Shown piece after piece: positions 1-64,000 of a stretch of 64,000 bases of DNA. The DNA comes from Blepharisma stoltei ATCC 30299 (lineage: Eukaryota; Protista; Ciliophora). The number at the start of each line of letters is the position of its first letter. Positions within the stretch are counted from its first letter, which is position 1. The notes under the pieces were generated by a model. That model searched no databases. It saw nothing but the letters and a program-made list of their open reading frames with translations, and had not been told where the DNA came from. The stretch lies in the NCBI GenBank assembly GCA_965603825.1, contig CBFDEM010000032.1:124001-188000 (forward strand), given 5' to 3'. Position numbers and translations under genes: made by a program.

Positions 1-292
1 TATAAGTAACCCTCATATTGGTATGTTTTATTGTCATATTGGATTTTTTTTACGACTTAGAAAGACAGAATTCTCATTTGATTCTCTTTCTTCACGTTTA
101 AGACCACAAATCAAATATTCTTGATTGAATCTCCTCACAAAAAATCATAATTTATCAGTCAATTTTTTTAACAACAATAACTCAACAGCAGTTAAATACT
201 AATAGTCGAAATTGCAAAGACAAGAAAGTTTCAACTTATATTCCTGCCGGGTTTAAAGATCTTTATCAATTTTCTATCAAAATATTATTTAT

Positions 293-514
293 TTATATAG
301 CACTACTAGAAATTTTCTTCTCAGCATCCATGTAGATTTGACTCAAAAAGTCTGAAGCTTCAGCAGCAATGTCATCTTCTTCTCTTTTCTTTTCTTCCAC
401 TTTCAGTTTCTGGCTCATAGTAGTTTCATTCGTTATGAGCTTCGGTTTTGATGATTCTTCTCTTGGAGGTTTCACTGCGTGAGCTGTGCTATTTCTTGCA
501 CATGCGCATCCCAT
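293..514 (-). CDS. Small hypothetical protein (73 aa) with N-terminal MGCAC acylation-type motif
   Basis: ATG in an A-rich context (ATATAAATG), TAA stop, MGCxC start typical of myristoylation/palmitoylation, charged C-terminal half. Confidence 0.65.
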   Translation of the reverse strand: MGCACARNSTAHAVKPPREESSKPKLITNETTMSQKLKVEEKKREEDDIAAEASDFLSQIYMDAEKKISSSAI

Positions 515-552
515 TTATATTTTTATGAATTCGACAGTAATTCATATTTAAT

Positions 553-1422
553 TTAAGGCTTATTTTCTTCTTCGCTTAATATTTCTTGTAGCTCCTGCTT
601 TCTTTTTTTCACTTTTTCTTTTTTTCTCAATTTTCTTTTGTTCCAAGTTACTACTTTTTCTGAGTTTAGTTTTTTTGGTTCTCCTTTAAGTTTTATCTCT
701 CCAGGAGGTTCTCCTACTTCAAATTCTTTCATTACAAATTTCCTCATAGCACTTGGGTCAGTGAACATTATTAATTCTTCTTGTTGAGGACTCGGATTTG
801 TAAATTCTGCTTGTGAGATGCTGCTCCTGCGGTTACCATATATAAAATACTTCAAATAGCCGATAAATGAGCTTGAATGGCGTGCCAAATGTCGAGAATA
901 TCTTTCAATTTCTATTTGAAAATCAGGGTGGTAAATAGCTGCCAATGATGGCAAGTAATTAAAAGAAATTTCGACTACGTTACTGATCATGGTTTCTATT
1001 TCTTCTTCAGAGAGTTTAGAAGATATATCAATATCATAGTCGAAAAACAAGGACTGGAGCTTCTCTTTTGGCTTGCTTTTACTAAGAATAATACCCATGG
1101 ACACGAGTTTCTTGGTAGAATATTGGACTTCTCTATCTTCTTGTAAAGTTCGTTTTCTTTGAAGCAGTCGATAGTATTGAGACTCCACTGGGATCTCTTT
1201 GAATTTGTTATAAAATTGGGCTTTTTCTTCTGATAGTGAGATTCCAAGTTCAGCGAATGCTTGCTCGAGCTGATGCTGTTGTAAATGGAATTCAGGCGAA
1301 TATCGATGAAATGTCTTTACTAGTTGGTCACTGGAAAATCTAGAGAAACCGAGCTTATCTTGAGCATCAATTACAAAACTTTCTTCAAGTTCCCATTTTG
1401 CTTTATCACGAATGCATCCCAT
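553..1422 (-). CDS. EF-hand protein, calcineurin-B/neuronal calcium sensor-like, N-terminal MGC
   Basis: 289-aa ORF; KEKLQSLFFDYDIDISSKLSEEEIETMI is an EF-hand-like helix-loop-helix; MGC start; Lys-rich tail. Confidence 0.75.
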   Translation of the reverse strand: MGCIRDKAKWELEESFVIDAQDKLGFSRFSSDQLVKTFHRYSPEFHLQQHQLEQAFAELGISLSEEKAQFYNKFKEIPVESQYYRLLQRKRTLQEDREVQYSTKKLVSMGIILSKSKPKEKLQSLFFDYDIDISSKLSEEEIETMISNVVEISFNYLPSLAAIYHPDFQIEIERYSRHLARHSSSFIGYLKYFIYGNRRSSISQAEFTNPSPQQEELIMFTDPSAMRKFVMKEFEVGEPPGEIKLKGEPKKLNSEKVVTWNKRKLRKKEKVKKRKQELQEILSEEENKP

Positions 1423-1618
1423 TATAAAATAGCGTTATTATGGCATGATCTTTGGCATCAGTATGGCTTGCTTCTTTTTTTATGTAAATTCTAGCAAATA
1501 TTAAGCTGATTAATTTATCACAAACTCTAAAGAAATTTATACTCTAAGGGAACTGCTATTTGAATCATGAGATATAATTAAATTTTATTTTTAAGAAATA
1601 ACTATTTATATGTGTATT

Positions 1619-2695
1619 TTAAATTTTCCCAGTTTCTTCTATATCAAACTGATTAAGAGCTTCTGGGTTTACAGTCTCCATAATGTCCACAATTTGTTCA
1701 GCCACTGCTGAAAAATGAGCTGTTTCTTTATTCCTTGACAATCTATCCAATTCATTTCTATATCTAGTGTTTCCTCTCTCAAGGTAAAACAAATTCATCA
1801 ATGGCTTAGCCAGAACCATTTTATTTCACTCAGATCCAGACTCTTCTAAATATCTATCACAATACTCTGCATACTGCAAAATAATTTCTCTTCTATTTAA
1901 TCCTTGATCAGGGACTCCATAATACATGCTATCCATATTTCTAAAAAGCCATGGATAATTATAAGCAACCCTCCCAATCATAACTCCTAGTCCTCTCTCT
2001 ACTTGCTGCCTTATAGACTCATGTCTTCCAATTCCTTGTTTCTCTGTAGCGATTTCTCCATTTATGTGAAACTTGAAATCAGGAAATCTTTCTTGGAGTC
2101 GATAGACAAATTCATAATTAATTTTCGGGATAGTTCGGTTTTGTGTAGGGGTTAGACCAGAAAGGATAGCTTTTCTTGCATGGACAACAAATTCGTTAAC
2201 TCCACTAGAAGAAACTATTGATATAAAATTTTCGAGGTTCTCATAAGAATCGTGGTCATCTACACCAAGTCTGCATTTTACAGTCACTGGGATTTGGACT
2301 CTTCTTTTCATCTCAGCACAGCAGTCTCGGACAAGTTCTGGCTCTAGCATTAGGCAAGCACCGAATTTTCCATCTTGAACTCGATTACTGGGACACCCAC
2401 AATTAAGATTTATTTGGTCAAAACCTTTTAATTCACACAAGCTTGCAGCTGCGCCCAATAGCGTTGGATCATTACCTCCTAATTGCACAACGACTGGGTG
2501 CTCTTTTGGATCGTTTCATAGACATCGATCTAAATGAGGTGTATTAAGAATTTCGCTTGTTGTGATCATTTCTGTTCAAAGAGTAGTTTTTCGTGTTAAT
2601 AATCTCATGAAATTGCGGAATAAGACATTTGTTATGTCAATCATTGGAGCCACAGATATGACCGGCTCCATTGTTATATTGTCAGGACTTGTCAT
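1619..2695 (-). CDS. dusA: tRNA-dihydrouridine synthase, DusA type (358 aa; TGA=Trp at 2576, 2516, 1826)
   Basis: SVAPMIDIT, TLWTEM, VVVQLGGNDP, INLNCGCPS, GACLM, PVTVKCRLG, HARKAILSGLTPTQNRTIP, GVMIGR; all track pieces are in one frame when TGA=W (1077 nt). Confidence 0.92.
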
Positions 2696-2721
2696 TAATA
2701 ACTTTACAATTATTAGTTAGA

Positions 2722-3723
2722 TTACAGTAAAAATATAAGAAAGATCTGAAATATAGCAATTAATTGAATTGAGCTGCTTGACACTTTTGGAAGTTTTTGC
2801 ACCATATCATAAATTACTTTCATCTGGATCCCATCTTTTGCAAGATAGTTAGCTCCAGTATATCCTCACCAGTCTCAGCACGCATTTAAGTTATTTTTAC
2901 TTTGCGAGACTTGTGGGAAAATCACAACAATATTATTACCTTCTGCTCATTCTAGATACCCTGTTTTTAATAAGGAGTCCCCATTGGTAGCTTCATAGTT
3001 TTGATTACAGCCATGCAGCATTACATGAATTTTGCATTCATTATTCATGCAGTAGTCTGTTATATAAATATAGCCTATTTCAGCCAAACTTGATATATCT
3101 TTTCCTTCTTGATTAAAAAACAAAGTTTGGTCAAATTTATAAAGGTTTTTAAAATTCATGGGAAGCTTTGGTTTTAAGTGGCCATAAATATGTCTTAAAA
3201 TTTGCCCAGCAGAATCCATTCCACAAGAAATTATATAAGGAAATCCTGAATAGGCGCATGGGATTTCAGTATCAATTACAGGTATTCCATGGCCTGCATG
3301 AACGTAAAATACTGATTTAATATTTTTGGGATCAACGAAATACTCATAGTAAGTCAATAAATTTTCCATTGCTTTATGATAAACATCAATATCAAGCTGG
3401 CCAGAAAATAATCATATTTTGTGATTTGCAGCAAATTTCAAGTTATCGATATAGCCAAGTTCCTGATAGGATTTTGTGAGGCTATAATAAGTAGAAGGAA
3501 TGGTTATTCATGGCTTTTGAGAGCATTCATGGACTTTGCTGGATGACCCTATTGAGCAGCCATATATACCACCTCCTATAATCCCTACGCCAATGATATC
3601 TTTAGAATAAGCTAATTGCAGTTGAACTGCTGCTCATGCACCAGAATCAAAGCCTGATATGCTGAATTTTCTAGCAAATATGGTAATAAATTCTGATAGA
3701 ATCAGCAAGAACAAAGCCTTCAT
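2722..3723 (-). CDS. Poly(3-hydroxybutyrate) depolymerase-like alpha/beta hydrolase, signal peptide and GPI-like tail (333 aa)
   Basis: SISGFDSGAWAAVQLQLAYS..GVGIIGGGIYGC, WLFSGQLD, AGHGIP, KIHVMLHGCNQ, GYLEWAEGNNIVVIFPQ, NACWDWWGY; hydrophobic N-terminus; SSS plus hydrophobic C-terminus; 1002 nt in one frame with TGA=W. Confidence 0.85.
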
Positions 3724-3964
3724 TTTAAGTCAAATGAATTTCTTATTACTAATTTTATAATATTTTATTATACTTGGCTATTATACTTATGATTTAAGAT
3801 ACAATAATCAAGTAATCTAATAATATAATATAATCCAGCATTCTTCTTACTATACAATTAACTCTGTCTTGCATTGAAATAAGGAAGCTTAATTTCACAA
3901 AATTTTCTTTTTGCTTTGCTATTAGCTTAGCATATACTTGCGATTTAATTCCGAGCAAAAATAT

Positions 3965-3969
3965 AAAAA
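3965..3969 (-). terminator. RNA polymerase III oligo-T terminator of tRNA-Gly
   Basis: TTTTT immediately 3' of the tRNA discriminator base on the minus strand. Confidence 0.7.
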
Positions 3970-4041
3970 TGCATCATCCGGGACTCGAACCCGGGTCGAC
4001 TGCTTGGAAGGCAACCATCCTAACCTCTAGACTAATGATGC
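3970..4041 (-). tRNA. tRNA-Gly (anticodon TCC)
   Basis: GCATCATTAGTCTAGAGGTTAGGATGGTTGCCTTCCAAGCAGTCGACCCGGGTTCGAGTCCCGGATGATGCA: 7-bp acceptor stem GCATCAT/ATGATGC, anticodon loop CTTCCAA, T-loop GGTTCGAGTCC, no encoded CCA. Confidence 0.95.
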
Positions 4042-4210
4042 AACATATCTATTCAATTTACAATAAATTTAAATAGTAAAACTACTCCATGCTAAGAATA
4101 TTTAATGCATTTTACAAAAATTCATCATGAGCATTTTATTTATCTCAAATTCCATATACTCTAATCATATGAAACCATAAAAATGGCTTAATAATCATCA
4201 TACCCAGTCA

Positions 4211-5017
4211 ATGCAAAAATCTTTATGCACAGTTACGCATAGGCTGAAATCAACTTTAAAAAAATGCTTCACCAGTTTAGATCTCACAAAAGATGAAATT
4301 AAAGGTAAAAGCAGCCAAGGAGAAAAGTATAAATCAATAAATGAGTTGTGGCAAAATCAAGTTGGAATTTCAAGAACTAATTGATATGAAAAAGGGAAGA
4401 ATTATTGAGAAGCTCAAGAGTCTACCTTAGATGGAGTCCTGGGAGGATTTTCTGAAATCCATCAAGCTGATATAAGCGCCTCAAACAAATTTATCAAATC
4501 TCTAAAATCTAAAAACTATATCATTGGAAGTCGCGCTTTAGACTGTGGGTCAGGAATCGGAAGAATTACAAAAAATTTGCTCTTAAACCATTTTGCTCAT
4601 GTAGACTTAGTTGATCAAAGTGAAAAATTTATAGAAGACGCAAAACACTATATAAATGATAATAAAGTGGAAAATTATTTTGTGAAAGGACTTCAGGACT
4701 TTTCCCCTCAAAAAGAGCTATACGATTGCATATGAATTCAATGGATTCTTGCTTATATAATTGATGAGGATTTAGTAGCAGCTTTAAAAAGAATAAAAGC
4801 AGGGTTAGTACCAAATGGAGTTTTATGTATCAAAGAAAATGTTTTGGATGAAGGCTTTATATATCATAATGAAGATTTCAGTGTCACAAGATCTGATAAA
4901 CTATTTAAAATTATCATTAAAAAGGCAGGTCTAAAAATCATACATGAAGAGACACAAAAAGATTTCCCATCAGAATATTTCAAAGTAAAAATGTATGGAT
5001 GCATCCCCAAAGTATAA
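4211..5017 (+). CDS. NTMT1: Alpha N-terminal protein methyltransferase (NTMT1/Tae1 family), 268 aa; absent from the ORF track
   Basis: With TGA=W: NWYEKGKNYWEAQESTLDGVLGGF, ALDCGSGIGRITKNLL, YDCIWIQWILAY, LCIKENV, DFSVTRS, FKVKMY; 807 nt, ATG to TAA. Confidence 0.9.
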
Positions 5018-5099
5018 TTCTAGTATTAATTCAAGCATATGAAGTTTTAAGCAATATTTCTAATATTTTATATCTAAACCCTATGAAATTTATAATTGA

Positions 5100-5858
5100 T
5101 TAAGGAGCTGGCGCTATCACAAAAGTATTTTCAGGCCTAAACAGTTCATTAGCATCTTGTATTCCTCTCTGCTGAATCCCTTTTTCTTTGTCTCCCCACA
5201 TCTGTCCTATCATTTGGTCAAGCCTCATTTTCTCATAAATTCCTTCAGCCTTTTCTCCTGGAGGAATTATGAATAAAGTTTCTCCCTCTATAGAAGCGAT
5301 TCCAATTCTCTCTTTTCTCTGAAAATAATGAATATGCTCCATAAATATAGGCTTATCATCTTCTTTGGCTGCTTCTAATGTAATCAGTAATTTTGGAGGA
5401 GAATTAGGCATATCAGATACCCTCGCTCTATGGCTTATATCAATTGTGTACTGTCTTTTAAAGAATCCATAAGCATTTCCCTTCACAATTTTGGCATTAA
5501 CTGAAACCCTAAAACTATTGCAGCGAGTCAAGAAGCCTGGCCAAATTATTTCTGCTGGATGAGCCAATTCGAATTTTGAATCTTTACTTAAAGAAACATC
5601 CCAGCCTCTTGTGTTTAGATCTTCAACAGCTTTTTGAGCTTCTGTAAGAGTCTCCATTTCGACAAAAGCGTAGCAGTTGTGCTTGAGGGGAAAACCCTTG
5701 GGACCATTTCGTATTATTCGCACATTACCAACATGACCGTAATTGGAAAAAAGTGTGATGAGCTGGCCTCTGGGGAATTCGACTGGCAAATTTGAGACGT
5801 GAAGCTTTATTTTTTGGTCAGGAGATCTTGATCGCTTGTGTTGATGCCGACTGTACAT
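5100..5858 (-). CDS. RRM + SPOC domain protein (minimal Spen/RBM15/FPA-like)
   Basis: RNP2 LHVSNL and RNP1 CYAFVEM; C-terminal WPGFL..IDISHR..FMEHIHYFQRKERIGIA..LFIIPP matches the SPOC pattern. Confidence 0.8.
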   Translation of the reverse strand: MYSRHQHKRSRSPDQKIKLHVSNLPVEFPRGQLITLFSNYGHVGNVRIIRNGPKGFPLKHNCYAFVEMETLTEAQKAVEDLNTRGWDVSLSKDSKFELAHPAEIIWPGFLTRCNSFRVSVNAKIVKGNAYGFFKRQYTIDISHRARVSDMPNSPPKLLITLEAAKEDDKPIFMEHIHYFQRKERIGIASIEGETLFIIPPGEKAEGIYEKMRLDQMIGQMWGDKEKGIQQRGIQDANELFRPENTFVIAPAP

Positions 5859-6165
5859 TACTAATTATTAATCACAAGTTCAAATAGAATTATTATAAGA
5901 ATACTTTTAAATCAAAAATTTTTTGAAATTGGAAAATGAGAAGGGTAAAATTTAGGCCTGATATTTGTTGGAATATATAGTTTATCAGATTATTTGGGGA
6001 TTATTTTTAAAATAAAGCCATTTATAATTGGCGTAATTTTATATTTATTCTGATATTTTAGGATATTTGAAAATTATTTTTATAGCCTTGAGTTCGAGAT
6101 TAAAAAATTATATTATTATACAAAAAATATCATTATTTATGATGCATATGTCTGAAAGGCATATT

Positions 6166-7563
6166 TTACGCCAATATTTTAAGATTCTTAGAATACACTT
6201 TCGAAATATGTTGAAAAGCTTCATATTTGTTTTTAATATGCTCTTCAATCAAACTAAAATCCCTCTCTCTTGCCTCCACCTCCATTAAGTCATTTATTCT
6301 CTTCCTAGCATTTATTTTCTCAAGCCCTTTGATATGGTTTTCGATAATTTTTTTGCTTCTCATTTCTTCAATCTTTTCCTGCTTTTTTCTATTTTCTGCA
6401 GCATCTTCCATTAAAAGCCGATTCTTTTCTTTATAAATCTCATTATGGATTGCTTGTTTTTCATTTCTTTTCTCAATCTTCTCTTTAATTTTTTTCTCTT
6501 TTTCTATAGCTGCTTTTTCAATAAGGATTTGCTCTTCTTTCAGTTTTTCTATATGGTGAAGGCTTTTTACTTTTTTTTCGTCGTTTTTTGAAGATCGATA
6601 TTCTTTTATTTTTTCAAAATAGTGCTCATCTCTTGTAGATTTAATTCTTGGTTTTTGAAACTCATAGATGATTTTCTTTTGATTCTCTGCATCATTTCGA
6701 TTTCTCAGCTCTGAAATGCTCCTTTTAGGCTTGCTTTGGATTTTTTCTTTATAGTAAGATTGGCATCGTTCTCTTGCTTTTATCATTTTTGCTTCGAAGG
6801 CTCTCAATTTTTCTTCGATTTCTTTTTCAATTAAATCTTCTCTGTAAGATATCAAATTTGTTTTCGGTGTTCGTTTTAAGCTTCTATCAGCTATTGGTGT
6901 TGGTGTTTTGCTTTCAAATGAAAAATTGTCTATTATAGCATCCGCAGATCGATCTCTTTTATTTGAATTTTCAAGTCTTTTGTGTTTTTTCTTCTTCTTT
7001 TTAGCCTCTTCGATCTGTGTAAGTATATGATCTTTTGATCTTTTATCTTTCCTTTTTAATTTTTCTAATATATCAATTTGATTGTGTAAAATAAGCTTAA
7101 TCGCTTTATTTGCAGCATCTTTTCTTCTTTTATTATTTTGGTTAATTCATTCTAATTTTTGTTCATTAGTTTCCCCTAGATAAGATCGTTGAGTGGGATT
7201 TTTTTCTGTTATAAATGAAAAATCATTAGAATGCTCGATTTCAGATAAGCTAAAAGTGCTAATATTGACTGTATGGGAAATAAAACTGGAACTTCTTGAT
7301 TTTTTTCTATGTAGAAATTCGTATATTTTTTTTAGTTTAGCAAGACGTTTTCTATTGTAATGTTCAAGCCTTAATTCAGCGAGTTCTTTTATCTTCTGAT
7401 CGTTTTGAAAATAACTTAAAGGTTTTTCTTCTAAATCGTTTATATTTATATCTAAATGTTTAAGGATTTCGTTAGGATCAATTTCTTGATTCTCTGTGTT
7501 GAATATTTTTTCATATAGTAGATTGGCTTCATTGGGTTCTGACTGTTTAGAATTTTCCATCAT
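6166..7563 (-). CDS. Coiled-coil protein (465 aa; TGA=W at 7147), weak CCDC177-like N-terminus
   Basis: Track ORFs 7147-7563 and 6166-6855 join in frame through one TGA with no TAA/TAG between; K/E-rich helical sequence. Confidence 0.75.
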
Positions 7564-7812
7564 TTAATTATGCATTTCAAAAAATCCTAAAATTAATCAC
7601 CATATCATGAAATTTTATAAGGTTAATAAGTTCTCCATATGAATAATATTTTTATCCTCACAACTTCTTTATTAAATACATAGAAAAATAAATTTAATAA
7701 AAGGTAAGTTTTTATATTAAAATAAAGGTTAAGGATATATAATTTTTTAATGAAAATAATGCCAGTTTTTAAAAGGAAGTTATTCTAATTAACTTAGCCT
7801 AGCAATAAATAA

Positions 7813-8676
7813 TTAAAGTGAGCGAGAATGGCTAGATAAAGTTCTAACTAATTCTAATCTGAGTGCTGTAGACAAGTCTAGATATGAAAACTCTATATGT
7901 GAGCTTTCAATCACTTCTCTAACTTCATTAATAGCCTCTTCAGACGGGAACTTCCCAGGCTGAAAAGAGTTCAAAGCGCGAATAATCACAGACTCTACCC
8001 CAGGGTTTTTTATCTCAAAATGTTCATCAGTGAACGGAATTCTAAAAATAATCATATTTTTTTTCTCATAAAATTCCCACTCAATATCTCTATACAGATT
8101 GTACATCATCAGCAGCACGCACATTCTCTTATTTACTGTCCCATACAACGTTTCATGATTTTCTCGCTCACGAATCCTGCATAAACACGTAATTAATAGC
8201 CTAATCGACATTGGATAAAAAAACGCACCTGTTTGTAATTTCTCACATTCTGGTACGAGCGCTATCAAAACTGCATTAGGGTTGCCACGTTTAATAGCTT
8301 CCACTGTAGATTTCACGCCATTAGGTGGGTGGTTTTTGTCTAGAAACGCAAAATGCAAGCTAGATTGTGGGGCCACAACTCTTTCAATTTCACTGTATCA
8401 TATTTCATTAGTTCTTTTGCCTGTTTTTTGAAAGACAACTTCTTTGTCTTCAGAATTTCCGTGCTGTTTTATATATTCTTCCATCATTTGGCCTCGAATT
8501 GTGTCACAGCAAATCATCTCAAATGTGGCACCAATTTCTGAAGCGACAGAGCGGAATGTAGATACAAAGACTGATTTTCCTAAGGCTGGGACTCCTACAG
8601 GGATAAAAACATAAGTTCCATCTGGAATCCTAAGATTTTGTGTGGAATCAAGTTCTTCATTGGAATGCAACTCCAT
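7813..8676 (-). CDS. Stand-alone polynucleotide-kinase-like domain of Trl1/plant RNL tRNA ligases (287 aa; TGA=W at 8398)
   Basis: P-loop VFIPVGVPALGKS, ICCD, FLDKNHPPN, YPMSIRLLITCLCRIRERENHETL resemble the tRNA-ligase kinase module motifs; the two track ORFs join in frame. Confidence 0.7.
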
Positions 8677-8724
8677 TTTTGTGGTTTTTTAAGTCTATTT
8701 TAAAGACGATAATTAAATTATAAA

Positions 8725-10926
8725 TTACTCTTCAACGTAATGATAAATACTGAATTGAGCCTCATCTCTTCTTATAAGTCCTCTGAATATCAAATCTTCA
8801 ATGCTATCTTTAATGGCTTCTGGCTGGGGCGTGAAATCGAGAGTTTGTCCCATTATATTTGCTAATAAATCATGATGATTGACTAGTCTTTTTGATTTCA
8901 CAAATTTCACGATATGAGCTTCAAGTATATACTTTCTTTCTTTCATAAGATTATCATCAACTACTGCCGAAGGTTTAGGAGCTTTTTTCTTAGGCTCAAT
9001 AATAAAATTCAGTCTTTTTTGCTTGCTCTCAAACTGTAAATTAAACCTAATTTTTTCATTCTCGCCTATTTTTTTACCTTGGCTTTCTTTTAATAGTAAA
9101 TTATGTTTTGGATTAAAAAAACTTAGTAAATGCATTTTTATATACGGCACTGGCAGCTCTGTAAATAATTTGATTTCACTAAGTTTAGTTTCTTCACTAT
9201 TAATATTCCAGAGGATGATATACTGAATAGGGCTCATAATCAATGTATACTGCTGATTTAGATAAAGAGTTTTAACTTCCACACTCCCAAGATGATATAG
9301 CCAATTTAATTTCCTTCCAGTATGTATATTTATATAAAATTTTGTAAAATCTTCAATATGTGTAAATATATCTCTAGGCACTTTTGGCTTGATTTCTTCC
9401 TGTTCAGGCCACCCTCCTGATTTCAAAATTTTAACATTAAACTCGAAATTTGAAACCGTCGTTTTGGACTCGTTATACTTTTTAAGCAAATCTTTTGATA
9501 TATCAATATCATGGATCATAACATTTAATTTATCAGTTAGAGCTGTTCCACATTTTGCTTTGAATTTCGAAATAATTGAAAGCTCTGCATCTAAGGATGC
9601 TCCAGTATCATTGATTAATCTTGATGCTAAAAGTTTGGCGTAATTTGCAAAGAATAAATCTCTTTCAGAAATGTTGCTAACAAGGTCAGTTAATTTTTCA
9701 AGCTCTAAGTCTAAATCTTCTTCTGAGAGTCCTGAGATTTCTCCTTTTAGTAGTTCGTCAGAAAATAAAGCAGTATAAAGCGCTAAATCAGCTCGGCTAT
9801 TAATCACTTTTTTAACTGTTGATTCTTTTAGTGCTTTGAAATCAGAATTATTGCCGAAGCACTTTTTAACAATTTTGTCAGCATGTCCAATAAAACTAAG
9901 AAAAGCTTTTATGCAGTCTTTTGGCTCAAGACTTTTTCCTTGATCAATAATGTATAAACTTTCCAGCTCTAGATAAACCTCCAATTGCAATAAAAATAAG
10001 CTTTTCATATTCTCATCACCTTCAAAGTTTGAATAAAGGTTTTTCAGTGATGGAATATTGGAGTCTTGGAAAAAATTATTGAAATTAACTTTGTATAGGT
10101 GATATTCGTCTTTGAAAGATGTGATAATTTGAAGCTTTAGGTTTTTATTAAGTGGCTGTAATGTAGCTTCATGAAGCAAGTTTGCTACTAACTGCTCTTC
10201 AGATTCAAATAATTTTATGGCAGATGTAAAATAACCTTCAGTTCCTATAAGTAGATTTAAATTTTTTGCAGCCACATAAAAATACTCAGTCGATCTTTCG
10301 AGTAATGGATCTTCTATAAATGTTTTATAAAAACTTCTTAATTCAGCTACCCCTTCCCATTTGATTTCGCCTAATTGATTTTTCTTAATCTGAGGGTTAT
10401 TGTACTCAATTTCAATAAAACTGTGGATGGCGGAAGATAGCTCCTTATCGCGAATTGTTGGGTTTTTTCTATAGTCTTCAATCATATTGATTAGCCGATT
10501 CCCTAATTTTGATGCGACTGGCTGAAAAGCTTCTTCTTTGAACAATGTAAAAGCAAGTTTTGATAATGAGTCCTTTTTATGCAACTCTATATAGCCTCTC
10601 TCCAGATAATGAAAAGCTAGCTTCATTCAGTAGACAAAATTCTTATAAGCTTCTCACTGATTCAAAAATAAACCAAAAATATCATCAGTAGGCCTAAGTA
10701 AATTAGGTAATATATTACTTCTAAGAAAAGAAGTAACAGTTTCTGAATAAAAATTATAATAACTGTGCCCTGTCGTGTAGTCATCATACGTGCTTCTCAT
10801 TAGCCAAACACCTTTCATAATGACTTCTGCAGAAACTTGAACATTTTCTCTTCTCGAAATTTTCTGCTTGATAGGTTCAATTATTTCTTTATTCAATACT
10901 TCTACTGTTTCTTCAACAGTTACCAT
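8725..10926 (-). CDS. Cullin family protein (733 aa, divergent)
   Basis: LFFANYAKLLASRLI, KAKCG..DKLNVMIHDI, GRKLNW, C-terminal LEAHIVKFVKSKR..IKDSIEDLIFRGLIRRD..IYHY; N-terminal piece joins via two TGA=W. Confidence 0.9.
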
Positions 10927-10960
10927 TATTTATATTTAGTACCATATTTATGAAATCTAA

Positions 10961-11839
10961 TTAGAACTTAAAGATTTGCTCTTCAGAAAATCCTAATCCT
11001 TTGAGTTGTTCTCTTACCATTCTATTCATTTGGCTAGGTCCACAATGGCATATAATTGTATCTTTTGAAGCAGGCGGCATATATTTTTTAAGCATTTCTT
11101 CATTTATGAACCCTTTTCCATATTTCCAGCCATCAGCAGGAATATCAAGGGTGTAGTAAACTACTAATTTTCCGTGGTTTACAAATTCTTCTAGTTTCTC
11201 TCTGAGCAGAATGTCAATTTCTGTGCGGTTTCCGTATACCAAAGATAAAGTGATATCTTCATTATTATCAATAATGTTCTGTATTAACTGGAAACAAGGC
11301 GTAATCCCAGTTCCTCCTGCAATAAAACCAAAGTGTTTTACTTTGAATTTTGCTCCTTCAATATCTACATTTCCGTTTCCTAAATAAGTCAGTCTCCCTT
11401 TGGGTCCAGAAATTTCTAATTTATCTCCGTTTTTAAGACTGTCTAAATACTGAGTCATTTTGCCTCCTTCAGGGAACTTTGGATGAACATTTTTATAGTA
11501 AATTTTGATTGGCAGCTCAATGATGCCTCTTTGGTCTATTTTAGAAGTTGGAGTGTACTTACGTGTTACGATTTCGCCTTCTGGGTGCTCAGCTGTTGGG
11601 ATATTGGCTCTGAAAATAACGTGCTGTCCTAATGGCAGGCCTAACTTCAGATTTGGATCTCCAAAGCTGAAAACAAAAATTTTTGAGTCTGGGGAAATCT
11701 GTTTGGCCTCTACAAGGGTGACTTGCTTCCAATTTTTAGCCCCTTCTAGGAATACAGGTTCCTTTTTGTCTCTAGTGAGAAATAGAACAGCAAGTCCTAG
11801 AAGGATTCCTCCAATAAGCCAGAAAATTCAGCTCTCCAT
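10961..11839 (-). CDS. NADH-cytochrome b5 reductase (292 aa), N-terminal membrane anchor
   Basis: MESWIFWLIGGILLGLAVLFL anchor (codon 4 is TGA), LGLPLGQH, RKYTP, KIYYKNVHPKFPEGGKMTQYL, IAGGTGITP, CGP, C-terminal FKF. Confidence 0.93.
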
Positions 11840-11862
11840 TTATATTAGAAAATATAATAATT

Positions 11863-12426
11863 ATGTCAAAGAATGTGGAAATCCTCTATCACACAACTAA
11901 AAATATTGTTTTAAGAAGTATCGCTAAGCCAGTTACTTTTCCTCTTAATGAAGAGATGCTTGAAATTATAGACAATCTCGTTTTTGCAATTAGATATAGA
12001 GATATGGTATGGACAAATTATGGACTAAGTATATCAGCTCCTCAAATTGGAGAGCCTTACAGAATGTTTATTGCTTCTCCGCCTAAGAATTGGATTCGAA
12101 AAGCATATCATAGAACATTTGATTATTATATAAATCCTGAAATTGTATGGAAATCAAATGAAACAAGCGAAAACTGAGAAGGGTGTTTGAGCATCCCTAA
12201 ATACGAATATTTAGTTAGAAGACATAATTCAGTTACTGTAGAATATTATGATTTAAGGGGAAAAAAGAAACAGAAGACAGTAATATATACAGAAGCCAAT
12301 GTAATTCAGCATGATATTGACCATTTGAACGGGAAACTTGTTTCTGATAATGCTTTTCAAGAACGACTTATCTTACGAAAAGAGCCCGAAGTAACAGTTA
12401 TAGATTATCCAGTTAATATCACTTAA
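11863..12426 (+). CDS. def: Peptide deformylase-like protein (187 aa; TGA=W at 12175)
   Basis: GLSISAPQIG, YINPEI, WEGCLSIP, VRRHNSVTVEY, QHDIDHLNG. Confidence 0.87.
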
Positions 12427-12785
12427 TTGCTTCAAAAATAGAATTGTTTTAGTGTAAATTCAAATAAATTAGACATTTAATTTGCATTGAAATCAATCTT
12501 TTTCTAAAACGTTAAAAACTCTACTAAAATTATTAAAACTTTATGATTATTCATCTCTTAAGCATTCTGCTTTTTATTTATTGAGCTGGATTTTTATGTT
12601 CTGGAATTTTTATTGTTAAATCGAAAACTAGCCTTATGGTTAATATGAGTAACTTCCAATTGATTAATAATTTAATAACAATTATTCTTGAAGCTTGCAT
12701 TGTTAAAAAGTAAAGCTATACAATAATTGATTATTTCAAGCATATTTATTTTTTGATTGCGTTTGAATATGAATAATTAAAAGAA

Positions 12786-13940
12786 ATGAATAATTTAAAA
12801 GCAAAGTCCCAGGTGCTAATTCATCAACCTGGACCAGATGCATTATTTGAACTCAATAAAATGAATCTCAAAACGATATTTGCAAATCATAAACCTCTGG
12901 ATAACCGAATTTCTTTAGCAGCATTTAGAAATTTCTGTAAAAATTCTCATGTTGTCCCAGTACATTTTACATAGGATTTGCTTTCTGTATTTGACTTAAA
13001 GCGAATTTTTACAAAAGTTACTCAGAATCAATCTAATAAGTCTTCGTTCTCTTATCAGAATTTCGAGCAAAGTTTGAAGTATATTGCAATTTCAGGATTC
13101 CATACATCAGTTCCATTGTCAGATAAACTTCAAATGCTGTTTCTTCACATAAAAAGTCCCTGCAAAAAAGTTTATAAAGTAAATTTATCAACATCACTGA
13201 AATCAAGACCATCAACTCCGTTTTCTCATGAGAATTCTGAGCCAGAGCGGGATGAAAATAGATCTAGCCAAAGAGCATACACTCAAAAGCTTGGATTAAA
13301 TAAAACAAGCGGACGTTCACATATAAAGATCCCCTTAGATATTGATACAATATTAGCATTTCAAAGAAGATCTCCATTGAAAGCTAACTCTACCCAAAGA
13401 GAAAGGGTATCTCCTTATAGGATGATACCTTGTTTATCATATAAATCAATATCACAAGATGCTAGCCCTCTTTATAGAGCATCAACTCGTAGAGAGAAAG
13501 TAGCTTGCACTGCAGCAAACTCCAGAAGGAGCTCTCAGGATACTAGTGACAAAAATAAAACTAAAGAAATATGTGAAGCTACTGTAAAACTTGTAGGAAA
13601 AAGGCATCACAGAGCGATGTCTGCAGAAACTTATATGGTGCAGAGCCCAAAATTTGGAGGAAACTCCTGCACCCCAGAAGAAAGTTTTTCAAGCTTAGAT
13701 GCTACACCAAAAAGTTTCTTTCAGAAAACTTTGAAAGAAAAACAAATAGAAAATCTATTTAAAAATTTTAAAGAAAAAAACCAAAATTTAGTCTTAAAGA
13801 AGACGAAGAAAGAGCCTTATTTAACAAGTCTAAGGAAGCATAGAAATTATATTGAAAAAATTAGAGACAAAAGCTTTTCAAAAATGATGATAGCAAGAAT
13901 TATTTTTAATTCATGGAGAGGTCTCAAAAATAAAACTTAA
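12786..13940 (+). CDS. Hypothetical protein with N-terminal EF-hand/p25-alpha-like helical domain and S/R/K-rich tail; one 15-nt intron
   Basis: Two in-frame track ORFs separated by TAG; removing GTACATTTTACATAG gives continuous ..SHVVP/DLLSVFDLKRIF..FSYQNFEQSLKYIA. Confidence 0.75.
12960..12974 (+). other. 15-nt spliceosomal intron GTACATTTTACATAG
   Basis: GT..AG, A at position 10, removes an in-frame TAG; same pattern as the seven array introns. Confidence 0.85.
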
Positions 13941-14243
13941 TCTGTATATTTTTATTTTTAATATATTCTACCAATTTATTTTCACTATTTTTTCTCCTTC
14001 AGAAAATTAATAGATTAATTGTCTATTGTGCAGAGAATACGATATTATCTACAATAATCTTAAACTATTCAAGCAAATTCATATGATAAAAGATAAAGAA
14101 ATGTGCTTAATAAAATCTATTTGTAACTTTTTTCTTATTTCATGAACGTTTCAAATATTTTTGTATTAAAATCTTCTTCTAAATATCTCTTAATCTCTCA
14201 CAGCTTATCTTTAGATAAATAATTCTTATTCTTATTGGCCTAT

Positions 14244-15173
14244 CTAGTTGAGAGGATGTTTAAATTGGACTATAACTGCTGTCATATTATCACACCCAAG
14301 TCCTGCATTAGCCCCGATTTCTGGTGAAAGACATCTATCCAGCATTTCCTCCACAATTGCACTCAAGCTCTTGCTTCCAATTCTTTGTCTTACAAAATCA
14401 ACACACTGTTGGCTAGTCAGCATATCCCAAACTCCATCACATGCAAGTATAATAAATTCATCATTCGGCGTCAATAATTCTCTCCTTATATCAGGATAAG
14501 CTGTAATCATTTGGTCCTTCTGAGGAATGCTGTTATTTTTCTTATACTCCAGATCCCCTATTGATCTGCTCAAGTTAAGGTTTCCCATAACTCTTCCTTC
14601 CTCTACTGTTCCTCCAGCTCTCCTAATTCTTTCCAACTCTTCTGGTAGGTCTGGCTTATGATCCATAGAGAGTTCTACAGCAAGACCCCCTCTGCTAAGA
14701 ACACAGCGTGAATCTCCAGCATTGGCTACATATATTTCATTGCCTCTGATTAACGCTGACACTGCAGTGCAGCCAGCTTGGACTTGGTTATCATTGATGT
14801 TGACTGGAGTTGAGTCAGGCAAATCTCTGGAAATTCTAATAAGTTCTCTGATCCCATCTGGGGTTTGTTGAAGTTCATCCATTCGCAAGTAAGATTGCCT
14901 TAGAGCGTCGTCCAAGCGGCCTTCACGATATGCTTGGTTCTGTAGAAGCTCTTGACATAGATGTCTTGTTACGAATTCAGCAACTTCTGGACCACCATGA
15001 CCATCATAAACACCAAATAATGCAGTGTTTGCATCTAATTGTAGATTAACGATTCTGGCGTCTTCCATTGTTACTCTCCACCCTTGCATATCTGATGTAG
15101 CGAATCGCATGCGTTGGCTTTCTCCTGTGGAGGTGCGCTTTTCAGTTTTTGGGGTGGATAAATAAGGTCCCAT
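14244..15173 (-). CDS. Protein phosphatase 2C (PPM family)
   Basis: MGPYLSTP, MQGWRVTMEDA, VYDGHGG, ANAGDSR, DHKP, LNLSRSIGD, LACDGVWD, GCDNMT. Confidence 0.97.
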   Translation of the reverse strand: MGPYLSTPKTEKRTSTGESQRMRFATSDMQGWRVTMEDARIVNLQLDANTALFGVYDGHGGPEVAEFVTRHLCQELLQNQAYREGRLDDALRQSYLRMDELQQTPDGIRELIRISRDLPDSTPVNINDNQVQAGCTAVSALIRGNEIYVANAGDSRCVLSRGGLAVELSMDHKPDLPEELERIRRAGGTVEEGRVMGNLNLSRSIGDLEYKKNNSIPQKDQMITAYPDIRRELLTPNDEFIILACDGVWDMLTSQQCVDFVRQRIGSKSLSAIVEEMLDRCLSPEIGANAGLGCDNMTAVIVQFKHPLN

Positions 15174-15555
15174 ATTTATAAGAAATGAATTTTCACTGAT
15201 ATATAGTTTTTTAACGGACTACAGGCAGTAGGATGGGTGGAAGAAATTTTGAGGGTAAAAAGGATGGATGAAATGGAAAAGCTTTATGAGAAGTATAAAG
15301 AAAGTGATATAGGGGAAATATAAAGGGATGAGTTATAAATTTATGTAATGGGATATTGTGGAGATACCTATAAAATTTGTTTAAAGTGCTCATATTGCTT
15401 TTATAATTACAATTTACTTATGCATGTCTTTAATCAATATTATGCAATATATTGCTTTAAGAGCATAATTGGTGTATATTAATAATCCCATAGATGGTAT
15501 AAAAATTGATTAAATATAGTTTTACACAATTCATTTTGATCACATTTAAGCTTAG

Positions 15556-16866
15556 CTATTGTGCGAATTCTAATAGTCTGTATGCTTTTTCCAACTCTTC
15601 AGAAGGCTTATGGGAAGTATATGGATCTCTCAGTGGGAATCCATTATTTGTAGTTTTGATCCATTTGTTCAAATCTTTTTGCCCAACTCCATAAATCTGT
15701 TTAATCTCAGTGAGGCTTAGTTTCTTCTGCTTATATTTCTCCACAATCTCTTCTTTATCAGCCCTATTAAACCTTTTCTTTCTTTCCATCGAAATCGGCT
15801 CATCTTTTTCATCTAATTCTGTATAAATTCAATTTTCAATCATTTCTCTATCCACATTTCATATTATTTTGACGCTTTCATCCTCATAGTTCCCTTCTAA
15901 ATAATCCCTAACCAGCTGAATCCTAAAATTCCTCGGATAAGGATCCGACGAAAAATAGGGTTTTTTAGGCTTTTTAAATATTTTTTTTCATAAATTTAAT
16001 GTGTTTGCATCAATATTATAAGTATTTAAAACATGGTCTTCAGCAGAACTTTCAGATTTTAAACTTTGGATTATAGAATTGCAGAACTTAGGTGTAAATT
16101 TGCTGCTTCTATTTGGCTGAAAGCATTCTACATATTTTTTGAATTTTAATCTTTCTTTATCGCTTTCTATATAGACTCGAGATTCATATAAAAAATGGAT
16201 ACTTAACTCAACAGGCACCCTGTAACTGATTGAAGCTGCCAAAGTGCCATAAAGCTGGGCAGTTTGAAAAATACTTACTGATACAACTTTCAGAAAAGCT
16301 GTAGGCATAACATAATTGGACCAATTAGGGCTTTTTGATTTTCCTTTGCAATCAAGAATAAATTGGTTTGCTTCAATTTCAGCTGAAGAAGTTAGGACCG
16401 TTTTCGGCTCTTCTTTTACTGGCTCAGTGCTGCTTTTTGCAGAAGGCATTAATTTTTCGTCATAATACAATGGGAGCTTGAGGCTTGGAGGAGCTCGCTT
16501 TTTTCTTGAGGGATCTCGATTCCTTTTTCTCTTAGAAGCTGTGCCTGATGATGACGAGTATTCTTCCTTTATTTCGCGTTTTAAAGGAAGTAATGGAATA
16601 TTTTCTGTGGTCTTTTTAGGGTCTTCAATATAAAGCTTTACTGCTGATTGATTTTTGAAGGAATTTAGGAAAAAATTGTAGGCTTTTTGTGTTGTGAGAC
16701 GAATTTTATCGTTGTCTTTATCAAAATAATAAATAATTGGAACAGAGGAAACGCTTTGTACTTGCTCTTTGATTGATTCAATAAGCTCTGAAAGAGTTAG
16801 GGGAACTGGAGAAATGATGTAAAATTCATCTCTAAAACAAACTTTAAGGGTTTCTATATTCAGCAT
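15556..16866 (-). CDS. PB1 domain + tandem HTH-like repeat protein, paralog A (436 aa)
   Basis: N-terminal LKVCFRDEF..YYFDKDNDKIRL (PB1 OPCA-like); C-terminal units RIQLVRDYLEG..MIENWI and KEEIVEKY..IKQIYGVGQKDLNKWI; joined by TGA=W; first ATG at 16864-16866. Confidence 0.75.
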
Positions 16867-17185
16867 TATAAAAGCCCCCAAATAGGATTTTGCTAAAATT
16901 ATATTGGAATTCTCGCTTAAGACCTTTTGGTTTAAGGATTTATTTGAAAATATTTCAAAAATAATTTATTTTTAGAAAGGAAATTTATTAAAAAAATTTG
17001 GTAAAAATCCAATAAATATTTCGATTTTTTTCTACACTATGCTTATTAATGAAACTTTCTCTATTTAATTATGGAAAATTTGATAAAATAAAGCAAAGGC
17101 AAATGATTTTTCTTGCATAAATGAAGCTAATTTAAAACAGAAATTAATTTAAGTATCAGGAATAAGGCAAAATATACCACAAGGA

Positions 17186-18563
17186 CTATGAACTGAACTC
17201 TAAAAATTTATAAGCCTGATCCATAATAGTTGATGCTCTATGTCCATGATAAGGATCCCTAAGTTTTGCTCCATTTCTTCTCGCAGTAATCCATTTATCA
17301 ACTTCTGACTGATTTACTCCATACTTCGTTTTGATTTCTTTGTACGTCATCTTTTTCTGCAAATATTTGTCCACAATATCTTCTTTTTCACCCCTAGTAA
17401 GCCTTCTCCTGGCCGTTGGCATCACAATTTCCTCTTTTTCTTCTAATTCTGCATAAATCCAATTTTCAATTACTTCTTTTTCCAAATCCCAGCATATTTT
17501 GATATTTTCCGCATCATAATTCCCTTCTAAATAATCCCTCACTAGCTGAATTTTAAATGTTTTTGGAAACGTATCATACAAAGGGCGAGGCTTTTTGGGA
17601 TACGAAAATAATCGCAATCATAATTCAATAGATTCTTCTTCAACCCCATAAGTAGTAATGATATGCTGTTTATTTAAAGCTCCATGAATCAGCTGATGTG
17701 CCAAATTGCAGCAAAATTTTGGGGTGAAAATAGAAGGCTCTTTTGGAAGACAAGACTCCACATATTTTTTATATTTTTGGATTTCTCTTTCGCTTTCTAT
17801 ATGGACTTTAGTATCATAGAAAATGTGGATGCATAATTCAATAGGGATTTTATAGGCTATTGAAGTGTGGATAAAGCCATAAGTTTCGATAGCTGATCGG
17901 ATTGAGTTTCTCACAACTCCAAAAAATTCTGTGCATGTTGAATAGCTGCTTCAATTAGGAGCTTTTGATTTTCCTTCGTTGTCAAGAACAAATTGGTTTG
18001 TCTCTGATGCTAAAATAGGTGAAATAGCTTGAACTACTGGCTCAAATTTTACAGGTCCACCATCAAAGGTATCCAGGATGATTTTTTCGATGTCTTTTGG
18101 GAATTTGCTAGGCTTGCTGCTCATTCTGATAGAGCTTATCGAAGAAATAAGGTTAGGCTGAACTTTAAAAGGCTCAGCGAGGTCTTCAGTTTCTTCAAGT
18201 TTTTGAATTTTAACTGGAGTAAGCTTTGGCTCTTCTTTTGTAGGCCTTTTTATAGGGAGCGCAGGGCTTGAAGCTGAGTTAGCTTCTGATGATTTTTGGT
18301 TATCTTCTATATAAAGTTTAGGAGTCACTGAGTTTTCGAAAGTTGCCAAATAAAATTCATAGCCTTTTTCGTTTGAAATTTTGATTTTGTCTCCTTCATC
18401 ATCAGTGTAATAAACGTTTGGGGTTTTGGGAACCCCTGGGATTGTTTCTCTGATAGAATCTAAGAGGACAGAAAAAAATGATGGAATTGGGGCGATGATG
18501 TGAAACTCGTTTTTATAAGAAACCTTGATTGAAGATAATTTTGAATGAGGAATTGTTTTACAT
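17186..18563 (-). CDS. PB1 domain + tandem HTH-like repeat protein, paralog B; start codon one base out of frame
   Basis: Open frame 18559 to 17186 with TGA=W: IKVSYKNEF..YYTDDEGDKIKI, KSKAPNW, FTPKFC, IQLVRDYLEGNY..IENWIY, LRDPY, collinear with paralog A. The nearby ATG (18561-18563) is followed by TAA. Confidence 0.65.
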
Positions 18564-19625
18564 TTTTATTGCCAAATTTTAATTGTTTACTAATAATTTT
18601 GGCGAAATAGCTATATAATACATAAATGGCTGTAATATCTGTAATGATTGAAGAGATTTAACCAATACAAAAGAACTTAGCCCGACTGAGGATTGCAAGT
18701 ACTCATGCTCTTTGGTTTAAAATTAAAAAGATTTTCTAACAAAATAAAATGCCAGTTTAGATTAAAAATAAATGATTCTTCAAAGCCATTTAAAGCAAAA
18801 GATAATTGAATGCTATCTATTTATATCTAAAAAAATATATTAAATCGAAAATAAATTACTGAAAATGCTTACTGATAAATTATTAACTTGGTGGATGCTG
18901 ATGCTACACGCTTAGATGCAGATTACACGCTGATTAATAATAGTTAATAAATTTTTTATTGAAATAATGCATAATTAGATTTAAATTAATTATTTTCAGT
19001 ATAATAAACTATTTAGCGAATTTTTCATATTCACTGTACTTAACGAAAACAGTATAAAAAGAGGAAATCATAAGGCCCTTATGACCCTAATAAAATCTCA
19101 AAATTGCATTTCTATCGGAGATCATTATATAGGTGATTGCATGGCTCCACACAATCATATGCTCTATGGAATGCAATTTTTTGATGGAAGAAATCTTTAC
19201 TAAAAGGAATTTCAGGGGTTGTTTCTCTAAAATATTTTGGGAAATGGGGGAACATCTTTATCAATAAAAGAAAAAGGGCATATTGGTAAGATAATGCTGT
19301 AAAGCATAGCCCAGTAATTAAATCAAATCTATTGGAATGCTTAAAAGCTTTAAAAGATATTTTTTTCGTTAAAATAAACATTTTTTATTTTATATATATT
19401 TTTCAATACTAAAACCTTTTCTAAATAATTGTTCCCATTCTTCTTACTATAAATTTATTTTTTATTATATCAGCAAAATTATTTTGTTTTTGTGTGCCGA
19501 TCAATGATAATCTATTCTCCAGTAAAGATGGCTCATCAACCAACTGGCTCCGATATTTAATATGAATCATATAAACTACAGTTGAAAATTGCATTAATTT
19601 ATTACTTTGTACACCTTTGCATGAT

Positions 19626-19964
19626 TTAATTATTTGGGATCGGATCAAGCAGCAGGGAGCTCGATATTGGCCTGTTTTTTAATATTATCAGATGATGATC
19701 CTTTTTTTCAGCATGAATTTTGTGTTCAGCGTAATTCAGGTGAATTACATTATGAGAAGCCCTGACTACTCTTGGGTGTGGAAATTCTTTGTGTTTAAAC
19801 AAGTCTTCTTCTATTGTGTATTTTCTTGTGCGAGGATATGATACAGATTCTTCAAGCAAGTAATCTTTTGCTGAGAATGAGGGGAGAGATCTTGATGTAG
19901 GTGATATATCTTTTGAATAATCGTTGTCGTGAGAAATAGATTGGGTTAGGATCGTTGGGTTCAT
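19626..19964 (-). CDS. Hypothetical protein (112 aa)
   Basis: ATG in A-rich context, TAA stop, coding-like composition amid AT-rich flanks; no recognised motif. Confidence 0.5.
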   Translation of the reverse strand: MNPTILTQSISHDNDYSKDISPTSRSLPSFSAKDYLLEESVSYPRTRKYTIEEDLFKHKEFPHPRVVRASHNVIHLNYAEHKIHAEKKDHHLIILKNRPISSSLLLDPIPNN

Positions 19965-20996
19965 ATTTTTATATTTTAATATGGCTTAAAGGAAAAGATA
20001 AAAATTTTAAAAATAAGTTCTGATTCAAGTTTATTGTGGCATATAATAGAGTTGTGATAAGGCAGAGATTATTAAAGAAGTATACAATCTGCTGTTAGAT
20101 AAAAGTTATGTGAAATGCAATGCAATTTAAATAAATGCGTTTCTGAGAGTTTAGGTGTAATATTACACTTATGAAACGTCTCTAAAATGTGTATTCAAAA
20201 TTAGGGATATGGATAAAATTTCTTTAAATGTTAAATTTAAATATGAATTTTAGAAAATACACATGAAGAATATATTTTTCTTTAATTTTGAGAATTAAAA
20301 CTATAAAGTAAAAATTTATTATCATTCTCATTTTAGATATGATTAATAATAAGAAATTATTCAAATATCCTTTAATTATTTATTTATCGTTTTGGGTTTG
20401 ATCATTATTGGTATATTTTTAAATATTTGAAAGCATATTTTCTAATAAAAATATTTTAAGATAACTAAGCCAACGACCAGTAAAATCACAGAAAATTTTT
20501 AACTTTCAGCATTTTCCAAGTAGAAAAATAAAAAATTTTAACTCTCATTTATCTATATAACTGAATTTTGATCTAAGATCCACTTTAGCAATTGAAGCCC
20601 TAAATATCCAAAACATTTATAAATCCGCTAATTTGGATATCTATTAGAAAATAAATAACTCAATCTAATAAAAGCTTTGATATTAAGTACGATGTGCATT
20701 CTTCAGATCTTTGAATCAATCTGAATTTTAACAATCAGAAAAAATACATCTTTAATTACCTAAATAAATCAGTATTTTATACAGTTAAATAGAGTCCGAA
20801 TAAAATGAAAAGATATCTTCTAGCAGCAATTTCAAAACCGATTTAAGCTATTTTCTCTTATTTTTTCTTATATTGTCTCCCCTTAATTATTTTTCTTCTG
20901 AATTCTTGTCTCTACAATTTCCAAAATTTCGATAGTTACCCTCAGTATAGGGATATTTATCTCCTGATGAAATTCCCTATAATAATTTGACAATAA

Positions 20997-22508
20997 ATGG
21001 CGTGGATTTTACCAGCGTTTTTGACGATAGCTCTTGCAGCCTCGTCTAATACCTTATCAAATGAATCGAAAGCATGCACAAGCATGTGTACGGATTATTG
21101 CCGTAGTGCTTATCAAGGCCTTTCAACATGTCTTGATGCTTGCCAAAAGAATTTATGCAACTCTCAGTCGCCACTTGCCTTAGCTAGACTCCAAGCATTC
21201 TTCGCTGAAGAAGCAGCTGCCACAACTGAAGAATCAGCACCTGCAGCTGAAGAGGAGGCTCAAGAGCCAGCATCAGATCCAGTAGTCGAGCCTACTGAGG
21301 AAGCAACCCCTACTGAAGAAGCTACAACAGTTGAACCAACACCAGATGAGGAAGCACCAGTAGATCCTTCGGCACCTGTAGAGCCAGCACCTGCTGAGCC
21401 AGAAACCCCTGTTGAGCCAACACCAGAGGAACCAGCACCAGAGGAACCAACACCAGAGGAGCCAGCACCTGCAGAGCCAGAAACCCCTGTTGAGCCAACA
21501 CCTGTGGAACCAACACCAGAGGAGCCAACACCAGTAGAGCCAACACCTGAGGAACCAACTCCAGTAGAGCCAACACCTGAGGAACCAACTCCAGTAGAGC
21601 CAACACCTGAGGAACCAACTCCAGTAGAGCCAACACCTGAGGAACCAACTCCAGTAGAGCCAACTCCAGTAGAGCCTACACCAGTTGACCCTCAGACTCA
21701 TGATCCAAATCATCCTGGACATGAATACGAGACCAATCACCCAGATCATCCTTACCACGATAAGGAAAAAGAGCACGATGATGAGGACTGGGATGACTAT
21801 GAAGATCAAGATGATTATTCACATGAAGAAGCCACAACTGAAGAGGAAACTACCACTGAAGAGGAAACCACAACTGAAGAGGAAACCACAACTGAAGAGG
21901 AAACCACAACTGAAGAGGAAACCACAACTGAAGAGGAAACAACCACTGAAGAGGAAACTACCACTGAAGAGGAAACCACCACTGAAGAGGAAACTACCAC
22001 TGAAGAGGAAACCACCACTGAAGAGGAAATCACAACTGAGGAAACCACAACAACAGAAGAGACAACAACTGAGGAAACCACAACTGAGGAAACAACAACT
22101 GAGGAAACCACAACTGAGGAAGCCACAACTGAGGAGACAACAACTGAGGAAGCCACAACTGAGGAGACTACTACTGAAGAAGCCACTACAGAAGAGGCTA
22201 CTGTAGAGGAGACCACCGAAGAGTCAGCTTCAACTGAGGAAACTAGCACTGAAGAGGCCGCTCCAGCAGAAACAACAGAAGAAGCCACCACTGAAGAGTC
22301 AACAGTCGAGGTCTTGCCAGCTGCTCCAGAAGAAGTAGCTCAAGCAGGCTGGGGACTGATTGTATTCCAAGTTTGCATAGTTGCAGCAGTCGCTATCTTT
22401 GCAGTGAAATATTACTTGAATTCAAGAAAACGCAGAGTATCTATCAAATACTCATTCCAAGCAGGAGAATCTGAGGCTCCTTATGCACGCTTGATTAAAA
22501 ACGTTTAA
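20997..22508 (+). CDS. Type I membrane, mucin-like acidic repeat protein (503 aa)
   Basis: Signal peptide, six-Cys domain, E/P/T repeats, His/Asp-rich insert, E/T repeats, TM helix WGLIVFQVCIVAAVAIFAV, basic stop-transfer and YARL tail. Confidence 0.9.
   Translation: MAWILPAFLTIALAASSNTLSNESKACTSMCTDYCRSAYQGLSTCLDACQKNLCNSQSPLALARLQAFFAEEAAATTEESAPAAEEEAQEPASDPVVEPTEEATPTEEATTVEPTPDEEAPVDPSAPVEPAPAEPETPVEPTPEEPAPEEPTPEEPAPAEPETPVEPTPVEPTPEEPTPVEPTPEEPTPVEPTPEEPTPVEPTPEEPTPVEPTPEEPTPVEPTPVEPTPVDPQTHDPNHPGHEYETNHPDHPYHDKEKEHDDEDWDDYEDQDDYSHEEATTEEETTTEEETTTEEETTTEEETTTEEETTTEEETTTEEETTTEEETTTEEETTTEEETTTEEEITTEETTTTEETTTEETTTEETTTEETTTEEATTEETTTEEATTEETTTEEATTEEATVEETTEESASTEETSTEEAAPAETTEEATTEESTVEVLPAAPEEVAQAGWGLIVFQVCIVAAVAIFAVKYYLNSRKRRVSIKYSFQAGESEAPYARLIKNV
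21531..21650 (+). repeat. Coding tandem repeat, 4 perfect 30-nt units (PVEPTPEEPT)
   Basis: CCAGTAGAGCCAACACCTGAGGAACCAACT x4, with degenerate copies on both sides. Confidence 0.95.
21840..22037 (+). repeat. Coding tandem repeat, 11 x 18-nt units (EEETTT), followed by 15-nt EETTT/EEATT units to ~22200
   Basis: GAAGAGGAAACNACNACT units; last unit encodes EEEITT. Confidence 0.93.
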
Positions 22509-22609
22509 ATTCTTTAATGGTAATCAACATTTATAAAAATCTTTCCTAATTAAATCCCAATAAGCTAAAATTATAACAATTCAAAGGGAAATTTTCTAAT
22601 AAATTTAAA

Positions 22610-23551
22610 ATGAGTATCGAACTATCCCCAAACGAAGAAAAGCGCCTACATTCAATATTAGATAGAGGGATTGAAGCTTTACGAGACAGTGGAGAATTCT
22701 CCCACTCACAAATTATGACTAGCAAAAGCCAATCACAGTTAGAAAGTTCTTTCAAAGGATCCGCTGGGACACTGAGTACAAATGCTTTACAAGATTCAAG
22801 TAAAGTATCAAATATAAACTCTGAGCTTTTAGCTCTACAAGGGAAATTTGCAGAGCTCGAAGCCAAACTTGCAAGAAGAACTCCTTCACCTATAGAAAAC
22901 ATTAAGACTACCAAAAAAATATCCAACCCTACCAAATCTTCTTTAAAATCGACTAAAAAAACTCCACGACGCCCATTAAACCGCTATAATTCAAATTCCC
23001 CAAATTTATCGCGAAACTCTTCCAAAAAGTCTCCACTGAATTCCAAAAAATCTTCAAGAAAATCCTCTGCAAGCTCCATAAAAAGATCTAGCTCCAATAG
23101 TAGAGTTTACCAAAGCATAGAAAACTCTGAAAGAGAAATTTATAAGCTAGAAAGAAGCATGACCCCGCTATCCCGAGCTCAATCGATTAATATCAATAGA
23201 AATATTGATAAAATAAGGCAGCAATTAGATGAAGAAAGAAAAATCGGGGAAAAATTGACGAGGGAAAATGATAATTTGAAAAGAGAACTTGGAAAAAGAG
23301 ATGAATTGAGGAAAAAAATAGCAAAGCTGCAGGATGATTATAACGAATTAGCAATTTCATTTGAAAGAAGTGAAGCTGTAAGGAAAAAGCAAAAAGATCT
23401 CATAGAAAAATTAAAAGCTGAGCTGAGAATTTTACAAGAGGACCCAGGAGCTATCAGAGAGCTCCCAAGAGCTGCCGACCAATATATCAGACCACCTTCT
23501 GCCAAAATAAAGAAAAAATCCGGAAAAAAGGGAAAAAGCTATAAACCCTAA
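22610..23551 (+). CDS. Coiled-coil, Ser/Lys-rich hypothetical protein (313 aa)
   Basis: Uninterrupted ATG-TAA ORF with heptad-like segments. Confidence 0.8.
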   Translation: MSIELSPNEEKRLHSILDRGIEALRDSGEFSHSQIMTSKSQSQLESSFKGSAGTLSTNALQDSSKVSNINSELLALQGKFAELEAKLARRTPSPIENIKTTKKISNPTKSSLKSTKKTPRRPLNRYNSNSPNLSRNSSKKSPLNSKKSSRKSSASSIKRSSSNSRVYQSIENSEREIYKLERSMTPLSRAQSININRNIDKIRQQLDEERKIGEKLTRENDNLKRELGKRDELRKKIAKLQDDYNELAISFERSEAVRKKQKDLIEKLKAELRILQEDPGAIRELPRAADQYIRPPSAKIKKKSGKKGKSYKP

Positions 23552-23588
23552 TTAATTGACAAATAACTACCCAAAACTATTTATGAAA

Positions 23589-25205
23589 TTAATAATAGTA
23601 AGCTCTTCTTGGACTTCTGCTTCTGGCTGCAGCGTAATTTCTGCTCTGATATCCCCATCTATTATACCTATTGTTTCCTTGCTGTGGTCTGTTGCTTCTG
23701 TTCATGTCATACAGCTTGTCAGGGATCTCCTGCTTGGACTCCTTCAAAAGTTTAATCAAATCTCCAGCCATTCTTGCATTTTGTTGTGTGAAAAACGAAA
23801 TCGCTGTCCCTTTGGCACCAGCTCTTGCAGTCCTTCCAATTCTGTGTATATAATCTTCGACCTGTCCAGGGAAATCGTAGTTTATTACGTGGTTTACATC
23901 TTTTACATCTAAACCTCTTGAAGCCACATCGGTAGCGACCATGATGTTTATTTTGTTGTTTCTGAAATCTCTTAAGACTTGGTCTCTGTCTCTTTGTGTT
24001 TTATCCCCGTGGATAGCATCTACTGTGAATTTTTCTTTTTTAAGCTCATAACAAAGGACTTCGCAGCCTTTTTTGGTTTCACAGAAAATGATGGTTTTAG
24101 AGCCTGGTTTGGCGACTTCATGGACTATATCGACAACTTTGCTTAGTTTAAAGGACTCATCAACGATTTCTATCACTTGTTTGATATCCTGATTAGCTGA
24201 TAAATTAAGTGAACCAATCTGTAAATGTACAGGGTCTATTGAAAAATCTTTAGCAAGAGCTTGGACTTCTTTAGGCCAAGTTGCACTGAACATCACAGTT
24301 TGTCGGTCAGGTCTGATTTGTTCAATGATTTTTCTTATTTGTGGCTCAAAGCCCATGTCAAGCATCCTATCTGCTTCATCAAGAACCAAATAAGTGACTC
24401 TCTTTAAATTTGTGGCACCATTTTCTAAGAAATCTATAAGTCTTCCAGGTGTTGCAATGACAACATGGACTCCTCTTTGTAACTCCATTTGCTGACGAGA
24501 CCTTGGAGCTCCACCATATACACAGGCGTTGGACACCCTACAAGGTCTTCCAAATCTGCTGCATTCTTGTGACGTCTGCATGGCAAGCTCTCTGGTTGGT
24601 GATAGAACCAAAGCAATTGGGCCATCTCCTGGTCTCAATTGTGGCTGATCTAAAATGTGCACAATTGCAGGCAATATAAAGCCAAGTGTTTTTCCTGACC
24701 CTGTTTTGGCGATTCCGATCAAATCTCGACCGCTCATAATGATGGGCCATCCTTGGCTTTGGATATGTGTTGGAGCCTCAAATCCTGCGCTTTTCAGCAT
24801 TTTTTGGACATAGTCAGGAAGGTTAGATTCTTCAAATGTAGTAACAGGTCTCGGGATGTTGTTCCCGTAGATTGTCATCTGAAGATCTTCACGAATTTTT
24901 GTGATTTCTACTTCACTCTTTTTTGAGACGTCCGGATGCTCTGTGTAGAAGTCTTTGTTGAAGGAAGGCAGTTCCTTGACATTCCAAGTGACTGCAGTGA
25001 GTTTACTTCCTAAGTCACTGTTTCTTTCGGTATGGTTATTGTGTGATTGGAAATCGTTAGAGTAAGAACGGGAATAATTGTCACGGGACTTTCATAAAGT
25101 GTTTTGTGTTGAAGAGGAAGAAGACCATTGATTTCCTGGTCTCCGAGGATATTGGGAGAAATTTCTTAATCCATGCTCGCGACCGTAGAAATCAGCCTCT
25201 GCCAT
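23589..25205 (-). CDS. DBP2: DEAD-box RNA helicase DBP2/DDX5 (p68)-like (538 aa)
   Basis: FNKDFYTEHP, Q motif, AKTGSGKT, PTRELA, TPGRLIDFL, LDEADRMLDMGFEPQIRKI, SATWPKEV, HRIGRTARAG; N-terminus extends to ATG 25203-25205 through one TGA=W. Confidence 0.95.
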
Positions 25206-25410
25206 CTTCTTTTAATATTAAAGTCCGATAACAATAACAAATTATCAATCTAGATTTTATATATTCTGGCTATTAATCAATAAAAAAGATGCTTAAGTAT
25301 AATGATTTTTATTAGAAAAATAAATTTTTATATGAAAAGATTCATGTAAAAAATTATTAATTTTTTATGAAAATAAGCTGATTTTGTGCATGAAAATAAT
25401 TATATACAAA

Positions 25411-28400
25411 TTATTTTAATAAATTTTCATTTCTCAGGTCAATATTGGTACTCGGTACAATTGAGATAAGCGCTTTTAGCTTATTCAATGAATTTTTTTC
25501 TTTATAAATAAATGGGAGATACAAAAACAAAAATAGAAAGATTAAAGCTAAAGAAAAAGCAATTGTCACGAAAATCAGTAATTTTAACTGATCTTTGATT
25601 ATTTCTTTTGAATTTTTGTCAATAATATCGTAGTCACTATCTAGCGCAACTTGAAGAGCTGACTCATTACCGATATAGTTAGAAAAGTAAGGGACATTTT
25701 CTAAGCCTGAAGGGGTATTCGAGAGAAATCTCGCTTCAAGATATATCAGATTAGAAGCTATATAGCTCCCATGGTGCAAATAATAATCATTAGTGCTATC
25801 TCACTCCTCAAAAAGCCTAGTTTTCATATTTTGTGTCATCAAACTCAAAAAATTGCTGTTTCTTAACTTAGAGTTTTCTATTTTAAACTTCCTGCTTGTA
25901 GAACAGAATGCATTTTTTGATTGGGGAAGTGCATATGAGTTTGGGAACCATCTCAAGTTGCTTGTAGAAGCAATATCTCTAGCGAAAACACTCATTCGTG
26001 ATAATAGTGTTCGTTTTGTTATCAAATTTAGAATGAGTTTTGGTCTATCAATCAAATAATTTTCACACTTATTGTATAAATAGAACTGCAGAATAAAGTA
26101 ATAACATGCAGCTATGACTAGGAATATAGAAAGCCTCCAGAGATACTTAATATAAATTCTTGATTGTATTTTCTTTGTTGTTTTTAATCTTTTTGAGTAA
26201 ACCACTGGAGTTTGATCAGTTTTATAATCAATTCCATGTATTTTTAAAAGTCTGTCAATATAAATCGCTTTTAAATCTGCCCAGCATATAAGTGAAATTT
26301 GTTTTATAAAATTTCAAAATTCATCATAATATCTATTCATATAGATTGCATACCCTGCTAAAATCCCTATAAACAGCAGCAATAACCCTAAGCCTGTAAA
26401 TATTAAAGAGTTTATATATTTTCCAATATGCTTTACTCTGTTCACTTCGCAATCCACAAGATCATTCATTGCATTCTGTGTAACTTTATAGGTAAATCCT
26501 AGACTATTTAGCCCAAAGAATTTAACATCCTCCATTGTATATGTTCTATTGTTGCTGATAAGGTCGATTAAACTGTCTCCGTGTTTAATAAACAAATTGA
26601 TTTCATCATAAAAATTGAATTTAGATATATGAGTTGAAGGCTCGAAAATTCATACAGGAACAACATTGTCAACTACTATTTCTGAGCTTTTGCAGTAGCT
26701 TCAGTCGTCGTAGTCAGATAAGATGTAGCTCCGGAGATCTTTGAGTTTTGTTATTGTCGATTTAAAAGTTGCTAGATCTCGGGTAAGGTTGTAAATATTT
26801 GATTTTTTTTCGGAATCTATTGATCGTGCTAATTCAGCGGAATTCACCAAATGAAACATAAGAGTTCCGAAATGGGAAAATACATCAAGAGAACTAGTAT
26901 TAACTGTATCTTGGTAGATATACCCCAAAATCGCTATATTTGTGCCAATTACAGCTAGCATCTATATAAATTTTACACAAAATAATAAAATTCTTTCAAA
27001 AATTTTGAGATTTCTGAAAATTTTTCCAACATATTTGCTTACAATTGCTGCATGAAAATTACATGTAGAGGAATTTGATAAGCTGCTATGCTGGTTTTCT
27101 GATTTATCATCATTTTCGTCGTCTTTTTCACTTTTGGTTGATACCCGTTTAAGAAGTCTATTCATTTCAACATCTTTATCTTCTTCGCTTTGAATTTGCG
27201 ATTCCTCTAAAGATCGAAATGAATCAAGCTTTTGGAACTTCACTTTTGCCCCAGTTTCTTGGGAAAGAACTGATGTGTCTAAGTATGATTTTTCTTCTGA
27301 TGATGTATTTATTTCTGTTTTTTTAAAATATTCGATTTGATCTTTGTCTTCTCCAGCTTTTCATTGCTTAATTTCGTTATCGTTATAAACGATAATGATC
27401 ATATGAATTGTGGCTAATCTTAATTGCTTTGTTGTGTGGATTATAGCTAGCTTTCGGCCTTTGTGCTGGATGATAAGTGGCTTGAAAAGCTTATTTTCTG
27501 TTAGGTCAAGGATAGGGAGAAGCTCTGTTATACTATAATTTCTTACATTTGACAAGCCTGTCCCTAAATAGTAAGGAAAAAGATCTGTATAATTATAGAT
27601 AAGCCCTTCTGGAGAAATAATAGCGAACTGCCGACTTGTATTTCTTGGAGTTAAAGATACTAAAAAGTAAGCATTGTTATAATAAGCAGTTAGCTTAATA
27701 AGAAACATACATTCTACTAGATATCCAAGTGTGTTTTGAAGGAAAAATCATCCTTTATGAGGAGTTTGGTCATTTGTGTAATTTTTATAATACTCTTTCA
27801 TATAATCATCATGCTGGTATGAATAAGGGCTTGGTATATAATAATGTAAATGAGTTCCGATTAAGTCAGTAATAGAGCCTTTGAGCAGCTGCGAAGCTGA
27901 ATTATTCATATAGGTAATGATCCCAAACGATTTTTCATTAGCCGATATCAGAATAATCCCATTGCTTTCATCATAAGTTCCAAGCTTAGCATCATAGGCC
28001 TTTGCAAAGTTCAGCTGATGGCTAATCCCATTTTTCAATCTGTTAATAATTCTTGCTTGGTCAGTTTCTCCTAAAATGCTTTCCAAAAAAGAAATATAAA
28101 GATCATAAAGCTCCAAATGCTTATGTTTTACTACAAGCTTTGTATATACTTTTTTTAAACTTGACAAGAGATAAGAGCTTCTTATCACAAGGTGGTAAAT
28201 CTTTTTAAACTGTGGATTTCTTGCAGAGAATTCTGATCACAAGTCTATCAGTGTGCAGCAAATTTCTTCGTCTTGCTTTTTAATTTTGTCGAAATCAGCT
28301 AAATATTCTAAATAATTGATCTCAAGAGAAGAGGTGTCTCTTTCATTTATATTTTCAACAGCTCTTCATTCTTGGATAATTCCTTCAATTGTCCCTATTG

Positions 28401-29676
28401 CTGACTTTATTTTTGTCAATTTTATTCTTGCTAGAATTTCATCTTTCATCGAAAATGTGCAAAAATTTACTTCTCATATAACGAGCAATTTGTCTTTTAG
28501 CATCCTTTTATTTGTGTAGCATGCCGCGAAGTGGTCGAGAACCTCTCTTTTGTTTTCTAAAGTTTTATTGCAGAGTAAAGCTCTTATGGTTCTTTCGAAG
28601 TCATATTGACTTTCAAAAGAAACCGACTTTTTTTTGAGGTATTTAAATCTAGTATTAACAATTCAAAAGTTAATCAAAATTCATACCGGTTGCATAAAAA
28701 ATATTAGCATAAATGCAACACCTGCATTATCCATAGCAGCTGCTAATAAAACTGAAAATAATGTTAGTGTTACTGTGAATATTTTGCAAGATTTTATTGA
28801 GTTTTCTATTTCACTATAATATGTCAATTTTGTGAGAGATTCGAAATATATCCACAAATAAACAACTAAAAATGTAATCTGGTATTTGATAATATTTCCA
28901 TTTCCAAATAATATGTGTGAAATACTAAATAAAGTCCTGAGAGCCAAAAGTTTTAAGTCCACTGAGGAATGAGACCTTGCTGTCAAGTTTTTACTACAAG
29001 AATGGTGCCGAATATCTGCGGTGAATAACTCCCCAAAAAAAGCTATAAAAATTAAGAAAAAACTAAGGAAAAAGCATGCGAGGGCTCCGCCGATGCCATA
29101 GTTTAATAAATTCGAGTCTTTATTTCCTGGGTATTCGCATATTTTATCATTAGTAATTGCTGAATATTTAAAAATCATGGAGAGAATGACCAATGTAGGG
29201 ATATATAGTATAGATATTCAAACAGATAAAATATTTCTTAAAATCTGTATTAAGATCTTTGGAGTTTTTTTTTTGGTAAAGCTTAATAAAAACATTGAAG
29301 AAAATGTGCAAATACAATACCCTAAAATGGCAATAATCCCAAAAAACCAAATCTCTGTAATTTCGAACGCCTCAAAAAGGTTGTTCAGATTAAAATAACT
29401 TATTATGTTTCAGAAAGTAGAGTACCGATTTCACCCAGAAATATCCATGTCTGGATATCAAGCAAGCGCAGCAATCTGAAGGGATATAGTAATATTAAGG
29501 AAAGCTTCAATAATAATTTGTGATGAAATTTTATATCCACTCTTATACTTTGACTTGAAAATCTTCGCTAACAGCTTGAAAAAGCGAATTTTAGCTTTTT
29601 CCAAGGGCGTTTTCTTAGGTTTGAGCTTATTAATTTCTGTGTTTTCCAGGAGAGTTTCATTTGATCCTAATAGCAT
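25411..29676 (-). CDS. TmcB/TmcC-like multi-TM PAS protein, array copy 1 (~1416 aa, one intron)
   Basis: All track fragments share one frame, joined by TGA=W and a 15-nt intron; N-terminal TM bundle (ARSHSSVDL), helical region (HLELYDLYISFLESIL), PAS (GIITYMN..IPSPYSYQHDDY), four C-terminal TM helices. Confidence 0.85.
26962..26976 (-). other. 15-nt intron GTAAAATTTATATAG (copy 1)
   Basis: GT..AG, A at position 10, in-frame TAG, homologous position in all complete copies. Confidence 0.9.
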
Positions 29677-30168
29677 TTAATATTATAATAGACAATAATT
29701 TTAATTTAGTATTCATTTCTTTGGTTTTCAATAGAAACCTTTCTATTTTTTACCTATAAACTGTTCAGTCCACTTATTTCTACCATCATGGTTTCACCAT
29801 ATTATATAAAGCTAAAATTCGAAAACTACGCAAAAACTATTAAAGGATGATAAAAATATTAATTAGCCTATTTTAAAAATTTTTCATAATAACACAAAAA
29901 AAACTGCAGATTCATTTATTAAATTTATAATGGATTAAACAATAGAGACATAAATCCTAATAAAAAAGAATGATTGGGTATCTAGCTTGTAAAAAATTCT
30001 TTAGAAATTCTCTGGGATAATATATTTTGGCAAATCTTAAGCTGGCTGAAGATTTTGAAAGGTTTTTAATTTTTAAAAATAATTTAAAAAATTATGGAAT
30101 TTATTATAGTTACATTTTTTATAATTTTTATAGCATTAGTGTTTAATACTTACAAAAAAATATTATAA

Positions 30169-33100
30169 TTAGCTAGAGTTATTTTCACATTTTATATCAA
30201 CTCGAGAGCTTGGTATAATTGAAATTAGCACTTTTAGATTTGCTAACGAATTCTTTTCGGCATATATAAAGGGGAGGTAAAAGAATATAAATAGCAATAT
30301 TAAGGCAGAAGAAAATGCTGCAGTCACAAAGATAAGAGTAGTTAGTTGATTTTTTATAATATCCTTTGTGTCTTGGTCTATAATGTCATAGTCTATTGCC
30401 AATGAATTTTGAACAGCAGTCTCATTTCCTATATAATATCCAAATTGAGTTATACTAGACAAACCTAGAGGGAGGGTTGAAATAAATAAAGAATCTATGT
30501 GCATGATATTAGAAGCCAAATAAGTCCCATGCTTCAAATATTTATTATTTGTATCTCAATTCTCAAAAATTTTTTTTTTCATATTTTCTGTCATTAGCCT
30601 CAAAAATTTTTTATCTCTGATTTGAGAGTTAAGATTTTTAAATTGCAGGTTGCTTTTTTTTAGTTCAGCTGTTGAGTTCGAGACTCCATAAGAAGTAGGA
30701 ATCCATCTTAAAGTTGTAAGAGCGATTGTATCCCTTGCAAATACACTCATGCGAGATAATAATGTCTGCTTCGAGACAAGATTTAGCAATAATTTAGGAC
30801 GGTCCACCAGAAAAGTTTCACATTGATCATATAATTTAAAATTTAAAATAAAGTAATAGCATGAGGCTATTATCAAAAAGATAGAAAGTCTTCATATGTA
30901 TTTTATGTAAATCCTTGATTGTATTCGCTGAGAATGCTTTTTATTTCGGTGATGATCCTGGCTTGTGTCTGATACGTAATCGATTCCGTGTATTTTTGAA
31001 AGCCTTTCTATATAAGTTGCTTTTAAATCAAGATAAGACTTATGAAGCACTCTTTTAATAAAATTCCAAAACTGATCATATTTTTTGGTCATGTATACTA
31101 CATATGCAATGAGTACTCCAACAAAGATAGCAAGCAATCCTAGTCCAAAGAATATCCATGATGTTATTTCTACTTCAATATCTCTAACTCTAGCCACTTC
31201 ACAGTCCACCAAACCTTGCATTGCATTTAATGTAAATTCAAAAGTATAGCCAAAGCTATTCAAATTGAAAAATTTGGTATCAACATTTGAATAAGTTAGA
31301 TTGTTTTCCACCATTCTGACTAAACTTTCTCCGTGCTTAATAAATAGACCAACTTCATCATAAAAATTGAATTTTTCTATATGAGGTTTAGGCTCAAAAA
31401 TTCACACAGGAATTAGATCTTCTACTACCATTGAAGAGCTAGGGCAATAGCTTCATTGATCATAGTCAGTTAAAATATATTCTCTCAAATAAATCAGTTC
31501 AGCAATATTTTCTTTGAGATATCCTGTATCTCGAGTTATATTATAAATACCCGATTTTTTGGCAGCATCTATAGACCTTGATAAATCAGCTTCGTATACT
31601 AAATCGAACATCAAATTGCCCATATGAGAAAAAACATTAAGGGAGCTTGAGTGAATAGTAACTTGATAAATATACACAAGAACTGCTATATTTGTACCGA
31701 TAATTGCTAAGGTCTATATAAAAATTACACATATCAGCAAAATTCGCTGAAAAAGCTTCAGTTTTGCAGATAAAATATCGATGCTTTTATTTGCAATTGC
31801 TAAATAAAAAATACATGCTGAAGAACTTGTCATGCTGCTTCCTTGTACATTTGAAGCTGACTTTTCGTCGTTGTTTTCTAGTATGTGAGGGCTGTCTCTC
31901 ATGGATTCTTCAAGAAGTCTAAGGCATTCTGCTTCTTTTTCATCACTTTTATCGTTTTCTGCAAGCTTGTAATTAATCGTTTTTTGAAATCTAACATTTT
32001 GGGAACTATCTGTAGGTTTCAATAAAGAATTTTGGTCTATTCTGAGTTCTTCGTCTTCATCTATAGGTGTTTTTTCAAAGTATTCAATTTGGTCAATTTC
32101 TTGGCCATTCTTCCATAATTTTATTTCATTTTCGTCATGAACGATAATAATCTTATGGATTCTTGTAGCCCCAAGCACATTAATTGTATGGACCACTGCG
32201 AATTTTTTACCATTTTGTTGAATCATAATTGGCTCAAAAAGTTTCATAGAGGTTATGTCTAATCTAGGAATAATTTCAGATATATAGCTATTTTTGACAT
32301 TAGGCTGACTAGTTCCTATATAATAAGAGAAAAGTTCGGTGCTACTATGTATAATGCCTTCTTCAGATACCAGTGCAAATTGCCTATTTGTCACTCTCGG
32401 TATCAATGCGACTAAAAAGTATGCATTATTATGAAATGCAGTTAATTTGATCAGTAGGCCGCACTCAATTAGATATCCCAATGAATTTTGGAGGAAAAAC
32501 CATCCTTTGTGAGCAATTTCTTCTGTTTTATAGTTAGCAATATATTCTTTTACAATTTCATCATGGTTATACGCATAAGGGTTTGGTATATAGTTATATA
32601 AATGGCTGCCTATTAAGTCAGATAATGTGCATTTTAATTGTTGGGAAGCCTTTTCATTGGCATAAGTTATTATACCAAATGAATCTTCATTTGCAGAGAC
32701 AAGCATAATACCAGAATTTTCTTCATGAGAACCAAATTTTGAGTCATAAGCTGTTGAAAAACTTAAATGCCGGCTGATCCCGCTTTTCAGCCTATATATT
32801 GCGTTATTTTGATCAGTTTCTCCGAGCACATTTTCTAGAAAAGTAATATAAAGATCATAAAGTTCGATATGCTTGTATTTTAAAATCAGTTTTTCGTAAA
32901 ATCCTTTGAGGTTTGCCAATAAATATGAGCTTTTCATTGTAAGGAAGTGGATTTTTTTATATTCTGGGATTTTGTCTGAAAATTCTGATCACAAATCAAT
33001 CAATTCAAAGCATATTTCGCTGTCCATTTGTCTGGCTGAATTCAGGTCTTCTAGATATCTGATATAATGAGCATCCACTGATGATTTGTCTCTTTTGTCA

Positions 33101-34428
33101 ATATTTTTCTGAGTTTTTCATTCTTGTATGCATCCTTCAAGTGTAAAAATTGCAGAGTTTGCCTTGGTCAGCTTTATTCTTGCAAGTCTTTCATCTTTTA
33201 TAGAATATGAACAATAATTCACCTCCCAAATTACTAGTAATTTATCTTTTATAAATTTTTTATGGCTTAGGCAAGCTATAAAATAATCAATCACCTGCAG
33301 CTTGTTTTCCAAATTTGCATCACATAAAAAGCGCCTTATAGATTGCTCAAATAAAAATTGGCTTTTAAAAGTAATTTTATGCGAATTAATAATGTTGGTT
33401 CTTTTGTTAACAATAAGCACATTGATCATGGCCATCACAGGCTGCATAAAGAAATTTAACATAAAAGCAATCCCTGCATCATCAGCTACAGTAGCTAATA
33501 AAACAGCTAAAAATGACAGAGTAACTGAAAAAATTTTGCAAAATTTAATACAGTTTTCTATTCTGTTATAATAAGGTAATTTTACTAAAAATTGCAAATA
33601 TACAAGAAGCGAGCAAATCATAAAGATAACTTGATATTTGGCAATCTTTAATTTCCCAAATAAGACATGTGATAAGCTTAAAATCGTCCTAAAAGCCAGT
33701 AGCTTTAAGTCAACTGAAGAATGTGATCTTGCAGTCAAATTTTTATCACAAAAAGTGTGCCGAACGTCCGCTGTAAATAATTCTCAAAAAACAGACACGA
33801 GAATTAAAAAGATAATGAAAAGCACGCTGAGGATTGCTCCTGAAGGCCCAAAATTTATTGATGAAGCATCTATATTGCTAGAAAATTCATCAATTTTATC
33901 ATAGCTAAAAGCTGAGTATTTAAAAATCATTGTAAGTTCAAGAATAGAAGGAATGTAAAGAACTGTCGCTAAGCATGAGATCAAAATTTTCAGAGTTCAT
34001 ATAAAAAGGGCTGGAATCCTAATTTTCGTGAAATCCAGAAGAAAAGTTATTAAAAGCATCCCACTGCAGTAACCAAAAATGGAAAAGGTGCCGTAAGAGC
34101 AATAATCCGTGATACTGGAAATAGCACAAAAATTGTTTATGTTGAAATAGCTTATAAACCACCAGAACGAAGAATAATGATCTCATCTGGAGATTTTCAT
34201 ATCCGGATATCATGCCAATGCATTCATTTGAAAGGCCACAATTGTATTAAGCATAGCTTCAACAATTATTTGTGACCTAATAAGGTAATGATTGGTGGAA
34301 TTTGATTTAAATATCTTTCCTAGCAGCTTTAAAATGCGAAGTTTTTGTCTTTCCCATTGTGATTTCAGAGGTTTCAGTTTTTTGATTTCAACATTATCTA
34401 AGATATCTTCATTTGGGTCTATCAGCAT
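30169..34428 (-). CDS. TmcB/TmcC-like multi-TM PAS protein, array copy 2 (~1414 aa)
   Basis: Start MLIDPNEDIL matches paralog starts; fragments in one frame with TGA=W; same motifs as copy 1. Confidence 0.85.
31714..31728 (-). other. 15-nt intron GTAATTTTTATATAG (copy 2)
   Basis: GT..AG, A at position 10, in-frame TAG. Confidence 0.9.
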
Positions 34429-35945
34429 TTTATTTATAATAAGCAACAGAGGTGTTTTTTTACAATTTATCAACCAAAACAATTAGCCATTAGTATAAAT
34501 TTATTATAATAAAACTACCTCGATAATACTTCGTAGTATGCTGACTAATATTTAAATGCCATTCATTCTATAACAGAAATTTAAAATCTGTGTAAAAATT
34601 TTAAAATCTGGAGTAAAATGAGCTATTATTGATATTTTGCTAATATTTTAAGTAAATTAATAAGTGCAAATTTCCTCAAACAAAGTTGAAATATTTTTAA
34701 AAACTTTTTTTTGAATAGATAAAATTAACATTAGTTTAAGAACAAATAGGATTAAAATGGATAGGTCTGACAACATTGAAACAGAACTTTAATATTTAAG
34801 ACGAGTCTGAGTATAAAATTCGTATGAAAATAGTTATGGACTTGTTTTTTTTTTTGGTTCATAATTTAAACATTAAAGATTGAAAGCTTCATGACATCTC
34901 TGATCGAAATCTGATTCTATGGAGTTTATGATGAAAAGATTGCTTAGATACCATTCTTCGTTCTGCAGGGCTCAGAGATTACCGCCCTTGCATGCTCATA
35001 TCCCAGAGGGATCCGGCAGGCACCCTTCCTTCCTCCATGAAAAGCCTTACATAATTAGATTAAACTTTCTGGCTCGAGAGTCCTTAGGGTCTCGATTCCC
35101 CAGGGTACAATTCTCAGTATTGCACAAGTCATATTCTGTCTTGCAGCCTATGAGAAATATAAATCGCTCTACTCTCCAAGTCTCTCTCTGACCATTTACT
35201 TTCCAAGAATCACCGGAGGTAAAACCCATGTCCCGGCTATAGCGCTCTGAATACAAGAAAAGTTCACGCCCAATATATATCAAGGGTACTGTAAGTACTT
35301 CTTAGCTTGGCTTCTGCACTTCGGTGTTCATTGCAGGTGCTTCGAAAATTGTGCCAAGAGATCGAATAGTGGTCTCCACCATCTTAATGATTATAAGTTT
35401 ATAGTAGAAAGCTGTGCAATGAACAGGCTTTATCATTTAGTCTTCTTTCAGAGAGTCTGGGTTGGAATATGATGGGTTGACTAAGTCTTTATAGTAGCAA
35501 TATTAAGTATCAATTTAGAACCTATTATTTTTATGAAGGTTTAAAGGGATTATAACGTCTTTAAAAGTTTTAAAATTTATTTTACTGTGTCTTTCAGATT
35601 GTTATAATAAACTTTTATTAAGTAAAGAACTTATTCAAAGGATTGAAGATATCTTGATCATAGGCTGCGCTTCACATTACTGGTATTTTAAATTCTCTCA
35701 TGCATAGGTATAACTTTAATTATACAAATTTAATATTAAATTAATAGCTTGACACTTTCAGAAATGCCCTGAATGCAAAATTTATAATAAAGACTAACTT
35801 CTGCTGATTAAAGTATATAAAGATTATGGCAAAGATGCTTTCTACTTTTAGTAAGTCATGATGATATAGAAATCTAAATAAAATGCAGAGCAATCATATT
35901 TTTATTGCCTAAAAGACACTCCATAATAGTTAATTATAATTAAAA

Positions 35946-38900
35946 TTAAAACCACTTTTCACCTTTAAGATCTACTCGGGAGCTTGGTATAATTGTTATT
36001 AGCACCTTCAGATTTTCTAGTACAGCCTTCTCAGTGTAAATGAAAGGAAGATAAAAGAATACAAAAAGCAAAACCAAAGCCGAAGAAAATATAACAGTCA
36101 CATAAATGAGTAAGTTTAGCTCATTTTTTATAATATCTTTCGTGTCTTGGTCTATGATATCATAGTCCGTCCACAATGCTTTTTGGATAGCCGTTCCATT
36201 TCCTATATAGTTTGAAAAATCAGAAATAACGGGCTGACCTACATTTGAAATAAACTTAGAATCTATATACATAATATTGCAAGCTGCATAAGTTCCTTGC
36301 TTCAAATAGTAACTTTCTGAATCTCAAGCTTCAAAAATTTTGTTTTTCATATCCTCTGCTAATAAGTTTAAGAATCTTTTCTCTCTTATCTTATTAATGG
36401 AAATTTTAAATTCAGCATTACTTATGGTGAACTCTTTTTGGGAGTTGGCAACCGCATATGAATTAGGAACCCACCTTAAAGTGCTATTAGAAGCGGTATC
36501 TCTTGCGAATACACTCATACGGGATAATAATGTTCGTTTTGATATAAGATTTAATAACAATTTGGGTCTATTTATTAGAAAAGTTTCACATCTATCGTAT
36601 AAATGAAATTTCAAGATGAAGTAATAGCTTGAGGCTATGACCAAAAATATGGATAGTCTTCATATATATTTTAAGTAAATTCTAGACCTTATTTCTTTAG
36701 TTGGCCTTTTACTTCTGCGGTGGTCTTGGTTTTGGTCTGACTCATAATCAACTCCGTGTATTTTCGAAAGCCTTTCGATATAAGTTGCTTTTAAATCAAG
36801 ATAAGATATCTTGAGCGTTTTTTTAATGAAATTTCAAAACCTATCATAATTTTTTGTCATATAAACAACGTAGGCAATAAGGATTCCGACGAATGTGGCT
36901 AAAAGCGCAAGTCCAATAAAAATTCATGATGTAATGGCATTTTCAATCCCTATAACCCTATTCACTTCGCAGTCCACCAATCCTTGCATAGCCTTGAGCG
37001 TGATTTCGAATGTTAACCCAAAACTATTTAGATTGAAAAATCTTGTATCGATATTTGAATAAGTTTCATTTGTTTCTATCATTTTTACTAAATTGTCTCC
37101 ATGCTTAATGAACAAGGTAACTTCATCATAAAAATTCAATTTTTCTATATGAGGATTTGGCTCAAAAATCCAAACAGGGATTTCTTCTTTTACAACTATA
37201 GAAGAACTATCACAATAGCTCCACTCATGATAGTCGGATAATATGAATTCTCTAAGCTTCTTTAACTCTCCAAGGGTATATTTAAGATACCCTACATCCC
37301 GAGTTTCATTATAAATTCCAAATCTTTTTGCTGAATCTATTGATCTTGTTAAATCAGCTGAATATACAAGATGGAACATTAGGTTTCCCATGTGAGAAAA
37401 TACGTCAAGAGAGCTTGAATGGGATGTCACCTGATAAATATATACAAGCACTGCTATATTTGCGCTGATAACGGCTAATATCTATATAAAAATTACACAT
37501 ATCAACAAAATTTGTTGAAAAAGTCTTAACTTTCTAGATAAAACGTCAATGCTTTTATTTGCAATAGCTAAATATGAATTACTAGTAGAAGAATTTTGAA
37601 GGTTGCTTCCTTGAAAATTTGAAGCTGACCTTTCTTCAGTATTGTCTAAGTGGCTTGGATTGTCTTTCATTGTTTCATCAAGAAGCCTATGTGATTCTGA
37701 ATCTTTGCTATCGCTTTTATCATTTTCTAATGATCTAAACGCTATAGCTTTTTCAAATCTCACATTCGGCGTGCTATCAGCGGCCTCCTGAGATAGCATT
37801 TCTTGGTTCATTTTTTCTTCTTTTTCGTCTTTTATATGGACTTTTTCAAAATATTCAATTTGATCGATATCTTGCCCATTTCTTCATAATTTTATCTCTT
37901 TTTCGTCATGAACAACTATGATCCTATGAATTGCAGTCAGTCCCACTTTTTTAATTGTATGAACTATTGCGAATTTTTTACCATTTTTCCTTATCAAAAT
38001 TGGCTCAAAAATTTTCAGAGATGTAATATCTAAACTAGGAATAATCTCAGATAAATAAACATTTTTTAAATTTGGCTGATTTGCCCCTATGAAATAGGAG
38101 AATAGCTCAGTGCTGCTATATATAAGGCCTTCCTCAGACACCAATGCAAATTGTCTATTAGTGATTCTTGGTATTAAGGTTACTAAAAAATAAGCATTAT
38201 TATGAAATGCGGTTAATTTGATCGAAAAGCCGCATTCAATTAAACTTCCAAGACTGTTTTGAAGGAAAAACCAGCCTTTATGGGCTAATTCTTCTGTTTT
38301 ATAGTTAATGAAATACTCTTTCATAATGGTATCATGATTATATGAATAAGGGTCAGGAATATAATAGCGCAAATGGCTTCCTATAACATCAGACATTGTT
38401 CCTTTCAATATCTGAGAAGCCTTTTCATTTGCATAAGTAATGAATCCGAATGAATCTTCATTAGCAGACACAAGCATAATCCCAGAGTTTTCTTCATTGG
38501 AACCAAATTTTGAGTCTAAGCTTGTTGAAAAGTTTAATTGCCGACTTATAGCACTTTTGAGTCTATAAATCACATTATTTTGATCATTTTCTCTCAAAAT
38601 ATTTTCTATAAAAGTTATATAAAGGTCATAAAGCTCAACATGCTTATACTTCAATATTAATTTCTCATAAAATTCTTTGGTGCTTGCCAAGAGACTAGAG
38701 CTTCTCATTGAAAGGTGATAAATTTTGCTATACTCTGGAACTTTATCTGAAAACTCAGACCATAAATCTATTAACTCAAAGCAGATTTCGCTATCCATTT
38801 GTCTCACTTTGTTTAAATCTTCTAAATATCTGATATAATGAGCATCCATAGACGTGTTATCTCTTTTATCAATAATTTTTTGTGTTTTTCATTCTTGAAC

Positions 38901-40199
38901 ATATCCTTCAAGTGTGGGTAAGACTGAGTTTATTTTGGTTAGTTTTATCCTTGCGAGTTTTTCATCCTTTATAGAAAATGAGCAAAAATTGACTTCTCAA
39001 ATAACTAACAGTTTATCCTTAGCCATTTTTTTATGGTTAAAGCATGCTATGAAATAATCTATCACATTCAGCTTATTTTCTAAATTTTTATCACAAAGTA
39101 AATGCCTTATAGTCTGTTCAAACCTATATTGATTTCTAAAATTTATTTTAGAGCAGCTGACAATACTTGCTCTTTTGCTAACGATTCATATATTTATAAC
39201 AGCCAGCACAGGTTGCATAAAAATATTAAGCATAAAAGCAATCCCTGCATCATCAAAAATAGTTGCGAGTAAAATAGCAACAAATGCCATTGAAATGGAA
39301 AATACTTTGCAAGTTTTTATGCAGTTCTCTATTTTGTTATAATAAGGCAATTTTGCTAAAAATTGTAAATAGATGCTAAATGAGCCAATCAAGAAGACTA
39401 TTTGATAATTATAGTGATTAAAACTTCCAAATAGCACATATGATATGCTTAATATAGTCCTAAATGCCAAAAGCTTTAAGTCAACTGAAGAATGGGCTCT
39501 TGCAGCCAAATTTTTGTCACAAAAAGTATGCCGAGTGTCTCCTGTAAATAATGTTCAAAACATAGACATTAGGAATAAGAAAATAATGAAAAATACACTA
39601 AAAAGTGCACCTGCAAGTCCATAATTCATTATAGAAGGATCTTTATTGTAAGAAAACTCATCAATTTCATCACAGATAAAAGTTGAGTATTTAAAAATCA
39701 TTGCAAGTTCAATCATTGAAGGAATAAATAAAACAGTTACTCAAGCCAGCAGCAAGGCCCTCAAAACCAATATAAAAAGTTTGGGGATTTTAAGCCGGGC
39801 GAAATCTAACAAAAAAATTATTAAAATTGTGAGGCTGCAGCAACCTAAGATGGAAAATGTTCCATATAAGCAATAGTCAGTAGTGCTTAAAATATCACAA
39901 AAATTGTTTATGTTGAAATAGGTTACGAACCACCAGAAAGCTGAATAACGATTCCATCTATTAATTTTCATATCTGGATATCATGTTAGTGCTATCATTT
40001 GGAATGCCACTATTGTATTAAGCAAACTTTCAAAAGTAATTTGTGACCTCATTTGGCTGTTTTTGGTATACTTTGGCTTAAATATTTTGCCAAATAGCTT
40101 GAAAATTTGGATTCTTTGCTTTTCGAGTTGCGATTTCTTAGGATTTAGTTTTCTTATCTCTGTGCTCTCGAAAATTTCTTCATTCAAGTCTAAAAGCAT
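35946..40199 (-). CDS. TmcB/TmcC-like multi-TM PAS protein, array copy 3 (~1412 aa)
   Basis: Start MLLDLNEEIF; fragments in one frame with TGA=W; collinear with the other copies. Confidence 0.85.
37482..37496 (-). other. 15-nt intron GTAATTTTTATATAG (copy 3)
   Basis: GT..AG, A at position 10, in-frame TAG. Confidence 0.9.
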
Positions 40200-40931
40200 T
40201 AGTTTTTAATAATCAACATGGTTGCTCTTTTTTACAATTCCAGTAAGAAATGCTTATTTTATTAACATTCAGTTTATTGGCAGAACCTTAACGTTTTTTT
40301 TTTGAATTATAAACTTTTTAAAGCTTCTGAATAAGAAAAATTAAAAGCATGATATTAAAAGAATACAATTGACTATTTTAATATTAAATCTGCTTAATCA
40401 TTCTTTTGAGCATGAGCTTATAATCACTAAAAAATATTTTAGGGTAAATTTATTATCAAAGAAAATAGCGAATATTATTCAAAAAAGCAATGCGAATTAT
40501 AGGGGTATGCCGAAAATGTCTTAGTGGAGCATTTTCATGCTATTTTATAATGTAATTTAAAATAGTTTCGTATAATTTGCTATTTTGTGCTTGGTATGAT
40601 AAGAGCCAGCTTATTTATTATGCAAGTTCAATTTTATTTATTTGAAAGTTTTGAATTAATTGCATGATATTAAAGTCTTGCTTAATTTAGCAACATCAAT
40701 TTAGCGAAAATAAAAAAGAGTCTGGCACTTATAATTTTGAACATTTATGCACTTGTAAAATTACTATAAAGAAATAGGATTTTCATTGTTTAGAGCTCAT
40801 TAAACTTTCCATTCTGCTAAATTTAATTCAATTTTCTTCGAAGAAATGAAAAACTAATTCATACTTTCAAGAGAGCGGTTCTAGCATTTAATGCAATCAG
40901 AGATTTATCAATTATAGTTAATTATAATAAT

Positions 40932-43900
40932 TTAAAGCCATTTCTCATCTTTCAAATCTACACGGGAACTTGGTATAATTGATACTAATACTTTTAGATT
41001 CGCCAAAGCAGCTTTTTCGCTATATATAAAAGGGAGATAAAAAAATATAAATAGCAAAACCAAAGCTGAAGAAAATAGCGCAGTCACCCAAATCAGCAAA
41101 TTTAGCTGATTACTAATAACATCTTTTGAATCTTTGTCTACTATATCATAATCGATTCCCAGCACTTCTTGCACAGCTGTTTCATTTCCAATATAATACC
41201 CAAATTGAATAACGTTAGCTGGTCCTGGCTCTGCAGTTGAGATAAATTTTGAATCAATATGCATGAGGTTGCATGCTGCATATGTTCCTTGCTGTATATG
41301 GCCATTATTTATATCTCAAATTTCAAAAATCCTTTTTTTCACGTCATCTGTCATTAAATTCAAAAATCTTTTTTCTCTGATTTGGGTATTAAGTACTTTA
41401 AATTTTGCATTACTTAATTTGAATTCAGTTTTCGAGTTTGCAACTGCATAAGACTTAGGAACCCATCTCAAAATGCTATTAGAAGCAATATCTCTTGCAA
41501 AAACACTCATGCGAGTCAGTTGTGTTCTTTTGGATATAAGATTTAGTAGAAGTCTTGGTCTGTTTATCAGATAATTTTCACATTGCTCGTATAAATGAAA
41601 TTTTAATATAAAAAAATAGCAAGAAGCTATAACTAAAAATATAGAAAGTCTTCATATGTATTTTAAATAAATACGAGTCTTTATTTGTTTAGACCGCCTT
41701 TTGCTTCGGCGGTGGTCTTGATTTTGGTCTGATTCATAGTCAATTCCATGTATTTTTGATAGTCTTTCAATATAGGTAGCTTTTAAATCAAGATATGATC
41801 GATGCAGTACTTTTTTGATGAAGTTTCAGAATTGATCATATTTCTTTGTCATATAAATCACATACCCAATTAGCATGGCCACAAACATCCCTAGTAGCCC
41901 AAGCCCAAAATATATTCACGACGCTATTTCGCTTTTAATATCAGTAACTCTTTGCACTTCACAATTCACCAAACCTTGCATCGCATTCTGAGTAATTTCG
42001 AATGTCAGTCCAAAGCAGTTTATACCAAAGAATTTAACATCAGTATTTGTATATGTAAGGTTTTTGCTTATCAAATTTATTAAATTGTCACCATGTTTTA
42101 TAAATAGGCCGACTTCATCATAAAAATTGAATTTTTCTATATGAACTGAAGGCTCAAATATCCAAACAGGAATTTCTTCCTTTACGACTATTGAAGAACT
42201 CTCACAATAGTTTCACTCATCATAGTCATCCAAAATATAATTCCTCAATTTTTTTAATTCGATTATTGTATCGTTGAGATATCCTAAATCTCTCGTTAAA
42301 TTGTAAATCCCAGATTTTTTTTCAGAATCTATAGATCTTGCTAAATCAGCTGTATATGCTAAATGGAACATTATGCTTCCCATATGAGAAAACACATTCA
42401 AGTGGTTGGAATGGGATGAGGCATCATATATATATGCAAGAACTGCTATATTTGAAGCGACTACTGCTGAAATCTATATAGAATTTACACAGAAAAACAG
42501 GATGCGCTGAAAAAGTTTCAGTTTTATTGTTATTGTTTCAATGCTTTTATTTGCAATGGCTAAATAAAAATTACAGGTTGAAGAGCTTGCCATGCTGCTT
42601 CCTTGTAAGTTTGATACTGATTTTTCTTCATTGTTATCTAAATGGTTTGAATTGTCTCTCATAGACTCATCAAGAAGCTCGCGGCATTCTGTATCTTTTT
42701 CTTCACTTTTATCATTATCTAGAGATCTAAATGCAATAGCTTTCTGAAATCTCACATTTGGAGAACTTTCCGGAACTTTTAAATAAGAATCATGATTTAA
42801 TTTTTCTTCTTCAGCTTCATCTACTTGTATTTTATCAAAATATTCAATTTGGTCTATTTCTTGGCCTTTTGTCCATAATTTTATTTCTTTTTCATCATGG
42901 GCAACAATAATTTTATGAATTTTTGTCTCTCCAAGTTCTTTTATAGTATGGATTGCTGCAAATTTTGGTCCTTTTTGCCGTATTAAGATTGGCTCAAAAA
43001 GAGCCATTGATGAGATGTCTAAGCCAGGCACTATATCAGAGATATAACAATTTTTAACACTTGATTTATCTGCTCCTATGTAATAAGAGAAAAGATCGGT
43101 GGTATTATATACAAGTCCCTCTTCAGAAATTAGAGCAAATTGCCTGTTCGTGATTCTTGGCGTTAAATTAACTACAAAGTAAGCATTGTTGTGAAAAGCT
43201 GTCAATTTTATTAGAAGACCGCACTCAATTAAATTTCCAAGTGAATTTTGGAGGAAAAACCATCCTTTATGTGTCACTTCTTCTGCTTTATATTTTATAC
43301 AATATTCTTTCATATAGCTATCATGGTTATATGAATAAGGATCTGGGACATAATAATGCAAATGGCTTCCTATTAAGTCAGACATTGTGCCTTTTAATAA
43401 TTGGGAAGTTTTTTCGTTTGCATATGTAATTATACCAAACGAGTCTTCGTTTGCAGATACAAGCATAATACCAGAGTTTTCTTCTAAACAAAATTTTGAG
43501 TCAAAAGCTGTTGAGTAGCTCATTTGTCGGCTAATACTGCTCTTCAGTCGATATATCATGCTAGTTTGGTCGGTTTCTCCTAAAACATTTTCAAGAAAAG
43601 TAATATAAAGGTCGTAAAGCTCAATGTGCTTGTATTTTAATATTAATTTTTCATATAATTCTTTCAGATTTGCTAATTGATAAGAACTTCTCATTGCAAG
43701 GTGATAGATTTTGCTATACTCTGGAATCTTATCTGAAAATTCTGATCATAAGTCAATTAATTCAAAACAAATTTCATTATCCATTTGCCTAGCTTTATTT
43801 AGATCTTCTAAGTATCGAATATAATGAGCATCTACTGACGATTTATCTTTGTTATCAATGTTTTTCTGTGTTTTTCATTCTTGGATGCACCCTTCAAGTG

Positions 43901-45185
43901 TAAAAACTGCTTTATTTATTTTAGTTAACTTTATCCTTGCAAGCCTTTCATCTCTTATAGAATAAGAACAAAAATTGACTTCCCAAATGATCAATAATTT
44001 ATCTTTAACTAGCTTTTTTATGTCAAGAATGGCTATGAAATAATCAATCACCTGCATTTTATTTTCTAAGTTTTTATCACATAGCAAGCGCCGTATAGTT
44101 TGCTCAAAACGATACTGATTTTTAAAATCTATTTTCGAATTGATAATAGAGCTAGTTCTCTTGCTTACGATCCAAATATTAATTACAATTGCCACAGGCT
44201 GCATAAAAAAATTTAGCATGAAGGCAATTCCCGCATCATCAATAATAGTAGCTAATAAAACTGCTAAAAATGCTAAAGAGACTGAAAAAATATTGCAAAA
44301 TTTTATGCAGTTTGCTATTTTGTTGAAATAAGGTAGCCTTGCTAAAAACTGTAAATAAATACACAATGAGCAAATTAAAAAAAATATCTGATATTTAACG
44401 ATTCCTAGATTTCCAAATAATACATATGACATGCTCAAAACAGTTTTGAATGCCAAAAGCATTAAGTCAACTGAGGAATGAGCTCTCGCAGTTATTTTTT
44501 TTTCACCAAAAGTATGCCGAATATCAGCAGAAAACAACTCCCAAAAAGCAGCCATAAAAAATAAGAAAATAATATAAAAAACACTTAGAAGCGTCCCGAA
44601 AGGTCCATAATTCATCGAAGAAGGATCTTTATAGTCAATTCACTCATCAATTTTATCACATTTAAAAGTTGAATATTTAAAAACCATAGTAAGCTCAAGA
44701 ACTGAAGGAATAAATAAAACTGTTACTCAAACTGATAGTAAGGATCTAAGAATTCATATAAAAAACTTTGGGGTTTTAATTTTTGTGAAACCTAAAAGAA
44801 AAATTATTAAAAGTGTCCCACTGCTGTAGCCTAAGATGGAAAATGTGCCGTAGAAGCAATAATCGGTAATGCTAGAAATTGCGCAAAAATTGTTTATGTC
44901 GAAATAACTAATAAATTTCCAGAATGATGAATAATGATCTCATTTGGCAATACCTATATCTGGATGCCATGCTAAGGCCATCATTTGAAAAGTTACAATG
45001 GCATTAATAGTGGCTTCCAACATAATTTGAGATCTTATTTGGTAATGATTCATGAATTTTGATTTGAATATCTTCCCAAACAACTTGAAAATTCTGAGTT
45101 TTTGTTTTTCAAGCTGGGATTTTTTAGATTTCAGTTTTCTGATGCCAGCGTTTTCGAATATCTCTTCGTTTAAATCTAATAGCAT
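40932..45185 (-). CDS. TmcB/TmcC-like multi-TM PAS protein, array copy 4 (~1412 aa)
   Basis: Start MLLDLNEEIF; fragments in one frame with TGA=W; PAS segment VPDPYSYNHDSYMKEY. Confidence 0.85.
42474..42488 (-). other. 15-nt intron GTAAATTCTATATAG (copy 4)
   Basis: GT..AG, A at position 10, in-frame TAG. Confidence 0.9.
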
Positions 45186-46200
45186 TTATATTATAATAAA
45201 GAATATGGGTTTTTTCTTTTTTATAATTTACTGGAAGAAACAATTATTCATTATTACAAAGCTAATGAATATTTCTTCCTTCGTAATGATTTTCTTTAGT
45301 GATCTACTCTTTAGATGCCATCGATTATATTATTAAAATAATAGTTATACATGAAATTTAAAATATCAGTAATGAAGCCAACTGAGGCTGCTGCTCTGCT
45401 ATTATTTATATATATATTAGTAACAATAATAGTTGAGAATAATAGGTAAAAAGAAATCAGTAAAAATAAAAATAAAATTCACTTGAGGAAATTATTAAAT
45501 TAAATTAAAATTATAAAAAAGGTGAAGAGATAAAATATTTATGATAATATCATCTAATTGAGATTTGAGCTACATAATTTATCTTATATTTTTACGGATA
45601 TAATAAAAAAATTGGATGATTTTATATTTTTATTAAAATTGTAAAAATTAAAAAGAAACAAGAAAAAACCAAGTGCTTGCTAAAGGTATTATAAAGCTGG
45701 TTTCATTGCGAATTATTTATGCTTAAAATACTTTGTACAGCTTATAATTAATTGGCAGAATTGCTAACAATTATTCGCTTGATGTTGATCAAATTTGCAG
45801 AGCATTGCTGAATATAGGATGAAGTTCGATACAACAACCATTGTTTCGAAAATGAGTCCGATCTTAGTTTGAAAGCGTATATGTAGAAGACTTATGGTGA
45901 AAATATAATCAAAAATCCCAGTTTTCAAGAAGCGAGCAATTCGAGAATTTACTGATTTTATATCTTAAATTAAGCTCGATTTATATTAATAAATTTTCTT
46001 AATAACTAGATATTTGTGTATATACTTGCTGGAGCTGCAAGGCACTCAGAGTCAGATATTTATAGCTTAAATTATGTTTTTAATTTAAATTGCAAGCTTA
46101 TTTTTATTTATTCAAAACTAAATAAATGCTCTTATTAAAAATTTTACGTTTATTAATAGCTCAATAAGATAATAAATATTTGTATGCTTTTTATAGACAA

Positions 46201-49200
46201 TTAAATCATTTTTTCACTTTTAGAATCTGTTCTGCCACTTGGTACAATTGTTATCAATGCTTTTAACTTTTTCAACTGGCACTTTTCATTTTGAATAAAC
46301 GGCAAATAAAAAAATAAAAAAAGCATAAGTAAAGCTGATGAAAATATAATCGTCACATAAATTATTAAATTCAGTTCTCGTTGTATCACGTTTTTTGAAT
46401 CATGGTCTATAATATCATAATCAATTCCCATAACATTTTGAAGAGCGGTTTCGTTACCTATATAATACGCAAATTGAGTAACACTTGATGTGCCTGCAGT
46501 GCTGGTTGATATAAATTTAGCATCTATATACATGATATTTGAAGCTGCGTAGGTTCCCTGCTGTAAATAATAATCATTAGTATGCCGTGCTTCAAAAATA
46601 TTTCTCTTCATACCACTTGTCAATAATTTTAAAAAATTTTTGTTTCTTATTTCAGAATTTGCAAATTTAAACCCTTCGTTGCTTGATAGAAATTCTAACT
46701 TCGAATCTGCAAGTCCATATGACATTGGCATCCATCTTAGAGAGCTTTTAGATGGAATATCTCTGGCAAATACGCTCATTCGAGATAAGAGAGCTCTTTT
46801 TGATATAAGGCTTAATAATAGCTTGGGTCTATGAACCAAGGAATTTTCACAGAGATCATATAAGTAAAAATTCAAAATAATATAATAGCTAGAAGCAACA
46901 AGTAAAAATATTAGCAGTCTCCAGAAATACCTTACATATATTCTAGATCTTACTTTTCTTGTAAATTTTTTATTTCTATAATACTCTATGCTGCTATCCT
47001 GCTTGTAGTCAATCCCATGCACCCTTGAAAGCCTTTCAATGCATGTAGTTCTTCGGTCAAGGTAAGAACTCTGAGAAGTTTTTATTATGAAATTTCAAAA
47101 TTTATCAAAATTTCTATTCATATAGATGACATATCCTATTAAAATCCCCATAAAAATAATTAGTATTGAAAGTCCTGCAAATATTCAAGATGTTATGTGT
47201 TTTCCTATTTCTTCAGCCCTACTTACTTCACAGTCAACCAAGGTTTGCATAGCATTTTGTGTAAACTCAAATGTATATCCAAAGCTATTTAATGCAAAAA
47301 ACTTTGCTTCAACGTTTGAATATGTTTTGTTTTGGCTGATCATATTTATTAAGTTATCTCCATGCTTGATAAAAATTCCTACTTCATCATAAAAATTAAA
47401 TTTTTCTATATGAGGCGAAGGGTCAAACATCCACACAGGAATCACATTATCTGTTATGATTGAAGAACTTGAGCAATAGCTTCAATCATTATAGTCAGTT
47501 AAGATATAGCCTCTTAGCAGTTTTAGCTGATTTATAGTAAAGTTAAAATATTCAAGATCTCTAGTAATATTGTAGATATTAGACACTTTTTCAGAATCTA
47601 TTGATCTTGCTAAATCTGCAGAGTTTGCTAAATGAAATATTAAATTTCCAAAATGAGAAAAAACATTAAGAGAGTTTGTATGCGAGGTATCTTGATATAT
47701 ATATGCTAAAACTGCAATATTCGTTCCAATTGCTGCCAGCATCTAAATAAGAATTACACAAAATAGCAAAATTCATTGAAAATGTTTTAAATTTTTAGAT
47801 AAGCTTTCTATACATCTCTGTGCAGCTGCTAAATAGCTCTTACTTGAAGATGAGCTTGAAATGTTACTCACTTGCATGTTTGAGATAGATTTCTCATCAA
47901 CATTATCTAGATTTTTACAGCTTTCTTTAGAAACTTCATTGAGAAGTCTGTGACGCTCTATTTCTTTCGACTCTTCTCTTTGATTATTTTCACTTGTAAT
48001 AAATTTTTGAAACCTAAAGGTTATTGAATGCTGTAAATGCTTTAGAGGCAGTTCTTGCCCCATTTTTTCCTCTCTACTTACTTGGATTTTTTTAAAATAT
48101 TCTATTTGATCAATGTCTTGTCCTTCTTTTCATATTTTTATTTCTTTTTCATCATGAATTAATAGAAGCATATGAATAGTTGTTGTTCTTAGCTCTTTTA
48201 TTATATGAACTAGGGCAAGCTTTATACCTTTTTGCTGAACGATTAATGGTTCATAGAGCTTCATTTGTGATATATCTAGGCCAGGGATAAAATCTGATAT
48301 ACAGTAATTTCTGATACTATTTGTGGTTGCCCCTATAAAATGAGGGAAAAGATCTGTAGTATTGTATACAACTCCTTCTTCAGATATGAGGGCAAGCTGC
48401 CGGTTTGTTGTTCTCTTTGTTAAAGTGGCTAAAAAATATGCATTGTTATGAAACGCTGCTAATTTTATAAGAAATCCACACTCTTCTAAATACCCAAGTG
48501 TGTTTTGAAGGAAAAATGGTCCCCTTTTAAGGACTTCTTCACTAGTATAGTTAATGTATAGATTTCTTAAATGCTCATCATGATTGTAGTTGTAAGGGCT
48601 TGGAATGTAGGAGCTTAATTGAGTCCCAGCGATATCTATATTTGAACCTTTTAATAATTGAGCAGCCCTATCATTCACATAGGTAATTACACCGAATGAG
48701 TCTTCATTAGCTGAAATGAGTATAATGCCGTTCATTTCTTCATAAGAAGTCAGCTTGGTATCATATATTGTTGAAAAACTTACTTGGTGATTTATGTTTC
48801 CTTTCAATCTATTCATTATCCCGGCTTCATCAATTTCCCCTAAAATATTTTCAAGAAAGGATATATAAAGGTCGTAAAGCTCTGGGTGCTTATATTTTGA
48901 CACAAGTTTCACATAAAATTCTTTAAGATTCGTTAATAAATCAGAACTTCTAATTGAATGATAATAGATTTTTTTATATTTAGGGAATTTTTCTGAAAAT
49001 TCAGATCATAAGTCGATAAATGCATAGCAAATTTCTTGATCAAATTTCTTGGCTTTATTAAAATCTTCTAAATATTCTATATAATGCGCATCAACCGAAG
49101 AACTATCCCTTTCGTCAATATTTTTTAGTGCCCTTCATTCTTGTATGCTTCCTTCCAGTGTAGAATTCACTGAATTTATTTTTGTTAGCTTTATTCTTGC

Positions 49201-50445
49201 CAATTTTTCATCTTTCATGGTGAAAGAGCAAAAATTTACCTCCCAAACGATAAGTAATTTATCTTTAGCTAGTGCTTTGTTGACATAGCAGGCTGTAAAA
49301 TAATTGATAACTTGTATTTTCTTCTCTAAATGCCTATTGCAAAGCAAATGTCTAGCAGTTCTTTCAAAATCATATTGACTTGTAAAATTAATTTCAGATT
49401 TTTTAATAGAATTAATTCGGGAGTTCACAAATCAGCAATTGATGACTATAATGATAGGCTGTAAGAAAAAATTAAGCATGAACGGGACACCTGCATCATC
49501 CATAGCTGTCCCTAATAAAACTGCTAATAAAGAGATTGAGACCGTCAGTATTTTGCATGACTTTATTGAGTTTTCAGCTTTGCTATAATATGGCAATTTT
49601 ACTATGAACTCCAGAAATATACAAAACGAAGCTATCATGCACATAATTTGATATATAGTAATACTTACATTTCTAAATAAAACATAAGAAATACTCATGC
49701 AAGTCTTAAATGTCAGCATTTTTAAATCGACTGATGAATGCGCTCTTACAGTTAAATTTTTATCCCAAAAAGCATGCCTCACATCTGAAGCAAATAATTC
49801 TCAAAGATAAGCCATAATAATTAAGAAAATCATGTAAACAATTATCAAAATTGATCCAGAAATCCCATAATTAAGTAAATCTGAGCTGTGTTTTCCTGAA
49901 AATTCATAAATTTTATCATAGTTAAATGTTGAATATTTGAAAATCATTGAAAGCTCTATTAAGGTAGGAATATACAGCACTGTCACCCAAACTGACAATA
50001 AATTCTTCAAAATCTGTACTAAAATTAGAGGAAATTTTAAACTCATACAACTAAAGACAAACATTAGTAATAGCAATCCTACACAAATGGACAATACGGT
50101 ATTTACTCCATGAAAACAATATGCCGTAGCTTCAAAAGTTCCGCAAAAATTGTTGAGGTTAAAATAGCTCACGATATCTCAAAAGGTTATGTAGCGATTT
50201 CAGCCTGAAATTTCCATGTCTGGATACCAAGTTAGGCTTATCATTTGAAGGGCAAGGGTAAAATTAAATAATGCCTCAACCAACAGCTGAGATCTTATTC
50301 TGTAGCCACTATTATATTTCGATTGAAAAATTTTCCCAAATATTTTGAAGATAACAATTTTTTGTTTTTCAAAAGAAGATTGTTTTAGTTTTAGATTGTT
50401 GATTTCTGTACTTTCAAAAAATTGTTCATACAAGTCTAAAAGCAT
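46201..50445 (-). CDS. TmcB/TmcC-like multi-TM PAS protein, array copy 5 (~1409 aa)
   Basis: Start MLLDLYEQFF; fragments in one frame with TGA=W; collinear motifs. Confidence 0.85.
47743..47757 (-). other. 15-nt intron GTAATTCTTATTTAG (copy 5)
   Basis: GT..AG, A at position 10, in-frame TAG. Confidence 0.9.
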
Positions 50446-52414
50446 TTATTATTATATAATTAACATGGAAACTTATTTTTTTTCAAATGTTTCTCTGACA
50501 TAGAATTCATTCCCACAAAATATTATTTATTGCTTTACTGTTGGTAAAACTTATACCTGCCATTTCTTTCATAGAAGTGTAAATTTATATAGGGATTGAT
50601 ATTCTTAATTTTTCTTTTGAATATTCTGTTTTAAAAGGAATCTACAACAGAAATTAATTTTTATAATAAATTAAAAAGAAACACTTATAAAACAATTGCG
50701 AAAGGAAATAATTTCATATATTTATCTACCACAGATGCCGATTATAGTATTGCTTACCTAGATCCATTCATTTTCAAGTGATTTAATTGATAATGCTCGC
50801 TTTTTTCAGTGACCTTTTTTAGCTATAATAGGTAAACTGCGCAAGTGGGTTAAAAACAGAGTGAATTGATTCTTTGATTAAAGACATTCACCTAGAAAAC
50901 CATTATTCATAATACATTTGGTCGATGGGTCACAAGATTTGATAACAGATATGGCTCGGCATCAGTCTATTTCGAAAGGCTTGCATCTTGCTAGGAGAAG
51001 ATTGCCTGCGAATTCATCACAGAAGTCATTGACTATATTGCTAAAACCCATCAGATTTTAGGCTTTAGAGACATTAATAAAAATAATATAATCTAAAATC
51101 TAATATCTAAGAATTACCGTGCAAAAGGAAAAAATTTTAAATGATATTATAGATTAAGAAATATTATTCGCTCTTGAAAAAAGGGTATTTGAAAATATTA
51201 ATGAGCATCATATAATAGATCAACAGATATTCATAGTAGCTAAAGAAGGCATGAATTATGAAATAAATTATTATGATGCTCAAATAAAAATGATCTTATT
51301 AAAATTCGAGCTTTCAATTAGCTTATTTAATTTTTAATCTTAAAATAAAATTAAATGAATAAAAAGGTCATCAAGTTAATTGAAAATTATTGATTGGAAA
51401 AAGCCCTTACGCTTATCTCATATTTTAGGTATATTGAACTATTTAACAAATTTTTCTTTATGAAGAATTAGCAAGCTGCTTGAATATTTTGAAAATTATA
51501 AAAGCTATTCTCTTTGGAAGATAGCCCTGGGCTTTGAAATTTTCTGTAAGTAATCAAAAATTAGAATTTATATATTGATCAGAAGTTCTTTCAACAAATA
51601 CCATTACGCTATGATATTTATAGGATACTGGTCTAATAATGCGCTGGTCTTATAAAAAGTTTATTTTGGAAAATTGCATTATGAAATTTGCAATTTGGCT
51701 TCTCTAACACTTGAAGGGGCTATAAATCGCATATTTTTCTGAAGCTTTGCAATCTGGATTGCTATTAGAAAAAAAGAATTTATACAAACAATAGTTGAGC
51801 TAAGAAATAGTTTTAGAAAAATGAAGTCAGTGCAATATAATTATTTTGCTTTAAATTAAGCTAATAAAGAACTAAAAATAACTTCTTGATCTTTTAAGCA
51901 CCTTAATTTATTTATTTAAACTTTAGTGCTGCCTAATGCAGCATTTCTCTCTTTTAATTCCAAAAAAATTAAATTTAAATTCCAATTACCAGGGCAACTA
52001 AAAACTTTAATTGAAGCTTGAAGAAAGATAAATTTAAAAATTGTAATTTATTTGTTAAATTTATGCCTCAGAGCCAAAAGCATAAAATTTTAGAAATATG
52101 AAATGATTGGAAAAGACATTATAAATATTTTAAGACTAATAAATTAATCTTGAAGTTTTGAATAGTCATATTGCTTTTTAAATTGTTTAAGATAATTAAA
52201 ATGAGCCCAAATTTTTCTCATTATCTGATTTTGATCTCAGGAATTAAAGAGAACTTATAAGTTAGATTAGATTTAGAAAATTTTATCATTTCCAAATATT
52301 TAAATTAAAAAGCATAGAATTTAATCATATTCAGATTAAGATGAACTTCGCAAATACAGAATACATCTAAAAATGAAACTGTTTACTTAAAATGATATAA
52401 ATTATATTCCATAC

Positions 52415-55400
52415 CTAAAGCTTTTCAGAGATCAAATCATCCGAGTTTTTGATGATTGACATTAATAATTTCAGCTTTGACAATCAACATTTTTCAGAAT
52501 AAATGAAAGGATGATAAAAAAATATATAGAGCAAAATCAATGCTGAAGAAAATATAACAGTCATGTAAATAAGCTTATACAGTTCGCTCTTTATGGTATC
52601 TTTTGAATCTTGGTCTACGATGTCATAATTAACCCCAAAAGTTTCTTGAAGGGCTGTTTCATTTCCTATATAATTTGAATATGCAATGACAGTCCCTATG
52701 TTAGCGGGAGTCACTGATATATATTTAGCTTCCATATATATAATATTAGCAGCAACATAAGTTCCTAGATGCAGATAATAATCATCAGTTCTGATTGTTT
52801 CAAATCATCCTGTTTTCAAATCATCTGATAATAATTTTAAAAAATCCTTGCTTCTTAATTCATGATTTGAAAGCTTAAACTCTTCACTGCTTGTGGAGAA
52901 TTCTAGCTTTGAAGATGCAAGCCCATATGAATTGGGAATCCATCTCAAATAGCTTGATGTGCCAATATCCCTTGCAAAGACACTCATACGTGATAAGAGC
53001 ACTCTTCTTGCTAGTAAGTTTAATAGGAGCTTTGGGCGATTTATTAAATAGGTTTCACACTGGTCGTAAAGTGAGAATTTAAGAGTGAAATAATAGCATG
53101 AAGCTATAGCTAAAAATATGGAAATTCTTCAAATATATTTTATATATAGTTTTGAATGTATTTTTCTATAATATCTTTTTATTTTGGGATAATGATTCTC
53201 GATATTATTATCTTTTGAATAATTAACGCCATGAACTTCTGATAATCTTTCAAGGCAGCTTTCTCTTAAATAAAAAAAGGAAATTTGTGATGATTGGTTA
53301 ACAAAATTCCAAAAATTATCATTGCTTCTTGCCATTAAAATTGAGTATCCGATTAAAATTCCTGTAAAAATAGCTAAGAGGCCAAGCCCCACAAATATTA
53401 AAGCTGTTATCTTTGTATCAGTTTCTTTTACCCTATTAACTTCGCAATCCACCAATCCAGACATTGCTCCATGAGTAAATTCAAAGGTATATCCGAAGCT
53501 ATTTAAACCGAAGAACCTTGCATCAACATTTGAATAGGTCTTATTTTGAGCAATCATATTTACCAAATTATTTCCATGCTTTAAAAATATGCCAACTTCA
53601 TCATAAAAATTGAATTTTTCTATATGAGGCGAAGGGTCAAAAATTCATACAGGGATCACATTTTCTGTTACAATTGAAGAACTAGAGCAATAGCTTCAGT
53701 CATTGTAGTCAGATAAGATATATTCTCTCAAGTTCTTTATCTCATTTAGAGTATACTTGAAGTAGCCGAAATCTCTTGTAAGATTGTATATGTTAGACCT
53801 TTTTTCTGAATCAATTGATCTTGCCAAGTCAGCAGAATTTACAAGATGGAACATTAATTTTCCAAAATGAGAAAATATTTCTAGATTACTTGAATGAGTT
53901 GTAACTTGGTAAATATACACGAGAACTGCTAAATTTGTACCGATGACTGCTAATATCTATGTAATTATTACAGATAAAAGAAGAATCTTTTGGAAAATTT
54001 TCATCTTTCTTGAGAGTGCTTCGATGTGCTTACTTGCGACTGCTGAATTAAAATTACTTGTTTTCGTGTTTGTAACACTAATTTGCTTTGATTTTTCTTC
54101 AGTTTTATTTAAATTATTATATTTTTTGCTAGGCTTTTCATCAATAAGCATATTTATCTCTTCTTGCTTTTCTTGGCTTGTCGAAATTAGTGGTATAAAT
54201 TCCTGGTTTTTGGTGTCCAAGAAATCGAATGTTGAGCTTTGAGTAATTTTTTCCAAATCCTTTTGCGACAATTCTATTTTTTTAAAGTATTCAATTTGGC
54301 TTATGTCTTTCCCTACTTTCCAGAGATTAATTTCTTTTTCATCATGAATAATCAGGAGCATATGAATGGTTTTTGTTCTTAATTCTTTTACTGTATGAAC
54401 TATGGCTAGATTTTTCTCATTTTTCTTAATAATTAGTGGCTCAAAGGGTTTCATTTCTGATATGTCTAGGTGAGGGATAAAATCTGAAATACACAAATTT
54501 TTAATGTTTGTCGTCGATGCTCCTATATAGTGGGAGAAAATCTCTGTGCAGTTGTATATAACTCCTTCTTCTGATATGAGGGCGAGCTGCCTACATGTAG
54601 TTATTGGACTTATAGATACTAAAAAGTAAGCATTATTATGAAATGCTGACAATGATATACGAAATCTGCATTCTACCAAGTATCCCAAAGAGTTTTGGAT
54701 AAAAAACTGCCCTTGATGAGCTATTTCTTTATCTATATATTCAATGAAGAATTTTTTCATAATAAAATAATGATCGATTGAAAATACACTAGGAATATAA
54801 TCATGCAAGTCAGTTCCCACCAAATCAGAAATAGTTCCTTTTAGCAATTGAGAAGCTTTACTATTGATATATGCAATTGTGCCAAAACTATTTTCATTAG
54901 CTGACACAAGCAAAATGCCACTGTCTTCGAAAGAAGATATATTTGAATCATAAATTGTTGTAAAACTTAGTTGATGGTTTATACTTGCTTTAAGTCTGCT
55001 CATGCTGCTTGCCTGATCAAATTCACCTAAGATATTTTGCAAAAACGTTATATAAAGGTCGTAAAGTTCTAGATGCTTATGTTTTGCGATAAGTTTACCA
55101 TAAAAATCTTTAAGCTCTAATAAGAGTGTGCAGCTTTTGATTGCCAAAAAGTGGATTTTTTTATATTGAGGAATACTTGCTGACAATTCAGATCCTAAGT
55201 CCAACAGTGTGCAACAGACTTCAAAATCGTGAGCTTTGGTATTCTTTAGTTCTTCCAAATATTCTATATAAAGAGAATCAGTTGATGAATAATCCCTTTT
55301 GTCAATAATCTTGATTGCCTTTAATTCTTGAATAGTCCCTTCCAAAGTAGGCACTATCGATTTCTTTTTCGTCAGTTTAATTCTCGCTAATTTTTGGTTC

Positions 55401-56626
55401 TTCAAAGAAAATGAACAAAAATTAACTTCCCAAATAACAAGTAATTTGTCTTTTATGATTGTCTTATTTGTGTAGCAACCTGAAAAATAATTAATTACTT
55501 GAGCTTTATCCTCTAATTCTTTATTGCAAAGCAAATGTCTTATGGATCTTTCAAATTCATATTGATTACTATCATTTACAACAGAATGTTTTTTATTGGC
55601 AATCTTTGTAATTAAAAATCAACTGACAATTATAGCACTAATAGGCTGCATAAAAAAATTCAGCATAAAAATAATCCCTGCATTATCCATTGCTTTGCCT
55701 AGCATAACTGAAAATAATGATAAGCACACTGAAAACATTTCACAAGATTTTATACAGTTTTCAAATTTGTTGTAATAAGGCCATTTCCTTAAAAATTCTA
55801 GAAATATTCAAAAGGAAGCTATTGTAAAAGTAACCAGAAATCTAATAGGTTCTGTGTTTCCAAAGGAAACATAAGATATACTCATTGCAGTTTTGAAAAT
55901 TAGAAGCTTTACATCTACTGAAGAGTGGGCTCTGACAGTCAAAATTTTTCTCCAAAGACCATGACGAGTATCAGCAGTAAATAATTCTTGAAAAAAAGCC
56001 AAAAAAATCAGAAAAAATATCAAAATCGGGCTTACTAATGTTCCAAGGACTCCATAAGCGAGTAAAGAAGGATCATGACTTCCATACAGCTCGCAAACTT
56101 TATCATAATTAAAAGTTGAGTATTTAAAAACTATAGAAAGTTCTATCAACGAAGGCACATATAATAATGTCGTTCAAACTAAAAATAATATTCTTAAAAT
56201 TTTAACAAGTAATTTAGGGATCTTAAGTTCTGTAAATTCATTCACTAGCATTAGTAGCAATGCTCCAAAGCAAAGCATTAAAATGGAAGCAATAAAATAA
56301 AAACATAAGTCCATAATGCCAAAAAAGCTGCAAACATTAATAAGGTTAAAACAACTCACGAATTTTCAAAAACTGGTATAGCGATTTCATTCAGAAATAT
56401 CCATATCTGGGTATCAAGCTAAGGCTATCATTTGAAAGGATAAAAGGGTATTAATAAAAATTTCAACCAATAGCTGAGTATTCATGCTAAAGCCTTTGCT
56501 GTATTCTGACTTGAAAATTTTTCTGAATAATTTAAATATATGTATTTTTCATTTATTAAGCAGCTTTTCTTGATAATTGAGCTTTTTAGAGCCTTCTAAA
56601 ATTTCTGCTGGGTTGTCTGATAACAT
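52415..56626 (-). CDS. TmcB/TmcC-like multi-TM PAS protein, array copy 6 (~1398 aa)
   Basis: Start MLSDNPAEIL (ATG 56624-56626, not in track); ends LKLLMSIIKNSDDLISEKL-TAG at 52415; single frame with TGA=W. Confidence 0.83.
53957..53971 (-). other. 15-nt intron GTAATAATTACATAG (copy 6)
   Basis: GT..AG, A at position 10, in-frame TAG. Confidence 0.9.
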
Positions 56627-57413
56627 TTTTATTGTTTAATTAAGGGATTATACAGCGACTTAAAAAAATATTCGCAGTTTTTATTTGAAGTTACAGAATC
56701 AGTATATTTGGTTTTAAATATTATAAAATTAGAATTACTAAATCTTATAATAGCTTTAAGCTTATTTCTTATTTGGATTTAAAATTTTAATCAGTTTACT
56801 TTTAGATCATAGCATAGACAATTTTTGTTATATATGATCACTTAAGGATTAAAGATTATCTGTAGTGATGAATATATGTTGTTTTTAAATTAGGAGCAGT
56901 TTTACTTTTAAGAGAAAATAGTCATAGAAGAAAACATTAATTCTAATCCAGCATCGAAATGCACTGAGTGCTAAAGCTTAACAAAAATAAATAAACTTTA
57001 GTATTTTCGAGTTTTAGATAAACTTGAAAACTATAAATTATTTAAAAATCAAATCATACTCAGAATAATAAAATTGAACAATTAAATTTAATAAATTCTA
57101 TGAATTGAAAAGCTAAAAAAGTCAGACTCCTTAAGTATCATTATGAATTGGCATAATTTTTATAATATATTGGGTGCAAAAGAAGATCATTCATAGCGTC
57201 TAATGCATCACTCATCCTCGTACCAATTCTTATGACTCATGAAGTGCCAACAAAATATTCTGGAAGCATTATAGCTAGCTATCAATATCGTTATATTACT
57301 AATAGAAAAGCCACTATAAAGTGGACATATTTAGCTTTCAAAATGATAACTCTTATTTAATTAAATTTGAAATAATTGCAGGAAATAATTTATCTTAACA
57401 AAAAATATAGAAT

Positions 57414-60400
57414 TTACAGCTTTTCAGAATTCAATTCCCCACAATTTTTGATAATCGACATTAATAATTTCAACTTTACCAGTGAACGTTTTTCATAATA
57501 AATAAAAGGAAGATAAAATAGCATATATAGTAAGACTAGAGCTGAGGAAAATATCACAGTCACATAAATGAGCAGATTTAGCTCCTGATCTATAATCTCT
57601 TTTGAGTCCTTGTCTATAATTTCATAATCTTCCCCCATAGCATTTTGAAGGGCTGTTTCATTTCCGATATAGCTTGAGTACACAGGGACAGAGGCATTAC
57701 CAGAAACAGTGACCGAGATAAATTTAGCATCGATATATAAAATGTTAGAAGCTGCGTATAGGCCTTGTTTGAAGTAATGATCATTAGTATTCCTCTCTTC
57801 AAAAAACCTTTTTTTCATATCATCTGACATTAAATTTAAGAAATCTTTTTTCCTTAAATCAGAATTTATGGCTCTAAACTCTTCATTGCTTGAGTTAAAT
57901 TCATTTTTAGATGACTCGACTGCATAAGATTTTGGAAATAATCGCAAATTGCTTGACGTGTTAATATCTCTTGCAAAAACACTCATACGCGATAAAAGCG
58001 TTCGTTTTGTTATTAAATTGAATAGAAGTTTTGGACGGTTTCACAAATGATTTTCACAATGATTGTAAAGGTAAAACTTTAAAATAAAGTAATAGCATAA
58101 AGCTATAGCTAAAAATATGGAGAGTCTTCAAATGTATTTTACGTATAGCCTTGACCTTATTGCTCTGTAAAATGTTTTATTTTTGTAATGCTCAGCACCG
58201 CTATTTTTTGAATAATCAATTCCATGCACTCTAGAAAGTCTCTCTAGACAAGCCTCTCTTAAAAATGAGTAAGACATCTGTGATGACCTTTTAACTATAT
58301 TCCAAAAATAATCATTACTTTTGGTCATTAAAATTGAATACCAAACTAAGATCCCAATAAATATAGTTAATAAACCAATTCCTACAAATACTAAAGCTGC
58401 AATCTTTCTATCAGTTTCTCCTACCCTATTAACTTCACAATCTACTAGCCCTGCCATTGCTCTATGAGTAAATTCAAATGTATACCCAAAGCTATTCAAA
58501 CCAAAAAATTTAACATCAGGATTTGTGTTTGACCACGGCTCATTGTTAACAACTGTATCAATTAAACTGTCCCCATGCTTTATAAATATGCCAACCTCGT
58601 CATAAAAATTAAAATTTTCTATATGAGGAGAAGGATCAAACATCCAGACAGGAATCACATTATCTGTTACTATTGAAGAGCTAGAGCAATAGCTTCAATC
58701 ATTATAGTCAGATAAGATGAATTCTCTTAGATTCTTTAGCTCATTTATAGTTTCTTTAAAATACCCTAAATCTCTCGTGAGGTTATAAACATAGGATCTT
58801 TTTTCAGAGTCTATTGATCTCGCTAAGTCGGCTGAGTTTACTAGATGGAACATTATGTTTCCGAAATGAGTAAAAACGTTAAGAGAGTTTGAGTGAGCTG
58901 TTACTTGATAAATATACACAAGAACTGCTATATTTATAGATATAACAGCCAATATCTATATAAAGATTACGCATAAAAGAAGAATTTTTTCAAAAACTTT
59001 TAGTTTCCTAGATAGAATTTCAATATTCTTATTAACAATTGCTATATAAAGCTTACTTGTTGCTGAATTTGATACACTGCTTCCCTGAATGTTTGATGTT
59101 TTTTCCTCAGTATACTCGAAATGATTTAATCTTTTTTTTACATCTTCACCAAAAAGTCTATATGTTTCTTCTTGTTTTCCATGATTAGGAGACATTACAG
59201 GAGTAATATCCATGCTTTTTAACCCCACGTCTAGATAGTTACTTGATATATATTGTCTAGCTTTGGCTTCCTCGTTGCATACCAATATATTTTTTTTAAA
59301 ATATTCAATTTGGCTTATATCTTGTCCGTTTTTTCATAAACTTATTTCTTTTTCATTATGAACAATTAGAAGCATGTGAACGTCTGTTGTTCTAAGCACT
59401 TTTATTGCATGAATTATTGCAATCTGCTTTTCATGCTGCTGAATAATTAATGGCTCATAGGGTTTCATTTCTGATATGTTTAAATGAGGAATAAAATCTG
59501 TTATGCAAGAATTTCTAATACTGCTTGCAGTTGCTCCAACATAATGAGGGAAAAGCTCTGTGCAATTAAGTATAACTCCTTCCTCGGATATCAATGCAAG
59601 CTGCCGATTCACATTTATTGAACTCAAAGTTACTAAAAAATAAGCATTATTATGAAATGCTAACAATTTTATCCGAAATTTGCACTCGACTAAATTCCCT
59701 AAAATATTTTGGATAAAAAATAGCCCTTGATGTGATATTTCCTCTTCTATATATTCTATATAAAAATTTTTCATATAATCTTTGTGATCGAGAGCATAAA
59801 TACTTGGAATATAATCATGCAAATCAGTTCCTATCAAATCCGAAATTGTCCCTTTTAGCAGCTGAGATGCTTTATCATTTATATATGCGATGATACCAAA
59901 AGCATTTTCGTTAGCTGATATAAGTATGATACCTTCATCTTCATCAGAAAATATATTTGCTTCATAAAGTGTTGAGGCGCTCATTTGGCGACTTACGGCT
60001 CCTTTTAATCTATTTATATTACTAGCTTGGTCGCATTCTCCCAAAATATCTTGTAAGAAAGTAGCATAAAGATCATAAAGCTTCATATGTTTGTGCTTAG
60101 ATATTAGCTGAGCATAAAACTCTTTAAGATTTAATAAATATCCGCAGCTTTTGATAGCAAAATGATGAATTTTATTATATTGTGGAATCTTCGCCGTCAA
60201 TTCCGACCATAAATCTAACAATATGCAACAAATTTCGAAATCTTGAGCCTTTGCTTTATTTATATCTTCTAAATACTCTACATAAAGAGAATCAATTGAT
60301 GAACTATCTCTTTTGTCAATAATCTTCAAAGTCCTCAATTCTTGAATTTTTCCTTCCAATGTAGAAATTATCGATTTTTTTTTTGTTAATTTTATTCTTG

Positions 60401-61655
60401 CTAATTTTTGGTTTTTCATAGAAAATGAACAAAAATTGACCTCCCAAATAACAAGCAATTTATCTTTGACTAGTGTTTTGTTTGTGTAACAATCTGAAAA
60501 ATAATTAATGACTTTTGTTTTGTCTTCCAAGTTTTTATTGCAAAGTAGATGTCTTATCGATCTTTCAAATTTATACTGATTCGTTGTGTTAACAGGAGAA
60601 AAATCGCTATCTTTATTATTTTTAGTCTTTATAATAGTATATCAGCAAGTAATAAAAATACTTATAGGTTGCATAAAAAAAACCAGCAAAAATATAACCC
60701 CTGCGTTGTCCATAGCGTCTCCAAACAAAACTGCAAAGAATGATAAAGACACAGTTAAAGCTCCGCAGGATTTTATAGCGTTTTCAAATTTGTTATAATA
60801 AGGCACTTTTCTTAGAAACTCTATGAATATCCAAAATGAAGCTATCATGAAAAGAAATCGAAATTTAATAGCATTTTCATCTCCAAACGAAACGTAGTTT
60901 ATGCTTACTAAAGTTTTGAAAACTAAAAACTTTAAATCTACTGAAGAATGCGCTCTTACAGTCAAAATTTTTCCTCAATGACTATGCCGGGTATCTGTAG
61001 TGAATAATTCTCAAAAATAAGCTATGAGAACTAAGAAAATAATTAAAAATAGACTAGTAATTGCACCAAAATTTCCATAATCAAATAATTGAGGATTTGT
61101 ATCTCCAGGCATCTCGTAAGTTTTATCATAGTTAAAAAATGAATATTTAAAAACCATAGAAAATTCTACTAAAGAAGGAACATATAATACAGTCGCCCAA
61201 ACTAATAGTAGTTTTCTCAATAATCTAAATAATAACTTTGGCATTTTAAACTTTGTGATTTCCAAGCCAAGCATCACAATTAATGCTCCAGCACAAAATA
61301 GTAAAATGGAGGCAAAGGAATAGAAGTAAATTTTCATAATTCCAATAATACTAAAAGCCTTCGTTATATTGAAAAAACTTATAAACTGCCAAAAGCTTTT
61401 ATAACGTTTTCACCCAGAAATATTCATATCTGGGTACCAAGACAAGGCTATCATTTGGAAAGCTAGGAGAATATTTACCATAACTTCAATCAACAGTTGA
61501 GTACCCATTCTGTAGCCTTTCTTATATTCTGATTTAAAAACTCTTCCAAATAACTTAAAAATGCTGTTTTGTAATTGATTGTGCAGCGATTCTTCATATT
61601 CAAGCTTTTTAGATCCGATATCCTCAAATGTCTCTTCATAGTAGCCAAATAACAT
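57414..61655 (-). CDS. TmcB/TmcC-like multi-TM PAS protein, array copy 7 (~1408 aa)
   Basis: Start MLFGYYEETF; single frame with TGA=W; most similar to copy 6. Confidence 0.85.
58956..58970 (-). other. 15-nt intron GTAATCTTTATATAG (copy 7)
   Basis: GT..AG, A at position 10, in-frame TAG. Confidence 0.9.
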
Positions 61656-63029
61656 ATTTATGACTTATTAGATGATTATGGTGACAAATGAAAAAATAAA
61701 TTGAAAACTTTAAAACTTTCTGATCTCAAATTTACTATCAGAGTTTTTGCGGACATCTTTTGTTAGAGAATAATACTTAGTTTAAGCCAAAAAATATGGG
61801 CTAGGGAATAATTTTCTTAAGTCGTTTTTCCGTGAAATTGAAATATATGCATGCTGATAACTCTCTGAATTATTTTTTAGTAGAAAGCAAGTCAATGTAG
61901 ACAAAAAATATTAAAAATTATAGGAGCTTTTTCATAGTGCAGAGCATTCTTATTCTATAATAAGATAAATACTTGACTAATGTATAAATCAACTTAAAGC
62001 AAGTATTATAGCATTTATCGTTTAATTAGAGTAATTATTAATTTTATATTTCACTTAAATAATTAAGTCTTAAACTATTCGTCATTTATACAGCTTGGCC
62101 CATCAAGCTATTGACAATACATAAGAAACCGCATCAAAAAATTATCAATTTTATAGGAATTTTGCTTATATGGTGATTCATCCTAAACCTTTTATCATTT
62201 CTGCCAGAAAATTATATTAAAGTATCGTAAAAATGAATAAATTTAGTGTAAGAATCATAAAATAGTTTGTTGTTCATTTTTATTAGATCAAAAATCAACA
62301 AAGCATTTGAGTTTTTTTGGCTTAATCCTAGCTGAAAATATGATTTATAAGCTGTGTGGCAAGCGATAAGCCCAAATAAAATCATCATTGCATCTCGCCA
62401 AAATTCCAAGTATTTGAGGATTCTTATTCAAAAAGTTTTGAACGTTATCATAAAAGCTATGTGTATTTTCTCAAGTATAGCAAGACAAAATATTTTATTG
62501 CTAATATAGATACTTAACCTTTTATTTACTGAGCGGACTTTGATCCCTAAAAGCGACAGAAATCATAATGCCTTAGAATTAAACTTTTTGCATTTTTGAA
62601 TTTTTTAACTTCTTTAAATTATAAAGAAGATATTTATTATATACCCTCAATAAAAATTAATTTTAGCCAAAATGGAAAGATAGCTCAATTATCTTATGAA
62701 GAATTTATCTGGATAAATTAAGTCCTGTTATTAATAGTCTTCTCGAAATTTATAGTGCTTGCTTTTAAAGATTAATTAAAATTATAAATCTAATAATCGA
62801 TCTAAAATTATTTTAAAAATGTAATAGATCACCTAACAATAAAAGCTCAAACTCTAATTTAATTAATTTTTTCTTCTCTATACAGTATAAAATTCTCTAT
62901 AAAAGTTATGGTAGACAGCTATACTATATGTAAAAATTGCAAATAAAGATTGTTAAAGGGTAAGCTTAATTTTTGTCCATAAGATTCAAAAATAAAGCTC
63001 AGCGAGCTATATCAGTCTTAATATATTTA

Positions 63030-64000
63030 ATGAACTTAGATTCCAAAGAAGATTTGCTGGAGAGCAATGACGCTTTAAAATTCCAATACAAGAAATCATC
63101 CTTTGAGAAACAAAAAAGTCGCATTTTTAAGCTATTTGGAAAAATTTTAAAAGCAAAATACAATTCAAGCTACAAGTTAAAGTCTCAAATAGCAATAGAA
63201 GTCCTCCTCAATGCTATAATTTCTCTTCAATTAATTGCTTTGGCTTGATACCCAAATATGAGCATTTCAGGATGAAGTAGCTATTCAAAGTTTTGGGACA
63301 CAATCAGCATTTTTAACATAAGCAATTTTTGTGGCACCTATGAGATTACTGATTACTGTTTTCATGGGATTGCCTCCATTTTATGCTTCTGCTTAGTAAC
63401 ATTTTTAGGAATGTTCTTTATTGGATATACAAAGTATGAAATTCCAAGGATTTTATTTTGGGTATTAAGAAACTTATTGCTATTTTGTGTTACAGTCTTG
63501 TATATACCTTCATTAATTGAGCTTACATTGGGTTTTAAATATTCCACTTTTAGCTATGAGAAAATTGGTGAATATCCAAGCAATAAAAATTCCGAAATTC
63601 TAAATAAAGGGTCCATGGGAACTATAATGGGTATCATTTTGATACCATTTTTGGTATTTATAGCTTATTTTTGAGAACTATTCACGACAGATACAAAGCA
63701 TATCCTCTGAGATAAGGATTTAAATGCAAGGTCACACTCAGCAGTTGATTTAAAATTTCTAGCGTTCAAGACCTTATTCAGTATCTGCTATATATTAATT
63801 GGGAATGACAATATTGTTACATATCAGATGATTTTCATGGTTTTTTCTTTCTGAATATTTTTAGAATATTTGATGAAATTGCCATATTATAATATTATTG
63901 AAAACTCAATAAAATCTTGTAAGCTGCTATTAGTATCTGTATCATTATTAGCAGTTTTATTAGGAACTATGATAGATAATGCAGGAATTATTTGTATGCT
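63030..64000 (+). CDS. TmcB/TmcC-like protein, array copy 8 (5' part, inverted orientation, runs off the window)
   Basis: MNLDSKEDLL..IFKLFGKI..LQLIALAWYPNMSISGW..LYIPSLIEL..ARSHSAVDLKFL..LPYYNIIENSIKSCK, homologous to the N-termini of copies 1-7. Confidence 0.85.

Follow-up and report, generated by a model that had tools for sequence, protein, structure and literature searches.

Predicted structure and possible sensory role of a tandem array of TmcB/TmcC-family PAS membrane proteins in Blepharisma stoltei

Eight diverged, intact genes (g1 to g8) form a genuine tandem array in a stretch of 64,000 nt from Blepharisma stoltei ATCC 30299 (contig CBFDEM010000032.1, positions 124,001 to 188,000, forward strand; hereafter the window). 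We suggest, with a probability of roughly 60% for the reading as a whole, that they are one locally duplicated TmcB/TmcC clade of the macronuclear genome that has been kept by purifying selection, and that their products are two-input sensors responding to an external ligand and to a gas or redox signal. Within this reading we infer ligand binding, heme binding, signalling, and output alike. At the molecular level, the perception of chemicals, oxygen, and mating signals by ciliates is largely obscure, and to our knowledge ciliates lack most of the classical receptor families. Conservation of the TmcB/TmcC family extends to distant protists; of the 1,400 residues of its proteins, about 900 carry no domain annotation. 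The structural reading given here makes an “uncharacterised TmcB-like protein” open to concrete experiment.

Gene content and integrity of the array

With UGA read as Trp, seven complete paralogs of 1393-1411 aa are found on the minus strand at 25411-61655, and an eighth is inverted (plus strand), starting at 63030 and overrunning the end of the window. This is the arrangement given in a preliminary description of the region, with which both the open reading frames and tblastn agree. When only TAA and TAG are taken as stops, the minus strand contains seven pairs of abutting ORFs of about 900 and 514 codons that share a frame (25411-29676, 30169-34482, 35946-40205, 40932-45185, 46201-50445, 52415-56635, and 57414-61664). 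Each pair has one in-frame stop, and this belongs to an intron of 15 nt (GTA...TAG) whose phase-0 position is conserved. All seven genes have another intron of the same length, which is frame-neutral, 86 nt upstream of the stop-containing one; the number of introns per gene is two rather than one. The introns are at 27048-27062 and 26962-26976 in g1 (25411-29676; 1416 codons with intron 1 kept), 31800-31814 and 31714-31728 in g2 (30169-34428), 37568-37582 and 37482-37496 in g3 (35946-40199), 42560-42574 and 42474-42488 in g4 (40932-45185), 47829-47843 and 47743-47757 in g5 (46201-50445), 54043-54057 and 53957-53971 in g6 (52415-56626), and 59042-59056 and 58956-58970 in g7 (57414-61655). Only the first 323 codons of g8 (63030-64000, plus strand) are in the window; they were matched by tblastn at 63030-63998, and the gene continues to position 191241 of the contig (C32). 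Counting the window copies, the array on this contig consists of 12 genes and one fragment, which extends the minimum of eight proposed before.

The spliced coding sequences of g1-g7 contain no in-frame TAA or TAG and 8-15 TGA codons apiece. In alignment columns that contain TGA, TGG occupies 40 of the 111 paralog cells, compared with a background of 0.6%, indicating that TGA encodes Trp here. Pairwise protein identity among g1-g7 is 51-70%, and frames have been preserved despite substantial divergence, as had been noted. Synonymous divergence is saturated (dS 1.2-2.5), and dN/dS is 0.12-0.19 overall, values that are rough given this saturation. By domain, the linker has the highest dN/dS (0.2-0.36), and the TPR region, the PAS domain, and the first C-terminal module have the lowest (0.06-0.17), all values remaining below 1. 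The purifying selection postulated from the intact frames is supported by these ratios.

The array genes are already deposited in GenBank and UniProt, and the genes themselves are no discovery. Their description as hidden by TGA fragmentation holds under the standard genetic code but not for the public annotation, in which the window proteins bear the automatic UniRef names “TmcB/TmcC TPR repeats” or “PAS domain-containing protein”. Both introns are spliced in five of the seven public models, which for g2, g3, g4, and g7 are P0161 (1409 aa), P0159 (1407 aa), P0160 (1407 aa), and P0162 (1403 aa); that of g8 is P0003 (1402 aa). Three models are flagged here as erroneous: P0163 (g1) lacks the first 166 aa, and P0165 (g5, 895 aa) and P0001 (g6, 884 aa) end at the unspliced stop-containing intron.

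These truncated models could mean poor RNA support, as would be expected if the copies were decaying or untranscribed duplicates. Outside the window, a neighbouring family member is split by an insertion of about 1.73 kb, and a fragment of 255 nt is found nearby. Decay of the window copies is nevertheless highly improbable. All seven genes are free of in-frame TAA and TAG over 1398-1416 codons, both introns retain canonical GTA...AG ends, g5 and g6 included, and dN/dS stays well under 1 throughout the domains. Intronarrator is an RNA-guided pipeline. The published annotation, with its five fully spliced models, was built with it (PMC9942806). An origin as an assembly artefact is equally hard to credit, since the copies differ at 30-49% of protein positions and dS is saturated, which rules out assembly duplicates. 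Stray stop codons and assembly duplication, two of the findings that the preliminary description named as speaking against its proposal, were looked for and neither was present.

Relationship to the TmcB/TmcC family

Membership in the TmcB/TmcC family, which had been proposed earlier, is supported by the Pfam model PF25474 (TPR_TmcB; gathering threshold 27 bits). In a six-frame search of the genome g7 and g3 score 28.6 and 28.0 bits, and P0003, the model of g8, scores 29.7 bits. The other window copies fall just below the cut-off, with 21-26 bits for g1, g2, and g4. UniRef names concur. A count of the family in Blepharisma, which the preliminary description had called for, gave at least 149 PF25474 matches, which lie in many arrays; the domain is over its cut-off in about 138 genomic places. 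At about 4.3 kb per match, we estimate that the family makes up about 1.5% of the 41-Mb genome.

In a tree g1-g8 are monophyletic with a support of 1.0, and neighbouring genes are mutual closest relatives. Other arrays of the family, found on contigs C17, C4, C35, C46, and C25, resemble that of the window in family, gene size (about 4.2 kb), and tandem organisation. The array is neither the largest nor special in its genome. The window clade is a separate subfamily with no more than 37% identity to most of the other arrays; the genes closest to it are two on contig C38.

The TPR_TmcB domain is shared with TmcB/TmcC proteins of Dictyostelium and other protists, and the multi-pass membrane topology and a PAS domain following the TPR region appear to be shared as well. 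Functional data for the family come from Dictyostelium only, where tmcB acts on cAMP signalling during sexual development (PMC12750705, PMC8516963), whereas in Blepharisma the family has expanded into tandem arrays. It is only through PF25474 and the UniRef nomenclature that the window proteins are tied to those of Dictyostelium. Word-based homolog searches returned only Blepharisma and environmental relatives, with no named protein of Dictyostelium, Stentor, or Tetrahymena, and the only matches in a fold search of the Atlas were members of the family and generic multi-PAS proteins.

Predicted architecture and the candidate heme site

Structure models were generated with AlphaFold2 for g3 in two segments, residues 1-1200 (pLDDT 83.7, pTM 0.70) and a C-terminal segment (pLDDT 90.2, pTM 0.84). 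The predicted order of domains is an 8-TM bundle, a cytosolic TPR region, the PAS domain with a further beta domain behind it, a linker that is disordered, and two modules that each consist of a four-helix bundle between two TM helices. The layout read from the sequence alone (N-terminal TM bundle, helical or TPR-like region, PAS, variable linker, two TM-helical-TM modules) is reproduced by these models, which put the number of N-terminal TM helices at eight. Most likely, the proteins have 12 TM helices and a cytosolic N-terminus, an orientation based on the predicted helices and on charge bias. The net charge is -8.8 and -5.9 for the two modules, +5.0 for the loop between TM10 and TM11, and +3.2 for the C-terminal tail, which fits the positive-inside rule.

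The N-terminal bundle (aa 50-349; 39153-40052, minus strand, as are all g3 features) matches no Pfam family. A GPCR-like 7TM fold was rejected, as eight helices are predicted at aa 50-349, the charge bias places the N-terminus inside, and Pfam 7tm has no match in 78 family members. The permeation path of a regulated transporter or ion channel might instead be formed by this bundle, alone or with the four C-terminal TM helices, and PAS, TPR, and four-helix bundles would then merely gate it. Twelve TM helices and the lack of an enzymatic output domain would suit such a protein, as would polar or helix-breaking residues conserved inside TM helices (Gln67, Pro160, Lys170, Asn292, and Pro330). There are weak Foldseek rows for TTYH, EAAT, and MATE (E 0.02-0.5), and a language model, with scores of 0.83-0.84, points to a fungal/algal cluster of TRP type. 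All of these likenesses are below significance, however, with TM-scores of 0.1-0.2 and Atlas scores below 0.9, and among 78-81 family members there is no recurrent Pfam match to a transporter or channel family. Profile alignment of the two halves of the bundle revealed neither an inverted nor a direct repeat, and the bundle profile has no match among PDB sequences. We consider a transporter or channel unlikely. The specific assignment of the bundle to TRP-type channels (PF06011) was rejected, the language-model lead having no HMM support.

The cytosolic helical-repeat region (aa 357-557; 38529-39131) contains the TPR_TmcB match at aa 453-554. It is followed by the PAS domain (aa 566-700; 38100-38504), which is recognised by its fold as well as by its sequence profile, and by the second beta-rich domain (aa 701-785; 37845-38099), seen in the AlphaFold2 model and by Foldseek; together, the two match tandem PAS-A/PAS-B proteins in Foldseek. 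When the PAS profile of the family was compared with all PDB sequences, RmFixL was the top match (E 2.4e-7), followed by EcDOS/DosP and a heme-PAS transcription factor. The PAS domain or domains proposed in the first reading of the sequence are supported by this match and by the fold. A conserved His (His622 in g3, codon at 38334-38336) aligns with His194 of RmFixL and His77 of EcDOS, the proximal heme ligand of these proteins. All eight window copies have this His, as do 68 of the 80 representatives of the family, the other 12 being without it, and in the model it stands at the start of a helix (residues 622-631), in keeping with a proximal His of an Falpha helix. These data suggest a FixL/DOS-like PAS domain with a His placed for heme ligation, and hence putative heme binding. 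Identity to FixL and EcDOS is only 14-16%, and the PAS domains of FixL and DosP are coupled to a histidine kinase or GGDEF-EAL, whereas the window proteins have no recognisable catalytic output.

In both C-terminal modules a four-helix bundle is predicted on the non-cytosolic side with a TM helix at either end, as expected of a sensor domain. The bundle of module 1, which has a beta-hairpin insert, lies between TM9 and TM10 (aa 910-1079; 36933-37442), and that of module 2 between TM11 and TM12 (aa 1191-1354; 36108-36599). In hhalign comparisons of 81-sequence alignments the modules align end to end (probability 84%, E 7e-6, 204 columns); no similarity between them was detectable from the seven window copies alone. 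The two modules most likely arose by an ancient duplication, as judged from these alignments.

The bundles resemble bacterial extracytoplasmic sensors in fold (the NIT domain of NasR, McpN, NarX/NarQ, Tar, PcaY, and TorS), and they are predicted to face outward, as do the periplasmic sensor domains that bacteria have in their histidine kinases and chemoreceptors. In sequence, by contrast, they show no similarity to the 4HB_MCP, NIT, or NarX P-box families: Pfam 4HB_MCP, NIT, and related models match neither the full-length proteins nor 81 C-terminal segments at E<=1. Downstream, HAMP, kinase, and MCP signalling domains are all lacking, unlike in the bacterial sensors. Scores almost as good as those of the bacterial sensors are reached by designed helical bundles, and the likeness is thus no proof of common descent. 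The profile of the C-terminal half gave no match to PDB sequences. A TTYH/prominin-like fold was rejected for this half (Foldseek E 0.02-0.4, TM-scores 0.11-0.17; not among the first 50 VIA-align rows).

Proposed mode of action

A sensory role is plausible from the predicted structures. The preliminary description went further and saw a chemosensory receptor repertoire in the clustering and diversification of the genes. This is not supported, as Pfam searches of the full-length proteins and 78-81 family members gave nothing recognisable as an output domain, whether kinase, cyclase, phosphodiesterase, or channel pore, and the most variable part among the window copies is the linker rather than the ectodomains. 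The ectodomains are no more variable than the TM bundle, and a signature of ligand-driven diversification is thus missing.

The best-conserved part of the protein is the cytosolic TPR-PAS core. Its conservation, together with the heme-PAS-like motif, is hard to fit to a purely structural protein, such as a membrane-organising component of ciliary, cortical, or pigment-granule membranes in which the bundles would serve adhesion or membrane shaping and the expansion would provide dosage or surface variation. A “tiny macrocysts protein B-related” protein is among the listed cilia proteins of Chlamydomonas (PMC11244166), very large families are often those of surface proteins, and weak TTYH rows were obtained with Foldseek; TTYH and prominin are missing from the top 50 VIA-align rows, however, and we regard a structural role as improbable.

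If the proteins are two-input sensors, an external ligand would be read by the four-helix bundles, and its signal might travel along their continuous TM helices to a conserved helical loop in the cytosol. The PAS domain would read a gas or redox signal. Both inputs might then be integrated and transmitted to a partner through the TPR region, the 8-TM bundle, or both. As a bolder extension, which is tentative and somewhat doubtful, TmcB/TmcC proteins might be dual-input receptors throughout eukaryotes, built of bacterial-type sensor parts, with two external four-helix bundles that bind ligands and a heme-PAS gas/redox sensor inside the cell, and working through a TPR scaffold and the 8-TM bundle with no classical catalytic output; the approximately 150 Blepharisma genes would then be the main chemo- and oxygen-sensing repertoire of the cell. 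The cytosolic loop that would receive the ligand signal lies between TM10 and TM11 (aa 1101-1171; 36657-36869). Its Arg1133 is invariant in the family, and Leu1134, Trp1112, and His1138 (g3 numbering) are highly conserved.

Gene structure and extent of the array

Long ORFs run throughout the window once stops are limited to TAA and TAG, and in alignment columns containing TGA the paralogs carry TGG in 40 of 111 cells, compared with a background of 0.6%. The minus strand holds seven pairs of abutting ORFs, each pair in the same frame and of about 900 plus about 514 codons, and the sole in-frame stop of each pair sits inside a conserved phase-0 intron of 15 nt. These pairs are the complete genes g1 (25411-29676), g2 (30169-34428), g3 (35946-40199), g4 (40932-45185), g5 (46201-50445), g6 (52415-56626) and g7 (57414-61655). 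A tblastn search returned seven full-length copies and, on the plus strand (63030-63998), the 323 N-terminal residues of g8, the eighth copy. The preliminary description had proposed seven complete same-strand copies and an inverted eighth with intact frames, and this arrangement is confirmed: after splicing, none of the seven genes g1-g7 contains an in-frame TAA or TAG.

A second intron of 15 nt, in phase 1 and 86 nt upstream of the one with the stop, is apparent from the public gene models P0159 (g3), P0160 (g4), P0161 (g2) and P0162 (g7); ORF reading cannot show it, because it keeps the frame and contains no stop. Like the introns of the array genes in general it is of the form GTA...AG, and these canonical ends are present in all seven copies (minus strand; g1, 27048-27062; g2, 31800-31814; g3, 37568-37582; g4, 42560-42574; g5, 47829-47843; g6, 54043-54057; g7, 59042-59056). 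The public models for g1, g5 and g6 look wrong: those for g5 and g6 break off, after 895 and 884 aa respectively, where the stop-containing intron, itself canonical, has been left unspliced, and that for g1 (1245 aa) is without the first 166 residues, among them three predicted transmembrane (TM) helices. Both introns are spliced in five public models, the sole, and indirect, sign that the array may be transcribed; Intronarrator derives its introns from RNA-seq. This program was used for the published annotation of B. stoltei (41 Mb, 25,711 genes), which has introns of 15-16 bp and UGA as Trp (PMC9942806); the window agrees with it in both intron size and genetic code.

With the flanks included, the array comprises 12 genes and one 255-nt fragment (C32:149.4-212.7 kb; the window is C32:124001-188000), and the 45 kb upstream contain no family copies. 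Outside the window, the eleventh gene (C32:200815-206670) is split by ~1.73 kb between residues ~493 and ~499, and is followed by the fragment, of 85 codons (C32:206885-207139). Pairwise protein identity among the window copies is 51-70% (~70% among g2, g3 and g4; 65% between g6 and g7), and the four genes past g8 are just 31-37% identical to this clade. In the tree, g1-g8 form one clade (support 1.0) with sister genes on contig C38, and the closest relatives are physical neighbours, which indicates that this clade arose by local tandem duplication.

The g2-g3 spacer (34429-35945) is long, at 1.5 kb, and has a GC content of 0.31, compared with 0.17-0.25 in the other spacers, and contains short ORFs of 60-107 codons. 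Upstream of the array (1-25211) lie ordinary housekeeping genes, including those for a dihydrouridine synthase (1829-2515, minus), tRNA-Gly(TCC) (3969-4042, minus), a cullin (8728-10626, minus), a PP2C phosphatase (14247-15218, minus), a PB1-domain protein (17954-18565, minus) and a DEAD-box helicase (23592-25091, minus). Several ORFs of 320-500 aa in this region have no Pfam match (12975-13937 and 20997-22505, plus; 15991-16965, minus; 22577-23548, plus).

Family assignment and size

Pfam searches matched TPR_TmcB (PF25474) at 21-30 bits, with g3, g7 and g8 exceeding the 27-bit cut-off, together with weak PAS matches; across ~900 residues of each protein they returned nothing else. In database entries these proteins belong to Blepharisma stoltei, and the names given by UniRef are "TmcB/TmcC TPR repeats domain-containing protein" and "PAS domain-containing protein". 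The family suggested in the preliminary description was the correct one.

The assembly searched spans 41.46 Mb in 64 contigs. A 553-aa piece of g6 gave 78 scored matches among 190 candidates, and PF25474 gave 149 matches, ~138 of them above the cut-off. The latter count misses true members (g2, g5 and g6 are unreported at E<=0.01), and the family therefore exceeds 149. Larger PF25474 arrays, with matches spaced ~4.5-5.5 kb apart, are found at C17:366-554 kb (at least 30), C4:32-197 kb (at least 27) and C35:401-490 kb (at least 14), making the window array one ordinary example. An exhaustive profile search identified 687 relatives at E<=1e-3, of which 98 reach E<=1e-30. Lengths of 1350-1440 aa are common among these sequences, which belong to Blepharisma, the heterotrich Fabrea and environmental eukaryotes.

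Literature on the TmcB family is thin. Dictyostelium tmcB influences cAMP signalling when macrocysts form, and its induction under hypoxia is late (PMC12750705); the family is present in Carpediemonas (PMC8516963), and a Chlamydomonas relative is among listed cilia proteins (PMC11244166). The array is real and correctly assigned, but its genes were already annotated and it does not stand out within this very large family; what is added here is a domain-level model with testable heme-PAS and four-helix-bundle hypotheses.

Predicted architecture and function

Two AlphaFold2 models of g3, built from 81-sequence alignments, cover residues 1-1200 (pLDDT 83.7, pTM 0.70) and 860-1407 (pLDDT 90.2, pTM 0.84). 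They show eight long helices (50-349), helical repeats (357-557), PAS strands (573-677), a second beta domain to ~785 and a disordered linker (787-867), followed by very long helices that leave the membrane, form two helical bundles and return to it. This order is in keeping with the layout given in the preliminary description. The two C-terminal modules are acidic (net charge -8.8 and -5.9), whereas basic charge is found in the loop predicted to join them on the cytosolic side (TM10-11, +5.0) and in the C-tail (+3.2); the models and this charge bias fit 12 TM helices with the N-terminus inside.

These proteins are best read as membrane sensors that may take two inputs, one through four-helix bundles outside the cell and the other through a PAS domain of the heme type inside it. 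No catalytic or pore domain that could serve as the output is recognisable in them. The main rival, less probable but plausible, is that the 8-TM bundle forms the core of a regulated transporter or channel. A chemosensory repertoire is a speculative idea that fits the tandem birth-and-death pattern.

Modules 1 and 2 of g3 (36108-37442) align end to end in hhalign (probability 84%, E 7e-6, 204 columns) with the 81-sequence alignments, which suggests an old internal duplication; with the window copies alone they show no similarity. The C-terminal model has no significant Foldseek match in the PDB. In the fold comparison, where de novo designed bundles score ~12 and arrangement alone takes helical bundles to ~13, the top rows alone exceed noise. 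The resemblance in these rows is one of fold and topology rather than demonstrated common descent, and the modules have no sequence link to the 4HB_MCP or NIT models.

Purifying selection, as had been proposed, is evident among the window copies, where dN/dS (Nei-Gojobori) is 0.12-0.19 overall, with 0.06-0.17 for the TPR region, PAS and module 1 and higher values, 0.2-0.36, for the linker; with dS saturated at 1.2-2.5, these ratios show constraint only qualitatively. In these copies the linker, not the ectodomains, is the most variable part. When 85 family representatives are compared, conservation is strongest in the TPR-PAS core and somewhat lower in the TM bundle and modules; the helical TM10-11 loop, which bears the family-invariant Arg1133, is also conserved.

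The PAS domain and a candidate heme site

The PAS and second beta domains match the tandem PAS-A/PAS-B proteins HIF-2a/ARNT, PpsR and DosP in Foldseek (E ~1e-5, 250-330 columns). When the family PAS profile was compared with all PDB sequences, RmFixL ranked first (E 2.4e-7), followed by EcDOS (5.5e-4), DosP and a heme-PAS factor, all above many non-heme PAS entries. Both searches bear out the PAS domain, and we hypothesize that it is of the heme type. In the profile alignment a conserved His (g3 His622, P0159 numbering; 38334-38336, minus) aligns with the histidine that serves as proximal heme ligand in FixL (His194) and in EcDOS (His77). All eight window copies keep its equivalent, as do 68 of 80 representatives, and flanking hydrophobic positions are conserved too. 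A second His (g3 His640, ~38280-38282), in the motif xHKGW or xHQGx, is present in seven of the eight window copies and is replaced by Lys in g5. Its column lies opposite Met95 of EcDOS, the distal heme ligand, in a loop where the alignment is uncertain; if that alignment holds, it hints at a six-coordinate heme in this subfamily.
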